Origin: Octopus vulgaris
Taxonomy: Eukaryota
Direction of reading: 5' to 3'
Assembly: GCA_951406725.2 (NCBI GenBank)
Contig: OX597834.1
Coordinates: 12,152,001 to 12,216,000, forward strand
DNA: 64,000 nt
In this document: positions 1 to 64,000 of the stretch, one piece after another
Layout: each line of letters starts with the position of its first letter
Numbering within the stretch: the first letter of the stretch is position 1
Translations under genes and position numbers: made by a program
The notes under the pieces: generated by a model
Told to the model about the DNA's origin: nothing
Databases searched by the model: none
What the model saw: the letters and a program-made list of their open reading frames with translations, nothing else

Positions 1-58
1 CCGACTTAATCCGTTTGTCCCCTCTATGTTTAGCCCCTTGTGGGTAGTAAATAAAAAT
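1..58 (+). mobile_element. 3' end of SINE family B (cut by window edge)
   Basis: cgacttaatccgtttgtcccctctatgtttagccccttgtgggtagtaaa matches the 3' end of the family B copy at 26276-26494. Confidence 0.8.
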
Positions 59-304
59 AATATATATATATATATATATACATACATCATGTGAAATATA
101 TATATATTAAATTTGCCAAAATTTTAATGTTTAAGTGAATCTAACGATTTTTGTGTGTTTCTTAAATGGCTTATAAATACCTTCCACGCTGCAACTATTT
201 TCGTTCCAGCACACGATCTCTGATCATGTCACTTGCTATGCAAGTACATCTCCGTAATATATATATATATTAATATATATGAAATATATATTGTTAAAGG
301 TTAT

Positions 305-522
305 GGCTTTGGAATTGCACCTACCATGTAACCCTCCGAGCAGCAAGTCTGGGTAAGTTTGTTTATGGGAGACCAGCAGCCATCCCTACATAACAGGCTC
401 CCTTCTCCATGCCGCCGATGTTAACCAAGTGAAAGGCAAAAGCCGATACAGTTTGGCCCCAGGGACGTCGCAACTCATTTTTACAGCTGATTGAACTGGA
501 TCAACGTGAATTAAGTGGCTTG
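305..522 (-). mobile_element. SINE family D body, 5'-truncated
   Basis: Minus strand reads cacttaattcacgttgatccagttcaatcagctgtaaaaatgagt..., a CORE-like central segment. The same segment is in the head-bearing copy at 960-1092. Confidence 0.55.
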
Positions 523-959
523 TAGTTTTATATAATTTACATAACTATTTCAAAATGCCGATTGATTCCGAGTTGAAATTGGTTTCAATGCTGCTCTGAA
601 TACGCAGAAATATCAATAATACTTCATATTATATAAAGCATAGTCACATACGATCTTAATATCTTTTCGGTGACTCATCGCGTAATTTTGTTAACACAAA
701 GCTAAAGAGAGTTTCTCGAAATAGCATGTAATCAAGTTGTATTAGACTTCTGTTTGTTTTAGATATTGCCATATGAACGCCATAACAATGTCTTTATTTA
801 CATATATGCACACATATATGTATGTATTTAATGATAAATATTTGCGCGTTTGTGGAATTATGTGTATTTATATGTGGGTTTAAAGACATACTGGTAATTA
901 CCAAACGGCACACCATTCGCGCTTCTACAGTGTACCTCCATAATATTTAAAATAATACA

Positions 960-1092
960 TTTTTCGTGGATTTGAACAACGTGAAATTGAGCGTTTCGCC
1001 CATGGACACAAGCATCACCCCGCTCAGAAATAGAAACCTGAATCTTACGATCAGGAGTTCGATACGCCAATTCCTGATACACGCGCTTCCAT
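960..1092 (-). mobile_element. Degenerate tRNA-derived SINE head (family D)
   Basis: Minus strand has a decayed tRNA-like head (actcctgatcgtaagattcaggtttctatttc) followed by atttcacgttgttcaaatccac, shared with 305-522. Confidence 0.45.
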
Positions 1093-1164
1093 AAGAACAC
1101 GCTCACACACAAACATATTTATTATATATTCACACATAGTTGTATATTCATACATAAGTGTATG

Positions 1165-1221
<57 letters not shown>

Positions 1222-1226
<5 letters not shown>

Positions 1227-1750
1227 AAATACTTTCGACATATGTTTCTTTGCTTCAATAGAGAAATCTACTTCCGAGCCTTTGAAAATTTTTCAACCAA
1301 TATATATCCCTCTTTTTTTATTCTCTACTTATTATTTCTTTACCCCTTTTCTTCCTAGTGTCTGCTTTTAAAGTCAAATCTACTAACGAGTTTAAAAAAA
1401 ATACTTAATGGCGTTCTGTTTATCATTTATGTAGTCATCAAAATTGTTATGTCTTCTTGTTGAGATAGGTTCTCTTTCTTTCCTGATGAGAAGATTGCAT
1501 TTTACATCCGTTTATTCTTTGGAATAAAACCAATGTTGTCTTCGAAACATATGTCGAAAGTAAAAGAATTTGAATAAGATCTGCGATCAACTCCATTTAT
1601 TTACTTATACTACACAAATTACTGCACATTAACCCAGAGTTTCTACCTTTGAATAGTTCATCCGTGTTACTTGCGTGAATTTTGCTACCCTGGTAACTGT
1701 TTATTGAATTTTCCATGTTAACGGTAAACAAAGTATAATTCATTCATCCA
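1222..1750 (+). mobile_element. Putative Penelope-like element terminal repeat / retrozyme-like island between microsatellites
   Basis: Bounded by (TA)n and (CA)n. Contains an intact minimal hammerhead (1478-1560) and a 19-nt inverted copy of its 3' part at the left end (1230-1248). Confidence 0.6.
1478..1560 (+). ncRNA. Type I minimal hammerhead ribozyme, intact core
   Basis: Stem I CTTTC(1478-82)/GAAAG(1556-60); core CTGATGA 1483-89; stem II closed by GAAGA(1490-94)/TCTTC(1539-43); GAAA 1544-47; palindromic stem III ACATATGT; GUC triplet 1553-55 with predicted cleavage after C1555. Confidence 0.85.
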
Positions 1751-1794
1751 TTTACACACACACACACACACCCACATATATATATCTATATGTG

Positions 1795-1939
1795 TGTGTG
1801 ATAAGGAGCTTGCTTCCCAACTACATGACTCCGGGTTCAATCCGACTGCGTACCATCATGAGGAGGTGTATTCTACTATATCCTCGGGCCGACCAAAGCC
1901 TTGTCAGTGGATTTGTAGGCAGAGAATAGAAGCCCGTCG

Positions 1940-1972
<33 letters not shown>

Positions 1973-2168
1973 GTATGTATTTCTGTGTGTCTGTGTTTGT
2001 CTGCCCTTCATCGCTTGACAACGGATGCTGCTGTGCTTATGTCCCTGTAACCTAGCGCTTCAGCAAGAGATCGATAGAATGAGTCCAGGTGTCGATTTCT
2101 TCGCCTAATGCCCTTATTACCCATGCCACAGTCAAATGAGTGAACCAAGTAAAAGAATAAAAGAATAA
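1795..2168 (+). mobile_element. SINE family A, diverged
   Basis: B-box gggttcaatcc, ggccgaccaaagcc, internal (TA)n, cagtcaaatga..aagtaaaagaataaaag tail. Confidence 0.8.
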
Positions 2169-2204
2169 TAGGCTACACACACACATATATATATATATAT
2201 ATAT

Positions 2205-2595
2205 TCTATTTTACTCTTACTTGTTTCAGTCATTTGACTGTGGCCATGCTGGTGCACCGCCTTTAGTCAAGCAAATCGACCCCAGGACTTATTACATGTA
2301 AGCCTAGTACTTATTCTATCGCTCTCTTTTGCCGAACCGCTAGGTAACGGGGACATGAACACACCAGCATCGGCTGTCAAGCGATGTTGGGGGGACAAAC
2401 ACACACACACATATATATATATACATATCCACGACAGGTTTCTTTCAGTTTCCATCTACCAAATCCACTCACAAGGCTTTGGTCGGCCCGAGGCTATAGT
2501 AGAAGACAGCTGCCCAAAGTGCCACGCAGTGGGGCTGAACCAGGAACGATGTGGTTGGTAAGCAAGCTACTTTAGCACACAGCCACTGATGCACC
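2205..2595 (-). mobile_element. SINE family A
   Basis: Reverse complement of the family A consensus, near full length. Confidence 0.9.
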
Positions 2596-3259
2596 TATAT
2601 ATGTGTGTGTGTGTTTGATTACACATGGTTACACGCGTATGGCCAGAAACTACTTCCAATACGTACTGTAAATCTTCACCCGTTTCTATATGCTTCCATC
2701 ATATCAGAAAGTGACGTGCCAAAGTTTGAAAGAACAATTTGAAAATAATATCCAGAGACCAAACAAACATAAAATAAGAATGTGAAGCATAAATCCATAA
2801 ACGGTTTTTATAGATTTACATAAAATACATATTCAAATGAGAGAATAGCAATACGAAATGATGTTTTAAACAAACATGAATTCAAATGACTTTTAATAAT
2901 AGCTATAACGTTACTCAAAAAATAAATGATTGAAGATGTACGTAACAAACAAGATACTACTTCACATTTGTTTTTACCCATAAATAATGAAACTTAGGGA
3001 TATGAATTAATTCAGTATTTAAATTAGTTATGCTTATTTGAATTCTTCGGTGTTAATTATTCAAACTACAAACAAATTTGTCATCAGGAATTGAATTTAA
3101 TTTAGTAGAAGTTTTTCACTGGGACAAATATATTTAGTTATTTAGTTAGTTTTGTTAGTTATCTTTTCAAAGTATTCGTTGTTTTATGCAACCGTTATAA
3201 AAGTTTTAATTTCGAAAGTATACATTATACTCAATTTGTTGCATATTTTGCGTTTTTAT

Positions 3260-3330
3260 TGATTGATTGATTGATTGATTGATTCTAGTTTCAGCTTATG
3301 AGCTGTGGCCATGCTGGGGCACCGCCATTA
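3260..3330 (-). mobile_element. Short LINE-like 3' end sharing its tail with SINE A
   Basis: Minus strand taatggcggtgccccagcatggccacagctcataagctgaaactag followed by (AATC)n; second copy at 38185-38242. Confidence 0.55.
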
Positions 3331-3508
3331 TTTACAAATTTTTTTTTTTTTTTTTTTTTGCTTTTATGTCATTTGCAAAATGTGTGATTCGCAGGATTAC
3401 ATTCGTCAAGTTGTACTTGTGGAACTTTTGTGACATGTCACACACATCGAATCAGACACCTGACCGAAGCATTAATTAATTTTAATTTCTTCATCCTCAT
3501 GCCGCTTT

Positions 3509-3683
3509 GGCGCAGGAGTGGCTGTGTGGTAGGTAGCTTGTTTACCAACCACATAGTTCCGGCTTCAGTCCCACTGCGTGGCACCTTGGGCAAGTGTCTT
3601 CTACTATAGCCTCGGGCCGACCAAAGCCTTGTGAGTGGATCTGGTAGACGGAAACTGAAAGAAGCCCGTCGTATTTATGTATG

Positions 3684-3714
<31 letters not shown>

Positions 3715-3925
3715 GTGTGTGTGTTTGTCCCCCTAGCATTATTTGACAACCGATGCTGGTGTGTTTATGTCCCCGTCACTTAGCGGTTCGGCAAAAGAGA
3801 CCGATAGAATAAGTACTGGGCTTACAAAGAATAAGTCCCGGTGTCGGTGTCGAGTTGCTCGATTAAAGGTGGTGCTCCAGCATGGCCGCAGTCAAATGAC
3901 TGAAAGAAGTAAAAGATTAAAAGAG
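3509..3925 (+). mobile_element. SINE family A, full length (tRNA-derived head, internal TA/TG microsatellite, stem-loop tail)
   Basis: ggcgcaggagtggctgtgtggtag (A-box-like), ttcagtccc (B-box-like), CORE-like gcaccttgggcaagtgtctt, tail cagtcaaatgactgaaa..taaaagag; about 20 copies in the window. Confidence 0.9.
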
Positions 3926-5100
3926 TATGCCTTTCCTCCTCCTCCTCCTCTTTTTCTTACTCCTCGCCCTCCACCTATTTCTGCTCCGCATGCTCCTCTC
4001 CCCCCCCCTAAGCTACACCCTTCCGTCTCCTTCCCCTCATCATCTTCTTCCACATCATCATCATCATCATCATTACAATCGTCGTCGACACAAAGACAAC
4101 AGTCAAAATAATAACAATAGTAGCAGTTTTGAATTTTACGATAATCAAAACATGCAAGAACAATAGAAAATTAATTAAATGATAAACATTTTTGATGAAG
4201 AGTTATGATTTAAATTCGTGTACTATTGAGTCCTTTGTGATGTTTCACTTTGATCCGTAACCATTAATGTTTGTCCGATAAATGAAACCAGGATAGATCG
4301 CTAAACTTCACTATTTGTTTTTAAGTGATTTACCGCGATCGAGTTACGATTTATATATTCTTTATTAAATAATTATAATTAAAGGCAAAAGAAAGATTTC
4401 TGTGCCAGTATGCTGAGAAATAGACTTTAAATCGTCAATCACCACATACAATATACAACACTATAAATGCACAACGTGCTGAATCGAGGAAAGCAAGCTA
4501 ACGGAATTTTTTCGCATCTGTTATCTCTGAATTGGAACGATTTCTAGATTAATCGAAAGGATTTTTCTTTCTTCAGCAGAGAACACGATAAGAAATAAAT
4601 GAAATACTTACAAGCACCCACGGAAAAGCAGAAGCAAAGTCATGAGTACATCTAAGTACCCCAAATATATCTAAATAGAAATTCCGTAGCAAGCCTCAAC
4701 ACACGTGTAATCGGTCAGGAAACACAACTTAGAGTGGTTACCAGGCCTGAAGTGAATGGTAATAAATTTAGTTGTAATATAGAATAAATTTTTTTTCAAA
4801 CATTTCATCAGGTATTTTAATATGCTGGCCACTGATGAAAATTTTTGCAAAAAATGTTATCCTATATTAGAAGTAAATTTATTCTTTGTTAAATTTAGTC
4901 ACAGTTTATTACTATAGCGATATTTACATGCTTGGTCTTCCTACTCGAAGGGAAGACGCAGTGTATCTCCTGGTGATTGCCATTTGTTGCTGGTATCTCT
5001 TTCGTTTATCAGAAGGAACATTTAAATAAAATTTCTGCAAGCAATTTGAAATTCTAGTGCAAGATATTTTCAAATAATAATAATAATAATAATAATAATT

Positions 5101-6132
5101 GTCCAGAAAAAGGGGGGGCGATATTTGATCACTTGCCACGGTTGTATCGAAGCAGAGGAAAAGAAAAAGAGCCTAGGGTGGTATATAAAAAATGACGTGG
5201 AGCCAGTGTTGAAACACATGAAGAAGGCCGGAGTCAGCAAAATCAAAAACTGTGTAACTAAAGAAAAAATCTAACAAGAAATGAAGAAAAAGAGGGAAAA
5301 AAAAAACGCATGGTAAGAAAAGAAAAATTACGGTCAAATTGCAAAGAGATGTGAAAGTCAAATCAGATACAGAGTACCTGTGGCTATGGATAAGGTGGAG
5401 TGACCAGAAGATAGAGACAAAAGCACTGGAACAAGCGTTAAGGACCAATTATATGAAGTGCAGAATAGACAACACTACCGTTAGCGACAAAAGTAGAATG
5501 TGCGATTAGAGGGATGAAATGGTATGGTACATCGTTAGAAAATGCCCGAAATTGACACAATGGCGAATACAAAAGACCCCATGACAATGTGGCAAGAATG
5601 ATCCAATGGGAATTCTGTGGAAATCCCAGCCTATAAAGAGCAAACTCGTGCTCCAGAATGAGTCGCCGAATATGAGAATTGCAAAATCCAGTAGGATTCA
5701 ATGATCGTATGCGAACACCCGGCTAGACATATTATTTGTGAATGAGAAAGGAAGAACATGTATGATAACCGACATACCATGCCCCGTTGACAACAGGATC
5801 AGTGTGAAAGAAGAAAAAAAACTATGACGATTCGAAGTGAGGTATACGAAGATTGTGACCTATAAAGAGTGTACACGTGATACTAATAATAACTGATGCC
5901 CTTGGAAATGTCAGCACTGAACTTCCAGCATGGCTGAAAAACATCGGTGCAAGTGTGAAGATAAAATCACCTGCAAAAATCAGCATTGCTTGGAACTGCA
6001 AGAATTTTTCATAGGGTATTATGACCAGTAAACAAGTGTCACCTAAATCTGCTGGCTGTTGGCGGCTGACACTTTCCATAATACCAACCAAAATAAGTTG
6101 TGAGTTTTCATGTAATAATGATAATAATAATA
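5101..6132 (+). mobile_element. Decayed R4/Dong-type (RLE) non-LTR retrotransposon, 5'-truncated
   Basis: Broken frames read RKRGGR..SLGWY, EQALRTNYMKCRID..RMCD..IVRKCPKL (decayed zinc knuckle), EYKRPHDNVARMIQWEFC, LDILFVNEK..DIPCPVDNRISVKEEKK, and LQKSALLGTARIFHRVL*. Bracketed by (TAA)n at 5073-5099 and ~6113-6132. Confidence 0.85.
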
Positions 6133-6386
6133 ATTCAAATTCAAAATATAGTGCTCATGGGAACAGCTCATATCCTACGCAAAATACTTTCTTTGTAATC
6201 TCAAGTTTTAAAACAAACATAATTTTTGCATGGTGTTTTAGGTATTCACTAGTACATCACTAAGTACAAAACCAAATATATGGCACCCTAGGCATAACAC
6301 CAACACGAACTTCCAACTTGTTGTCTCTTGAGGTCTCTGGGTGAGACTTGGAGCCAGCTTGTGCAAATGTAAGGCAAAAGTCAAAC

Positions 6387-6420
<34 letters not shown>
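6133..6420 (+). mobile_element. 3' end of a second R4/Dong-type subfamily
   Basis: IQNIVLMGTAHILRKILSL* at 6139-6198, then a distinct 3' UTR ending in (TAA)n at ~6389-6419. Confidence 0.75.
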
Positions 6421-6421
<1 letters not shown>

Positions 6422-6660
6422 GTGATGCCAGTTGTTATGTACAAGTGATACCAGTGGTTATCGGTGCGCTGGGCTCAATCCCATTGAAATTTCAAAACCT
6501 CTTAAGGCAACTGGAAATCCCATGTAAGATTAATGTCTTGCACGAAGCAGCTTTACTGGGCAGAGCGCACATTCGTAAGGAAAGTATTATCTGTCTGAGG
6601 TCTTGTTGTGACGTGTCAGATGACTAAAGAAGAACTTGAATTTATTCTCGCCGGCCATTT
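6421..6660 (+). mobile_element. 3' end of a third R4/Dong-type subfamily
   Basis: VIPVVIGALGSIP..LRQLEIP..VLHEAALLGRAHI matches the conserved RLE C-terminus VIGALG..LQK.ALLGTA.I. Confidence 0.75.
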
Positions 6661-7780
6661 AATAGGCGACGAGAAGACATCGTTGGTCTTCGCCCCTGTA
6701 TTTGAAACTCTGAGTACTACGATGTCAACTTACTGATTGTCCTAAACTACACCCACACACCCACATACATATGTATAAACACATATATGTGTGGTGTTAG
6801 GTAATTCAATAAATTATAAATTAAGGTAGTCATCTAAAGTAAAAGAAAGTATAATAATGTAAAATTTTTGTTTGGAATTAACAGAGATTTTTTTTCTTTA
6901 CTATTACGATCTTATTCAAATGGTCTACATTTTATTTGAATTTTCTATATTTTATCAATAATTTTCAAATTTGTGAATAATAATTCCGTCTACACATTTA
7001 TTATTTATTAACACTCTAGCCAGTATTGAAATAAATATATTTAAAAGTTATTCCTTTATCTTCCGATTATGCATAATTTGAAGCTAGTAATCTCGATGCA
7101 ATTTAAGAGATTCTATGATCTTTTAGAAGGCTTATTTGTTTTGGTTTGTATTTAGTTGTTGCTTTTGTATTTTGGGAAATTTCCATCGCGAGTCTTCCGT
7201 TTTTTTCTTCTTTTTGTTTTTGTATTTTTGCTTCCTTTTGACTAAAGTGAAAAGAATTGTCGCTTGAGTTTATATGAAAATATATTAAAATGGAAATTTA
7301 TAAATTTCATGCTATTCAATGAATGTGATAAAATATTTAAAAAAAATATCATAAATAATATACAGAAAATTAAAAACAAAGAAAAGGAAAAAGAAAACGA
7401 AATTAAATTCTGAAAATGAAAATATTAAAATACTAAAAGTTATATAAAGACTAGTCTGATTAGTAAATAACTTGTGGCGATTACATAAAATTTATAAAAG
7501 AATATAAAAAAGAAATATATTTTAAACGTTTTCTATTCAATTAGACGACATGATGGTAGAGATTAAAGTATTCTTTTAAATGATTTGGCAATTTAAATTC
7601 TTCGAAACTTTCTGATGAAAAATATGGAACTCGAGAAAACTTTTCCATTATGAAAAGGACAAGAATATATTGGTCAGTTCTTAAAAAAAAATAACACATA
7701 CGCGTAGACAGACGCTATTTATGTTGTTATTTGTTAATTTTATGAAGAAAAAAGAAACGTGTGAAATTATATTTATGTAT

Positions 7781-7938
7781 AGGAGCCGATGTAGCACTGT
7801 GGTAGTAAGTTTGCTTCCCAGCCACACTGTTCCTGGTTCGATTCCCTCGCGTGAAGTCTTCAAGAGTTATCTTCTACTATAGCCTCAGGCCGACCAAAAT
7901 CCTCTGAGTAGGCTTTGTCGGCGGAAACTGGAAGAGGC

Positions 7939-7942
<4 letters not shown>
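7781..7942 (+). mobile_element. SINE family A, 5' half
   Basis: Head and body up to gaagaggcccgt, ending in (TA)n. Confidence 0.75.
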
Positions 7943-7996
<54 letters not shown>

Positions 7997-8111
7997 GGCA
8001 TTACTACACATAAATGCGACACGCTAACAGGGAACTCAAAGTCAAAACTACTAAAATAAACATATCGTACCGCTGATTACTTGATAAATTCTTATAAAGA
8101 TTTTATCCTAT

Positions 8112-8154
<43 letters not shown>

Positions 8155-8631
8155 TTACTAGGTATAGCCCGCAGGAGAGAAACCGCCTCAAAAAGCTCCC
8201 CAAAGGTATTCTATACAGATTTACACCTGACTCAACCGTAATTAAAACACACAATCTCTATATACACACATTTCTCCATATACACATACAGAAAGTCTGT
8301 TTTTCCTGACCCTTTGGCTTTCCTGGAAATATCAAACGTATCTTTCTTAAATCATAAGCGAAGTTTAAAAAACTTACATCTTACACATTTTACTCAATCG
8401 TAACCTGGCCATAGAAAACAAGCTTGTGTATTGCGTAGAATATCTTTGACTATTGGACTAGTGAAACAATTTAGATTTAGGTTAAACTACACCAATAACA
8501 AAAGCCTCCTGCTCCGGGCAGAAAATTTAATGTAATTCAACATGGTTGTCTATGGTGATGTTTAACCATACGACAGTCCTTATTTCAATGAGAGCGAAGC
8601 ACGGTTCTCCGAATAGAATTTTTTCATCTAA

Positions 8632-8867
8632 TTTCACATGTTTGTCCATCCTGATATTTAACCCACGAAATAATTTCTATATTTTACAAATTTATTGTTC
8701 TGTGTTCAGCATTAGATTTGAGAAATTATGAAAGGTACTCAAGATGGAGTTATTCGCTTCACTCTGACGCATTCTAAGAACCTGCTTTTATTTTTCTTAC
8801 GCTTTATTTTGTAATGTAACTCAGTGTGTTTCACATGTTTCTCCATCCTGATATTTAACCGACGAAA
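8632..8867. repeat. 39-bp direct repeat pair (8632-8670 and 8829-8867)
   Basis: tttcacatgttt[g/c]tccatcctgatatttaacc[c/g]acgaaa, two mismatches. Confidence 0.85.
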
Positions 8868-8868
8868 C

Positions 8869-9070
8869 TTCAGTGCTGATACTTCCAGGGGCATTAGTTA
8901 TTATTAGTATCACGTGTACACTCATTATAGGTCACAATCTTCGTATTTCCCACTTCGAATCATCATAGTTGGGTTTTTTTCTTCTTTCACACTGATCCTG
9001 TTGTCAACGGAGCATGGTATGTCGATTATCATACATGTTCTCCCTTTCTTATTCACAAATACAATGCCTG
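8869..9070 (-). mobile_element. Inverted copy of an RLE-domain segment of the R4/Dong element
   Basis: Reverse complement aligns along its length with 5728-5921. Confidence 0.85.
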
Positions 9071-10119
9071 GATTTCGATGTCTCGTCGGGTATTTTTAAG
9101 TAGATTATTTGAGCTACTTAAACTTGAGTGAGGACTCTTCGTCGTTTGAAGGAAATCTAACGATCTGGTTGTGGATTTTTCATTTGTTTCTATTAATTAT
9201 TCTTGTTGATATTGATTCCCACGTCAGGCGTTTGGTTGAAAAGGCTTATCATTAACACTTGTCTAGACTTTCCGTGTCTTCACTTCTAACGCATTGAGAA
9301 TTAGGATCCGATGTGCTCGTTCTTTTACATGCTACACTACGATTCATATCAACTGGTTAGGCATATGATCAATGAAATTTCAGCCTTGACATTGCCATGT
9401 TGTTCTGACATAGCAGAAACCGGAATTTGCATAATCCAATATATCATTTTTAAAGAAATTGGCTGCTTCTTTTTGCGTGTTATTTGATCAATGATATTCA
9501 TACCCTTATCATCATATATTTTTCGCATGTAAAGAAAAACCAAGTTTCACATTATTCCAATCTCATTGTCAAAAAACCGGTAGAGAACATTTTGAGGTTG
9601 ATTTTGCAGTTATCTTCTTACAGAACGGAAGGGTGACCACACAGAGGCTCTTTCATTGCTTTCGTTAAAGAAATGCAATATTTTTGATGGTGCCAAATAT
9701 AAATGAAATAAAAGACGATGTCAGTGACCTTATCATGTCTTTTGAACATTTAGTTCGGTTCTATAGCTTTTCTTCTGCTTTGATGTAATGGTATGATATT
9801 CTCTCTATTGAAGTTGGCGTAGCAATGCGTCCGTTCCATCGTGAAGCCTACGATATTTTTCTAGTATTGCGCCTGTTTGTTTATGTTTATATGTTTCTTC
9901 TTTTGTTTATTGTACTTTAAATAATTATTCATGTATAACTTAGTAAGACTTATGAATGAGAGAAACGTGATATGTTTACAAACCTGTGAAACAGGCAACT
10001 GTTTCTTAACTTGTCTCAAAGACATATACGCGCAAGTGTGTATCTGCCTATGTCTTTATACTTATACAGATATACACACTATAATATGCATATATGTATA
10101 TATGCACACAAACTCACTA

Positions 10120-10195
<76 letters not shown>

Positions 10196-10232
10196 ATACA
10201 TATAACTATACATGTGTATGAATATACAATGT

Positions 10233-10301
<69 letters not shown>

Positions 10302-10340
10302 CATATAACTATACATGTGTATGAATATACAATGTCAATT
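10120..10340. repeat. Tandem duplication of (TA)n(TG)n plus a ~45-bp unique tail
   Basis: taactatacatgtgtatgaatatacaatgtcaat occurs twice, each after a TA/TG tract. Confidence 0.8.
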
Positions 10341-10865
10341 TACATTATATATATATATATATATATATATGCGTGTGTATGTGTGTGTGCTTTCGTCGGT
10401 GTGTCTGTGTGTATTTATACTAGCGTCTGTTTTTTTTTCGAATCTATATAATATAAATATTATTTAACATTAACTTCGAACAATATCTTTTGGCTGAGTA
10501 ATATTTCTCTAAGGAAACGTTAATAGAAGTTCAATGGTTCGGTTTGGTGAAGACGTCTAGTAAGACGAAACAAAACTATTCTAGTAAAATTTGCCGGTTT
10601 ATATATACGGGTATATTTGTTTGTATATGTAAATATATAAGTATGATTGTATTTATGTATGCAATATATATATGGTAAGATGTAAGGAAAGGATATTTTC
10701 AATCAATCTCTGACACCCAGTTCAGGGATATCAAAGCTGTCGCATTCCAAACCAATGCAGAATTTATTAAGGTGTAAAAATTACCAGTTTCACAAAGGTA
10801 AAACACTTGTGTGGGTTTAGTGAACGGTAAAATATTATACTTGTCCAAATAAGACAAAAAAATGC

Positions 10866-10915
<50 letters not shown>

Positions 10916-10917
<2 letters not shown>

Positions 10918-11313
10918 CGCAGGAGTGGCTGTGTGGTAAGTAGCTTGCTAACCAACCTCATGGTTTCGGGTTCAGTCCCACTGCGTGGCATCTTGGGCAA
11001 GTGTCTTCTGCTATAGCCCCGGGCCGACCAATGCCTTGTGAGTGGATTTAGTAGACGGAAACTGAAAGAAGCCTGTCGTATATATGTATATATATATATA
11101 TGTATGTGTGTGTCTGTGTTTGTCCCCCTAGCATTGCTTGACAACCGATGCTGGTGTGTTTACGTCCCCGTCACTTAGCGGTTCGGCAAAAAGAGACCGA
11201 TAGAATAAGTACTGGGCTTACAAAGAATAAGTCCCGGGATCGATTTGCTCGACTAAAGGCGGTGCTCCAGCATGGCCGCAGTCAAATGACTGAAACAAGT
11301 AAAAGAGAAAGAG
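10916..11313 (+). mobile_element. SINE family A, full length, near consensus
   Basis: Complete head to tail match with 3509-3925. Confidence 0.92.
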
Positions 11314-11886
11314 ATATATATATATATAGTTATATATATAGACACATACATACAAATATACATACATGGAAGTATTTATACACATTCGTCCGTGGTTCTG
11401 GGTATGGGTTCGTGAATCTTGTGATGAAAAATCATTCATATTTGTATATTTTACAAAGATTCAGCTCCCGTTCAGAGGAGAAGCGATGAAAGAATTGCTT
11501 GTCTTTGAAATAGCAATAATCTTTCTACAGCAAGACATTTAAGTCATTTCAGTGGTGCACACCCGTCTTCGACAATAACAGGCCGATGCTGCTTAGAGGC
11601 AAGAAAATTTGGAAGAAGCGCCATTTGTAGCAGCAGCAATTGTGCTAGTAGTAGTAGTAGTAGTAGTAGAAGTGGTAAATCTTATTCAGTAGAACAGTGA
11701 CGATATTAAGGACGCGCTGTTATGTATGCTGAGATACTAGAATGAAAAAACTAAGAAAATATGGAAGAATATACAGAAGACGAATATGAAGAATGAGACG
11801 AGGGAAGAGGAAGGTAGGAGCAGGTGTAATCAGCGAAGAAGTGCTCAGACGTGTATACCCCAAGGGTTCTATTATATTACAATATG

Positions 11887-11955
<69 letters not shown>

Positions 11956-12618
11956 TATATATACACTATTCATATACACGCTCATACAAGGCGTGAAAAA
12001 CGGAGAAACAAAGAATAGATATTCTAGATAAATATATAATTAGGTCGTATCAATCATCGCAATAACTTCTACTTCATATAATTGGCACTGCAGTAATTTA
12101 TTAGACCATTTGACACTTAACAGGAATCATGAAATCAAATTCTTTAAAGAATTTATTTCCAAAACGAAATTTCAATTCTTCTTCTAGTACTGCTTTTAGT
12201 TTAAATTCTGGCAGTCACCAAGAAACAATAGCTTTATTAATCATTTCATCTATGAATAATAATCACATCCATAAATATTTACTATGTCCATAAATATTCA
12301 AAATATCCATAAACATTTCATTTTTAATAGACTTTAGAAATTGTGAGCTTTTAAACAGTTTCACAATAATATCACACACACAAACACACATACACGTACA
12401 AACGAATAATTATAGATAAATAAATACAAAACGCTAAAGTAAAATAGTCGATATATATATTATATGCATTGTGTGTATGTGTGCACGCGTGTATATATTC
12501 ATACATATTTCATTAAGCGCATAAAAAAGAAACTGATATATGTCTGTCTAAACATCTATCTATCTATATACGTATATATATATATATATATATACATTTA
12601 TGGAAGTATCTATACGTA

Positions 12619-12669
<51 letters not shown>

Positions 12670-13174
12670 AACTATGCGCAAAAGATTAAATACAAACACT
12701 TATTCGCATAGTCGTAGACGCAGAATCAGAAACACATTATACGCCAACATAATCATTCAGGAAAAAAAAAGTATTAAATAAAAATAACTTTTTTTTGTTT
12801 TGTTTTTGATTTCAAAAAAAAAAAAAAAATTTACTGAGGGAATAAATACTCTAATCAATAATAATCTAAGAGTAAGAAGAAAATACGGAACAAATATTCC
12901 AACAAATAAGAATAAACACAATAATATAAGAACAACAACAAAAATGACTGAATCTCATGCGACTCAAGTATTACTGTTTAATAGTTATGAGGAAAAAAAA
13001 GTTACGAGAATCGAATTGATTCAATCAAAGTATGAACCAAGATGGCGGTCCTGTCGGATGAAAAAGTACTTGTTTAGTACAATGTCATTGATCCCAACTC
13101 GAATGATTTAGAAAGTTATGAACTAAGATAAGAAGCAAAAAAAAAATTATATTTAGTGAGTACGTCTGAAGATT

Positions 13175-13252
13175 ATACATACATATATGCATGTACCTAT
13201 GTGTATGTGCATATATATATATATATATATAGATGCATGTATATATAGTTAC

Positions 13253-13287
<35 letters not shown>

Positions 13288-13640
13288 TAGATAGATACAT
13301 GTATATATATATATATAGATAGATACATGCATATATATATATAGATGCATGTATGTAATGTATATATATATGTATATAGATATAGATGCATATATATGTA
13401 TATATGTATATATATATAGATGCATGTATATATATATATATGTATATATATATATAGATGCATGTATATATATATGTATATATATATGTATATATATGTG
13501 TATATGTATATATATATGTATATATATATATGTATATATATGTGTATATATAGATACATGTATATATAGATACATGTCTATATATATATGTATATATATA
13601 GAGAGAGATTTGCATAACTATATGTATATATATTTCCATA

Positions 13641-13685
<45 letters not shown>
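13175..13685. repeat. Compound TA-rich microsatellite with agatgcatg interruptions
   Basis: Directly visible; similar tracts at 14485-14770, 15050-15400, 29360-29770, 30410-30700, 36990-37300, 44940-45345 and 61200-61850. Confidence 0.9.
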
Positions 13686-14682
13686 CTTTAAAATCGAATT
13701 CATGACATAGGTAGGAAAACAAAGTATGTATGATTTATATCGCTACAATTCGATCGCTAAACACGAATAAAAAGAGAACAACAAAAACAGAAGCCAATTT
13801 TTGGTATGAAACCAAGAGATGTGAGAAACGAACCGATGTAAAATGAAAACCACGAAAAATTAGAAGAAACGAAGAGCAATATAAACAAACTTCGAAATCA
13901 ATATTGAAGATATGGAACCACTACTACAACAACTACACCTACTACTACTTATGATGATGATGAGGATAATAATAATAATAATAATAATAACAACAGCAAT
14001 TATAATAATAGCAATGGAAAGAAAATACAATTGATTAGCACTGATATATAGGAGATATGATGGAAGGATCGAAGTTAAAGTACAAGAATGATACAAGAAA
14101 GTACAAAGAGAAGGAGATACACAAAAGAAGATATTTATTTTGGGAATTGAATAAAAGATATAAGAAACGAAATGTAAAGAAAGAGAGAACAGAGTGAAAT
14201 GTGAGATAAGGAGTTGGCGGGGAGAGGGGAGTTTAAAAAAAAAATATTTGAATCATTGTGAGAAATTAACTCCATGATGGAAAAAAAAAAATGTATATAA
14301 ATATGTATAAAGCTTCGTATTTGATGGTTTACAATGATTGGAACGCAAAGTGAACAAAAAATTTGGAATGGAAGTTGATGGAAAGTCAAAAGAAAAAAAA
14401 AATGGAATAAGAAACGAAACGAAAGGAAACTTCACTAGCAGTAATTGAAAACATAACAGATAAAACTGTACAAAATAGGAATGCATATGTATGTATATAT
14501 ATATATATATATACATATATACATATATACTTACATACATATATATATATTCATATATATATATATACACATACATATATACACGCACATATATACACAC
14601 ATATATACACACATATATATACACACACATATATACACACATATATATACACACATATATATACACATATATATATACACAC

Positions 14683-14733
<51 letters not shown>

Positions 14734-15052
14734 CACATACATATACACATACATATACACATACACATATACGATACAGACATGAAGTGAGAGATAGTAC
14801 AATGACAAAACAAAATGGGGAAATATAACTATGTAGGCTAATAATGTCTCTCTCATAGTGTCTCTCTTATGCTCGTTTTTAACTCTCCCTTACACACGTT
14901 CTCTCTCTCTTTCTCTATGCCTCGCTCACAAACACATTCCTGTTTCTATCTGTCTCTCTCTCTCTCTCTCTCTACCTATAATGATCTACATACTGATCAT
15001 GATATATATATGTGTGTGTGTATCCATACATATACAGTTTAACATATATACC

Positions 15053-15085
<33 letters not shown>

Positions 15086-16069
15086 TATGTATATATGTAT
15101 ATATGTACATGAAAATATTCGTATATTCACACGTAAGTTTACACGCTTATATTTATAGAAATCCCCCCTCCCCACTCTCTCTCATGCATATATATATATA
15201 TATATATACGTATACATATGTATATACATATATATGTATATATATATATATATATCTCATGCATATATATATATATATTCTCATGCATATATATATATAT
15301 ACATACATGTGTATATACATATATGCATACTTATGTATTCATATACATACTTATATGCATGCATACATATGTATATATGTATGTATGTATGTTTGTATGT
15401 TTGTTTGTGTCTGTGTGTTTGTGTGAATCTATTCAACATTTGCTTTAATATCTATCGAGCAAAAGCCAGGACCGCATGACCAGTTATTGCATTTAATGCT
15501 AACTTAAAACTACTCTGATGATTTAGTTAATAATTGTGGGCTTGCTTCGAATGTCATGATGTATTCACGTTAATCGATACGGACAAGATCTTAATCAATA
15601 CCAACAACCACCCTATAAAACGATGAATAGGAGGCATAAACGGGATAACATCGGAGGATATATCGTAATATGCTTAGTATATCTCACTGAAGAACTGCCT
15701 AGAGTTTTGGCACCAGTGTTCGTGAATATTCTCGTTTTGACTCCATAGCGGCTTATAAGCTATAATCCGCAAAACTACTTAATAAGCAGGCATGAACCTT
15801 TTGTAGTGTTCTGTGTAATCAATATCCCTTGCATGATGTAAAATATTTAATTACTTTTTATTAAGTCGCTGCTAATGAGTTTCGGATATTCGAAATGTTC
15901 GAAATGTTTATTACGCGATATTATTGGAAGCCATACATTTGACCTTTTATAAATTATTCAGAAAAATTATCATAGCTTTACTATTTAAAACAACACGCTT
16001 TAACAGGCTCTCACGTACCACCCACTTTGCATATATTTAGAGACGTCACAGATACGCACACATATATAA

Positions 16070-16228
16070 AGGCCTATTTTGTTGGAGAGACTGAGAAACA
16101 GAGAGAACGAAGAACGAATCAGAATGAGTTTGTAATATATGTGTGTTTGTGTGCGTGTATATATATATATAAACGAGGCCTATTTTGTTGGAGAGATTGA
16201 GAAACAGAGAGAACGAATAACGAATCAG
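16070..16228. repeat. 53-bp direct duplication (16070-16122 and 16176-16228)
   Basis: aggcctattttgttggagaga.tgagaaacagagagaacgaa.aacgaatcag twice. Confidence 0.85.
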
Positions 16229-16634
16229 TGTATATATATATATATATATATATGTACAAAAATATAAGGAGTGGCCATAATAAGACATTCGACTCACTAG
16301 AAAGAGCAGCCAAACTCAAACCGCTAATAGTTGTAATTCTGAAGTTGAAAGAGAAAGAAAAACGTTTACCCCTTTCATCACTGGACTATGCATATTTTCG
16401 GCAAACTTTAGTAAACAAATTAATTAAATTAAATTAAATTTATTTACTACTGGCGTGCCTCGTCAGCAGAGAAGCCAAGGACGAGCATATATCCACGAGG
16501 CGATAGTAAGGAAGCCTCCAGTCTATATGCTATAAATTTTCAAAATCTACCGCAATCGCGCGGTCTTCTCAGCTGCAAATATAAACTGCTGATTTAATTT
16601 CAAAATTAGCCAAAAAATCATTAATTAACCCTTA

Positions 16635-16687
<53 letters not shown>

Positions 16688-17644
16688 ATGTACACATATA
16701 TATTTACAACTATTCTCTGTCTCTCTTTCCCTCTCTCTGTATATATTATATATACGTATGTATACCTAGCTGTCTATCTATCTATGTCGACATGCCGTGC
16801 ACACGCCGACATACACACATATACGCATATACTCACAGACACACACACACACACACACAAACACATACATGCACATGTAACGCTTTGGTAGAACAGCTTC
16901 AGCTGTCATATGGGAAGATAAATAATTTCTCAAGATCAGCCGTGATAATTTGCTCTAATGTGAGTTAGAATATTTAAAACCTTAATTACATCCTTTTTAT
17001 TACCAACCAGGTTATTTAAGAGATAGGTGTCGCAGCTAATAATATTGTCATTAATATCCATTCTGCTGATCGTTAATGAGCGGGGGGAAACATATTCAGA
17101 CTGCATTACATGGGATAATACAGGTATGTCAAATGCCAAGTAACATAACTCGTTCAATGTAGTGTTTTTCGCTATGTTCTTCTTTCGTTACAGACTTCGG
17201 CCACACTGCGGCACCGCCTTGAAGTAAGGTTTAGTCGAACGACACGACCCCTGTGCTTCTTCCTTTGCAGCTTGATTCTTACTCTATTGGTCTAATTTGA
17301 CGAAACGCTAATATTACACTAATATTATTCATTCGTCCAAGGATTCTTAAAAACTGTGCCAAAGCATTGTCGCAGTCCAATTCTTTCAATCAAATGACAT
17401 AATAGCATACCAGAGCTTTCCTGATGTCTTTTTATTTAATTTTAAGGATTATATTCTCAAGAAAATCGCCCCTCTTTCTATCCAGAGATAGGTCTATGGG
17501 GCAAAATGAAAAATCACTTCAAATCAAATAGATTACTTCATCGCTGTGTTTTCTAGCAACAATTCAACCATTAGAAAGCATTAAGTCAAATCGATATTTA
17601 AATTTATCCTGATACTGCATAAATTTCAAAACCCGGTGAAGGTC

Positions 17645-17956
17645 ATCGATGATGATGATGATGATTTAAATGAAAGTGATGATAATGAGGTTGATTACAT
17701 AACAACCATGGCATTGTTGATGACGATGATAATGATGATGATGAAGATGATGATGATGATGAGAATGATGATGATGAGAATGATGAGAATGATGATGATA
17801 ATGATGATGATAATAATGATGATAATAATGATGATAATGATAATAATGATGATAATGATAATAATGATGATATTGATAATAATGATGATAATGATAATAA
17901 TGATGATATTGATGATAATAATGATGATGATGACAATGATGATAATAATAATAATA

Positions 17957-17991
<35 letters not shown>

Positions 17992-18360
17992 AATAATGAT
18001 GATGATGATGATAATAATGATGATAATAATAATGATAATAACGATGATGATAATAATAATGATGATAATAATGATGATGATAATAATAATGATGATGATG
18101 GTGATGACAATAATGGTGATTACAATAATGATGATGATAATGATGATGATGATAATAATGATGATGATGATAATAATGATGATAATAATGATGATGATAA
18201 TAATGATGATGATAATAATGATGATGATGATGCTGATGATTGGCGATGATTATCACGTAAGAAGTGAGAACGATGATGGAAGTGATAATGCTGTTGTGGG
18301 TGATGACAATGAAAATGATGGCGATGATTAGAATCGATGATATTGATGATGATGATGGTT
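17645..18360. repeat. (ATG/ATA)n trinucleotide microsatellite, ~700 bp
   Basis: Directly visible; source of the spurious poly-M/I, poly-S/L and poly-H/Y ORFs. Confidence 0.95.
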
Positions 18361-18444
18361 GTGGTGGCGGTGGTGGTTGGGGGTGGGTATTTTGGTCGTG
18401 GTGCAGGTCGTAGCGATAATGATTGTAATAATTACGATGATAAT

Positions 18445-18617
18445 GGCGTAGGTGTGGCTGTATAGTAAGTAACTTTCTTACGAACCACATCGTTCCGGGT
18501 TCAGTCCCACTGCGTGGCACCTTGTGCAGGTGTCTTCTACTATAGCCTTGGGCCGTCCAGAGTCTTGAGAGTGGATTTGGTAGACGGAAACTGAAAGAAG
18601 CCCGTCGTGTATGTATG

Positions 18618-18660
<43 letters not shown>

Positions 18661-19003
18661 CCGCTAAGTTACAGGGACATAAACACACCAGCATCGGTTG
18701 TCAAGAGATGTTGGGGGGACAGACACAAACATACACACACACACATATATATACGTATATATATATATATACACACACATATGTATGTATGTGTCTGTTT
18801 GTCCACCCAAAAAACCTCTCTTGACAACCAATGCTGGTGTGTTTACGTTCCCGTAACTTAGCGGCTCGGCAAGAAAGGCCGATATAATAAGTACTAGGCT
18901 CACAAAAGAATAAGTCCTGGAGGTCGATTTGCTCGACTAAAGGAGGTCCTCCAGCATGGCCGGCCACAGTGAAATGACTGAAACAAGAAAAAGACTAAAA
19001 GAG
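18445..19003 (+). mobile_element. SINE family A with an internal inverted duplication
   Basis: Head at 18445; 18661-18735 is the reverse complement of 18790-18864; normal tail to 19003. Confidence 0.85.
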
Positions 19004-19401
19004 TGATAGTGCTATTGTTATTGTTGTTGGTAGTAGCGATGATTATAATTTTAATGATGAAGATGGTAGTAACGTCTGTATATGATATGTTTATGGCGGA
19101 CCCATTGTTCGATCGTAATGATGAAGGCGTTGATGATAACAGTTATGACAGTTTTGTGATAAACTAGACAGTCACAATGTTTTATTACAGTGTTGTATAT
19201 TATATTGCAGCATAGAATACACAATCATGAACGCGTCTGTAATTATGTAGCCTGCAAATAATTATTCCAGAACTTTCTTCCAAAATTCATGTGAAATATA
19301 TGACAACAATGATCATAACTACCGTTAACTAATTTAGCTCATAAAACTGAAACAGTAACACCGATAATGCTGCAGTGTAGTCTTCTAAAATATATATATA
19401 T

Positions 19402-19563
19402 GGCGTAGGAGTGGATGTGTGGTAAGTAGCTTGTTTACCAACCACATGGTTCCGGGTTCAGTCCCACTACGTGGCACCTTGGGCAAGTGTCTTCTACTAT
19501 AGCCTCGGGCCGACCAAAGCCTTGTGCGTGGATTTGGTAGATGGAAACTGAAAGAAGCCCGTC

Positions 19564-19600
<37 letters not shown>

Positions 19601-19825
19601 TGTGTGTGTTTGTGTGTCTGTGTTTGTCCACCTAGCATTGCTTGACAACCGATGCTGGTGTTTATGTCCGCGTTACTTAGCGGTTCGGCAAAACAGACCG
19701 ATAGAATAAGTACTGGGCTTACTAAAGAATAAGTCCCAGGGTCGAGTTGCTCGATTAAAGGCGGTGCTCCAGCATGGCCGCAGTCAAATGACTGAAACAA
19801 GTAAAAGAGAGAGAGAGAAAGAGAG
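19402..19825 (+). mobile_element. SINE family A, full length
   Basis: Consensus match. Confidence 0.9.
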
Positions 19826-19856
<31 letters not shown>

Positions 19857-19885
19857 ATGTGTGTGTGTGTGTGAATGTATGTATG

Positions 19886-19917
<32 letters not shown>

Positions 19918-19925
19918 AATGCATT

Positions 19926-19977
<52 letters not shown>

Positions 19978-19992
19978 CATACATACACACAT

Positions 19993-20190
19993 AGGAGTGG
20001 CTGTGTGGTAAGTAGGCTGCTTAACAACCACATAGTTCCGGATTCAATCCCACTGCGTGACACCTTGGGCAAGTGTCTTCTACTACAGCCTCGGGCTGAC
20101 GAAAACCTTGTGAGTGGATTTAGTAGACGGAAAGATGGTGCTCCACTCTGGCCGCAGTCGAATGACTGAAACAAGTAACAGAGTAATAAA
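19993..20190 (+). mobile_element. SINE family A with internal deletion
   Basis: Head joins directly to ggtgctcca..cagtcgaatgactgaaacaag tail. Confidence 0.8.
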
Positions 20191-20195
20191 AACAA

Positions 20196-20249
<54 letters not shown>

Positions 20250-20286
20250 GCATGTATGTATATGTATGTGTGTATGTATGTATGTC

Positions 20287-20317
<31 letters not shown>

Positions 20318-20714
20318 ATGTATAAATCTATATGCTAGCATTTCGCATTGTTTATGTTGATTAATATTGATAGGAAATTTGGCATTTTCTCTTAAAATAT
20401 TAATTGCTAACATTAAGTTAATGTTCCCTAGATTAGTATTAGGTAAAGCTGATAATAACGTGGACTTTCTTTGCGAGGAAAATGATGTTTGAACAATATA
20501 TCAATAAATATTAACTTCATTTCTTTAACGTATTTCCATAGATTACCAGAAATTTGAAGTATAAACACACATATTTATTTATACAGGTATATATATATAT
20601 ATATATAATAAATTAGTAATGCAATACTAGAGTATTGTTTTCCAGTAAAGAATAGCCCGTGAGGGAAAAATATACAAAGAAGTAAATATATTTACTTTGT
20701 ATATATATATATAT

Positions 20715-20810
20715 AAATTTAATCCAAACAAGAAAACACAGAAAAAAACACAGCAACGCGAGGACGTGGAACAATTAAAGTATTATTTGACGCTCAGGAA
20801 AGAAGGGAAG

Positions 20811-20812
<2 letters not shown>
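20715..20812 (-). mobile_element. Fragment of the hammerhead-like family seen at 55128-55325
   Basis: aatccaaacaagaaa..aacgcgaggacgtggaacaa..gacgctcaggaaagaa is the reverse complement of 55228-55320; embedded in (TA)n. Confidence 0.75.
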
Positions 20813-20858
<46 letters not shown>

Positions 20859-20859
<1 letters not shown>

Positions 20860-21072
20860 TCTTTACTGTTTTACTTGTTTCAGTCATTTGACTGCGGCCA
20901 TGCTGGAGCACCGCCTTTATTCGAGCAAATCGACCCCGGGACTTATTCTTTGTAAGCCCAGTACTTACTCTATCGGTCTGTTTTGCCGAACCGCTAAGTG
21001 AAGGGGACGTAAACACGCCAGCATCGGTTGTCAAGCAATGCTAGGGGGACAAACACAGACACACACACACAC

Positions 21073-21107
<35 letters not shown>

Positions 21108-21270
21108 GACAGGCTTCTTTTCAGTTTCCGTCTACCAAATACACTCACAAGGCATTGGTCGGCCCGGGGCTATGGCAGAAGACACTTGCACAAGATGCCA
21201 CGCAGTGGGACTGAACCCGGAACCATGTGGTTGGTTAGCAATCTACTTACCACACAGCCACTCCCGCGCC
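20859..21270 (-). mobile_element. SINE family A, full length
   Basis: Consensus match. Confidence 0.9.
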
Positions 21271-22464
21271 TTTATATATATATATATATATATTCAGATG
21301 AATATGGTACTTAATTTGAGGCACCAGAATTTGGTACGGTATTATCCATACAATTTCAAAGCCAGGTGATTAAAATCAAAATAAGCAACAAGGATATCCA
21401 GAGGTAATGCAGCTGTTTAGGTTGTTGCCGTATTACCCCTGCATTACCTGTGGATCCTCTTGTTGCTACTTTTCTTTGATAAAACAGCTGGTTATATGTA
21501 TGAGTTGAAGTCATGTAAGTGACTATTGATGTAACGGTAGATAGCATTGTCAGTTACTAGAAGAGAGTGATGACCCTAGTGACATAATAAAGAGAGCCAG
21601 ACAGTGTCATATACACGTTTAGTGTTGAAGACAGAAATTGTGTGAGTGACATATACGAATAGTGAAGTATTTATACTTTCAAAACAGGTAATGGTATAAA
21701 TTTCCTGTGCTTCAGGAGACATTTTTCAAAGTGGCTTCGCTTCTTGATGAACTGATCTGACATTTCGTCTGAAGCTGTGTGAAGTGTCTCGAGGATAAGG
21801 TTCCTGTCATCTCTACATAATCCGATATATTTATTCTAATTTCAGAATCAACTGCGTATTTCATGGAACTAACGACTGATGGAGGAATCTGAGGCTTGTG
21901 TGTTTCTGGTTTAGAGAAACAGAGTTAATTACACATAATTATTTTTTTTCCTTTCGTGTTTTCAATATTTTTCGAGAAATACTTATAACTGATGAAAATC
22001 ATTTTCTTTTTTTCTCTTTTAAAATTTATCTTGTAACATACATATACATCATGGCGTATATTTTGGTTTAGTGTGTTGCGGTAATTTCTTATTCGTTGAT
22101 AATAACTTGAAAATTGCATGACTAATTAAGAACCATACATTTCGAATTTCGATTTTTTTAAAACTTAAAATCGTGGAATTTAGTTATTTTGCTTGATAAT
22201 GTTTTTTTTTCTCTTAAATTTTGCTTCTAGAGATGTAACTCATGATAAATTTATTTCTATTGAATAATTTTATATCGCAACTATTGGTAAAATTTCAGTT
22301 ATCGAGGTTGTGATATTTTGAGAATATCAGGTCTAATGTTTACGTAAAGATCAATGCAGCTCTCAAAAAAAAAGTTTGTACAGCGTCCTTTTCATTTTCT
22401 GCCAATCTACTTATTTATATATAATATATACTTGTGTGTCTCGAAGTAGATACAGCTTTTTTTT

Positions 22465-22638
22465 CTTTTATTTGTTTCAGTGATTTGACTGCAGCCATTC
22501 TGGAGCACCGCCTTTAGTCGAGCAAATCAACCCCAGAACTTATTCTTTGAAAGCCTATCGGTCTCTCTTGCCGGACCGCTAAGTGACGGGGATGTAAACA
22601 CACCAGCATCGTTTGTCAAGCGATGCTGGTGGGGACAA

Positions 22639-22682
<44 letters not shown>

Positions 22683-22842
22683 GATGGGCTTCTCAAAGCT
22701 TCCGTCTACCAAATCCACTGACAAGGCTTTGGTCGCCCCGAGGGTATAGTAGAAACTTGCCCAAAGTGCCACGCAGTGGGACTGAACCCGGAATCACGTG
22801 GCTGGTAAACAAGCTACTTACCGCACAACCACTCCTGAACCT
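22465..22842 (-). mobile_element. SINE family A flanked by a 32-bp direct repeat
   Basis: Consensus match; flanks 22426-22457 and 22850-22881. Confidence 0.85.
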
Positions 22843-23750
22843 ATGATACATATACCTGTGTATCTCGAAGTGGATACAGCTATATAATACATCACATAAT
22901 ATACTGGCTTAAAAACACGTGGATGGGAATAGTTCGGACCTGCATCCTTTGGACCGATAACAGATATATTAACCATTACAATAAGATAAACTTCATTCAC
23001 TTTTTGCATCCGAATTTTGAAGATAGAAATTAAGTCTGTTTACGTTATGCAAACTCAAAAGCTTCAAGAGGAATTCAAGTCATTTAATGGTGAAATGTAT
23101 TGAAGAAAATAGAAAAATGAAACGTGTTGTGACGAACGCCATTGCACGGAAAACGTCCTATGTTTTACATTTGTGAAGCGCCTATATTTTCATACCTTAA
23201 AATAATATCGCGTTCTCCTTTGTTATAATAATGTACATGATTTGATGGTCCAGAGGGGCCAAATCTTATTTCAGTGTAAGAACTCGTTTATCATCGCTAC
23301 AAATGCAATTCGGTACTATGCGGGTAAACACCGAATTGATAATATATCGCAGATTATTAATTTAATAAATATATAACAAAGTGATACGTTGACTTCGATA
23401 TTTAAAGTAAGATTAAAATATGTCAAATGATATCGAAGCATTTACATTTTCATGATAAAAGCACACATGCCGAAGAACAGTGACACACAGACACAAACAC
23501 ACACAGATTTATGTGTGCGTGGATATGTGAGTGCGTGTGCGGTAACACAGAGAGAGAGTGGCGTTTTAGATCATATATTTTATATATATGGGGATATATA
23601 TACGATTGTCCATAAATATCAATTCTCTAAATATGTCTGCATTCATAAGGATGAGTATTTATATATAGTGAGAGAAGAAAAGAAACACAAGAAATCTACA
23701 GCATAACTCATTATATCATATGTCTACCTTAAGACAATATACCGTTTGTT

Positions 23751-23786
<36 letters not shown>

Positions 23787-25727
23787 TATGTATATGTCAT
23801 ATACATATATGTATTAATACGTACTCCTATATGTATATATATAAATATAAACACACATATATTTTATATATCATATACATATATGCTTATGTATATGAAT
23901 ATATATATATTAATACGTACTTGTATATGTATATATGTTTATATATATACGCTTAGTTACTCACTTCCTATTTCCATATGGATAATTTCTGATGGCTGCA
24001 GATAAAGATATCCGACTTGAAATGAAGCTTAGAGATAACTCGTAGGGAGGTCATAGGTTAACATGTGCTGTCTGAGATATTAGTCAGACTGGGTGAGTGC
24101 TACAACTATATTAGCAAATGAAATAATAGACACAATAATATAAATAATATTTAAAAGTTATTTAAAAAAATAAAAGTTAACAATAGTCTCAATTATAATA
24201 TTGATTCCTTAGATAAATGAAGTGATCGAAACAATCATAAATTCAAGATAAAAGGTAATATTTAGACAATATATTCGTTCATTTCCAATGTATTTTTTAA
24301 GCTCAATTATGTTTCTCTGTTAGGTTTCCTTGTATCATATTTCACACGTATATGAACATAATATAACATATCCATTCGCATGTGCTTACGAACATACCAC
24401 TTACATATACATACATGCACACACACATATATACATATATATATAAATGTATATATGTGAATGGTTGTGTGTTTGCATATGTGTACGCACACACATATAT
24501 ATTAAGAAACATGTGCAATTACAAAATGCGTGGATGTACGCCATGTTAAACGCCCACTCGCTTTAACAACTTTCATAAATGAAATTCAGATGGCGTCAAT
24601 CAATTTTACATGATATAATAGTATTTATACAATCTCATTCGTAAATATTTTTCTCTTATATTAATAGCATGCTGGTGATTGATATGGTCTTACATAGACG
24701 GCGAATATAAACAGACAATACACGTGACAACCCTCGCTTACGATTTTATTTGAGATATCCAATAACTAGGGGAGAAAAATGGCTGTATAAGCAAAACCAA
24801 AAAAAAAAAAAAAAAAAATATAGAATAGCATCACAAATTTATTTTTGAAAATTATTAAGAAACTACTTTAAGATCTTAAGAGAATCTTGACTGATATATG
24901 ATAGCCTGGAATTCTAACACTATACAAACATTTCAGTCATATTGATATCTTTAAGTCCAATTTTTTTGGTCAGTCCATGTTAGAGAGAATTTGCAAGTAA
25001 ACGAATAGAGAATGGTAAAACATTGATGTTCTTTAAAAAAAAAAATCAGGCAAAATAATCGTTGAAATGAAAGAAGATTCCGATTTAAAATTAACGCAGC
25101 AATAATATTTCAGTTAAATATTTGTTCAATAAATAGCTTCAATAATGGACAAGACTATCAACTCTCCAAGTTTGATTTTATACATTATTTCACATCAATT
25201 ACCAGTCTTTTATTTCAAAATGCATTAACATTCGAATGCAATCACAATCCCATTAGTGAATCCGATATTAAAATCATTATACATGCAAGAAATGTACCGT
25301 CATCAATCAAAAATCCAATGAGAATAACGACAAATGACATTTCTTCTTTTGATGTTTGTATGAGTTGTGGTAGTTCTTGATGTTGTTATCCTAATAGACG
25401 CCTAATTTTGTTGTACCATTTGATGAAGCCGAATGGATTCAGCTCAAATGATTTGAAATATTAAATTTGCATCGAGAAAAACAGTTTAGAAGAGTATTTA
25501 ACAAGCCATTGAAAATATGGTTCCATGTTGATAAAGCTGTTCAGTTCTCATGGGTTGAAACGATACGTCAGAATTTTGAAATTCACAGTCATAAGCTGTT
25601 TTGAACAGCCGCGGTCTATTACGATGGATGTCTCCAAACCACCATATTCTCATCATCATTCGCCTCTCATGAAAAGCTGTTAGGTTATATATATACATAT
25701 GAATGTATGCATATATGAATATATATG

Positions 25728-26210
25728 CGTAAGAGTGGCACGGTGGTAAGTAGCTTGCTTACGAACCACATGGTTCCGGGTTCAGTCCCACTGCGTGGCA
25801 CCTTCGGCAAGGATCTTCTAATATATATTTCTTTATTGCCCACAAGGGGCTAAACATAGAGGGGACAAACAAGGACAGACAGAAGGATTAAGTCGATTAC
25901 ATCGACCCCAGTGCGAAACTGGTACTTTATTTATCAACCCCGAAAGGATGAAAGGCAAAGTCGACCTCGGCGGAATTTGAACTCAGAACGTAAGAGCAAT
26001 CGAAATACCGCTAAGCATTTCGCCCGGCGCGCAAACGTGTCTGCCAGCTTCGGAACAACAGCCTTGTGAGTGGATATGGTAGACGTAAACAGAAAGAAGC
26101 CCGTCGTATAAATACTAGGCTTACAAAGAAAAAGTCCTGGGGTCAATTTGCTCGACTAAAGGCGGTGCTCCAGCATGGCCACAGTCAAATGACTGAAACA
26201 AGTAAGAGAG
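25728..26210 (+). mobile_element. SINE family A interrupted by a family B insertion
   Basis: A head 25728-25820, A resumes at ~26058 (gccttgtgagtgg) and runs to the tail. Confidence 0.8.
25827..26049 (-). mobile_element. SINE family B, single unit with head
   Basis: Minus strand agctggcagacacgtttgcgcgccgggcgaaatgcttagcggtatttc, B-box gagttcaaattcc, gtcgactttgcctttcatcctttcgggg, tail ccccttgtgggcaataaagaaata. Confidence 0.9.
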
Positions 26211-26275
26211 CATATATATATATCTATATACATACTGCTGGTGTAGTGAATGGGGAAAGTTTGGTTTGTAATGCT

Positions 26276-26494
26276 TGCAGAAACATTAGCGCGCCGGGCG
26301 AAATGCTTAGCAGTATTTCATCTGCCATTACGTTCTGAGTTCAGATTCCGCCAAGGTCGACTTTGTATTTCATCCTTTCGGGGTCGATAAATAAAGTACC
26401 AGTTACGCCCTGGGGTCAATGCAATCGACTTAATCCCTTTGTCGGTCCTTGTTTGTCCCCTCTATGTTTAGCCCCTTGTGGGCAATAAAGAAAT
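26276..26494 (+). mobile_element. SINE family B, single unit
   Basis: Same consensus on the plus strand; inverted relative to 25827-26049. Confidence 0.9.
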
Positions 26495-26500
26495 ATATAA

Positions 26501-26534
<34 letters not shown>

Positions 26535-27064
26535 TTATATAAATTGAACATTATATAATTCCATTCGAAAATACAAGAACAGGTGTATCGTAGATGCCTC
26601 TGGTGCATTTATATCGCCATAGTTCTGCTGTAGCTTGGAACAATTATATTCTGATTGTGTTAATTTTCGTTGTAGAAAACCTGTGTAAACGTTCACACTT
26701 TACAAAGTACGAATGGTAAAAGAACCATAACAAAAAGCAAACACACACACAAAAAAAATGTTAACAATAAAGAAACAAATAAGATTGTTATAATTAATTG
26801 TAGTAATTTGTGTTAATATGCCGAAAAGTAAATGAATGACCAGATGTAAGGTAGAATTAACGCAAAGTAATTACAATTAAACTTGAGTGACAAAATATAA
26901 TCGAATCACAACTTTTACGAATAACTGATTTTGTTGTGTGTTGGTTTGTTTATTTATTCTGTACACCATGAAGGCTCGATGTAATATCACGTTCAGCTTT
27001 ACAGTTCTGCTAAAATGGTTAACTCACATTTATTAACGCGTGTTCAAAATTAACAATTAATTTT

Positions 27065-27280
27065 GAAGGCGGCAACCTGGTAGAAAAGTTATCGGAAGAT
27101 GACGCTTAGCGGTGCTTCGTCGTTTCATTTCGTTCTGAGTTCGAATACTGCCGAGGTCAAGTTTGCCTTTTATACTTTCGTTATAGATAAAATAACTGCC
27201 AGTTGACGACTGTGGTCGGTGTAATCGATCTACACCTTCCACGAAATTGCCGGCCTCGGGCAGAAACTTGGAACCAATGT
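27065..27280 (+). mobile_element. Old SINE family B variant (alternative 3' tail)
   Basis: aaggcggcaacctggtagaaa..ctgagttcgaatactgccgaggtc; other decayed copies at 32230-32645(-), 34960-35160(+), 52560-52700(+), 56285-56350(+). Confidence 0.6.
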
Positions 27281-27974
27281 TAATAATTAATTTAACATTG
27301 GATTTAATAACTAATCAATTGGATTTAATAATTAATTTAACATTGGACAACCACCTTCAATGAAATGCTTCAATCCAAATAATTGGGCTTAGCCATAGGA
27401 AAGAACCCACTTCTTGATCAAAGTACGTGCTCAAATCTCAACATTTCCTCTCCACTGAATCACGCCCTTAAGTTTCCAGAAAAAAATGTGTTCATGCGTG
27501 TGAGACTCAGGGAAATGCGTTGATCAGGTTTGGTATAGATTTCCTAATAATAGGTTTCCTTCAACAAAGTGGTTCTTCAGCTAAATAACAGTAGCATGAA
27601 TGTACTTCGTTGTTGTGTTGTAATAATAAGGTCCAATATGCTGAAGTGTAATATTTATGCCCTTCAGTAGGAGAGCTTGGAGTATTAGCAGAGAAAAGCC
27701 ACGAATGTACATATGCTAAGTATATATGATATCGAAGCATCAACAGTCACAAAATAACAATACAATTCACAAACACATAGACATACACACACGTGCGCAC
27801 GCTCAAATAACATGTGAATTCACACACAAAATGTAGGCTAGTCCTTGAAACACGTTTTCTTTTCGTCATGAACAAATCATCTGGCTCAACCGGACTGTCT
27901 TATTAGCACGCAGAGAGATAAGGTTGGTTTACTAAACGGACGCAAACTGCGTGTGTGTTTGGGAGCGTGCGTGT

Positions 27975-28139
27975 ATGTAATATATGCACATATATATATT
28001 TATGTATATGTAATGTATATATATAGATATATATGTATATGTAATGTATATATATAGATATATATATCTATGTATATGTAATGTAAATATATATTTATGT
28101 ATATGTAATGTATATATATATTTATGTATATGTAATATA

Positions 28140-28178
<39 letters not shown>

Positions 28179-29041
28179 GTATATGTAATGTATATATATA
28201 TATTTATGTATATGTAATGTATATATATATATTTTATGTATATGTAATGTATATATATATATATTATGTATATGTAATGTATATATATATATATTTATGT
28301 ATATGTAATGTATATATATATATATGTTTATGTATATATAATATATATATATATTTATGTATATGTAATGTGTGTATATATATATATATATATATGTATA
28401 TGTAATGTATATATATATATGTTTATGTATATGTAATGTATATATATATATATATATATATGTATATGTATATGTACATATATATAAATATATATATATA
28501 TGTTTATGTATATATAATAAATATATATATATACACATATATATACATAAACATATATATACAATTATATATAAAATATATATATATATACATTACATAT
28601 ACATAAATATATATATATACACATTACATATACATAAATATATATATATACACATTACATATACATAAATATATATATATATATATACACATTACATTTA
28701 CATAAATATATATATATATATATACACATTACATATACATAAATATATATATATATATATACACATTACATATACATAAATATATATATATACATTACAT
28801 ATACATAAATATATATATACATTACATATACATAAATATATATATACATTACATATACATAAATATATATATACATTACATATACATAAATATATATATA
28901 CATTACATATACATAAATATATATATACATTACATATACATAAATATATATATACATTACATATACATAAATATATATATACATTACATATACATAAATA
29001 TATATATACATTACATATACATAAATATATATATACATTAC

Positions 29042-29084
<43 letters not shown>

Positions 29085-29092
29085 ATGTATAT
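27975..29092. repeat. ~27-bp minisatellite that switches orientation mid-array
   Basis: tttatgtatatgtaatgtatata units 27990-28460, then reverse-complement cattacatatacataaatatatatata units 28589-29048. Confidence 0.9.
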
Positions 29093-29415
29093 ATATATAT
29101 ATAATTGCATTCACTTGCCTAAAAGAAATAGCAGTAAACAGATTGACGGAAACAAAGGCCAGAAACAAATATATGATATCAATAACAAAAGGCAATTGTG
29201 TAAGAAATTATTGATGTCCATAAGTACCATCGCTGTCCTTCGAAGCCCTAAGCAAGGAGCGCCAACGCCAACAAACAATAGGCCAAGCTAATACTCATAA
29301 TAGATATGGTAGGCACAAATTAATAGACACTTTCAAGTATATCAGTACGTATGTAAATGTATATAAATATATATTCATATTTGTGTGTGTATATATATAT
29401 ATATATATTCATATT

Positions 29416-29467
<52 letters not shown>

Positions 29468-29723
29468 TATTTGTGTATATATATATATATGCATATATAT
29501 ATATATATATATTCATATTTGTGTATATATATATATATGCATATATATTATCTAGATTCATATATATTATATATATATATACATATATATGATATGCATA
29601 CACATATATATATTATATATATATATATTATATACATATACATATTATATACATATCATATGATATACATATATATATTTACATATATAAGCACACATAT
29701 ACATATATATATATATACATGTC

Positions 29724-29769
<46 letters not shown>

Positions 29770-30665
29770 ATGTGTGTGTAAAATAAGTATATGTATATAT
29801 ACTTGTGTCTGTATGTATGTTTGTGTTTGTGTGCGTGTCTGGGTGCGTCTGCGACTGTGAGTGTGTGGTTGGTCGATTGTGTGAATGTATATAATATGGT
29901 ATAGAAGTTTGTCGCTGGTGAATGGTGGCTTTTGTGAAGTGGCTCACCAATCGAAACATAACAGATAAAACATACAAATAATGCTCTTCATTGATGTCTT
30001 CAAAGCATGGGCTTCCAGTAAAGCAAAGTGGTGCAACAACTCAGAAACTAAAAGGAAATAAAGGAAACTAGAAGAAGATAAAATGATATTAATAGATAAA
30101 TAGGTATCAATACTGTGAAAATGTAAGTAGCAAAGGGGGTTAGATGAAGTGTAGTTTGTACTGAAAACGTGGTAAGTCGAATGTCGAATTTTACAAAACA
30201 ACTCGAACTTTGAGAAGGCAATATATAATATAAGAGGATAAATATGAATGATAAGGGCGTATTGATTATCGTTATAATATCCTGAGGACAATAACGAGAA
30301 CACTGACAACAGATAGTAGATACACTGACGCAAGCAAGAAAAAGAAAACGCGGAAAGGAAGCAATATATACACGTATATAGAAGTACAACCATACGATCA
30401 CACACAGCCATATATATATGTATATAAATACACACACATACGCATATATATATACACACACACGTATATATATATACACATATATACACACACATATATA
30501 TATATACACATATATACACACACATATATACGCACACATATATACACACATATATACGTACATATATACACACATATATACATACATACGTACATATATA
30601 CATACATACATACATACATATATACATACATACATATATACACACACATACATACATACATATAT

Positions 30666-30701
<36 letters not shown>

Positions 30702-31285
30702 CATATCTTATAATATTGTTTTGTATTATATAATATTATTATATATATGAATATATATAAAGTAACTAAGCACGTGTGTATATTACATACACACACACAT
30801 GTTCGTTTGTTTTTGTATATATGTACATGAAATGTGTACTTCTGTGTTTGCGTGTATGTATCAATATACTTGAGTATATATAATTCTCTATGTTCGTAAG
30901 GAAATGTAGGAGAACCATATCTTGTTCTGTAACCGAGTGTGAAAGCGTTCTTCACGCACCAAGAAAGACACTTGCATGCACACACGAACATACATATTTA
31001 TTACTGTATATATGCTTATATAGAACGATAGAGCACGAACGATAGTGTCAGAGAGAGAGAGAGAGAGAATGAGAGAGAGAGAGAGAGAGAGAGAATGAGA
31101 GAGGTGTGGTTGTTTATCTAATCACTTGAACACAATAGGCGTATCTAGATGCTGTCGTGAATTCTTTGGAAATCAGTGTAGTAAATGTCAAGTGATCAAG
31201 ACACAAGCGCTAACTGACAAACTGGGAAATTACTGGAGCAAGATAAGATGAAGCGTAAGAGAGGGCAAGAGACACAATGCAACAA

Positions 31286-31326
<41 letters not shown>

Positions 31327-31329
<3 letters not shown>

Positions 31330-31569
31330 AAAATGGTTGGTAAAGTATAATTCTATATTATTTATACCGATCTAATTCCGAAACGCGCGTCCATGGATGA
31401 CCAGATATTGATTGATTTTCGTTACGTTTCCTTTCTGCCTGTGTGGATTGTTTTCAAGTATTTTGGTTTCTCTGGGAGTCCCTTTTTAAAGTAGAAGAAA
31501 TAGCTAAGGCTGCCATTTCTAAACTTCGTTATGTGGTAAAGCAAATCTTTGCTGAACCCTAATTATTAA

Positions 31570-31570
<1 letters not shown>
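31327..31570 (+). mobile_element. PLE-terminus-like island in (TA)n with the 3' half of a hammerhead
   Basis: gga..tcc-closed stem, then GAAACGCGCGTC; downstream part matches the right arm of the 43682-43925 palindrome. Confidence 0.6.
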
Positions 31571-31598
<28 letters not shown>

Positions 31599-31600
<2 letters not shown>

Positions 31601-31995
31601 TCAATAAATGGTGGGGTTGTGTTGACCGCACGTGGAGAAATGATAAGTAAGGAAAAATAAGAACACAACACATGCTCTTAATCCCTTTGGATCTTAACAC
31701 CTCAAGGTAATTTTTTCGTGAACAACCATAAAACTCAAGATACACAACGAACTCACAATGTATCGGAGAACTTATTTTTTAATTTTTGTACATTTTTATC
31801 ATTATTCTTTTACAAAAAACAATGCAATTTTCTTTTTTTCCCCTTTCTAATTTTTAAAAAAACTTTTTAAAACATAAATATTCTTGACAAGTCATACAAT
31901 GACGAAAACCGGTTGAATAAATATATATTTATATATTTTATCAATTTCTCATTTTATTAAAATTTTCTTTCATTTGAGTATTCTGCATTTAAAAA
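31599..31995 (+). mobile_element. PLE-terminus-like island in (TA)n with a degenerate hammerhead (31879-31919)
   Basis: TATTC TTGACAA GTCAT-ACA-ATGAC GAAA ACCGGTT GAATA, followed by AATAAA. Confidence 0.55.
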
Positions 31996-33593
31996 AAATT
32001 TTTTCCTTACTTATATATATATATATATATAAATTGAAAGCAGCCCGTCGTATGTGTATGAATAATATATGTATATAAAATATAAAAAAATAAACAAAAT
32101 AATTACTGCAGTGGATATATTCAACTAAAAGGTCTTGAAAGCGGTGCCCCAGGATCGCTACATATAAAAGATATAAGCAGGGAAATAACCTTCTTACACT
32201 TGTTTAGCAAAGGTTTCAAGAAAACAACCCATTTCCGACCCCCGACCCCAAACCTAACCGAAAGGTTTCAGGTTTTGGTAAAACGTCATCGACACTGAAA
32301 GAATAAAAGGAAAAGTCGTCAAGAGTGGAATTTGAACTCAGAACTTCAACATGTCGTTGAAATGATGCTAAGTAATTCTTTCATCTCGCTAATAGTCACG
32401 TGAACTTGTCACGTTCTCTAACCAAATATTCGTTTGTAATTTTGTCATAATGTTAGCGTTTTTGGTCGAGGGTTTTCTTTGATCAAATCAATTCCAGTGT
32501 TCAACTGTCACTTGTTTTATCGACTCCAAGTGGACGAAAGGCGAAGACGACCTCATCGTAATTGGAACTAAGAACGTGCAAAAGGACCAAATAAAACCCT
32601 AAACATTTTGCGCAGCGAACAAACAATGTTAACAGCTAACCGCCTTTCACCACCCTAACATTGAAGCTAAACGAACAGGTTGCAAGTTACTCAAATGTAT
32701 GAAGAATTGAAACAGTTACCAATCATACAATTATCGTTTGTCGTTGGATAATTGGCAGAAGGAATACAGTGTACCACAATATTGATCGTGTTCGCAACAA
32801 GTGCGATTAAGGACGGAGATAATTCCAGAATAAATAAAAGCTGGAGCTGTTGCCTCAGTTGCAACGCAGTTAATTAATTACACATACACCTGTGAACAAA
32901 AGTTGGTTTGTTAACGACAAAACGAATATAAACCAATCAATAGTTTTGCTAATTGTTTTATTTAAAATTTTGTTTGCAGTGCGTGTATCAGTGATTTTGT
33001 TTCGTTCTGAACAAGAGCAAGTGTTACAGCGTAAAACATGAGTTGGTAAAATGCAGTACAGTCAAGTTGATTGACACCAGAAAGATGAAAGTGTTAAATA
33101 TGTTCCTTCGTAGAAGTTGAGTACAGAGCATACAACGTCTGAAGTTGTAATCTTCCCGCTTCTCTTTCCAACACCTCACTTTGTATGGTATTCTTATATG
33201 TTATTAATTAATGTATAACTTGTTTCTTAATCCAATTCAATAACTAAATACATCATTTTAAATTGTGAAATTAACAGCTCGAATGGTGAAAAGAGTTTGA
33301 ATTGAAAGTCTTTCACAAAGAGCAAAATAATGGCAAGAATAACGTAGATGTATAATCGATCACATCGAAATAATGTATACTGACACAGACATGTAGAACG
33401 TCATATGAGTCATAACTGTGGTGAAACTTTGGTGGCTCGGGTGTCTCAGAATATTCGGGGTTGGAACTAATTGTTAATGATGCTTAAGTGTATCGTTATA
33501 AATCTGAGAGGGCACCATTGAATAGTATGAGGGCCGTGCCGTCCAATGCACCACCTTAGCGACGGGCATGAGAAAATTATTGGTATGGATTTT

Positions 33594-34191
33594 CTATTTC
33601 TTTTACTACCCACAAGGGGCTAAACACGGAGGGGACAAACAAGGACAGACATAGGTATTAAGTCGATTACATCGACCCCAGTGCGTAACTGGTACTCAAT
33701 TTATAGACCCCGAAAGGATGAAAGGCAAAGTCGACCTGGGCGGAATTTGAACTCAGAACGTAACGGCAGACGAAATACGTATTTCTTTATTACCCACAAG
33801 GGGCTAAACATAGAGGGGACAAACAAAGACAGACATAGGTATTAAGTCGAATACATCGACCCTAGTGCGTAACTGGTACTTAATTTATCGACTCCGAAAG
33901 GATGGAAGGCAAAGTCGACCTCGGCGGAAATTGAACTCAGAACATAACGGCAGACGAAATACGTATTTCTTTATTACCCACAAGGGGCTAAACAGAAGGG
34001 ACAAACAAAGACAGACATATGTATTAAGTCGAATACATCGACCCTAGTGTGTAACTGGTACTTATTTTATAGACACCGAAAGGATGAAAGGCAAAGTCGA
34101 CCTGGGCGGAATTTGAACTCAGAACGTAACGGCAGACACTACGGCTACGCATTTCGCTCGGCGTGCTAACGTTTCTGCCAGCTCGACGCCT
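33594..34191 (-). mobile_element. SINE family B concatemer: one head plus three ~184-bp bodies
   Basis: Units start at 33594, 33779 and 33963; junction gaaatacgtatttc; single head at 34140-34191. Confidence 0.9.
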
Positions 34192-34392
34192 ATACCGTTA
34201 TGGACATTTCCCTTGCAATGTAATGTTTCATATGTGGCACACCGAATCGATGCTTAGCAGGCGAAAAGACTTATTTAAATAAAAGTGTAGCAAATAACAT
34301 TTTAAAGTGGAAATACGTTTTATTTATGTTTAAATGTAAAGAAAACTCAGAGTAGTAATTGAGACAGAAGCTTTCTTGAATTTGGGACTGTA

Positions 34393-34733
34393 CTCTTTTA
34401 CTTCTTTCGGTCATTTGACTGCGGCCATGATGGAGCACCGCCTTTAGTCAAGCAAATCGACTCCAGGACTTATTCTTTTTAAGCCCAGTACTTATTCTAT
34501 CGGTCTCTTTTGCTTGGGGGGACAAACACGGACCCACAAACATACACATATATATATATATACACATTTACGACAAGCTTCTTTCATTTTTCATCTACCA
34601 AATTCGCTCATAAGGCTTTGGTCGGCTCGAGGCTATAGTAGAAGACACTTGCCCAAGGTGCAACGCAGTGGGACTGAACCCAGAACCATGTGGTTGGTAA
34701 GCAAGCTACTTACCGCACAGCCACTCCTGCGCC
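34393..34733 (-). mobile_element. SINE family A with internal deletion
   Basis: Consensus match. Confidence 0.88.
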
Positions 34734-35993
34734 CAGTATAGATTGAATTAATACATTGTTATTTGAGGCAGATATTGGTCCCTCATAACACTTACATGAA
34801 CTTCAAAGTTGTCAGTATTTTGATTTAGTCAAATTAATTAGAATGTAAATTATGATTTAAGTACCTCACATTGGCTAAAAAGCGAAAAATACATTTGGCA
34901 AGAAAACATTTCAGATGATTTTGTAACCTATTCTCTCGTTCGAAACACTATAATTATAAGACAGCGAGCTGGCCCAATCGGTAGTGCGTCGGGAAAAATT
35001 GTTTCGTGTAGTTCCTTGCATTTTGAGTTCAAATGCCACCGAGGTAATATTTGCTTTCCATCATTTACGGGTCGATAAAATCAGTGCAAATTAAGTACGG
35101 ATGTCACTTTAATCCTTTTGTCTTTCTTTTCAAAACTGCTACCTTTGTTCAAAATATTACGAAGAATTGTTTAATAAATGTGTAGTTTAACGCCTCTAAG
35201 AAAAATCGACATAAACAAATGCCGTACCATTTGTTTTTTTACTAAGAACAATTTGTGTCAATTTTGTGTGGTGCTTTCTACTCTGCAATTTATTGCATCC
35301 AGTGACATTAGTTTTCAGCACAGGTAAAACATCAAGGGAACGCTCATAGGTAAATATTGAGGCTCCACCGTACAACCAATCGTTGCATCACCTTTTCTTT
35401 TAACCACTTATCTGGTAGTACAGTATTTTGCCCATAATATTTTTTTCTGCATGAACCCCGCGATTGGCTGGCAAGGAAAATCGAAAGCTATTTTCGAAAT
35501 GGAGACCTGGCCAGAAGAAGCATTGTAACACGTTGAACTCCACGATAATCTATCAAGGACAAGATGCTGAAATTAATTTGGGCGATGGGCTTGCTCGATC
35601 TACCAGACAAGAACTCGGCATACAAAAGAGCTGGAATAAATAACTGAACGTTTCTCTTCCGAAGCCCTAGAAATACTGACACCCCATGAACTTGAACAAG
35701 AACATTATTTTATCGAAACTGGAAGAAAAGCACGGGCAAGATGACTTCGTCACGATTTCAGCTCTGAACACAGAAAACCAGAACAAAGAAGGTAAGATTA
35801 TTTTACGCTGTAACAACTTTACCAATGCGTCGAAAATTTTCTTATGTTTGTAAAAAGCCAGAGCTGTCAAGTAGATAGGTTTTAGCATGAATTGTTGTAT
35901 TATAATCGTTAATAGCCACATTTAGTTTTATCTAAGAAGTGTCAGGCTGTCACTTTTCATTCACCTTACAAGGTCGGATTCTTCTTCTATCCG

Positions 35994-36045
<52 letters not shown>

Positions 36046-36670
36046 TATATCCTCTCACCTCGACATGACTCGTTATTCAGCATCTACATGTTGACTTAGC
36101 TACTGACTGTCGACAGCACTTGATTCGGTTAATAACGTTTACTTATTCAATGGAAGATCAAAATATCATTGATAACTTTTGGCATCCGTATGTGACACGC
36201 GCAAATAAATATTCTCGAAGCCATTGTTTCCTACCAGCGTCGGCAGTTCACTCTCATGCCACGCATATTCTGACAATTTACCGCCAGAAACAAAAACGAA
36301 AAACCCAAAAAAAAATAAGAGATATAAGGGAAAAAAATTACTACAATGCAAAAAACAAAAATTCTGACATCTTTGTATATTGTTTTCGGTCTTGTATATT
36401 TATTTTTCTTATCCTAAAAGACACAAAGTATAAGCTTATAAGATTTCATCAAAATAAAAAATACACAGACACAACACAACAAATATATTATATATTTAAA
36501 TACACACGTATGTGCCTACGTACCAGCATACATTCATGCATGCATAAATGCAAATATACATACATACACATAGATATATGTGTTTGTATATATGTACATG
36601 CACAAATTATATATACATATGTTTGTATGCGTATACACACACATACACAAATATATGTATATATATATGG

Positions 36671-36722
<52 letters not shown>

Positions 36723-37004
36723 ATACATATATATATATATATATAATGATATGTAGAAAGATGGAGAAAAAGAGTTGGAGAGATAAAAAGACCAAATCAA
36801 ACATACACAAATGTGATTCAAATACAGATGGGCAAATAACTATTCCTGGTCATCAATCATCCTCGCGCATGTTTGAACGTACATACGCATAGCTGGCTCC
36901 TTGGAAGCGCAAATGCGCACAGACAGTAAAACGTACATAAAAATAATACATGCCTCCATAAGAAAACAGACGTAATTATTCATATACACGTATGTACATG
37001 TGTG

Positions 37005-37039
<35 letters not shown>

Positions 37040-37068
37040 GTGTATATGTATATATATATGTGTATATG

Positions 37069-37117
<49 letters not shown>

Positions 37118-37267
37118 ATATGTATATATATACATATATAAACACAATGTACATATATATATATGCATGTATATATATGTATATATATATGTGTGTGTAT
37201 TTGTATATATATATATACATATATAAACATCTACATATATATGTATATATACATATATATACACACA

Positions 37268-37301
<34 letters not shown>

Positions 37302-37415
37302 CTATATACGTTAGGACGTGTATATTTTGATATACCTCACACTCACTCGTTCTCTCTATATCTCTCTTATGTATGTATGTATGTATGTATGTGTGTATAG
37401 GTGTGTGAGCCCGTA

Positions 37416-37474
<59 letters not shown>

Positions 37475-38009
37475 GTATATTTCAGTATATAAGACGAAAA
37501 GTGAGAGAGGAATATAGACATATACAGAAACCTACGTATTGCGCATATCAAAGGGATCAAGAATGTTATGATTATTTCATTTAAACAACAAATACACATC
37601 CCCACATGTGTACATATGAGGCAGTTCGTCAGCGTAAATATCTGTAGGCATGCGTGCTTCTGTTAAGAGAATAACATACGATGTTCAAAATTCGTCACAG
37701 GTTGTTGTGATCATGAATTATTTCTTTGATTGTATCTTTCACACCATGATGTCCTCATCTGAGAACGGGGCTTCAAACAGCACCTACATCGTGTAATGTC
37801 TATCTTGGTCTGTCTGTCTATCTTTATCTTTCTCACTTTTCTATCTTTCTTTCTCTCTCTCTCTCTCTGCTTCTATCTATTTATCTATCTATCTATCTGC
37901 AATTGTCATAATTACAAAATTATGGTTGTTTTATAGTTATATCTAAAAATATTGGAACGTTTTTCTAAGAATTTTCAATACATAGAAATAACAATCAAAA
38001 TGCTTGCAT

Positions 38010-38054
<45 letters not shown>

Positions 38055-38086
38055 CGGATGTGTATCTATTTGTGAGTGACTGTATG

Positions 38087-38128
<42 letters not shown>

Positions 38129-38184
38129 TACATACATGCATATATAAATGCATATATATATGAATATATATTTATATTTTTTCA

Positions 38185-38242
38185 TTTCCATTTCATCTAG
38201 TTTCAGCTCACGACCTGTGACCATGGCAGGGCACCGCCATTA
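38185..38242 (-). mobile_element. Short LINE-like 3' end (same family as 3260-3330)
   Basis: ctagtttcagctcacgacctgtgaccatggcagggcaccgccatta. Confidence 0.55.
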
Positions 38243-38484
38243 TATATATATATAAGTCTGACGGTGTGTTATGACTACGATGAATTTGAATTTAGGGGGA
38301 CGTTTGATGATAGAATCTCTCAGGATCCTACATGGTCTACACCGGTATATGTTCAATGATTTGCACGATCCGACACTTAAAACTGTGCTTCATACCAAAC
38401 TGACTAATTCCAAAGAACAATTCATGTTCAATGTACTCTTGCTTCGTACATTTTTGTTGTACACGCTTCGTGACATCCTGTGCC

Positions 38485-38529
<45 letters not shown>

Positions 38530-38530
<1 letters not shown>

Positions 38531-38761
38531 AGGCTGTGTAGATATTGTAACATTTATAGATGTTATAATATCTACACAGCCTTGGCTTTTTATCTCGTTA
38601 CGCAAAAAATTCTTATATACACATGCTGACAAAGAACCAAAGTTGAACCCATTTTTGGCAAAATTACCGAACCTGAAAGTTAACTATGGTCTGTCTATAG
38701 CACTTATCCAGCATTACCTGACACCTTTGGGTCTCAATTACACCATTACCTATTATAACCT

Positions 38762-38765
<4 letters not shown>
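38530..38765 (+). mobile_element. (TA)n-embedded island starting with a 54-nt hairpin; possible PLE remnant
   Basis: aaggctgtgtagatatt..aatatctacacagcctt hairpin 38530-38583; downstream frame contains LTPLGLN, similar to PLE endonuclease C-termini. Confidence 0.4.
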
Positions 38766-38818
<53 letters not shown>

Positions 38819-38968
38819 TCGAAATTGCGAGAATAATCTGATTCTATACTGGGGATAGAAGGCTTTGAACGACCCCTCCTTGTTATTATGTATCATCTAT
38901 GTGGATGTTTTGTTGTCCCATTTTGTAATCACCTAGTTGTTCGGATGTTTTGCGTTCTTGTCCCATTT

Positions 38969-39009
<41 letters not shown>

Positions 39010-40274
39010 ACAGAAGGGTAGAAATACGTACAGAGACAGAGAGAGAGAGAAAAGGAAAAATAGAAAGAGCAAGACAGATTGAGAGGTGGAGGGAAGGGGA
39101 GAGACAGATGCAAGATGGACGAGAGTCTGAGACAGAACATAAAAGTATTTGGGAGCAAATTGATAATATGCTTTGGCTGGTCTGCAGTTAAATATTCTTT
39201 GTAATGTTATCAAAGATGTAAACGCTTGCTTAGAGAAATATTTATTAAAATTTTTGGTGGGGTATTTTGTGTCTGGTGTTGTTTTAAACTTTCCTGATGT
39301 CACAATCCTTTATTTTATTATTTTTTTTTGTGTACTAGTACAATATTTTTTGATATTCTTCTCAATTTAGGTGAATGTTTCACCTTCTTAAGGCAGTTTT
39401 AATGAGTGTTGTGATGTCTGTAATGTGGCTGGTGCTGATAACGATTGGCGAAGGGATTCGAAGTGTTAATAGTAATTCCAGAGTATAGAACGAGTCAATA
39501 ATAACTACTTTAGACAGAGAAGTGACAATTTCACGCCTCTGCCTCTTGGGATGAAAACACGAATTGCTAAATTTGACGAATCACTATTTAAATGCCAGAG
39601 ATATGTCAAGCACTTGTAGAATATTCATTCCAGTGCCTCATTCCAAAGCTAAAATGACAAGTATTACAGCATGAAAAAAAACTACCTACCACAACGCTGA
39701 TAGTTGAAGAGCTGAGGCAGATTCTTTCAGATGTCAAGATTAGTTAATTGAGGAGAAAATAATACATTTTCTTGCTTTATTTTTTTTCACTTCACAGAAA
39801 TATCTTATTTATGATGCACCGACTTAGTGTAAGGAAACGAAAGTTAACGAGAGGGAACGAAAGGTAACGAAAAAACAACAAAAGGCAATAAAAGATAGAA
39901 ATAAGCTTTAGAAAAAGGCTTTAGAAAAAGGCATTAAAACATTAAAGAAAACAGAAATGTTTGGAAAAAAATATATATATAAATATATATGTGTGTATGT
40001 AGTACATACACATGAATAAGTATGTGTGTGTGTGTGCGTTTATGTGTGTGAGTGTATATCTGATTTAAGATAATAAAGATGGGTTTTCTTTACCTTGACG
40101 ACAGCAACTGCTAAAATGTCTGACAGTCTGACATCCAAACGTCTAAAACTATATTTTTTTTCGCTCCATCATTTCGTGTTGCCCATTGTATCATTTAATA
40201 TGTATGCACTAACATTTCTTCAAAGACAAGGAATATATCCTAACTCAATAGAAGAGAAATGAATACGTATCATG

Positions 40275-41411
40275 TATTCCACTCTAGGCACAAGGTCGGA
40301 CATTTTTGTTGGGCGGGGGAGGTCAGTCGATTAGATCGACCCCAGTACGCCACTGGAACTTCAGTTATCGACCTCGAAAGGATAAAAGGCAGATTCGACT
40401 TCGGCGGAATTTGAACTCAGCACGTAAAGACAGACGAAATACCTATTTCTTTACTATCCACAAGAGGCTACACGTAGAGGGGACATACAAGGACAGACAA
40501 ACGGATTAAGTCGATTATATCAACCCCAGTGCGTAACTGGTACTTATTTAATCGACCCTGAAAGAATGAAAGGCAAAGTCGTCATCGGCGGAATTTGAAC
40601 TCAGAACATAAAGACAGAAGAAATACCTATTTCTTTACTTCTCACAAGGGGCAACACGCAGAGGGGACAAACAAGGACGGACAAACGGATTAAGTCGATT
40701 ATATCGACCCCAGTGCGTAACTGGTACTTATTTAATCGAGCCTGAAAGAATGAAAGGCAAAGTCGTCATCGGCGGAATTTGAACTCAGAACGTAAAGACA
40801 GAAGAAATACCTATGTCTTTACTGCCCACAAGGGGCTACACACAGAGGGGATAAACAAGGACAGACAAACGGATTAAGTCGATTATATCAACCCCAGTGC
40901 GTAACTGGTACTTATTTAATCGACCCTGAAAGAATAAAAGGCAAAGTCGTAATCGGCGGAATTTGAACTCAGAACGTAAAGACAGAAGAAATACCTATTT
41001 CTTTATTGCCCACAAGGGGCTACACACAGAGGGGACAAACAAGGACGGAGAAACGGATTAAGTCGATTATATCGACCCCAGTGCGTAACTGGTACTTATT
41101 TAATCGACCCCGAAAAGATGAAAGGCAAAGTCGACTTCAGCGGAATTTGAACTCAGCACGTATCGCAGACGGAATACCTATTTCTTTATTACCCACAAGG
41201 GGCTAAACACAGAGGGGACATACAAGGACAGACAAACTGATTAAGTCAATTACATCGACACCAGTTCGTAACTGATACTTGTTTAATCAACCCCGAAAGG
41301 ATGAAAGGCAAAGTTGACCTCGACGGAAATTTGAACTCCGAACGTAGCAGCAGACGAAACACGGCTACGCATTTCGCCCTGCTTGCTAACGTTTCTGCCA
41401 GCTCGCCGCCT
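40275..41411 (-). mobile_element. SINE family B concatemer: one head plus six bodies
   Basis: Unit starts at 40443, 40627, 40811, 40995 and 41178 (period 183-184); junction gaaatacctatttc; distal unit 40275-40442 has a different tail; single head 41360-41411. Confidence 0.92.
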
Positions 41412-41514
41412 TGAATATATACTGTATAAGCGGAGACAAAAACTAAATGAAATCTAAATGCTAATTTCAAAACCTGATATCGATCTGCGCTGGGAACAAG
41501 AGTTTCTTTTGTTC

Positions 41515-41728
41515 TCTTAATTCTTTTAACTGTCTCAGTTATTTGACTGCACCATGTTGGTGCAACGCCTTGAAGGGCTTTAGCCGAAAAAATCGAATCC
41601 AGGACTTATTCTTTGTAAACCTAGTATGAATTCATAGGCCGAACTGCTAAATTACGGGTGACATAAACACACCAGCATCGGTTGTCAAGCCACGGCAGGA
41701 AGAGAAACGTAGACACTCACAAATACAT

Positions 41729-41796
<68 letters not shown>

Positions 41797-41948
41797 GACG
41801 GGCTTCTTTCTGTTTCCATCTACCAAACCCACACACAGCACTTTAGTCAGCCCGAGGTTAGTGTCAAAAACACTTGTCACAGGTGCTACGCAATGGGACT
41901 GAACCCGGAACCATGTGGTTGGAAAGCAACCCACATACTCGCCTGCCC
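41515..41948 (-). mobile_element. SINE family A, diverged
   Basis: Consensus match with an internal (CA)n/(TA)n tract. Confidence 0.8.
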
Positions 41949-42229
41949 ATATGAAGGGTAAAAATATTTTTAAAAAATTATCTCGGATTCTTTACCATAA
42001 GATCCGATTGATGTTATGTTTTTCTTTTATGTTTTTATTCTTTAACACCAGGTCTATCATGAACGGCTTGTGGTCAATGACTGATGACCTTTCGACTTAT
42101 TTTAGAACATGGTTGAGTCCATAAATCAGGATTTGACTAGAGAAGGTTTGTATTCCTATAACCTCTGTTAATTGTATAACCCTTTAAAAGGGAAGATAAG
42201 AACGTTCATTTTCGGCATTTGATGTTTTG

Positions 42230-42379
42230 GGAACCACAAAAAATTTGCTGCAGCTCGGTTGGGATGTGTTACCCCACCCTCTATATTCACCAGGTATTGC
42301 TCCTTCGGATTTCCACTTATTCAGGTCTTTGCAGAATAGTCTTAATGATAAGAATTTCAATTCCTTGGATGCCGTATAA
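42230..42379 (+). mobile_element. Mariner (Tc1/mariner) transposase fragment
   Basis: Translates to LLQLGWDVLPHPLYSPGIAPSDFHLFRSLQNSLNDKNFNSLDAV*, matching the mariner YSPDLAPSDFHLF motif. Confidence 0.9.
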
Positions 42380-42884
42380 AGATAACTTGAAATTTTATGT
42401 TGGAGAAAATATGTGCGCTTGTATGCGTGTGTGTGCATGTTAGTGTACGTGTTTACGTGCGTGTGTCTATGTGTAAAATCAAATATTTATATAGCCGAAC
42501 AGATTCGCTTGTGGTAATCATGACAGAAGCTAACGATAATGTTACAATTTCATGCTATCATAAAGAGTTTTTATTCCATGTTAGTAGGAGGAAGGATATT
42601 TTGTGAATGAAATAGATGACAATGGAACGGAAAACTATGCAAAGAATTTCATTAGCCTACAGCCTCCTTGAAGCTTCATTTTCGAAGCTCCGAGAAGGAT
42701 ACGTGGTAGTACACAAGTACTCAGTTCTGAGTGCTCTATATCACACAGGAGAAACAGCTGTAAGCTAATCAAGTTCAATGCAGAATCTTCCGTTCCTTTG
42801 TCACTGATGCAATTTGATATTACGCACTGTACTCTGACCCTGAATCGTTGTACGTCTGTTTGTTAGTACCGCCATGACTAAACG

Positions 42885-42957
<73 letters not shown>

Positions 42958-42960
42958 TAA

Positions 42961-43205
42961 ATTAAATTAGAGATAAAGCCACTATTAGGCAAATCATACA
43001 ATGAAAAACTTAAGCCAATACATAAGATTATTTAACTTAATATAAATTAAATAATCCTATGTATTGGCTTAAGTTTTTCATTGTATGATTTGCCTAATAG
43101 TGGTTTTATCTCTAATTTAATATAACATAATATTTTACTATAAAATTGGATTGAATCCTAAATCTGATTTTCCCTGTAAGTTTGAATTTATACCCTAATA
43201 TTTGT
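42961..43205. mobile_element. (TA)n-embedded fold-back element (75-bp arms, 11-nt loop) with a one-sided extension
   Basis: 42961-43035 vs 43047-43121, two mismatches. Confidence 0.75.
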
Positions 43206-43229
43206 TTATATATATATATATATATATAG

Positions 43230-43557
43230 TCTGTTGTGTCTGGGGAGAATCGTTTTCTTTTTGTGCATTATAATTTAACACACTTACCGGTAAAATTTAA
43301 ACTTATTCCTTATTTTTATTTTTCCTAAAATTTTCGTTGTGTCTTGCAACGTTTTCAAGAGTCAAAACTATTGCAAAGGTTGCAAGACGAAACGAAAATA
43401 TTAGGAAAATGAAAATAAGAAATACGTGGAAGTTTCACCGGTGAGTGTGTTAAATTTTAAGGCACAAAAAGAAAATGACTCTCCTCAGACACAACAGAAT
43501 ATACTTAAACACACGAACTCACATAAAGAATCTTGCAAACCAAATCCCAAAACGAAA
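43230..43557. mobile_element. (TA)n-embedded fold-back element (~130-bp arms) with a one-sided extension
   Basis: tctgttgtgtctggggaga..gtcttgcaac / gttgcaagac..cagacacaacaga; same family at 56631-56835. Confidence 0.8.
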
Positions 43558-43580
43558 TATATATATATATATATATATAT

Positions 43581-43925
43581 AATAAAAAAGGGTAAAATTA
43601 ATTAATTAAGAAGTAATCAGTAATTTCACCAAGTAGAATTCGGCATGAAAAAGACCATTTCATGGTAAGCTTAAGTAATAATTTATAATTAGGGTTCAGC
43701 AAAGATTTGCTTTACAACATACCAAAGTTTAGAAATAGCAGTCAAAAACATTTGCTATTTCTTCTACTTTAAAAGGGACATCCAGAAAAACGTAGATTGT
43801 TTTCAAGTACTTTGGTTTTTTCTGGGAGACTGTTTTAAAGTAGAAGAAATAGCAAAGGTTTTTGACTGCTATTTCTAAACTTCGGTATGTGGTAAAGCAA
43901 ATCTTTGCTGAACCCTAATTATAAA
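43581..43925. mobile_element. (TA)n-embedded fold-back element (arms 43682-43925) with a one-sided extension
   Basis: ataattagggttcagcaaagatttgc.. / ..gcaaatctttgctgaaccctaattat; related to 31327-31570 and 51950-52220. Confidence 0.8.
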
Positions 43926-43973
<48 letters not shown>

Positions 43974-45264
43974 GTATATATATGTATATATATGTATATA
44001 TATGTATATATGTATATATGTATATATGTGTGCGCGTTGATTTCGCTGTGTTGTACCCATGAAGACGATTTTGCTCCTGAAATGATGTTATTCTTAAAGT
44101 AGATTCACATTTATGTCAGACATTGTAGTGACTGTTTCAATGTTCGCCTTCTTCAGCAGAAACAACCAGTCCTCTTTGAACAATTGAACAAATCTCATGA
44201 AGCGAATCTTGGTGTCCCTCTCAAGGGAAACCGAACTGCATGTGTGTGTCTGTGTGTTTGTGTGTGTGTCTGTGTGTTCATGCGAAGTATGTGTGTCGTA
44301 AGCATAGAATTCGGTTTTTCGGACAACCATCGTTGTTCATCGCCAGCTTTCATGTAACGTTATATTACATAACACTTAACAGTAAACTGACCGTTGTCGC
44401 TATTGTTAAACGCATTACGCAAACATGGCGAGTATCTTCAATCGCATATACCTGAAACCTCAAATAACGTTATCAAAATACTTGCTAAACACGGCGCATA
44501 CATTCGCCATTAAAATGAATTGAGTTTTAGCTGGCTGAATTATTTCTGTTGATGGTGTCGGAATTCAGATAGAATAATAATGGTTTTCAAAAGATCACAA
44601 CACACAAAAAAATCATTGAATTTAACATCCAATAGATTATTTTAGCTTGGTCGATCAAAGGCTGGTTTATTATTATGTTCCTATGACTGAACACAATCGC
44701 CTAACTCTTTTAATCTCCTTTCGCAATTCTCATTCACACTCTCCTTAGCTCTTTTTTTCCCCTGCCTATCTCTATCTATCTTTCTAGCTATCTATATATA
44801 TTTATCTTTGTGTCTAGTCATCCATCGATCGATCGATTTTTACTACCTATATATATTTGCTGTTTTAGCTACCTATCTACCCGTTATGTACATCCAACTC
44901 CGTTTCAGGGTGTGCGTATATAGATATATTATACATGCGTACATACATATGTATATATATAATATATATATATATGTCTATGTGTGTATATATATGTGTA
45001 TATATATATATATATATATGTCTATGTGTGTATATATATGTGTGTATATATATATATGTATATATATATATATGTGTATATATATATATATGTGTATATA
45101 TATATACATGTGTATATATATATACATGTGTATATATATATATATACATGTGTATATATATATATACATGTGTATATATATATATACATGTGTATATATA
45201 TACATGTGTATATATATACATGTGTATATATATATATACATGTGTATATATATACATGTGTATG

Positions 45265-45306
<42 letters not shown>

Positions 45307-45722
45307 TATACATGTGTGTATATATATATATATGTATATATATACACGCACATTTATCTGTATCCATATAAATTTATGTGCGTGTATGCGCAGTGAGTTT
45401 CGTGATTGTATTATATACGTATACGTAGAATAAGTATCTATGTGTACTTACGTACGTCAGTATGCGTATGTGTATGTGTTTGCGGGTGTCTGTTGTGAGA
45501 GCATGTGTGTGTGTTTGTGTGTGTGTGTGTGCATATGTGTGTATTTTTGACTTTCATTTTCTCTCAAAATTTTTCTACCTCCACAAATTATTTTGATTTC
45601 TGTAGTCCATTGTTATAATATATCGTAGTATATCATAATATACAATCGTTCTCTCTGTACAAAGTTACATTACATTCATTTTGTTATCTTTATCATCTCT
45701 ACCGTGTAACATTAATTTTTTT

Positions 45723-46112
45723 ATGGCTTCGTCAGAGAAAGAAAGGTAGCACCAATGACCTTTCGCAGGTCTTGAGAACGATAGGAGGAAAAAAAGGGGA
45801 GAGTTATTTTCAGACGACCAGCGTGGCCCTTTGCTTGCAACAGAGATTAATATGGCAAAAGGAAACAAAACCAAGGTAATGGTTGTTAAATCGGTTGAAA
45901 AATTAAGTCTCCCACCCGAGTTCTAATATAGAGAATCAGATGGACTTCCGAACAGTTCCGATCGATAAAATTTCCCTTATGAAGACGCCATTAGAGAATT
46001 TGATGGCATAGTAACAAGAAAAAGAAGCAACAACAACACTTTTTTACCAAAACTTCCAGATGATAATGATAGTCAGACTATGAAAGCAGAAGGTGAAATT
46101 CGTAACAAGAGG
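45723..46112 (+). pseudogene. Possible decayed coding exon of unknown identity
   Basis: ATG 45723 opens a 130-codon non-repetitive frame with four stops, ending at AGG|gtaata; contains RRKKR, TRKR and RNKR. Confidence 0.25.
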
Positions 46113-46278
46113 GTAATATCTAAAACTATATTCATTACGTTTTAAATAATCTGTTTATCTATGTTTGTCTTTCATTTATCGGTTGACATCTGTCTGTTTG
46201 TCTGTCTATCTGTCAAGATATGTGTCTTGTCCATCCATTTATCTATCAAATTACTGCATAAATATCAAGATACACACA

Positions 46279-46331
<53 letters not shown>

Positions 46332-46989
46332 ACTGAATAACCCGTTGTTGCCGGGCAATTTTTACAATAGAATATCTTACGTACATTTTTGTTTATTCCA
46401 TATCATAGTATGCCTACCCCGATTGATAGGCCTATTAATCAGAAGCGATTCGAGCAATTTTTTTCGCAAAAAAATTCCTTGAAGATTTGTTTTCCTTTTA
46501 AAATTATTTACATGACAGTTCAACCGTTTCACATGTATTTATTTATGAAATGTTATTAAAAGTTCAGAAATTATTGCAACTTTAGTCGTCATAATGCTTT
46601 GCTTTCGTTTGTTTAAAAAAAATCCTCCCCGTAATGAGTTTGATTTCATTTCGTGATAGAGAGCTATTATGTAGAAAATGTCAGCTTCCAAATCCTCTTT
46701 CTGATTAGGTAAAATTAAATAAAATTTAAAACTCATAATATTTTTCTATAATTTTTCAGGAACAAAAGAAAAAAAAAAAGAAAATCGGATTTATCTCAGA
46801 AAATTACTTCAATACACTAAATTTGGAAATTTTGACGTAAGTTTGAAATACCACGAAATGTGACAGCAACGGAGAAGACCGAGGCTATCGTACAAGACAT
46901 TTACTCGAGGTGGCACACAATGTGACTGAACCTAGAACAATGTAATTTGGAAGCTAGCTTCTTACAACACAGCCGCTGTATATATGTAT

Positions 46990-47155
46990 AGGGAAAATTC
47001 ACAAAAGACTAAGAAAGTTAGTGTAGACAACAAACACATGTATTAGCTTAAAGCTCGGGAAGTGAAAAAAGTCTTTAATGTTTCGAGCCTATGCTCTTCC
47101 TCAGAATGGAACAAAGAAAGAAACAAGGAGAGAAAATGAGGAGCGAAAAAAATAT
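46990..47155 (-). mobile_element. (TA)n-embedded repeat with a hammerhead-like core
   Basis: Minus strand CTGAGGA A GAGC-ATAG-GCTC GAAA C (47104-47080); homologous to 54905-55087. Confidence 0.6.
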
Positions 47156-47191
47156 ATATACATCTACGCATGTATGTATATACATGTATGC

Positions 47192-47237
<46 letters not shown>

Positions 47238-47268
47238 GCATATATATACATATATATACATGTACGCA

Positions 47269-47306
<38 letters not shown>

Positions 47307-48274
47307 CGCATGTATATACATATATATACATGTACGCATGTATGTATACATATACTTTTATAATAAAGGCTAACAGGTCGAAACATGAAAGTTACGTCAC
47401 CAAACTTCACGTAAAACGTTAATCCACTCACACATTGAAAGAAACAGATATATACACACACATACATACATACATATATACTAACGTAATGTAAGATAAT
47501 ATATGATGAAATATATGTGTATGTATGTGAGACTATATATGTATGCAGGAATATTAACTGTGTGTGCTTATGTAAAATGCGTAAAAATCATATATTTTGT
47601 TTCCTGACTTTCTTTCGTTGGATCAGTTTCTCTGTTGTCTTCTCACCATTCCATTGGAGGCCTAGACTACCTTGGTATATAAGATACCGCAGCGAAAGCA
47701 AAAGGTTACGCAACCAGGTAATATAATCCTTAATGCTTCTTTCTGATTTTCGATATGTTGATTCTAAGACACAGTGAAGCGCAAAAATACATAGAGAAAT
47801 ATAAAACAAAAATGTATGTGTATACACACACACATATATACGCACACACATATGTATATATAAAACACATACACTCACTCATTCAACCCATTCAACTTTT
47901 GATAAAAATGCGTAAAGAAGCATGAAACAACGATGTGATTGTGTATATACATACATATATATAAATAAGCAGATATATATATACACACACACACACACAA
48001 ATATATATATATATATATAAATAAATATATATACACACACACAAATATATATATATATATGTGTATATATTTACTATATATATATATGTATATATTTAAA
48101 TATATATATACGTATACATATATATATTTGTATACATATTTACACATACATATATATATATGCACACACACACATATCTATATATACACACACATACACA
48201 CTCACACAAACACACACATATCGTATACATGTATAGTTTAGATAGACAATATATATCAAATACATATGTGCATC

Positions 48275-48314
<40 letters not shown>

Positions 48315-48721
48315 CAGAGAGAGAGAGAAAGAGGGAGAGAGAGAGAGAGAGACGCATAAGAAGAGGACTCGTATAAAAGAAGCCAAAACGAATCCAAAGT
48401 AAATTAGGAATGGTATTTTATTTCCTTGTTTCTCAATGTTCAAAGTATAGCAGTTTGTGTGGAATGCTAAAGGTGGTAGAATTTATGACTTTTTGGAATT
48501 TTTTCTTACTGCAGTAGAAAGCAATAAAGAAATTCTGTTCGTTCGCTGCTCAACCGATACTGTTCAGTCTGAACCAACACTGTTCCTGCATATATCGGGT
48601 GTATGAGTTTCTGTTATGTTTCGTACACACCACCACATCGCATAAGTATGCGTAACTCGTATTATAGTATATACACGTACATAGATACGTTCGTACATAC
48701 ATATACACAAAGACGCGTACA

Positions 48722-48759
<38 letters not shown>

Positions 48760-48929
48760 GTATTCAAATACATACGTATATATATACATTACTTGTGTGT
48801 ATGCTTGTGTGCATTTCTGTGTATGGTACAGTGAGCTATTGGAAAGAGAGAATGAGAGGAAAGGAGTATAACAATGCTATGAATACTAAAGTGTATAGAA
48901 TAGTGAGATGAAACTACGAAAGAGCAAAT

Positions 48930-49450
48930 GAAAGCCAGAAAGATTACAGATGAAAGGAATGAAAAGGAAGGAGAAAGGAATGAGAGACAATAGGATAGAT
49001 AAAGAACGAAATTTCAACGGTCAGCAATAAGTAAGGAAGGAAAATTCTGAACGAAAAAGTTTGAAGAGGAAAACAATATAGAATGAAAGAAATAACTGAT
49101 GATAGAATGGAAGGCAAAGTTTGCTAGAATCAAGAAAATATGAATGAAAGGAAGAGAAGACGCAGAAGGCGAAGAAGAAGAAGAAGAAGACGAAGAAGAA
49201 TACAACGAAAAAGACGAAGAAGAAGAAGAAAACAAGAAGAAAAGAAGAAGAGTAAAAGAAGAAGGGTGACAGAAAGAGAGAGAGAGATATAAAACGTAAT
49301 AGGTAATATACAGAATGTTGATGAAAACAAATATTTGAAGGAGATACAAAGAAAGAAACGAATGAATAATAATACAAAAAGAAAGCAAGTAAGAGAAGAA
49401 AACTGAATGAAAGATTAGATGAAGATGTTTATGAAAGAATGAACGAATAA
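48930..49450. repeat. Purine-rich (GAA-type) low-complexity tract
   Basis: Directly visible. Confidence 0.8.
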
Positions 49451-49540
49451 AGACTCGATAATAGTCAAGATATTAGTCAAGAAAATATATAAATGAAAGA
49501 AAATTAGAGCATAATCAAGCCCCGCTCCATCCCGCCATTG

Positions 49541-49960
49541 GATGCAGGGGTGTCTGTGTGGTAAGAAGTTTGCTTTCTAACAACATGGTCCCTAGTTCAG
49601 TTGAATCATGTGGATCCCTGGGCAAGTGCTTTCTGCTATAACCTTGGCCCTGCGAGTGGATTTGGTAGACAGAAACTGAAAGAAGCCCGTCACACACGAA
49701 CATTTATACACATGTGTGTGTCTTTGTGTCTGTGTTTGAACCCCATCCCCAGCATCACTGCTTGGCAACCAGTGCTGGTAGGTTCCCGTCCCCTTAACCT
49801 AGAGGTCCGATAAAAGTAGCCGATAAAATATGTGCCGAGCTTACGATAAATAAATAATTAAATAAAATAATGTACTATAGTTGATTCGTTCGACTAAAAT
49901 TCCTCAAGGTGGTGCCTCAGCATGGCCGCATTCTAATGACTGAAACAAGTAAAAGATAAA
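49541..49960 (+). mobile_element. SINE family A, diverged
   Basis: Head, gaagcccgtc and cagcatggccgca..gactgaaacaagtaaaag tail. Confidence 0.8.
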
Positions 49961-51174
49961 ACTAAAATATCAGCAGTACCAGCATCTCCATCAACAATAC
50001 TAGATTCCCCTGCCACAATGGCACCAGCAGCACCGCCTCAGCAATAGAAGTATAACCAAATTTTACAAGTACCAACGCGTGGAATTTATCTAATCTGGTC
50101 GTTGATTTTTAGGGAAAATATTAATAAAGCAAATAAATACGATGTTCCATCGGAGGTGTTGGTTTTCTTTAGCCCTTGGTTGGCCTTGACCTGGCACCTT
50201 AAAGATCAAACGCAATATTTGAAGCTATAGCTATTTTCTACATTTCTTTCCGATCTCGTGTATCTGACATGATGCTATCGAATTTTTTTCTTTTTTTCCT
50301 TCCTGTAATCAGAATTCCACGTTGTTGGAAGGAGATGTATTTAATCTTTCTAGTATATTCTACAAAGAGTTACTATTTCCCCTCTTTGTTCAACAGAAGG
50401 ATTTGAAATTGCCATTGTAATTTTACGTTCCTGCAATTGTGTCGAGTGACCTATTGTTCCTACCGTTTCCTATAGCTACAAAGATAGAATTGGCACCACC
50501 GTCTTTCATTTGAGAGTCTTAAACAAAAGTATTACACTTTATCAAACAACCGCGCATTGTAATCTCGTATCATTGAATCAAAGCACAATAAATTTTTAAA
50601 GGAAGAAATCGTAGAACAGAATACGTATTTGATTATCTTCGATATAATAAAATGCTGTATGATACAATTTCTTATCTCAGCTAAATTTTGGGGAATATCT
50701 ACTCCAAGAGTTAATGAAATTATTTGAAACTACAAAGTGCCTTCCAGCCGTAGCGTGTATTCAAAGCTCAATGTACTTTTACGTAGGACATTTCTGTTGT
50801 TGAAGTGGCTTGGCCCCATGTGCTCTGAACGAGCAAGATCAGATAAGTATTTGTTTGTTTTAGACAGGTTATTCATTGCCTGAGAGGAATTTGGCCATTG
50901 TCGTGCCACAGATTTCATTAAACTATTTGTTTAACAATGTAAGTTATCTTTGAATATTCCTAGCACAGAAACAAAGTTATTCTTATTTGTTTTTCTTTGT
51001 TACAGTCATTCTACAGCAGCTATGAAGAGAGAACGGCCTCGAATGATTATAGTCAAACAAACCGACCCCTGTGTTTATTTTAAATCTTGTAATTTTGTTG
51101 GTCTCTTTTGCCGAACTGCTTGATTACGAAGACTTAAGGAAACAAGTAATGGTTCTCAAATCTATCTCTATGTA

Positions 51175-51515
51175 TCCGCTCAGTCGAAGTCGACTCTCGG
51201 TCACTCGTTGGATCAGTGTCCTCCAGTGAGTTCTATCCATTCCGGTATCACTCTTGTGGTGTCAAGCCAGCGGGTTCTTGGTCGGCCTCTTCTTCTCTTG
51301 CCACTGACCATTCCGAGCATGATGTCCTTCTCCAGGGATTTTTTCCGCATAATATGACCGAAATATGCCAATCTACGCTTGGTGATCCCAGCTTCTAGCG
51401 ACATTTTCGGCCTGATGCTTAAGAACTTCTCCATTGGTGAGCCTCGCTGTCCATGGAATCCGTAAAAGTATTCTCCAACACCAAAGCTCGAATGCATTAA
51501 TTCTCTTCTGGTCAA
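51175..51515 (-). mobile_element. RTE-clade LINE 3' fragment
   Basis: Frameshifted RRINAFELWCWRILLRIPWTAR then SLEAGITKRRLAYFGHIMRKKSLEKDIMLGMVSGKRRRGRPRTRWLD, a typical RTE/BovB-like C-terminus. Confidence 0.9.
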
Positions 51516-51907
51516 ATGGCGTAGGGCATTTCTGTTGTTCAGCTGGCTTGACGCTATATACTCTGAGTGATCTTCACCAGGTAAGTATTTATTTCGTTTA
51601 GATATAACGAAAGGAATTTGGCCGTTATCGTAGCGTAGATTTCACTAAGCTCTTTGTCTATCAATGTAGCTCTTGCGCAGTAGCAAATATCATTAACTTA
51701 TTTATTTGTTATAGTCGTTGTACTCCAATGATACTGGGAGAACAGCCTTGGAAAATTTTAGTCTAACAAATCAGCCCCCTTTTTTATATTTTTAAGTCTT
51801 GTACTTATTCTATCAGGGCCTTTCAATGAAGCGTTAGGTTACGAGAACGTAAAAGAACAAACACAGACACGAAGACGTACACAATGTCGATACACACACA
51901 CACACAC

Positions 51908-51944
<37 letters not shown>

Positions 51945-51949
51945 TACAC

Positions 51950-52220
51950 AGATAAAGGGTGAAAGATAATTAATTTAATAAAATCAATAAATTTCACCTA
52001 GTAGTATTTCGGTATGGAAAAGGACCATATTCGCTAAACATTTATAATATAAGTGTTTATGCAACCACACCGAAAATATTTGAAATAGCAGTCAAAGGAC
52101 TACTATTTCTTTGACTACTATTTCTTGTAGTAAAAGAAATAGTAGTCCTTTGACTGCTATTTCTAATATTTTCGGTATGTGGTTTAAGCAACTTGTTGCA
52201 AAAAACCCTTATTATTATAA
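51950..52220. mobile_element. (TA)n-embedded fold-back element (arms 52063-52184)
   Basis: Shares the aagggt..aatttcacc.agtag..ttcgg.atg.aaaa.gaccat leader and gaaatagcagtcaaa arm with 43581-43925. Confidence 0.75.
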
Positions 52221-52251
<31 letters not shown>

Positions 52252-54904
52252 CACGCCTGGCTTCCACAAGGTTGTCACCAACAAAATTCACTCAGAAGTT
52301 GTTTGTATGTTCGGAACTATATTACAAGACTCGTCGTGCGGAAGTTGCGGCGCAGTGAACTGAACGCGAAACTCCGCAGCTGCAGAACGAGCTTTCTAAC
52401 CGCACAGCGATTGGCTGCGTCAAAATGTAAAGTTAAACAACAAACAAAAAAAAAGAATAAACACAAAATGAAATATTATATTTTTCACATTAGTATAATC
52501 AATTCTGCTTTTCCAGTGCTATGATGCATTAGAGCCGCCATGTTGAATGCATCAAATTATTCAGTTATATGTCGTAGAGAATGTGAATTATTTTTAGCTA
52601 TACTCCATGTGAGTTCAAACCATACAAGGATCAACTTTGTCATTCAATTTTTTCCCCAGAATCAATAAAATAAGCAGCAATTACATATTAGGAACAAGTA
52701 CATCGACGATACCAAAGTCCATTATAGCAATACTATCGCGTTAATGTTTGTAAATCATTATTCATCTTTTTTACTGCACAGTTGATATAGTTAGATGTTA
52801 TTATTGATATTTTTTGATATGCATTAACCAGTGTTGTTGCCACTCAAGATACAAACTAATCTCTCCTGACATTTGTATACAATGACAATAAAATGAATAG
52901 AAGTAAATTGTGTGAAAGGCTTTTGCGAAAGAATATATTTGTAAAAATCAAAGGATGTTGCTATAGTGTATATACGTCATTACTCTCAAAATGTATGTTA
53001 GTAGAAATTAATTGATCGAATCACTATCGTATCGACCTGCCATCTCAAATGTCTTCAATTCACATCCGTTTAGTTTGTATATTCGAGCCGTGACCTGAAT
53101 TTTAAGCTGTCTCAGTACGCGTATACATAGGACGTTTCTGCTCTTACTGCTTAAGTCCCAGATCAGCCCTGATCGAGTATGATCAGACGAACGTTTATTT
53201 CTTTCATACAGAAGGTATCCATAATCTTATCGGGCTTCAACGAGAATTGTTTGCTATTTCTAGCATACGGTGTGTGACTTAGTATCAGATTTTCATTTGA
53301 TTTAACGGAATTAGAGTTACATCGTATGAAAATATAATAGCTTCAAATAGTTTTATTCCTCATATTTTAAAGATATGCTAAAATCAGTGCAGAGTGAGTT
53401 TACCAACCAGAATCACTGACATTCATCGTTGTAACTAAATCTTCATTTAATTTTCTTTTCGGACAAACGAAGGTAATTCAACGTCATTGATTGAAGCGAC
53501 ATGTTAATTATTTCATCCAAATAATCAAGTAACAGACATTAGCAGTCAGTATTATTAATTTTATACTAATGCAAAATTTGTAGTATAGCAATATGCTCAT
53601 CGTTTCTCTAGAAATAAATTTAATAATCTCTAATAGTTTCTGCTGAAATCGTATTCAATAAGGATAAAAGCGTATCACACATTCCTTTTGACATCTCTGA
53701 ATCTGTATTATCACAGAATACTGTTAATAGTAATATGCTTATTACTGATAACATTTAAAATACAAAGGCGATAATACAAAACAGACATTGTGAGATGAAG
53801 GTCTTTATCTTTATATACCAAAGAATATATCTATGGTTAGTGGGACATTTCTTGACTCTGGACAAGAGTATATTGAAGTATATTCTAAATGCAATTTCTA
53901 CATGACCATATAAAATCGATGTTAATTTAAATCAACCTCTAGTTCCAGAGGTGATTTCATCTAAAATCACTATATTACAAGAATTGAGAAAAAAGTGTCC
54001 CACTATGTTCTTTATTTTCCTTATACTTATATTATTTTACTTCAGACTTTGAGGTTCTCAGATTTTCTGTCAGTGCGTCGCCTTGTCACTTTCTCCGGAT
54101 TACTATAGTCTGAAAAATGATAGATTAAGCCCATGAAATTATGGGTAATTTTATACGACCACATCTACTCCATTTCAAACATAACAACATTGCTCTGATT
54201 GCCAAATGCTTGGACAATTTTAAGCACGAGTGTCTTAAGAATTTTTCATAAATCTAACGCTATTCTTGCATATTAATTTGAATCAGATGCGCATATATCT
54301 GAAGGATTAAGAAAACTATTTGACGATCAAAACTTGACATGCTCCGCCTAATTATAGATTGTATGGGGATAATCCAGGGATGACAAAAAATTCTTAGCAG
54401 CTCATCGATTGGGCTACACTCGTACTTCTACAAACACTGTCTCTTATATTGCCATCGAGAATTATGTTAAGGTGACATACGCAAAAATAAAACACTCTGC
54501 TTTATTCAGAATAATTCAATGCGTAAGGTCTTTAAGATTACCGAACAATTAAAGCCCTGCATGAAAACAAACTGCAGAAATTACTCAGATGCTTTGCGAG
54601 CTCATGTAAATGTGTCGCAATGCGGTAAAACCTTCCTATCACCAGCAACTATTCCAGTGTGACGAACGTTTCTTCCATTAGGCTGTACACTTCGCCTCAT
54701 TCGACCAGCAATTCACATATTTTAAGTTGTTCATAGAAAAGAATATGGTAAGAATTTCTTCCCATATTATATCGCTCTACTTCATGATACAGCCAAGTGT
54801 CACCAATTGCATTTGTGATGAATTATGAAATTGCAGAAAATAAATTTGGTAGAAATACATGCGATTCGTTCCTTCTGTTAGTAACAGATTTGTAGATTTA
54901 ATCT

Positions 54905-55087
54905 GGAGTTCACGAAAAAAAAACAAAAGATAGGTGGTGTACAAAAAAAAAGAATTAGTATAACGCTCAGGAATAGAAAAAGACTTTCACGTTTCGAGCC
55001 TACGCTCTTCTCTAGAAAGGGACACAGAAAAAAAGGAAGAAACAAGGAGAGGAAAAAATGTGTGTGGTGGCTAACGATCTATCATGA
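54905..55087 (-). mobile_element. Repeat with a degenerate hammerhead-like core
   Basis: Minus strand CTTT CTAGAGA A GAGC-GTAG-GCTC GAAA CGT G AAAG (55019-54984). Confidence 0.6.
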
Positions 55088-55127
55088 CATATACACACAC
55101 ACACATATATTTCAAAATGTGACCTCA

Positions 55128-55322
55128 TGTGTACCGTTGGCGATTTTTATTCCCCTGTCTTCCCTTCCCTGGATCTTTCCTTCTCCTAAGTTTCCGACGG
55201 AGAGCTCCGCTCGAAACGTTAAACTCTCCTTCTTCCATTCTTTCCTGAGCGTCCATTAATACTATATTTGTTCCACGTCCTCGCGTTGTTGTGTTTTTTT
55301 GTGCTTTCTTGTTTGGATTAAC

Positions 55323-55325
<3 letters not shown>
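55128..55325 (+). mobile_element. Sister repeat with a degenerate hammerhead-like core
   Basis: AGTTT CCGACGG A GAGC-TCC-GCTC GAAA CGTT AAACT (55189-55225); ends in (TA)n. Confidence 0.6.
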
Positions 55326-55358
<33 letters not shown>

Positions 55359-55885
55359 TACATACATACATACATACGTACGTACATACACACACACATA
55401 TACATGCATATATTAATACGCAAGCTAAGAGACAGCGAGAGAGTGAGTGTTTGAACGAAACTCTGTGATAAATAAATAGATTGATATGCAGCCTGAGAGT
55501 AAATGCAGCACCATTCTATGATCCGTATTCTCTGATCGATGTTTATATATGTATATTTGTTCTGATATTACACAGTTGTATATTTAGCAATGGGTCATTC
55601 AGAGGAAACCGCCTTGCCATCAACTACGAGAATGTTAGCAGCTCACATGAATCACAACAAGAGAAGAAAAGATGATGTTTAGAAACCAATATTCATATGT
55701 GAAATTATGAGATTCTGTACAGTATATTAGCATGGGTAGCTGTGATCATTTGTAAAGATGCGCATTTATATTTATATATGAGCGTAGTAACACATCCATT
55801 AGATGTAAAAAATCAGTCATTTCCATGATGGGTATAAATATGGCTATGCCTATGTGCATACAATCTCTCTCTTTCACACACACAC

Positions 55886-55918
<33 letters not shown>

Positions 55919-56354
55919 TATATGTATATATATATGTATACTTATCTATATATGTATATATATATATGTATATATATATAAGCACATGTATATATATATG
56001 TATATATGTGCGTGTATATATACATATATAAATATATATACACATATATATGCGTATATATAACAACAACAACAATAATAATAATAATAATAGTCAGAAT
56101 CATTATTATTATTATTATTTACTTTTAATCAGCATGTTTGTTACAATCAATTGCCAAGACACACCTAGCATCCTAGGGGGAGTGAACGATAAAAGATGTT
56201 ACAGTATGACTGAAAGATTAGTGAGCACAAGTGGCAGGGGCAGTAGCGAAACGGCTTCATGTAATACAACACAGACATTTACCTTGATAAAGTAAGTACC
56301 AGTTGAACACCGGAGTCGGTGTAATCGGCTAATCATATTCCTCGAAATTCCTCT

Positions 56355-56580
56355 CTGGCTTTGCCGCACCTCCATTACTTCTGCCTATGATCAGAGATGC
56401 ACATATCGTCAGCCACTAAGGGACATGGTCAACTGGTTAGGGTCAAACAATTGACAAACAAACCTGTGGTATTGAGCAGAATATTTGCTGTGGCCCACAT
56501 TTTACACCAAGACACATCATGTACATGATAATATTTCCAATCAAGAAAAGATGAGAAGCCATGAGAGCCACTGCCTCGCT
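56355..56580. mobile_element. Probable interspersed repeat fragment, unclassified
   Basis: GC-richer block next to (TAA)n that resembles a repeat recalled from octopus assemblies; only one copy in this window. Confidence 0.3.
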
Positions 56581-56630
56581 CTATTATCTACAATAATATT
56601 AATAATAATAATAATAATTATAATAATAAT

Positions 56631-56835
56631 TTGGTTTGGAGATTTGGTTTGCAAGATTCTTTATACGAGTTCGTGTGTTGAAGCATATTCTGTTGTGTCT
56701 GGGGAGAGTCATTCTCTTTTAGTGCCTTAATATTTAACACACTCACCGGTAAAATTTCCATTTAGTTTTACCGGTGAGTGTGTTAAATAATAAGGCACTA
56801 AAAGAGAATGACTCTCCCCAGACACAACAGAATAT
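56631..56835. mobile_element. Fold-back element (70-bp arms, one mismatch, 11-nt loop)
   Basis: 56685-56754 vs 56766-56835; extension 56631-56684 is the reverse complement of 43500-43557. Confidence 0.85.
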
Positions 56836-56844
56836 TAATAATAA

Positions 56845-57075
56845 TATTTTACATTCCGAATGAACGTCCTTTGTACAGGGCCACAATCTGTTTCCTTCGA
56901 TATCAATGACCCTTCTTAAACTCAATGCTGTTACTATTAGAGCTGATTTCTGAATCAACGCATATTCTGTAGTAACACCAATCTCCATAAGGTAACCGCG
57001 AAGTCTTTTGGTAACGGAACCTAAAGCTCCTATAACAACTATGATTACTTTGGCTATAAGCACTCCACAGAAGAC
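56845..57075 (-). mobile_element. R4/Dong-type LINE 3' fragment
   Basis: KVIIVVIGALGSVTKRLRGYLMEIGVTTEYALIQKSALIVTALSLRRVI. Confidence 0.8.
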
Positions 57076-57175
57076 ACATTCAGCTAAAACTATTAGAATA
57101 AATTCAATAACACATATATATATTATGTAAATCTGGCGTTTACCTGTTGTTTTATCAATTCATATTACGCAGTGA

Positions 57176-57558
57176 AGGAGGCGCAATGGCCCAGTGGTTA
57201 GGGCAGCAGACTCGCGGTCGTAGTATCGCGGTTTCGATTCCCAGACCGGGCGTTGTGAGTGTTTCTTGAGCGAAAACACCTAAAGCTCCACGAGGCTCCG
57301 GCAGGGGATGGTGGTGATCCCTGCTGTACTCTTTCACAACTTTCTCTCACTCTTACTTCCTGTTTCTGTTGTACCTGTATTTCAAAGGGCCGGCCTTGTC
57401 ACTCTCTGTGTCACGCTGAATATCCCATAGAACTACGTTAAGGGTGCACGTGTCTGTGGAGTGCTCAGCCACTTACACGTTAATTTCACGAGCAAGCTGT
57501 TCCGTTGATTGGATCAACCGGAACCCTCGTCGTCGTAACCGACGGAGTGCTTCCATCC
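57176..57558 (+). mobile_element. tRNA-derived SINE family C, full length with 12-bp TSD
   Basis: A-box tggcccagtgg, B-box-like ggtttcgattcc; perfect TSD attacgcagtga at 57164-57175 and 57559-57570. Confidence 0.9.
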
Positions 57559-58345
57559 ATTACGCAGTGAGCTATGTTAGACATATGTCGTTAGATATTG
57601 CGATTGACAAAACTTATTACATCTTAAGTAACTTCACACAGTGTTGACACGTCCAGGTTGTCATTTTTCGTTCGGAGATTGATATAAGTGCCATGGGTCA
57701 GTTTAGTATTTTTTTTTTATATTAGACCCCAATTACATCCCATTTTTGTCCTTGCTTTGTATTAGCTCTCAATTATATAATCACTTTTACTGATATCTAA
57801 TTCATTCGTCTATCACCCTCTATCATGTCGTAATTCCTTCTTTTTCTTCTTCTGGGATGTAGGGATTGTTGATGCGTTGGCTTGATTGCGAAAGAACGGG
57901 TCATCTGCAGTGTAATAGTTCACCGTAAGAGTATTCGCTATTAAACCATATGTGATTACTTATATTTATCTATACGAAACAGTAGTTATGTGCCACAAGC
58001 GATATTGCAACGATACCGAAATTTCACGTTCATGAAACTATAAATACAATATAAAATGAAGTGCAGCAAAGCAAAATATATTTTATCACTAACAACCACG
58101 TTGCATAAAAATCAAAGGTCATGGAATGAATGAGAACATTATTCGAGCAAGCGATTTCATGTTACGTGAAAATGTAATTGAGTGCAAATGCTTATGTAAC
58201 GCTGGTGATTGGAGTATGAAAGATAGATTGTTTAAAAAATAGTAATTAGTTAATATGAATATCGTTACAGATATGTGCATACAGACAGTCATAGAACCAA
58301 GACCACCGATGCATTAACGTAGAGTGAAATAAACGCACATGTGTA

Positions 58346-58381
<36 letters not shown>

Positions 58382-59484
58382 TCGTTTTTGTGTATATGCA
58401 TATATGCTTACAGTAAGCAACAGCTTATGGGATATCACTCCAATGTTGTATATTAGTGAAATATTTACAACTTTTTTGTTAGTTGGACTAGGGTATTTGT
58501 CTTATTTACTACGCAGAGTGAAAACTTCATATTAAAGACAATGTTATATTAATATATTTTTGCTATTTCATTGTGCATTTAAAAGATGGGAAAAGCGGGA
58601 GAGGCTATTATTTCTCATGGTTATTTTTCTCATGTAGTGTATCATCGACTCACCCAATTGTAGAATATGTACATACACATCGCCCATAAACACACATGCA
58701 TGCTTACATATATATATGTATACATACATACATATATATATACATATATACATACATACATATATATATATATACATACATACATATATATACACAGAGG
58801 TAGATAGACATATATATATATATATATATACACACAGGTAGATAGACATATATATATATATATATATATCTGTCTATGTGCGTGTAGAGAGAGATAAATA
58901 GATAAACAGACAGATGGAGGGAGAGAGAGAAAGATTGATACATAGACACAAACACACAGATACACACACATACATACATACATACATACATACATACATA
59001 CATACATGCATACATGCAAACATATTAAGTATCCAACTGCTAAATTTCACTCACAATAACAAGACACGTGTCTATACAGAATGGCATACATTGGAATCGA
59101 AATGAGATATCGATCCAATAGAAACTGAACTTCAGAATCGTACAACCATGCCTTCGACCATGTTTCCGCAAACAAAAACCATCTTCTAAAAAAAAAGGCA
59201 ACAAATATTCCAGTGACGATAAATACAAAACTCCATATCTGTAATCAACTGGCGAAAGGGAGACATTTCCAGATGGTCACGCAACCTTCCAGATACGGCA
59301 GCCATTTTTACCCCCAATTAACATTATCTCTAGACATTAACATGCTAACAAAGGTGCAGTTCATGACATATAATGCAGTTCCTCACAAATTTTACAGACT
59401 GGAATCGATTTAATCAACGGACCATGTCCCTCGAAATGTCTTGCCATGTGTTTATCATAAAAAACATCATAATCATCATTATTA

Positions 59485-60040
59485 TTAGTAGTATTAGTAG
59501 TAGTTGTACTAGTAGTGGTTGTACTAGTAGTCGTGTTGGTGGTGTTGGTCGTGGTAGCATTAGTAGTAGTAATAGTGGTGGTGGTGGTGATAGTGGTGGT
59601 GGTGGTAATAGTAGTATTAATGGGGGTGTTGGTGTCGGTAGTGGTGACGGTGATGATGGTGGTGGTATAGGTTGTGGTAGTGAATGTGGTGGTGGTGGTA
59701 GTAGTAGTAGTAGTAGTTGTAGTAGTAGTAATAGTGGTGGTGGCGATGGTGCTAGTGGTGGTGGTGGTGGTGGTGGTAATAGTAGTAGTAATTGGAGTGG
59801 TGATGTCGGTAGTGGTGGTGGTGGTAATAATGGTGGTGGTATAGGTTGTGGTAGTGAATGTGGTGGTAGTAGTAGTAGTAGTAGTACACTAGTGGTTCTG
59901 TTGCTGGTGGTAGTGGTGGTGGTGGTGATGATGCTGGTATTGGTGTCATTGTTTGCAATAATAGTAGTAGTAGTAGTGCTGGTGCTGATTGTGGTAGAGG
60001 TGCTGGTATTTGTGGTAGAGGTGGTGGTAGTAGTATTCGT
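59485..60040. repeat. (GGT/AGT)n compound trinucleotide repeat with an internal duplication
   Basis: ggtataggttgtggtagtgaatgtggtggt occurs twice. Confidence 0.9.
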
Positions 60041-60710
60041 AGTATCAATATTTTTTACTGTTTGAATTACTAAAATTGTTCGACAAATTATTAGCCCTAT
60101 TATACGCGATATTTGACATTGACTTCTACGTTCGGTGCGAGTTAGCGAGAATTATAAATTGGCCACTTCATGGCTTTCGCTGTTTAGTGATTTGTTTTGA
60201 TTTTCTTTTTCGGGAAGTTACTTGTATTTTTGTTTGTTTTTTTTTATATTATGTTTTTCTTCGCTTCTTCCTCGGTTTATGTACGTCTCGTGATTTGTCA
60301 TATGTGCTTGATGGGAGAACAATTAACCAAGCAAATACCTCGGGGAATGCGATAGCAAGAAGCAAATAAAGGATACAAGCAAATAAAGACACATGCAGTA
60401 AAACACACACACACATTCACACATGTATGCACACATACACACATGTATGCACACATACACACACACACTCACATTCACACATGTATGCACACATACACAC
60501 ACACACACACATACACACACACATGTATGTACACATACAGGTACGTAATAATACAGAACATAGTGCACATCTAAATTACACACGCATGCACAAACTCTCA
60601 TGCACACATGCCACAATGTTTCAACATCCGTATGCACCATCAGAAGCAGAGAGAGTGAGATAGAAAGAGAGATAGAGAAAGAAGACAGAGGAGAAGACAA
60701 AGACAGATAG

Positions 60711-60836
60711 ACAGAGTCAGATAGAGAGTGCACGAGAGAAAGAGAGAGACAGGTGCCGAAAAGAGAGAGAAGATAAAGACAAACAGACAGAGAGTCAGAT
60801 AGAGAGTGCACGAGAGTGAAAGAGAGACAGGTGCCT
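60711..60836. repeat. ~47-bp direct duplication in a GA-rich tract
   Basis: agagtcagatagagagtgcacgagag..agagagacaggtgcc twice. Confidence 0.8.
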
Positions 60837-61012
60837 AGACACTCATTGTAAATATCAAAGTATCAATCTGCATAGAAAATAGTCATTGAAGAGGCTGTAT
60901 TCTCTACAGTTAGAATTGGAAAACCCCACATACGTTGATATGTATAATTTTTTTTTCTCTTTATCCCTCTTTTTGCCCTCTTTCACCCTCTTTCTGTTCA
61001 TGTGCATGCACC

Positions 61013-61200
61013 TGTTTTACTCTTTTACTTGTTTCAGTCTTTTGACTGTGGCCATGCTGGAGCACCGCCTTTAGTCGAGCAAAATCGACCCCAGGACTTA
61101 TTTTATCGGTCTCTTTGCCGAACCGCTAATTTATGGGGACGTAAACACAAGCGATGTTGGGGGGACAAACACAGATACACAAACATTTACACACACACAT
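61013..61200 (-). mobile_element. SINE family A 3' half running into a large (TA/CA) expansion
   Basis: Consensus match; microsatellite continues to ~61950. Confidence 0.85.
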
Positions 61201-61915
61201 ATATATATACACACACACACATATATACATACATATATATATATACACACATATATACATATATATATATACACACATATATACATATACATATATATAC
61301 ACACATATATACATATATATATATACACACATATATACATATACATATATATACACACATATATACATATATATATATACACACATATATACATATATAT
61401 ATACACTCATATATACATACATATATATTTACACATATATATATATATACACATATATATATATACACATATATATATATATATACATATATATACACAT
61501 ATATATACGTATATATATACATATATATACACATATATATACGTATATATATACATATATATACACATATATATACGTATATATATACATATATATATAC
61601 ATATATACACACATATACATATATATATATATACACACATATACACATATATATACACATATATATATATACACACATATATATATACACACATATATAC
61701 ACAGACATATATACATACACACATATATACACACATATACATATACACACATATACATATACACACATATACATATACACACATATATATACATATATAT
61801 ATATACACATATATATACATATATATATATACACATGTGTATACACATATGCATGCAAATATATGTATAGTATACACATGCACACAAACTTATATACGCA
61901 TATATATATGTGTTT

Positions 61916-61946
<31 letters not shown>

Positions 61947-63434
61947 CGCGTATATGAGTGTTTGTGTGTGTGTGCTTTCCCGCGCGTAACATTTCTCTTC
62001 TCATTATCCCAAAGAAATATGAGTTTAAGCAGTCTTCGCTCTAGACTACTTTTATTACATCTTCTTTCCCTTCATTTCAACTTGCCCCACTCTCTCTCTC
62101 TCACTCCACGCACTCGTACACGTATGTCTCTGAACATAATACGGATAGAAACTCAATTTTCCAAACGCTCCTTTAACGCATATACACTTATAAAGCCAGG
62201 CATACACACATTTCCCTCTATATGCACACGCATAATCTCATCAATTATAAATATATAGACTGCAAAACGTACAGACGCAGAACCGTACAGCGAACAAAAC
62301 TCACACACACACAACGAAAATGATACTGAGTAACATAAAGAAAAATTAGCAAAGCTTCATTCTACTTTTACGCAGCAGCCCCATTAGATATTTATAGTAT
62401 CTGATAAAGATTTCAACCACATCATATTGGATCTCTCACGGGAAATTCAGACAAAATTGCCAATAAATTACCAGTCGATCACGAAAGAAAATGAGATCAA
62501 AGTCTAAAAATGGTAGGAGGTTAACAATGAAGGAAGTTAAATAACAATAAAACAAAACTAGGAGAAAAAACCTCACAGTTCACTTTAATATCTACTAGGA
62601 CTTCGTTGCCCATTAACAGAATATATTTAACGATTTAAGTGTTTGTATGTATTGTTGTTGTGCTGTCTAAATTTCTATTGATTGCTTGAGAATAAATTTT
62701 TCCTCTTACTAATTTAGTTGCCCCAGTGCCTTTTGCTAAATATGCAATTACTACTGGAAAAATACTAAGCAAGACCTAAAAGGAATAATGAAAAAGTCTG
62801 TCGATAAGTCTAACAGCATATACACTGGTGTAAACATAACGAGTAGAGGCATGATGTAGTTACTACTAATGGATTATAATGACTCCGAGGAAGCTATAGG
62901 ACGTTACGCAAGTACAGTGGTATAAGTGCATTGCTTCTTATAAAAGAAACAGCTCTAAGCTAATGAAAGTCATTGGGCAACCTCTGTTCTTATGCCAATC
63001 ACTAATTGATGATACGCTCCCTATTTTTCCCATGCTTTACTCTGAAGCACAAATATATAGATTCTAACAACTGCTTATTTGTAGTAGAATGTACAACCAA
63101 AATCATTCCATATATATATATATGTGTGTGAGTTTGTAAATTTGTATGTGTATATAAATTTTACATATATATATGTGTGTGTGTGTGTGTGTGTATGTAT
63201 TAATGTATACATGTATATGCATATATATATAAATAAGGATAATATCGATATTTAAATATCGATCTTATCAAGTGGCCATAAATATATATATATATATATA
63301 TATAACTTAGAAAGGTTTTGCCCACTATTGGCCCAGGCCATGTCTAACTTAATAGCACCACCTGGCGAAGTCTTTCAATTCAGGATTTGGGCACCGAGGC
63401 CCATTCGAGCAGAGAGGTATATATATATATATTT

Positions 63435-63850
63435 TTTATTTGTTTCATTCATTTGAGTGTGACCATGCTGGAGCACCGCCTTTTAGTCAAAGAGATCGAT
63501 CCCTGTACTTATTCTTTGTAATCCTGGTGCGTATTCTACCGGTTCTTCTGTCGAACCGTTAAATTATGGGGACGGAAGCACACCTTTGTTTATGTGTGTG
63601 CATGCGTGTATTTGTGTGTGTGTGTGTGTATCTTTATATATTTCTGAGCCATCCCAACCACAAGAAAATATTGACGACCAATTTTGGATTATTTTCCCCT
63701 TCGCAACCTAGCAGTTCGACAAAGTTACCCAATGGCATATGTACCAGAATTAAACATAAATACTGGGGGCGAACTCTACAAAGCTCTGTACTCTACAAAG
63801 CGGTGCCCCCAAAATGGCCGCCGTCGAATGAATGGAACAACGAAAAAGAT
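63435..63850. mobile_element. Two diverged SINE A 3' halves in divergent orientation around a (TG)n
   Basis: 63435-63585 minus, ~63640-63850 plus. Confidence 0.6.
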
Positions 63851-64000
63851 GTTTAAAATTTTATATATATCAATAAAGCAGTCTTTATTAATTTCCTAAT
63901 TTACTATAGTGGAATACGATGTAAAATAATTGTATTGGGTTGTGCTATTTAGTGATAATGACCCACAAATTTCAGTATGCATTTGTTCAAAATGGTCTTT

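What the first reader, a model, noticed from the sequence alone, without database searches (positions are those of the whole stretch)
1222..56835. Candidate system: several (TA)n-targeting, ribozyme-bearing fold-back retroelement families
Seen: at least a dozen 100-500-bp islands sit inside or against (TA)n/(TAA)n tracts, with no obvious TSD, tRNA head or intact ORF: 1222, 20715, 21290, 31327, 31599, 38530, 42961, 43230, 43581, 46990, 51950, 54905/55128 and 56631. Six carry hammerhead or hammerhead-like motifs and seven carry inverted or hairpin ends. The 31327/43581 family links the two traits. Inference: a diverse population of non-autonomous PLE-derived or retrozyme-like elements uses TA microsatellites as a landing pad and seeds long dsRNA hairpins. 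Standard annotation would probably leave them unclassified.
Basis: partly seen in the sequence, partly recalled or inferred. Interest (0 to 1): 0.75.

Follow-up and report, generated by a model that had tools for sequence, protein, structure and literature searches.

The report
Penelope retroelement ends in TA repeats
These islands are the clipped ends of ten repeat families sitting in TA microsatellites: five belong to protein-coding Penelope-like jumping genes and two are small non-coding units with a hammerhead-type motif that likely ride on them; all are known kinds, though their mirror-image ends pair in a regular way that likely reflects how they are copied.

Summary
The islands are real and multi-copy: ten families, 899-3,544 first-look candidates each. 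Every family has a conserved hammerhead-type motif upstream of a fixed 3' end, and (TA)3 follows that end in 202 of 270 copies (8% in controls). Five families (1222, 20715/55128, 31599, 43230/56631, 46990/54905) run upstream into RT + GIY-YIG Penelope-like (PLE) ORFs, so those islands are 5'-truncated ends of autonomous Hydra-like and Neptune-like elements. Two (31327/43581, 51950) are ORF-less closed units of about 585 and 555 nt, retrozyme-like; a third (about 465 nt) at 16254 was missed. Three (21290, 38530, 42961) have no ORF link found. Fold-backs (111 of 270) are the known PLE inverted 5' copy with a tail at one end. In 98 of 111 one arm ends at the family's long end and the other 44-156 nt short of it; either arm may reach further 5', and arms share variants. 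This fits priming from both DNA ends at two RNA sites (inferred). MITEs are excluded. Cleavage and circular RNA are untested. The anatomy is in print (Craig 2021, Cervera 2014, Frangieh 2024), and this scan noted it before elsewhere in the genome.

The parts
1223..1753 (+). Family A: 5'-truncated 3' end of a Hydra-like PLE; 25-nt inverted arm 1223-1247, sense arm 1248-1753 ending at the long end
1478..1560 (+). Type I hammerhead, canonical CUGAUGA core, long stem II, palindromic stem III; predicted cleavage after 1555
16254..16636 (-).
20716..20813 (-). Family B: last 95 nt of a Neptune-like PLE, no hammerhead, no inverted arm
21293..21475 (-). Family C1: sense arm 21412-21293 starting at the predicted cleavage site, 26-nt filler, inverted arm 21439-21475; no ORF link found
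31327..31570 (+). Family D (585-nt ORF-less unit): truncated copy with the 3' half of the hammerhead (GAAA at 31380), ends at the short end
31599..32011 (+). Family G: young Neptune-like PLE end (98-99% to other copies); inverted tail arm 31599-31657, sense arm 31658-32011 ending at the short end; U3-A8 hammerhead variant 31880-31918
38530..38763 (+). Family C2: 3' end with short fold-back 38530-38582; family hammerhead lies upstream and is lost here; no ORF link found
42952..43206 (+). Family F: fold-back copy without its hammerhead; no ORF link found
43229..43557 (+). Family E: PLE end with inverted arm 43229-43363 and sense arm 43358-43557; damaged U3-A8 hammerhead 43368-43404
43581..43926 (-). 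Family D: fold-back copy; long arm 43791-43581, short inverted arm 43791-43926; hammerhead lost
46990..47150 (-). Family H: Neptune-like PLE end; minimal hammerhead 47073-47108
51948..52220 (-). Family I (about 555-nt ORF-less unit, related to D): fold-back copy, hammerhead lost
54905..55090 (-). Family H relative (78% to the reference copy), degenerate hammerhead 54984-55020
55110..55322 (+). Family B: 3' end of a Neptune-like PLE with minimal hammerhead variant 55190-55224
56631..56835 (-). Family E: fold-back copy in (TAA)n; long arm 56767-56631, short inverted arm 56766-56835

Best explanation
The islands are 3' ends of ten repeat families in TA microsatellites, five joined upstream to RT + GIY-YIG Penelope-like ORFs and two being ORF-less closed units with a hammerhead-type motif, and all were likely inserted by Penelope-like target-primed reverse transcription. 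Shown: fixed 3' ends, variable 5' ends, TA flanks, conserved hammerhead-type motifs, ORF links for A, B, E, G, H, closed units for D, I (and J), and long/short pairing of the two arms. Inferred: the PLE protein cuts both strands of a (TA)n tract; each DNA end primes cDNA on RNA from one source, one at a distal and one at a proximal start site 44-156 nt apart; both cDNAs stop early and are joined head to head by end joining; if only one arm survives, a plain truncated copy results. Inferred: D, I and J RNAs (multimeric or circular) borrow the same enzyme.
For: ORF links on the same strand upstream of the island sequence: A (RT motifs and GIY-YIG in L091, L100, L101), G (633-aa frame, Pfam RVT_1 above cut-off and GIY-YIG below it), B (6 of 7 long loci), E (8 of 25 loci; Pfam GIY-YIG above cut-off), H (RT or EN similarity in 8 of 25). 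TA flank 202 of 270 against 860 of 10,800 control 16-mers. Cores per family: C3-G8 in A, C1, D, F, with U4C in B and C2, A6U mostly in H, and U3-A8 in E, G, I; related families D and I differ by this C3-G8/U3-A8 swap; D stem I is ACG/CGT in 13 and ATG/CAT in 9 of 28 copies. Closed units: D 5' segment preceded by its own 3' end in 23 of 30, followed by the hammerhead in 29 of 30, unit closing at 579-598 nt in 10 of 30; I 16, 22 and 5 of 25, closing at 526-566; J 7 of 15. Arms: 98 of 111 long/short, 4 long/long, 9 other. Short arm reaches further 5' in 40, long arm in 46, tie in 20 of 106; in L006, L018 and the window's G copy the long arm lies almost wholly in the tail. Arms of one insertion share 182 of 492 minor variants against 1,127 of 12,939 between insertions. 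In vitro a PLE protein cleaves and extends both strands, prefers AT-rich DNA and starts at two sites that bound the tail (PMC11167929, parts 1-2 of 4).
Against: No ORF was found for C1, C2, F, so their PLE dependence rests on footprint alone. No autonomous partner sharing a 3' end with D or I was found among the loci held. Samples are the best 25-30 BLAST hits per family, and for B, C1, C2, D, E, F, I the query held the long end, so sense arms are long by selection; only A and G test both orientations (11 inverted copies). PMC11167929 saw no difference in start site between strands in vitro, which does not by itself predict strict long/short pairing. Shared variants could also come from later gene conversion between arms. 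B and H almost never show inverted arms (1 of 30, 0 of 25). Arm extents come from BLAST ends and are rough at symmetric junctions. Ribozyme activity was not tested; cores of B, C2, H are non-canonical.
Confidence: 0.85

Rival explanations
1. The fold-backs arise by snap-back: one cDNA primed at the long end folds on itself and copies itself back as far as the short end.
For: Arms share minor variants (37% against 9%); some junctions are symmetric hairpins with tiny loops; several family F loci share one palindromic apex (L505, L506, L508, L513).
Against: The short arm reaches further 5' than the long arm in 40 of 106 copies, and in L006, L018 and window 31599 the long arm is nearly all tail, so the short arm cannot be its copy.
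Confidence: 0.1
2. All ten families are independent non-autonomous retrozyme-like elements.
For: True for D, I, J; C1, C2, F have no ORF link; most B hits start within about 20 nt of one point.
Against: A, B, E, G, H continue upstream into RT + GIY-YIG frames; the B start clustering may be query-length bias, since longer copies exist.
Confidence: 0.1
3. They are MITEs or foldback DNA transposons with TIRs and TA target duplications.
For: Inverted ends and TA flanks.
Against: 159 of 270 copies have no inverted arm; arms vary in length, differ by a fixed tail and lie upstream-linked to RT genes.
Confidence: 0.01
4. Inverted pairs are two separate insertions into the same TA tract.
For: Different families do stack in one tract (31327/31599; 42952/43229/43581).
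Against: Stacked families are separated by (TA)n, whereas arms join directly with 1-14 shared bases (39 of 89), none (10) or 1-44 nt of filler (39), one ambiguous (no chance control); arms share variants and pair long/short.
Confidence: 0.03

Closest known systems
C-terminal EN+ Penelope-like elements, Neptune/Nematis type (Craig et al. 2021, PMC8557442; passages, section 11, supplement rows)
   Same: RT then CX2-5CxxC linker then GIY-YIG; 5' truncation; inverted truncated copy at the 5' end; tail at one end; hammerhead; microsatellite targeting.
   Different: Tails here are 44-149 nt rather than 30-40; B has a 1.5-1.9-kb AC-rich 3' region; clade was judged by motifs, with no tree.
Hydra-clade PLEs, e.g. 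Hydra-1_Obim (PMC8557442 section 11 and supplement)
   Same: Family A has DKT, GLYRDD-type RT, no CCHH, CxxC and CxH around E and N, canonical hammerhead, (TA)n target.
   Different: A different family from Hydra-1_Obim (two motif look-ups blank; similar by eye only); Asn-rich linker with no CxCX5C seen.
Minimal hammerheads of metazoan PLEs (Cervera and De la Pena 2014, PMC4209133; parts 1-2 of 4)
   Same: Type I, short stem I, palindromic stem III, U3-A8 variant, pairs on opposite strands 100-700 bp apart attributed to truncated PLEs.
   Different: Several families here have 30-55-nt stem II regions; U4C and A6U cores are family consensus in B, C2 and H.
Metazoan non-LTR retrozymes (PMC7229834, passages; bioRxiv 10.64898/2026.07.22.740005, part 1 of 5 and passages)
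   Same: Non-coding AT-rich unit with one type I hammerhead per unit, head-to-tail continuity, proposed PLE origin.
   Different: D, I, J units are 450-590 nt (about 220-390 in the coral, mussel and axolotl cases), dispersed mostly as 1-1.5 units, and carry PLE insertion marks (TA target, tail, inverted arm); circular RNA not shown.
PAc Poseidon element in vitro (Frangieh et al. 2024, PMC11167929; parts 1-2 of 4)
   Same: Both strands cut and extended, AT-rich target, two internal RT start sites bounding the tail.
   Different: That paper reports no strand difference in start site; the genomic copies here pair one long with one short end.

Membership tests
EN+ Penelope-like element (A, B, E, G, H) | RT followed by C-terminal GIY-YIG on the element's strand | tested here: met
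   most frames are interrupted, the longest open one is 633 aa (G)
EN+ Penelope-like element (A, B, E, G, H) | Type I hammerhead near the 3' end | tested here: met
   core, stems and palindromic stem III conserved per family; activity untested
EN+ Penelope-like element (A, B, E, G, H) | 5' truncation, inverted 5' copy, tail at one end | tested here: met
   met for A, E, G; B and H show truncation but almost no inverted arms
EN+ Penelope-like element (C1, C2, F) | Linked RT + GIY-YIG ORF | tested here: inconclusive
   none found upstream; C1 continues over 2 kb as AT-rich, internally duplicated sequence
Neptune/Nematis clade (B, E, G, H) | CX2-5CxxC linker before GIY-YIG | tested here: met
   seen by eye in translations of L375, L459, L540, L543
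Neptune/Nematis clade (B, E, G, H) | RT phylogenetic placement | not tested
   no reference set on hand; G and B RTs align at 24%
Hydra clade (A) | DKT motif, no CCHH, CxxC and CxH around E and N | tested here: met
   by eye in L101 and L091 translations against section 11 of PMC8557442
Hydra clade (A) | CxCX5C linker | tested here: not met
   Asn-rich linker without this motif in L091-L102; A is therefore called Hydra-like
Hydra clade (A) | N-terminal RWK motif | not tested
   N-terminus not recovered
Non-LTR retrozyme (D, I, J) | ORF-less unit with one type I hammerhead, continuing head to tail | tested here: met
Non-LTR retrozyme (D, I, J) | Two or more consecutive units with complete hammerheads | tested here: inconclusive
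   copies inspected are mostly 1-1.5 units; the upstream unit of L106 lacks the 5' half of its hammerhead; no directed search for arrays
Non-LTR retrozyme (D, I, J) | Self-cleavage and circular RNA | not testable with these tools
   only contigs of runs guessed to be RNA were available
MITE | Fixed TIRs at both ends, constant length | tested here: not met

The most novel reading that the evidence does not exclude
PLE insertion is an obligately asymmetric two-ended reaction: one enzyme complex primes both DNA ends on one RNA molecule, one at each of two start sites, and ORF-less 450-590-nt hammerhead circles (D, I, J) are templates for it in vivo. This would give direct genomic evidence of how metazoan retrozymes are mobilised and explain PLE inverted repeats and one-sided tails in a single step.
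Probability: 0.4. Interest if true: 0.6.

Novelty: new member of a known kind. Interest (0 to 1): 0.36.

Why it matters
As annotation: thousands of short fold-back islands in this genome are PLE ends or PLE passengers and could be mislabelled as MITEs or unknown repeats. As mechanism: Craig et al. 2021 name the origin of PLE tandem/inverted structures and microsatellite bias as open questions. The long/short pairing, the freedom of either arm to be longer and the shared variants constrain the model, and the young family G (633-aa open frame, copies 98-99% alike) with units D, I, J offers natural reagents to test it. ORF-less closed units bearing PLE insertion marks support, from footprints rather than phylogeny, the proposal that animal retrozymes depend on PLEs.

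Tried and rejected
Rfam scan of the window: the 150 rows shown of 623 are nearly all microsatellite-driven miRNA matches below gathering score, with no hammerhead among them; the other 473 were not seen. The repeat finder was swamped by microsatellites; a masked self-BLAST replaced it. A first hammerhead descriptor missed the family A motif and was rewritten; the rewrite still misses J (loop too long) and the degenerate copies. The family A pattern also counts antisense matches, so its n of 216 is not a copy count. Idea that 5' ends pile up at the cleavage site: the window's C1 copy starts there, but the other 24 C1 loci continue upstream, 23 of them through the site; rejected. RNA: no RNA holder listed; contigs of four guessed-RNA runs laid on a D unit show fold-back joints and one longer copy with a genomic flank, and no joint at the unit period; contigs cannot show ends or circles, so this is no evidence either way. 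The alignment was mis-windowed and not used. Lunse et al. 2017 could not be read; its content is known here only through PMC6765202 passages. One paper search for penelope + twin priming + inverted + tail returned a single unrelated review, and octopus + penelope + hammerhead returned only PMC8557442 as relevant; this is not proof that the pairing rule is unpublished, since older PLE papers (Evgen'ev, Arkhipova, Pyatkov) were not read and supplements of the bioRxiv preprint are closed. Repbase and Dfam were not available.
Full report
Setting. The window is 33% GC and dense in (TA)n. It lies in a 2.8-Gb genome of 227 contigs. The animal is likely an octopus; this is my inference from recalled SINE-like repeats and from likeness of family A to a Hydra element described from Octopus bimaculoides, and no call names it.

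Observation. Every listed island is present. Masked self-BLAST and reference mapping group them into ten families: A (1222), B (20715, 55128), C1 (21290), C2 (38530), D (31327, 43581), E (43230, 56631), F (42961), G (31599), H (46990, 54905), I (51950). Genome searches gave 899 to 3,544 first-look candidates per family, of which 40 were scored and 25-30 fetched; these are not copy numbers. Each family has a fixed end on one side and a variable boundary on the other. (TA)3 lies within 16 nt beyond the fixed end in 202 of 270 copies (A 22/30, B 27/30, D 28/30, E 14/30, C1 13/25, C2 17/25, G 23/25, F 23/25, H 15/25, I 20/25) against 860 of 10,800 control 16-mers and 12.9% of window positions (each set includes the window's own copy).

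Hammerheads. Family tallies over all loci held show a type I motif with short stem I and palindromic stem III in all ten: CTGATGA in A, D, F; CTGAAGA in C1 (20 of 26); CCGACGA in B (47 of 73); CCGATGA in C2 (17 of 25); CTGTNGA mostly in H; and U3-A8 cores in I (TTGATAA 26 of 29), G (TTGACAA 10 of 10) and E (TTGAAAA 41 of 45). D and I are related in sequence and differ by the C3-G8 to U3-A8 swap; D stem I reads ACG/CGT in 13 and ATG/CAT in 9 of 28 copies, with 3 G-U, and 3 mismatched. These are related copies, so the counts are not independent events. Cervera and De la Pena 2014 describe such minimal PLE hammerheads, the U3-A8 variant and opposite-strand pairs 100-700 bp apart. Most window copies have lost or damaged the motif; only 1478-1560 and 31880-31918 are intact by my descriptor. 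Cleavage is predicted, not shown.

What lies upstream. A: copies extend into a GIY-YIG frame and, in longer loci, into RT with DKT and GLYRDD-type motifs and an Asn-rich linker; Hydra-like by the criteria of section 11 of PMC8557442 except that no CxCX5C linker was seen. G: a young element with a 633-aa open frame, RVT_1 above cut-off, CX4CxxC linker and GIY-YIG. B: through 1.5-1.9 kb of AC-rich sequence into a Neptune-like frame in 6 of 7 long loci, chosen for their length. E: into another linker + GIY-YIG frame in 8 of the 25 loci. H: into a frame 44-56% identical to B's in 8 of 25 loci. D and I instead close on themselves: for D the segment upstream of the hammerhead is preceded by D's own 3' end in 23 of 30 loci, followed by the hammerhead in 29 of 30, and the unit closes at 579-598 nt in 10 of 30; for I the figures are 16, 22 and 5 of 25, at 526-566 nt. 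No PLE frame precedes them. An unlisted island at 16254-16636 belongs to a third closed unit, J (1,887 candidates, 94-96% identity, closing at 410-469 nt in 7 of 15 loci). C1 extends over 2 kb as AT-rich internally duplicated sequence without a PLE hit; C2 and F share only a few hundred and about 60 nt upstream of the hammerhead. These three are unresolved.

Fold-backs. 111 of 270 copies carry an inverted arm joined to the 5' end (A 7, B 1, D 20, E 19, C1 11, C2 11, G 4, F 21, H 0, I 17). Each family has two preferred 3' ends, offset by about 149 (A), 97 (D), 56 (E), 100 (C1), 144 (C2), 44 (G), 74 (F) and 94 nt (I). In 98 of 111 one arm ends long and the other short, in 4 both end long, and 9 fit neither. 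Queries for most families contained the long end, so the informative result is that the partner arm is rarely long; A and G, queried more neutrally, show both orientations. Craig et al. describe the inverted copy and a 30-40-bp tail often present at one end only, and Frangieh et al. show the tail is the span between two RT start sites and that both strands are cut and extended. New from these data: either arm may reach further 5' (long 46, short 40, tie 20 of 106), arms of one insertion share 182 of 492 minor variants against 1,127 of 12,939 between insertions, with mismatch 4.8% against 7.5%, and junctions show short overlaps or filler (rough, no control).

Mechanism. Most likely both ends of a break in (TA)n prime reverse transcription on RNA from one source, one at each start site, and the two truncated cDNAs are joined head to head (inferred). 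Simple snap-back cannot make copies whose long arm is nearly all tail (L006, L018, window 31599), though it may contribute in F, where four loci share one palindromic apex. D, I and J likely use the same enzyme in trans, since they share target, tail and inversion; more-than-unit copies fit a circular or a multimeric RNA equally well.

Expression. No run on record as RNA holds the D unit. Contigs of four guessed-RNA runs carry D sequence and fold-back joints, which cannot show circles, ends or strand.

Prior knowledge and verdict. The anatomy is published for PLEs, Hydra and Naiad families with (TA)n preference are listed for octopus, retrozymes are known in a mollusc, a 2026 preprint derives animal retrozymes from PLEs, and an octopus repeat annotation lists 31 recently active Penelope-like families. 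Earlier notes of this scan report the same mix and the same end-pairing on other pieces of this genome; they are unchecked AI notes, seen after my own counts, and are not independent support. Verdict: real, new members of known kinds; modest interest for the mechanistic footprint.

Noticed in passing
window 16254-16636 (minus): Unlisted young family J: ORF-less unit of about 450-470 nt with a canonical hammerhead and a 10-nt palindromic loop III, with tandem continuation and inverted arms elsewhere in the genome.
   Followed up: partly
window 33595-34137 and 40325-41346: Tandem arrays of a 184-nt unit (3.0 and 5.6 copies, 90-92% match) of a repeat also dispersed at 25820, 26273 and elsewhere; looks like a common SINE-type repeat (recalled, untested).
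   Followed up: no
window 1802-2595, 3508-3926, 10916-11313, 18444-19004, 19402-19805, 20860-21270, 22458-22841, 34388-34733 and others: About 15-20 copies of one roughly 400-nt repeat with an internal microsatellite, resembling an octopus SINE (recalled).
   Followed up: no
window 4349-4721: Repeat matching 11 stretches in fetched loci at 71-80%, with a CTGAAGA...GAAA motif at 4576 (minus); possibly another degenerate PLE end.
   Followed up: no
window 25523-25570: Descriptor hit with a U3-A8 core; single, not searched in the genome, may be chance.
   Followed up: no
window 31327-32011 and 42952-43926: Different families stack in one TA tract, two and three deep, separated by (TA)n.
   Followed up: partly
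L505, L506, L508, L513: Family F copies on four chromosomes fold back at the same short palindromic apex, suggesting a fixed RNA 5' end, a snap-back hot spot or an inherited palindromic master.
   Followed up: partly
L535:6700-7050: Short stretch resembling a Hydra-type linker by eye, then (AAT)n, directly upstream of family C1 sequence; tblastn did not score it.
   Followed up: partly
L091-L102: Family A ORFs have an Asn-rich linker that in a subfamily has become a pure (AAT)n tract, a frequent 5' truncation point.
   Followed up: no
L023:354-866, L243, L281, L374, L428: Another Neptune-like family, about 60% identical to G in the endonuclease, turns up repeatedly in flanks.
   Followed up: no
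window 5725-5924/8866-9069 and 50782-51094/51520-51806: An inverted pair (89%, 200 nt) and a diverged direct pair (66%, 310 nt) of unknown kind.
   Followed up: no

Follow-up and report, generated by a model that had tools for sequence, protein, structure and literature searches.

Hammerheads in the pseudo-LTRs (pLTRs) of Hydra-type Penelope-like elements (PLEs), their dependence on dimers, inverted arms and tails are already in print, and comparisons with the literature made below refer to the parts of each paper that were accessible to us. The closest described systems belong to the Hydra clade of C-terminal EN+ PLEs, which includes Hydra-1_Obim (Craig et al. 2021, PMC8557442). Like the lineage described here, these elements have RW and DKT motifs, a C-terminal GIY-YIG domain without CCHH, and CxxC and CxH around E and N; they target (TA)n, carry a type I hammerhead near the 3' end and form inverted arms, one end of which bears a tail. 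However, the CxCX5C linker of the Hydra clade was absent before the nuclease in all 13 own-genome ORFs. The present lineage further differs in its ORFs of 778-908 aa with an Asn-rich or low-complexity linker, its unit of 3.2-3.6 kb and its tail of about 150 nt, against 30-40 nt in the Hydra clade. It also differs in the stem II domain of the hammerhead, which measures 47-58 nt here but at most 24 nt in 26 of 26 Hydra rows of File S2 of that paper (22 nt in Hydra-1_Obim), so that the arm is more than twice as long as the described one.

The metazoan PLE hammerheads of Cervera and de la Pena (2014, PMC4209133) share with the present motif the pLTR location, a short stem I, a palindromic helix III, the G10.1-C11.1 pair and a predicted dependence on dimers. 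Their helix II has 6-8 bp, and A9 is usually followed by a bulged base, whereas the motif described here has a three-helix arm and no such bulge. A printed PLE precedent for a long stem II is found in the Selaginella PLE-X1 hammerheads (53 nt in PLE-X1_sMoe; File S2, PMC8557442); PLE-X1 is, however, a plant, EN-minus, rDNA-targeting element marked as deviating from the canonical structure, and no sequence kinship to the present lineage is visible by eye. Metazoan non-LTR retrozymes (PMC7229834; bioRxiv 10.64898/2026.07.22.740005) likewise have a type I hammerhead with a weak stem III, but are short non-coding tandem units, unlike the dispersed truncations of a coding element found here. Insertion has been studied in vitro for the Anolis carolinensis element PAc, a Poseidon PLE (Frangieh et al. 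2024, PMC11167929). There, two internal reverse transcription (RT) starts downstream of the hammerhead define the tail, both strands are extended, and insertion proceeds from uncut RNA with no need for cleavage. AT-rich targets and the lack of ends at the cut site are common to PAc and the present lineage. PAc belongs to another clade, its start sites are adjacent and lie inside the ORF, and it showed no strand difference in vitro; in the present lineage the putative sites are separated by 150 nt within the 5' UTR, and one of each is invariably used by inverted arms.

Here, a window of 64,000 nt from Octopus vulgaris was analyzed, in which an initial annotation had noted a hammerhead. In our preferred reading, to which we give a probability of roughly 60%, the window holds a decayed 3' fragment of a Hydra-type PLE whose hammerhead would cut after C1555 only when paired via stem III, likely aided by the protein of the element, and whose insertions likely arise from uncut RNA. 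The observed parts of this reading are the motif, its pLTR site behind an ORF for RT and a GIY-YIG nuclease, a long covarying stem II, two fixed 3' ends with none at the cut site, and the one-of-each (AB) rule for inverted arms.

The hammerhead of the window and its predicted fold

A complete type I hammerhead was identified on the plus strand, with its core at 1478-1560 (1469-1569 including the distal stem I extension) and a predicted cut after C1555 (Table 1). All core elements named in the initial annotation, stem I, CUGAUGA, stem II, GAAA, the palindrome and C17 at 1555, were found where it had placed them, and the unusual length of stem II (54 nt) and its apical hairpin were confirmed. 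A hammerhead descriptor applied to both strands of the 64 kb returned this motif as its single match, and 200 dinucleotide shuffles of the window gave 0.04 loose and 0.005 strict matches per shuffle. The comparison with Rfam hammerhead models that had been recommended produced no match at the gathering score and no hammerhead among 35 matches at E<=10, likely on account of the long stem II. Rfam models do not define the hammerhead class. The 121-nt fold was no more stable than its shuffles (z -0.16). With no Rfam match and an ordinary fold stability, the case for a hammerhead rests on the motif and its relatives. Those same two results are what could be said for a chance match in AT-rich DNA, which is nevertheless hardly credible: none of the 200 shuffles contained a strict match with a minimal stem III, and diverged subfamilies retain the motif at a matching position.

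Folded alone, the monomer formed stems I and II with a probability of about 0.9, while the pair probability of stem III was at most 0.02. Unconstrained cofolding of two copies resulted in exactly the double hammerhead, at -44.0 versus 2 x -18.3 kcal/mol, 7.4 kcal/mol below two monomers. The active shape is thus predicted to form only as a dimer. When 230 nt of upstream context were included, the probability of stem I dropped to at most 0.21 in 10 of 10 copies tested, and to 0 in the window copy. Since the fold is often lost in the longer context, co-transcriptional folding or the help of a protein is probably needed, which agrees with the low activity of PLE hammerheads even as dimers (PMC4209133) and with the Anolis hammerhead, which cut only with its protein (PMC11167929). 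The expectation that such hammerheads cleave efficiently as dimers was therefore upheld by cofolding as regards the dimer, but its efficiency conflicts with these two reports.

Table 1. Hammerhead and insertion features in the window
Feature	Position	Strand	Description
(TA)n microsatellite	1171-1222		26 TA copies; left flank, likely target site
Short inverted arm	1222-1248	-	reverse complement of 1544-1562 joined to ~1600-1607, 37 nt missing; ends at terminus A
Direct arm	1249-1754	+	5'-truncated 3' UTR/pseudo-LTR and tail of a Hydra-type Penelope-like element
Stem I	CTTTC 1478-1482 / GAAAG 1556-1560	+	sequence
CUGAUGA core box	1483-1489	+	sequence
Stem II domain	1490-1543	+	54 nt: 6-bp basal helix, 5-bp middle helix, asymmetric internal loop, apical hairpin 1511-1528
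Stem II basal strands	GAAGA 1490-1494 / TCTTC 1539-1543	+	6 bp including a U-G pair
GAAA core box	1544-1547	+	sequence
Stem III palindrome ACATATGT	1547-1554	+	directly before C17 = 1555
Self-complementary stem III ACAUAUGU	1547-1554	+	predicted 8-bp intermolecular helix of the double hammerhead (cofolding)
Terminus A	1603-1609	+	+48 to +54 from C17; putative first RT start site
Tail between termini A and B	1610-1754	+	~150 nt; 5' UTR in tandem copies; terminus B at 1754, then (CA)n

The window copy is a decayed, ORF-less dead fragment. Its direct arm begins about 45 nt past the stop codon of the family, hence it contains no coding sequence, and it has a median identity of 88.8% to 61 copies. 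It is flanked by (TA)n on the left and (CA)n on the right, and the insertion is of the AB type, with one terminus A end and one terminus B end. The inverted arm is antisense to the core GAAA, stem III and the cut site, and in the predicted fold of this copy the 19-bp duplex 1230-1248 x 1544-1562 had a pair probability of about 1 at most positions. No partner hammerhead was found within the 64 kb. Consequently, with no partner and with an antisense fragment upstream that would mask the core, the window copy is probably inactive, and the suggestion of a potentially active self-cleaving RNA is unlikely to hold for this copy. Elsewhere in the window, tandem arrays of a 184-bp unit, probably SINE-derived, were observed at 33595-34137 (3.0 copies) and 40325-41346 (5.6 copies) with 90-92% matches; these arrays had no Rfam match and no hammerhead descriptor match.

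The stem II arm and core across the lineage

From the loci collected in the O. vulgaris genome, a profile search recovered 83 distinct full-length motifs. The full hammerhead core was intact in 65 of these, and the stem II domain measured 47-58 nt in all 74 motifs in which it could be measured. Subfamilies with only 67-85% protein identity retain the long stem II and show compensatory changes in it. For the analysis of covariation, 26 motifs spanning the subfamilies were picked by a core-like pattern and aligned without structure. In this alignment of related rows, 88.9% of cells paired on the proposed structure, and 11 of 30 pairs changed on both sides. Changes on both sides occurred in 39 cells; shuffles gave 19.3, with none of 500 reaching 39, and slid controls gave 8-23. 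Of five covariation measures, two did not exceed the shuffles (96/500 and 284/500), and RNAalifold by itself found only 9 stem II pairs. Among the compensatory changes, G-C replaces A-U in the basal helix of 8 rows, A-U replaces G-C in the middle helix, and C-G replaces U-A beneath the apical hairpin. Such changes argue for the pairing of a three-helix, covarying stem II, and the covariation check that had been proposed, namely whether core and stem pairing are conserved among genomic copies, came out in favor of the motif.

The centre of stem III read TA in 15 of the 26 rows, TG in 7, CG in 2 and CA in 1, and was deleted in 1. The youngest subfamily has a perfect palindrome with a CG centre, and every change of the centre could be explained as a transition or as CpG decay. 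One subfamily departs from the usual core: in L084 (414-535, minus strand) and L085 the core reads CCGAAGA (U4C) together with A17. This subfamily has intact ORFs of 778 aa (L084:2670-5006, plus strand) and near-identical inverted arms.

The host element and the ends of its copies

An own-genome DNA search gave 2265 first-look candidates, and the 40 that were scored had 89-93% identity (the window itself excepted). Exact patterns of 23-27 letters matched 266-535 places, so that the copy number, a further point raised by the initial annotation, amounts to at least several hundred. Other copies reach upstream, to differing extents, into an ORF with a GIY-YIG-type domain at its end. A protein search gave 145 scored RT matches with 60-100% identity, among them open frames of 778-908 aa. 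The unit of 3.2-3.6 kb has a single ORF with a telomerase-like RT and a GIY-YIG nuclease. In locus L087, of the same family as the window copy, two hammerheads lie 3176 nt apart around the ORF. The locus L082/L083 (G000:C1:119512500-119529900) holds a three-unit tandem with a period of 3625, about 100% identity and ORFs of 899 aa; this subfamily is very young.

An intact relative had a predicted structure (pLDDT 84.8) that matched telomerase RT best (E 5e-9), and a PDB sequence search gave one weak match to a retron RT (E 0.0075); NCBIfam gave no useful match. The GIY-YIG domain is assigned by its motifs and by weak Pfam matches in 5 of 42 aligned members, none of them in the L084 ORF. RW, DKT and YRDD motifs are present, with RWL and QSDKT in ORFs that reach the N-terminus; CxxC and CxH flank E and N, and CCHH is absent. 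CxxCxxE was seen in 12 of 13 ORFs and CxH in 8 of 13, the others being frameshifted, truncated or mutated at the end. By pattern, CxCX5C occurs in 34 of 45 database homologues and CxCX7C in 3 more. In a quick tree with unnamed homologues, the 13 own-genome rows formed one clade on a long branch; one homologue carries the label Argonauta hians. (TA)n or (CA)n stands at the end of most copies, insertion into (TA)n as in the Hydra clade was found, and pseudo-LTRs from partial tandems, inverted 5'-truncated arms and a tail at one end are all present. By its motifs we file the host as a Hydra-type PLE, apparently a derived lineage and not a textbook member of the clade. The assignment of the motif to a type I hammerhead with palindromic stem III in a PLE pseudo-LTR was borne out. 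The family had been called uncharacterised; the Hydra clade, with one octopus family, is already described, and the present long-arm lineage is not in the tables of that report (PMC8557442).

Several features of individual copies were observed alongside. Between RT and nuclease, L069, L087 and L030 have an (AAT)n poly-Asn linker of very variable length, and several 5' truncations fall inside it; Adineta Penelope has likewise been reported to carry inserts rich in Asn (PMC3846280). Copies of the lineage are adjoined by fragments of further Penelope-like nuclease ORFs (L020:2-232, in element orientation; L083, minus strand, 2062-2985), which suggests common (TA)n targets. The runs X16-X20, which carry the labels of three other organisms, contained 20-32% of the words from 1248-1754, and related species may thus share the family. 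A candidate 5' splice site, TGCTACCC(T/A)G|GTA, lies at 1683-1698 of the window (GT at 1693) and is conserved in the 5' UTRs of L087, L074, L084 and L079. In most subfamilies an AG follows about 78 nt past this site (CG in the youngest), and this AG comes about 15 nt after terminus B. Contigs of four runs, guessed to be RNA but possibly DNA, cover parts of L087 and contained no GT-AG spliced joint.

The 3' ends of 74 arms anchored just past the cut site were concentrated at two positions: 40 ended at terminus A (+48 to +54 from C17) and 29 at terminus B (about +204, where the extension overshoots into AT repeats), together 69 of 74, and 5 ended elsewhere. In a first sample of 66 loci, 36 had head-to-head arms, comprising 28 AB pairs, 8 with one arm cut or broken, and neither AA nor BB; this excess of AB has a p of 4e-9 versus independent choice of ends. 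A second sample of 64 loci, in which AA is impossible, contained 29 pairs (20 BA, 9 other, no BB). Thus, one end of each type was present in 48 of 48 typed inverted pairs of both samples. A tail on one of the inverted pLTRs has been described (PMC3846280). The A and B ends fit the published two-site internal priming on uncut RNA, the simplest reading being an Anolis-type mechanism with start sites 150 nt apart, one per strand.

A pile-up of ends at the cut site, hinted at by three inverted pieces, was refuted genome-wide. Only 1 of 468 candidates for a 5' end at this site remained, and it was a mutated full copy; for 3' ends there were 12 candidates versus 535 continuing copies, and 10 of 10 inspected continue, with a three-letter filter estimated to catch only about half of true cut-site ends. 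The 5' ends of the copies range from +63 to beyond -1100, running into the ORF. In both samples they cluster at -127 to -98 from C17 (1428-1457 in the window; 18 of 74 in one sample and, of the 15 ends lying between -200 and -56, 10; p 1.5e-4), perhaps a transcription start or a microhomology hotspot. Stalling of the RT at the base of stem II was considered for the 11 tail-arm 5' ends that the first sample had between -21 and -7 and was rejected, as the second sample had 2 of 32 (p 0.94); the cluster is put down to the anchor used.

Predicted cleavage and priming, and the likely role of the arm

In the preferred reading, two pseudo-LTR hammerheads of a tandem transcript, about 3.2-3.6 kb apart, would form a double hammerhead. 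The element protein, probably a dimer, would nick both (TA)n strands, and reverse transcription would start internally, one strand being primed at +54 and the other at about +204; the scissile bond would still be intact as the RT passes over it. The effect of cleavage would then be to trim or regulate transcripts instead of defining the template. For the long arm, the most likely role is that of a module for folding or for docking the protein.

Cleavage could alternatively be part of replication itself, as in the model of Cervera and de la Pena (2014), in which the dimer cuts both pseudo-LTRs, the unit RNA is circularised, and internal priming by the RT results in copies of more than unit length. 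Such copies exist, as does the three-unit tandem, cDNAs cross the scissile bond, and a religated circular template predicts the same A and B ends; moreover, strong conservation of the core implies that cleavage matters. We nevertheless consider this model rather unlikely, since linear cleavage products left no footprint among the copies, and core mutants of the Anolis PLE insert normally, with no reads starting or terminating at the site (PMC11167929). At the other extreme, the motif might hardly cut and be kept for protein binding or recruitment of the RT, selection acting on the long arm and not on catalysis. This would account for its weak folding in context, for the U4C subfamily with its intact ORFs and near-identical arms, and for the conserved length and pairing of the arm, but is doubtful in view of the catalytic positions. 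Those that are unpaired were 96-100% conserved versus 77% for other columns, a value inflated in part by the selection of the 26 related rows for a core-like pattern, and position 17 was always C or A and never G.

The initial annotation had left room for a retrozyme, that is, a short non-coding tandem unit spread by small circular RNAs. The window copy, of about 500 nt, is indeed non-coding and has a type I hammerhead, and retrozymes stem from PLE pseudo-LTRs (bioRxiv 10.64898/2026.07.22.740005). Yet no tandem unit is present at the window locus, 5' ends spread from +63 to beyond -1100, and homology continues into the RT-EN ORF; the copy is truncated from an autonomous element, which makes a retrozyme very improbable. 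The preferred reading, a Hydra-type PLE inserting from uncut RNA, can be extended to the origin of the arm. Tentatively, a lineage from the Hydra clade may have lost the zinc-finger linker and gained a three-helix stem II that docks the protein to switch on the dimeric hammerhead, and the AB pairs would then record a protein dimer priming both strands from two fixed sites on one RNA. We regard this extension as possible, though somewhat unlikely.

A hammerhead in the pLTR itself was to be expected. Our literature search found no long-arm cephalopod PLE hammerhead, and the accessible parts of the O. vulgaris repeat paper (PMC13282606) do not mention hammerheads or Hydra. Nor did it find a covarying three-helix stem II in the Hydra clade, although the supplements of PMC4209133 and Lunse et al. 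2016 may hold examples of a long stem II. The search likewise turned up neither a lineage that lost the linker but still targets (TA)n nor a strict AB rule for inverted arms. That (TA)n is still targeted after the loss of CxCX5C speaks against the link proposed between linker and (TA)n. The arm provides natural compensatory variants that Rfam missed and that size-limited descriptors would likely miss too. The genome-wide end statistics extend the finding of two start sites from one Poseidon element in vitro to a distant clade, and add the one-of-each rule for inverted arms. For the function of PLE hammerheads, a single genome here provides many subfamilies of this lineage, ranging from decayed to near-identical; its near-identical tandem copies make the claims of a protein-docking arm and of priming by a protein dimer directly testable.
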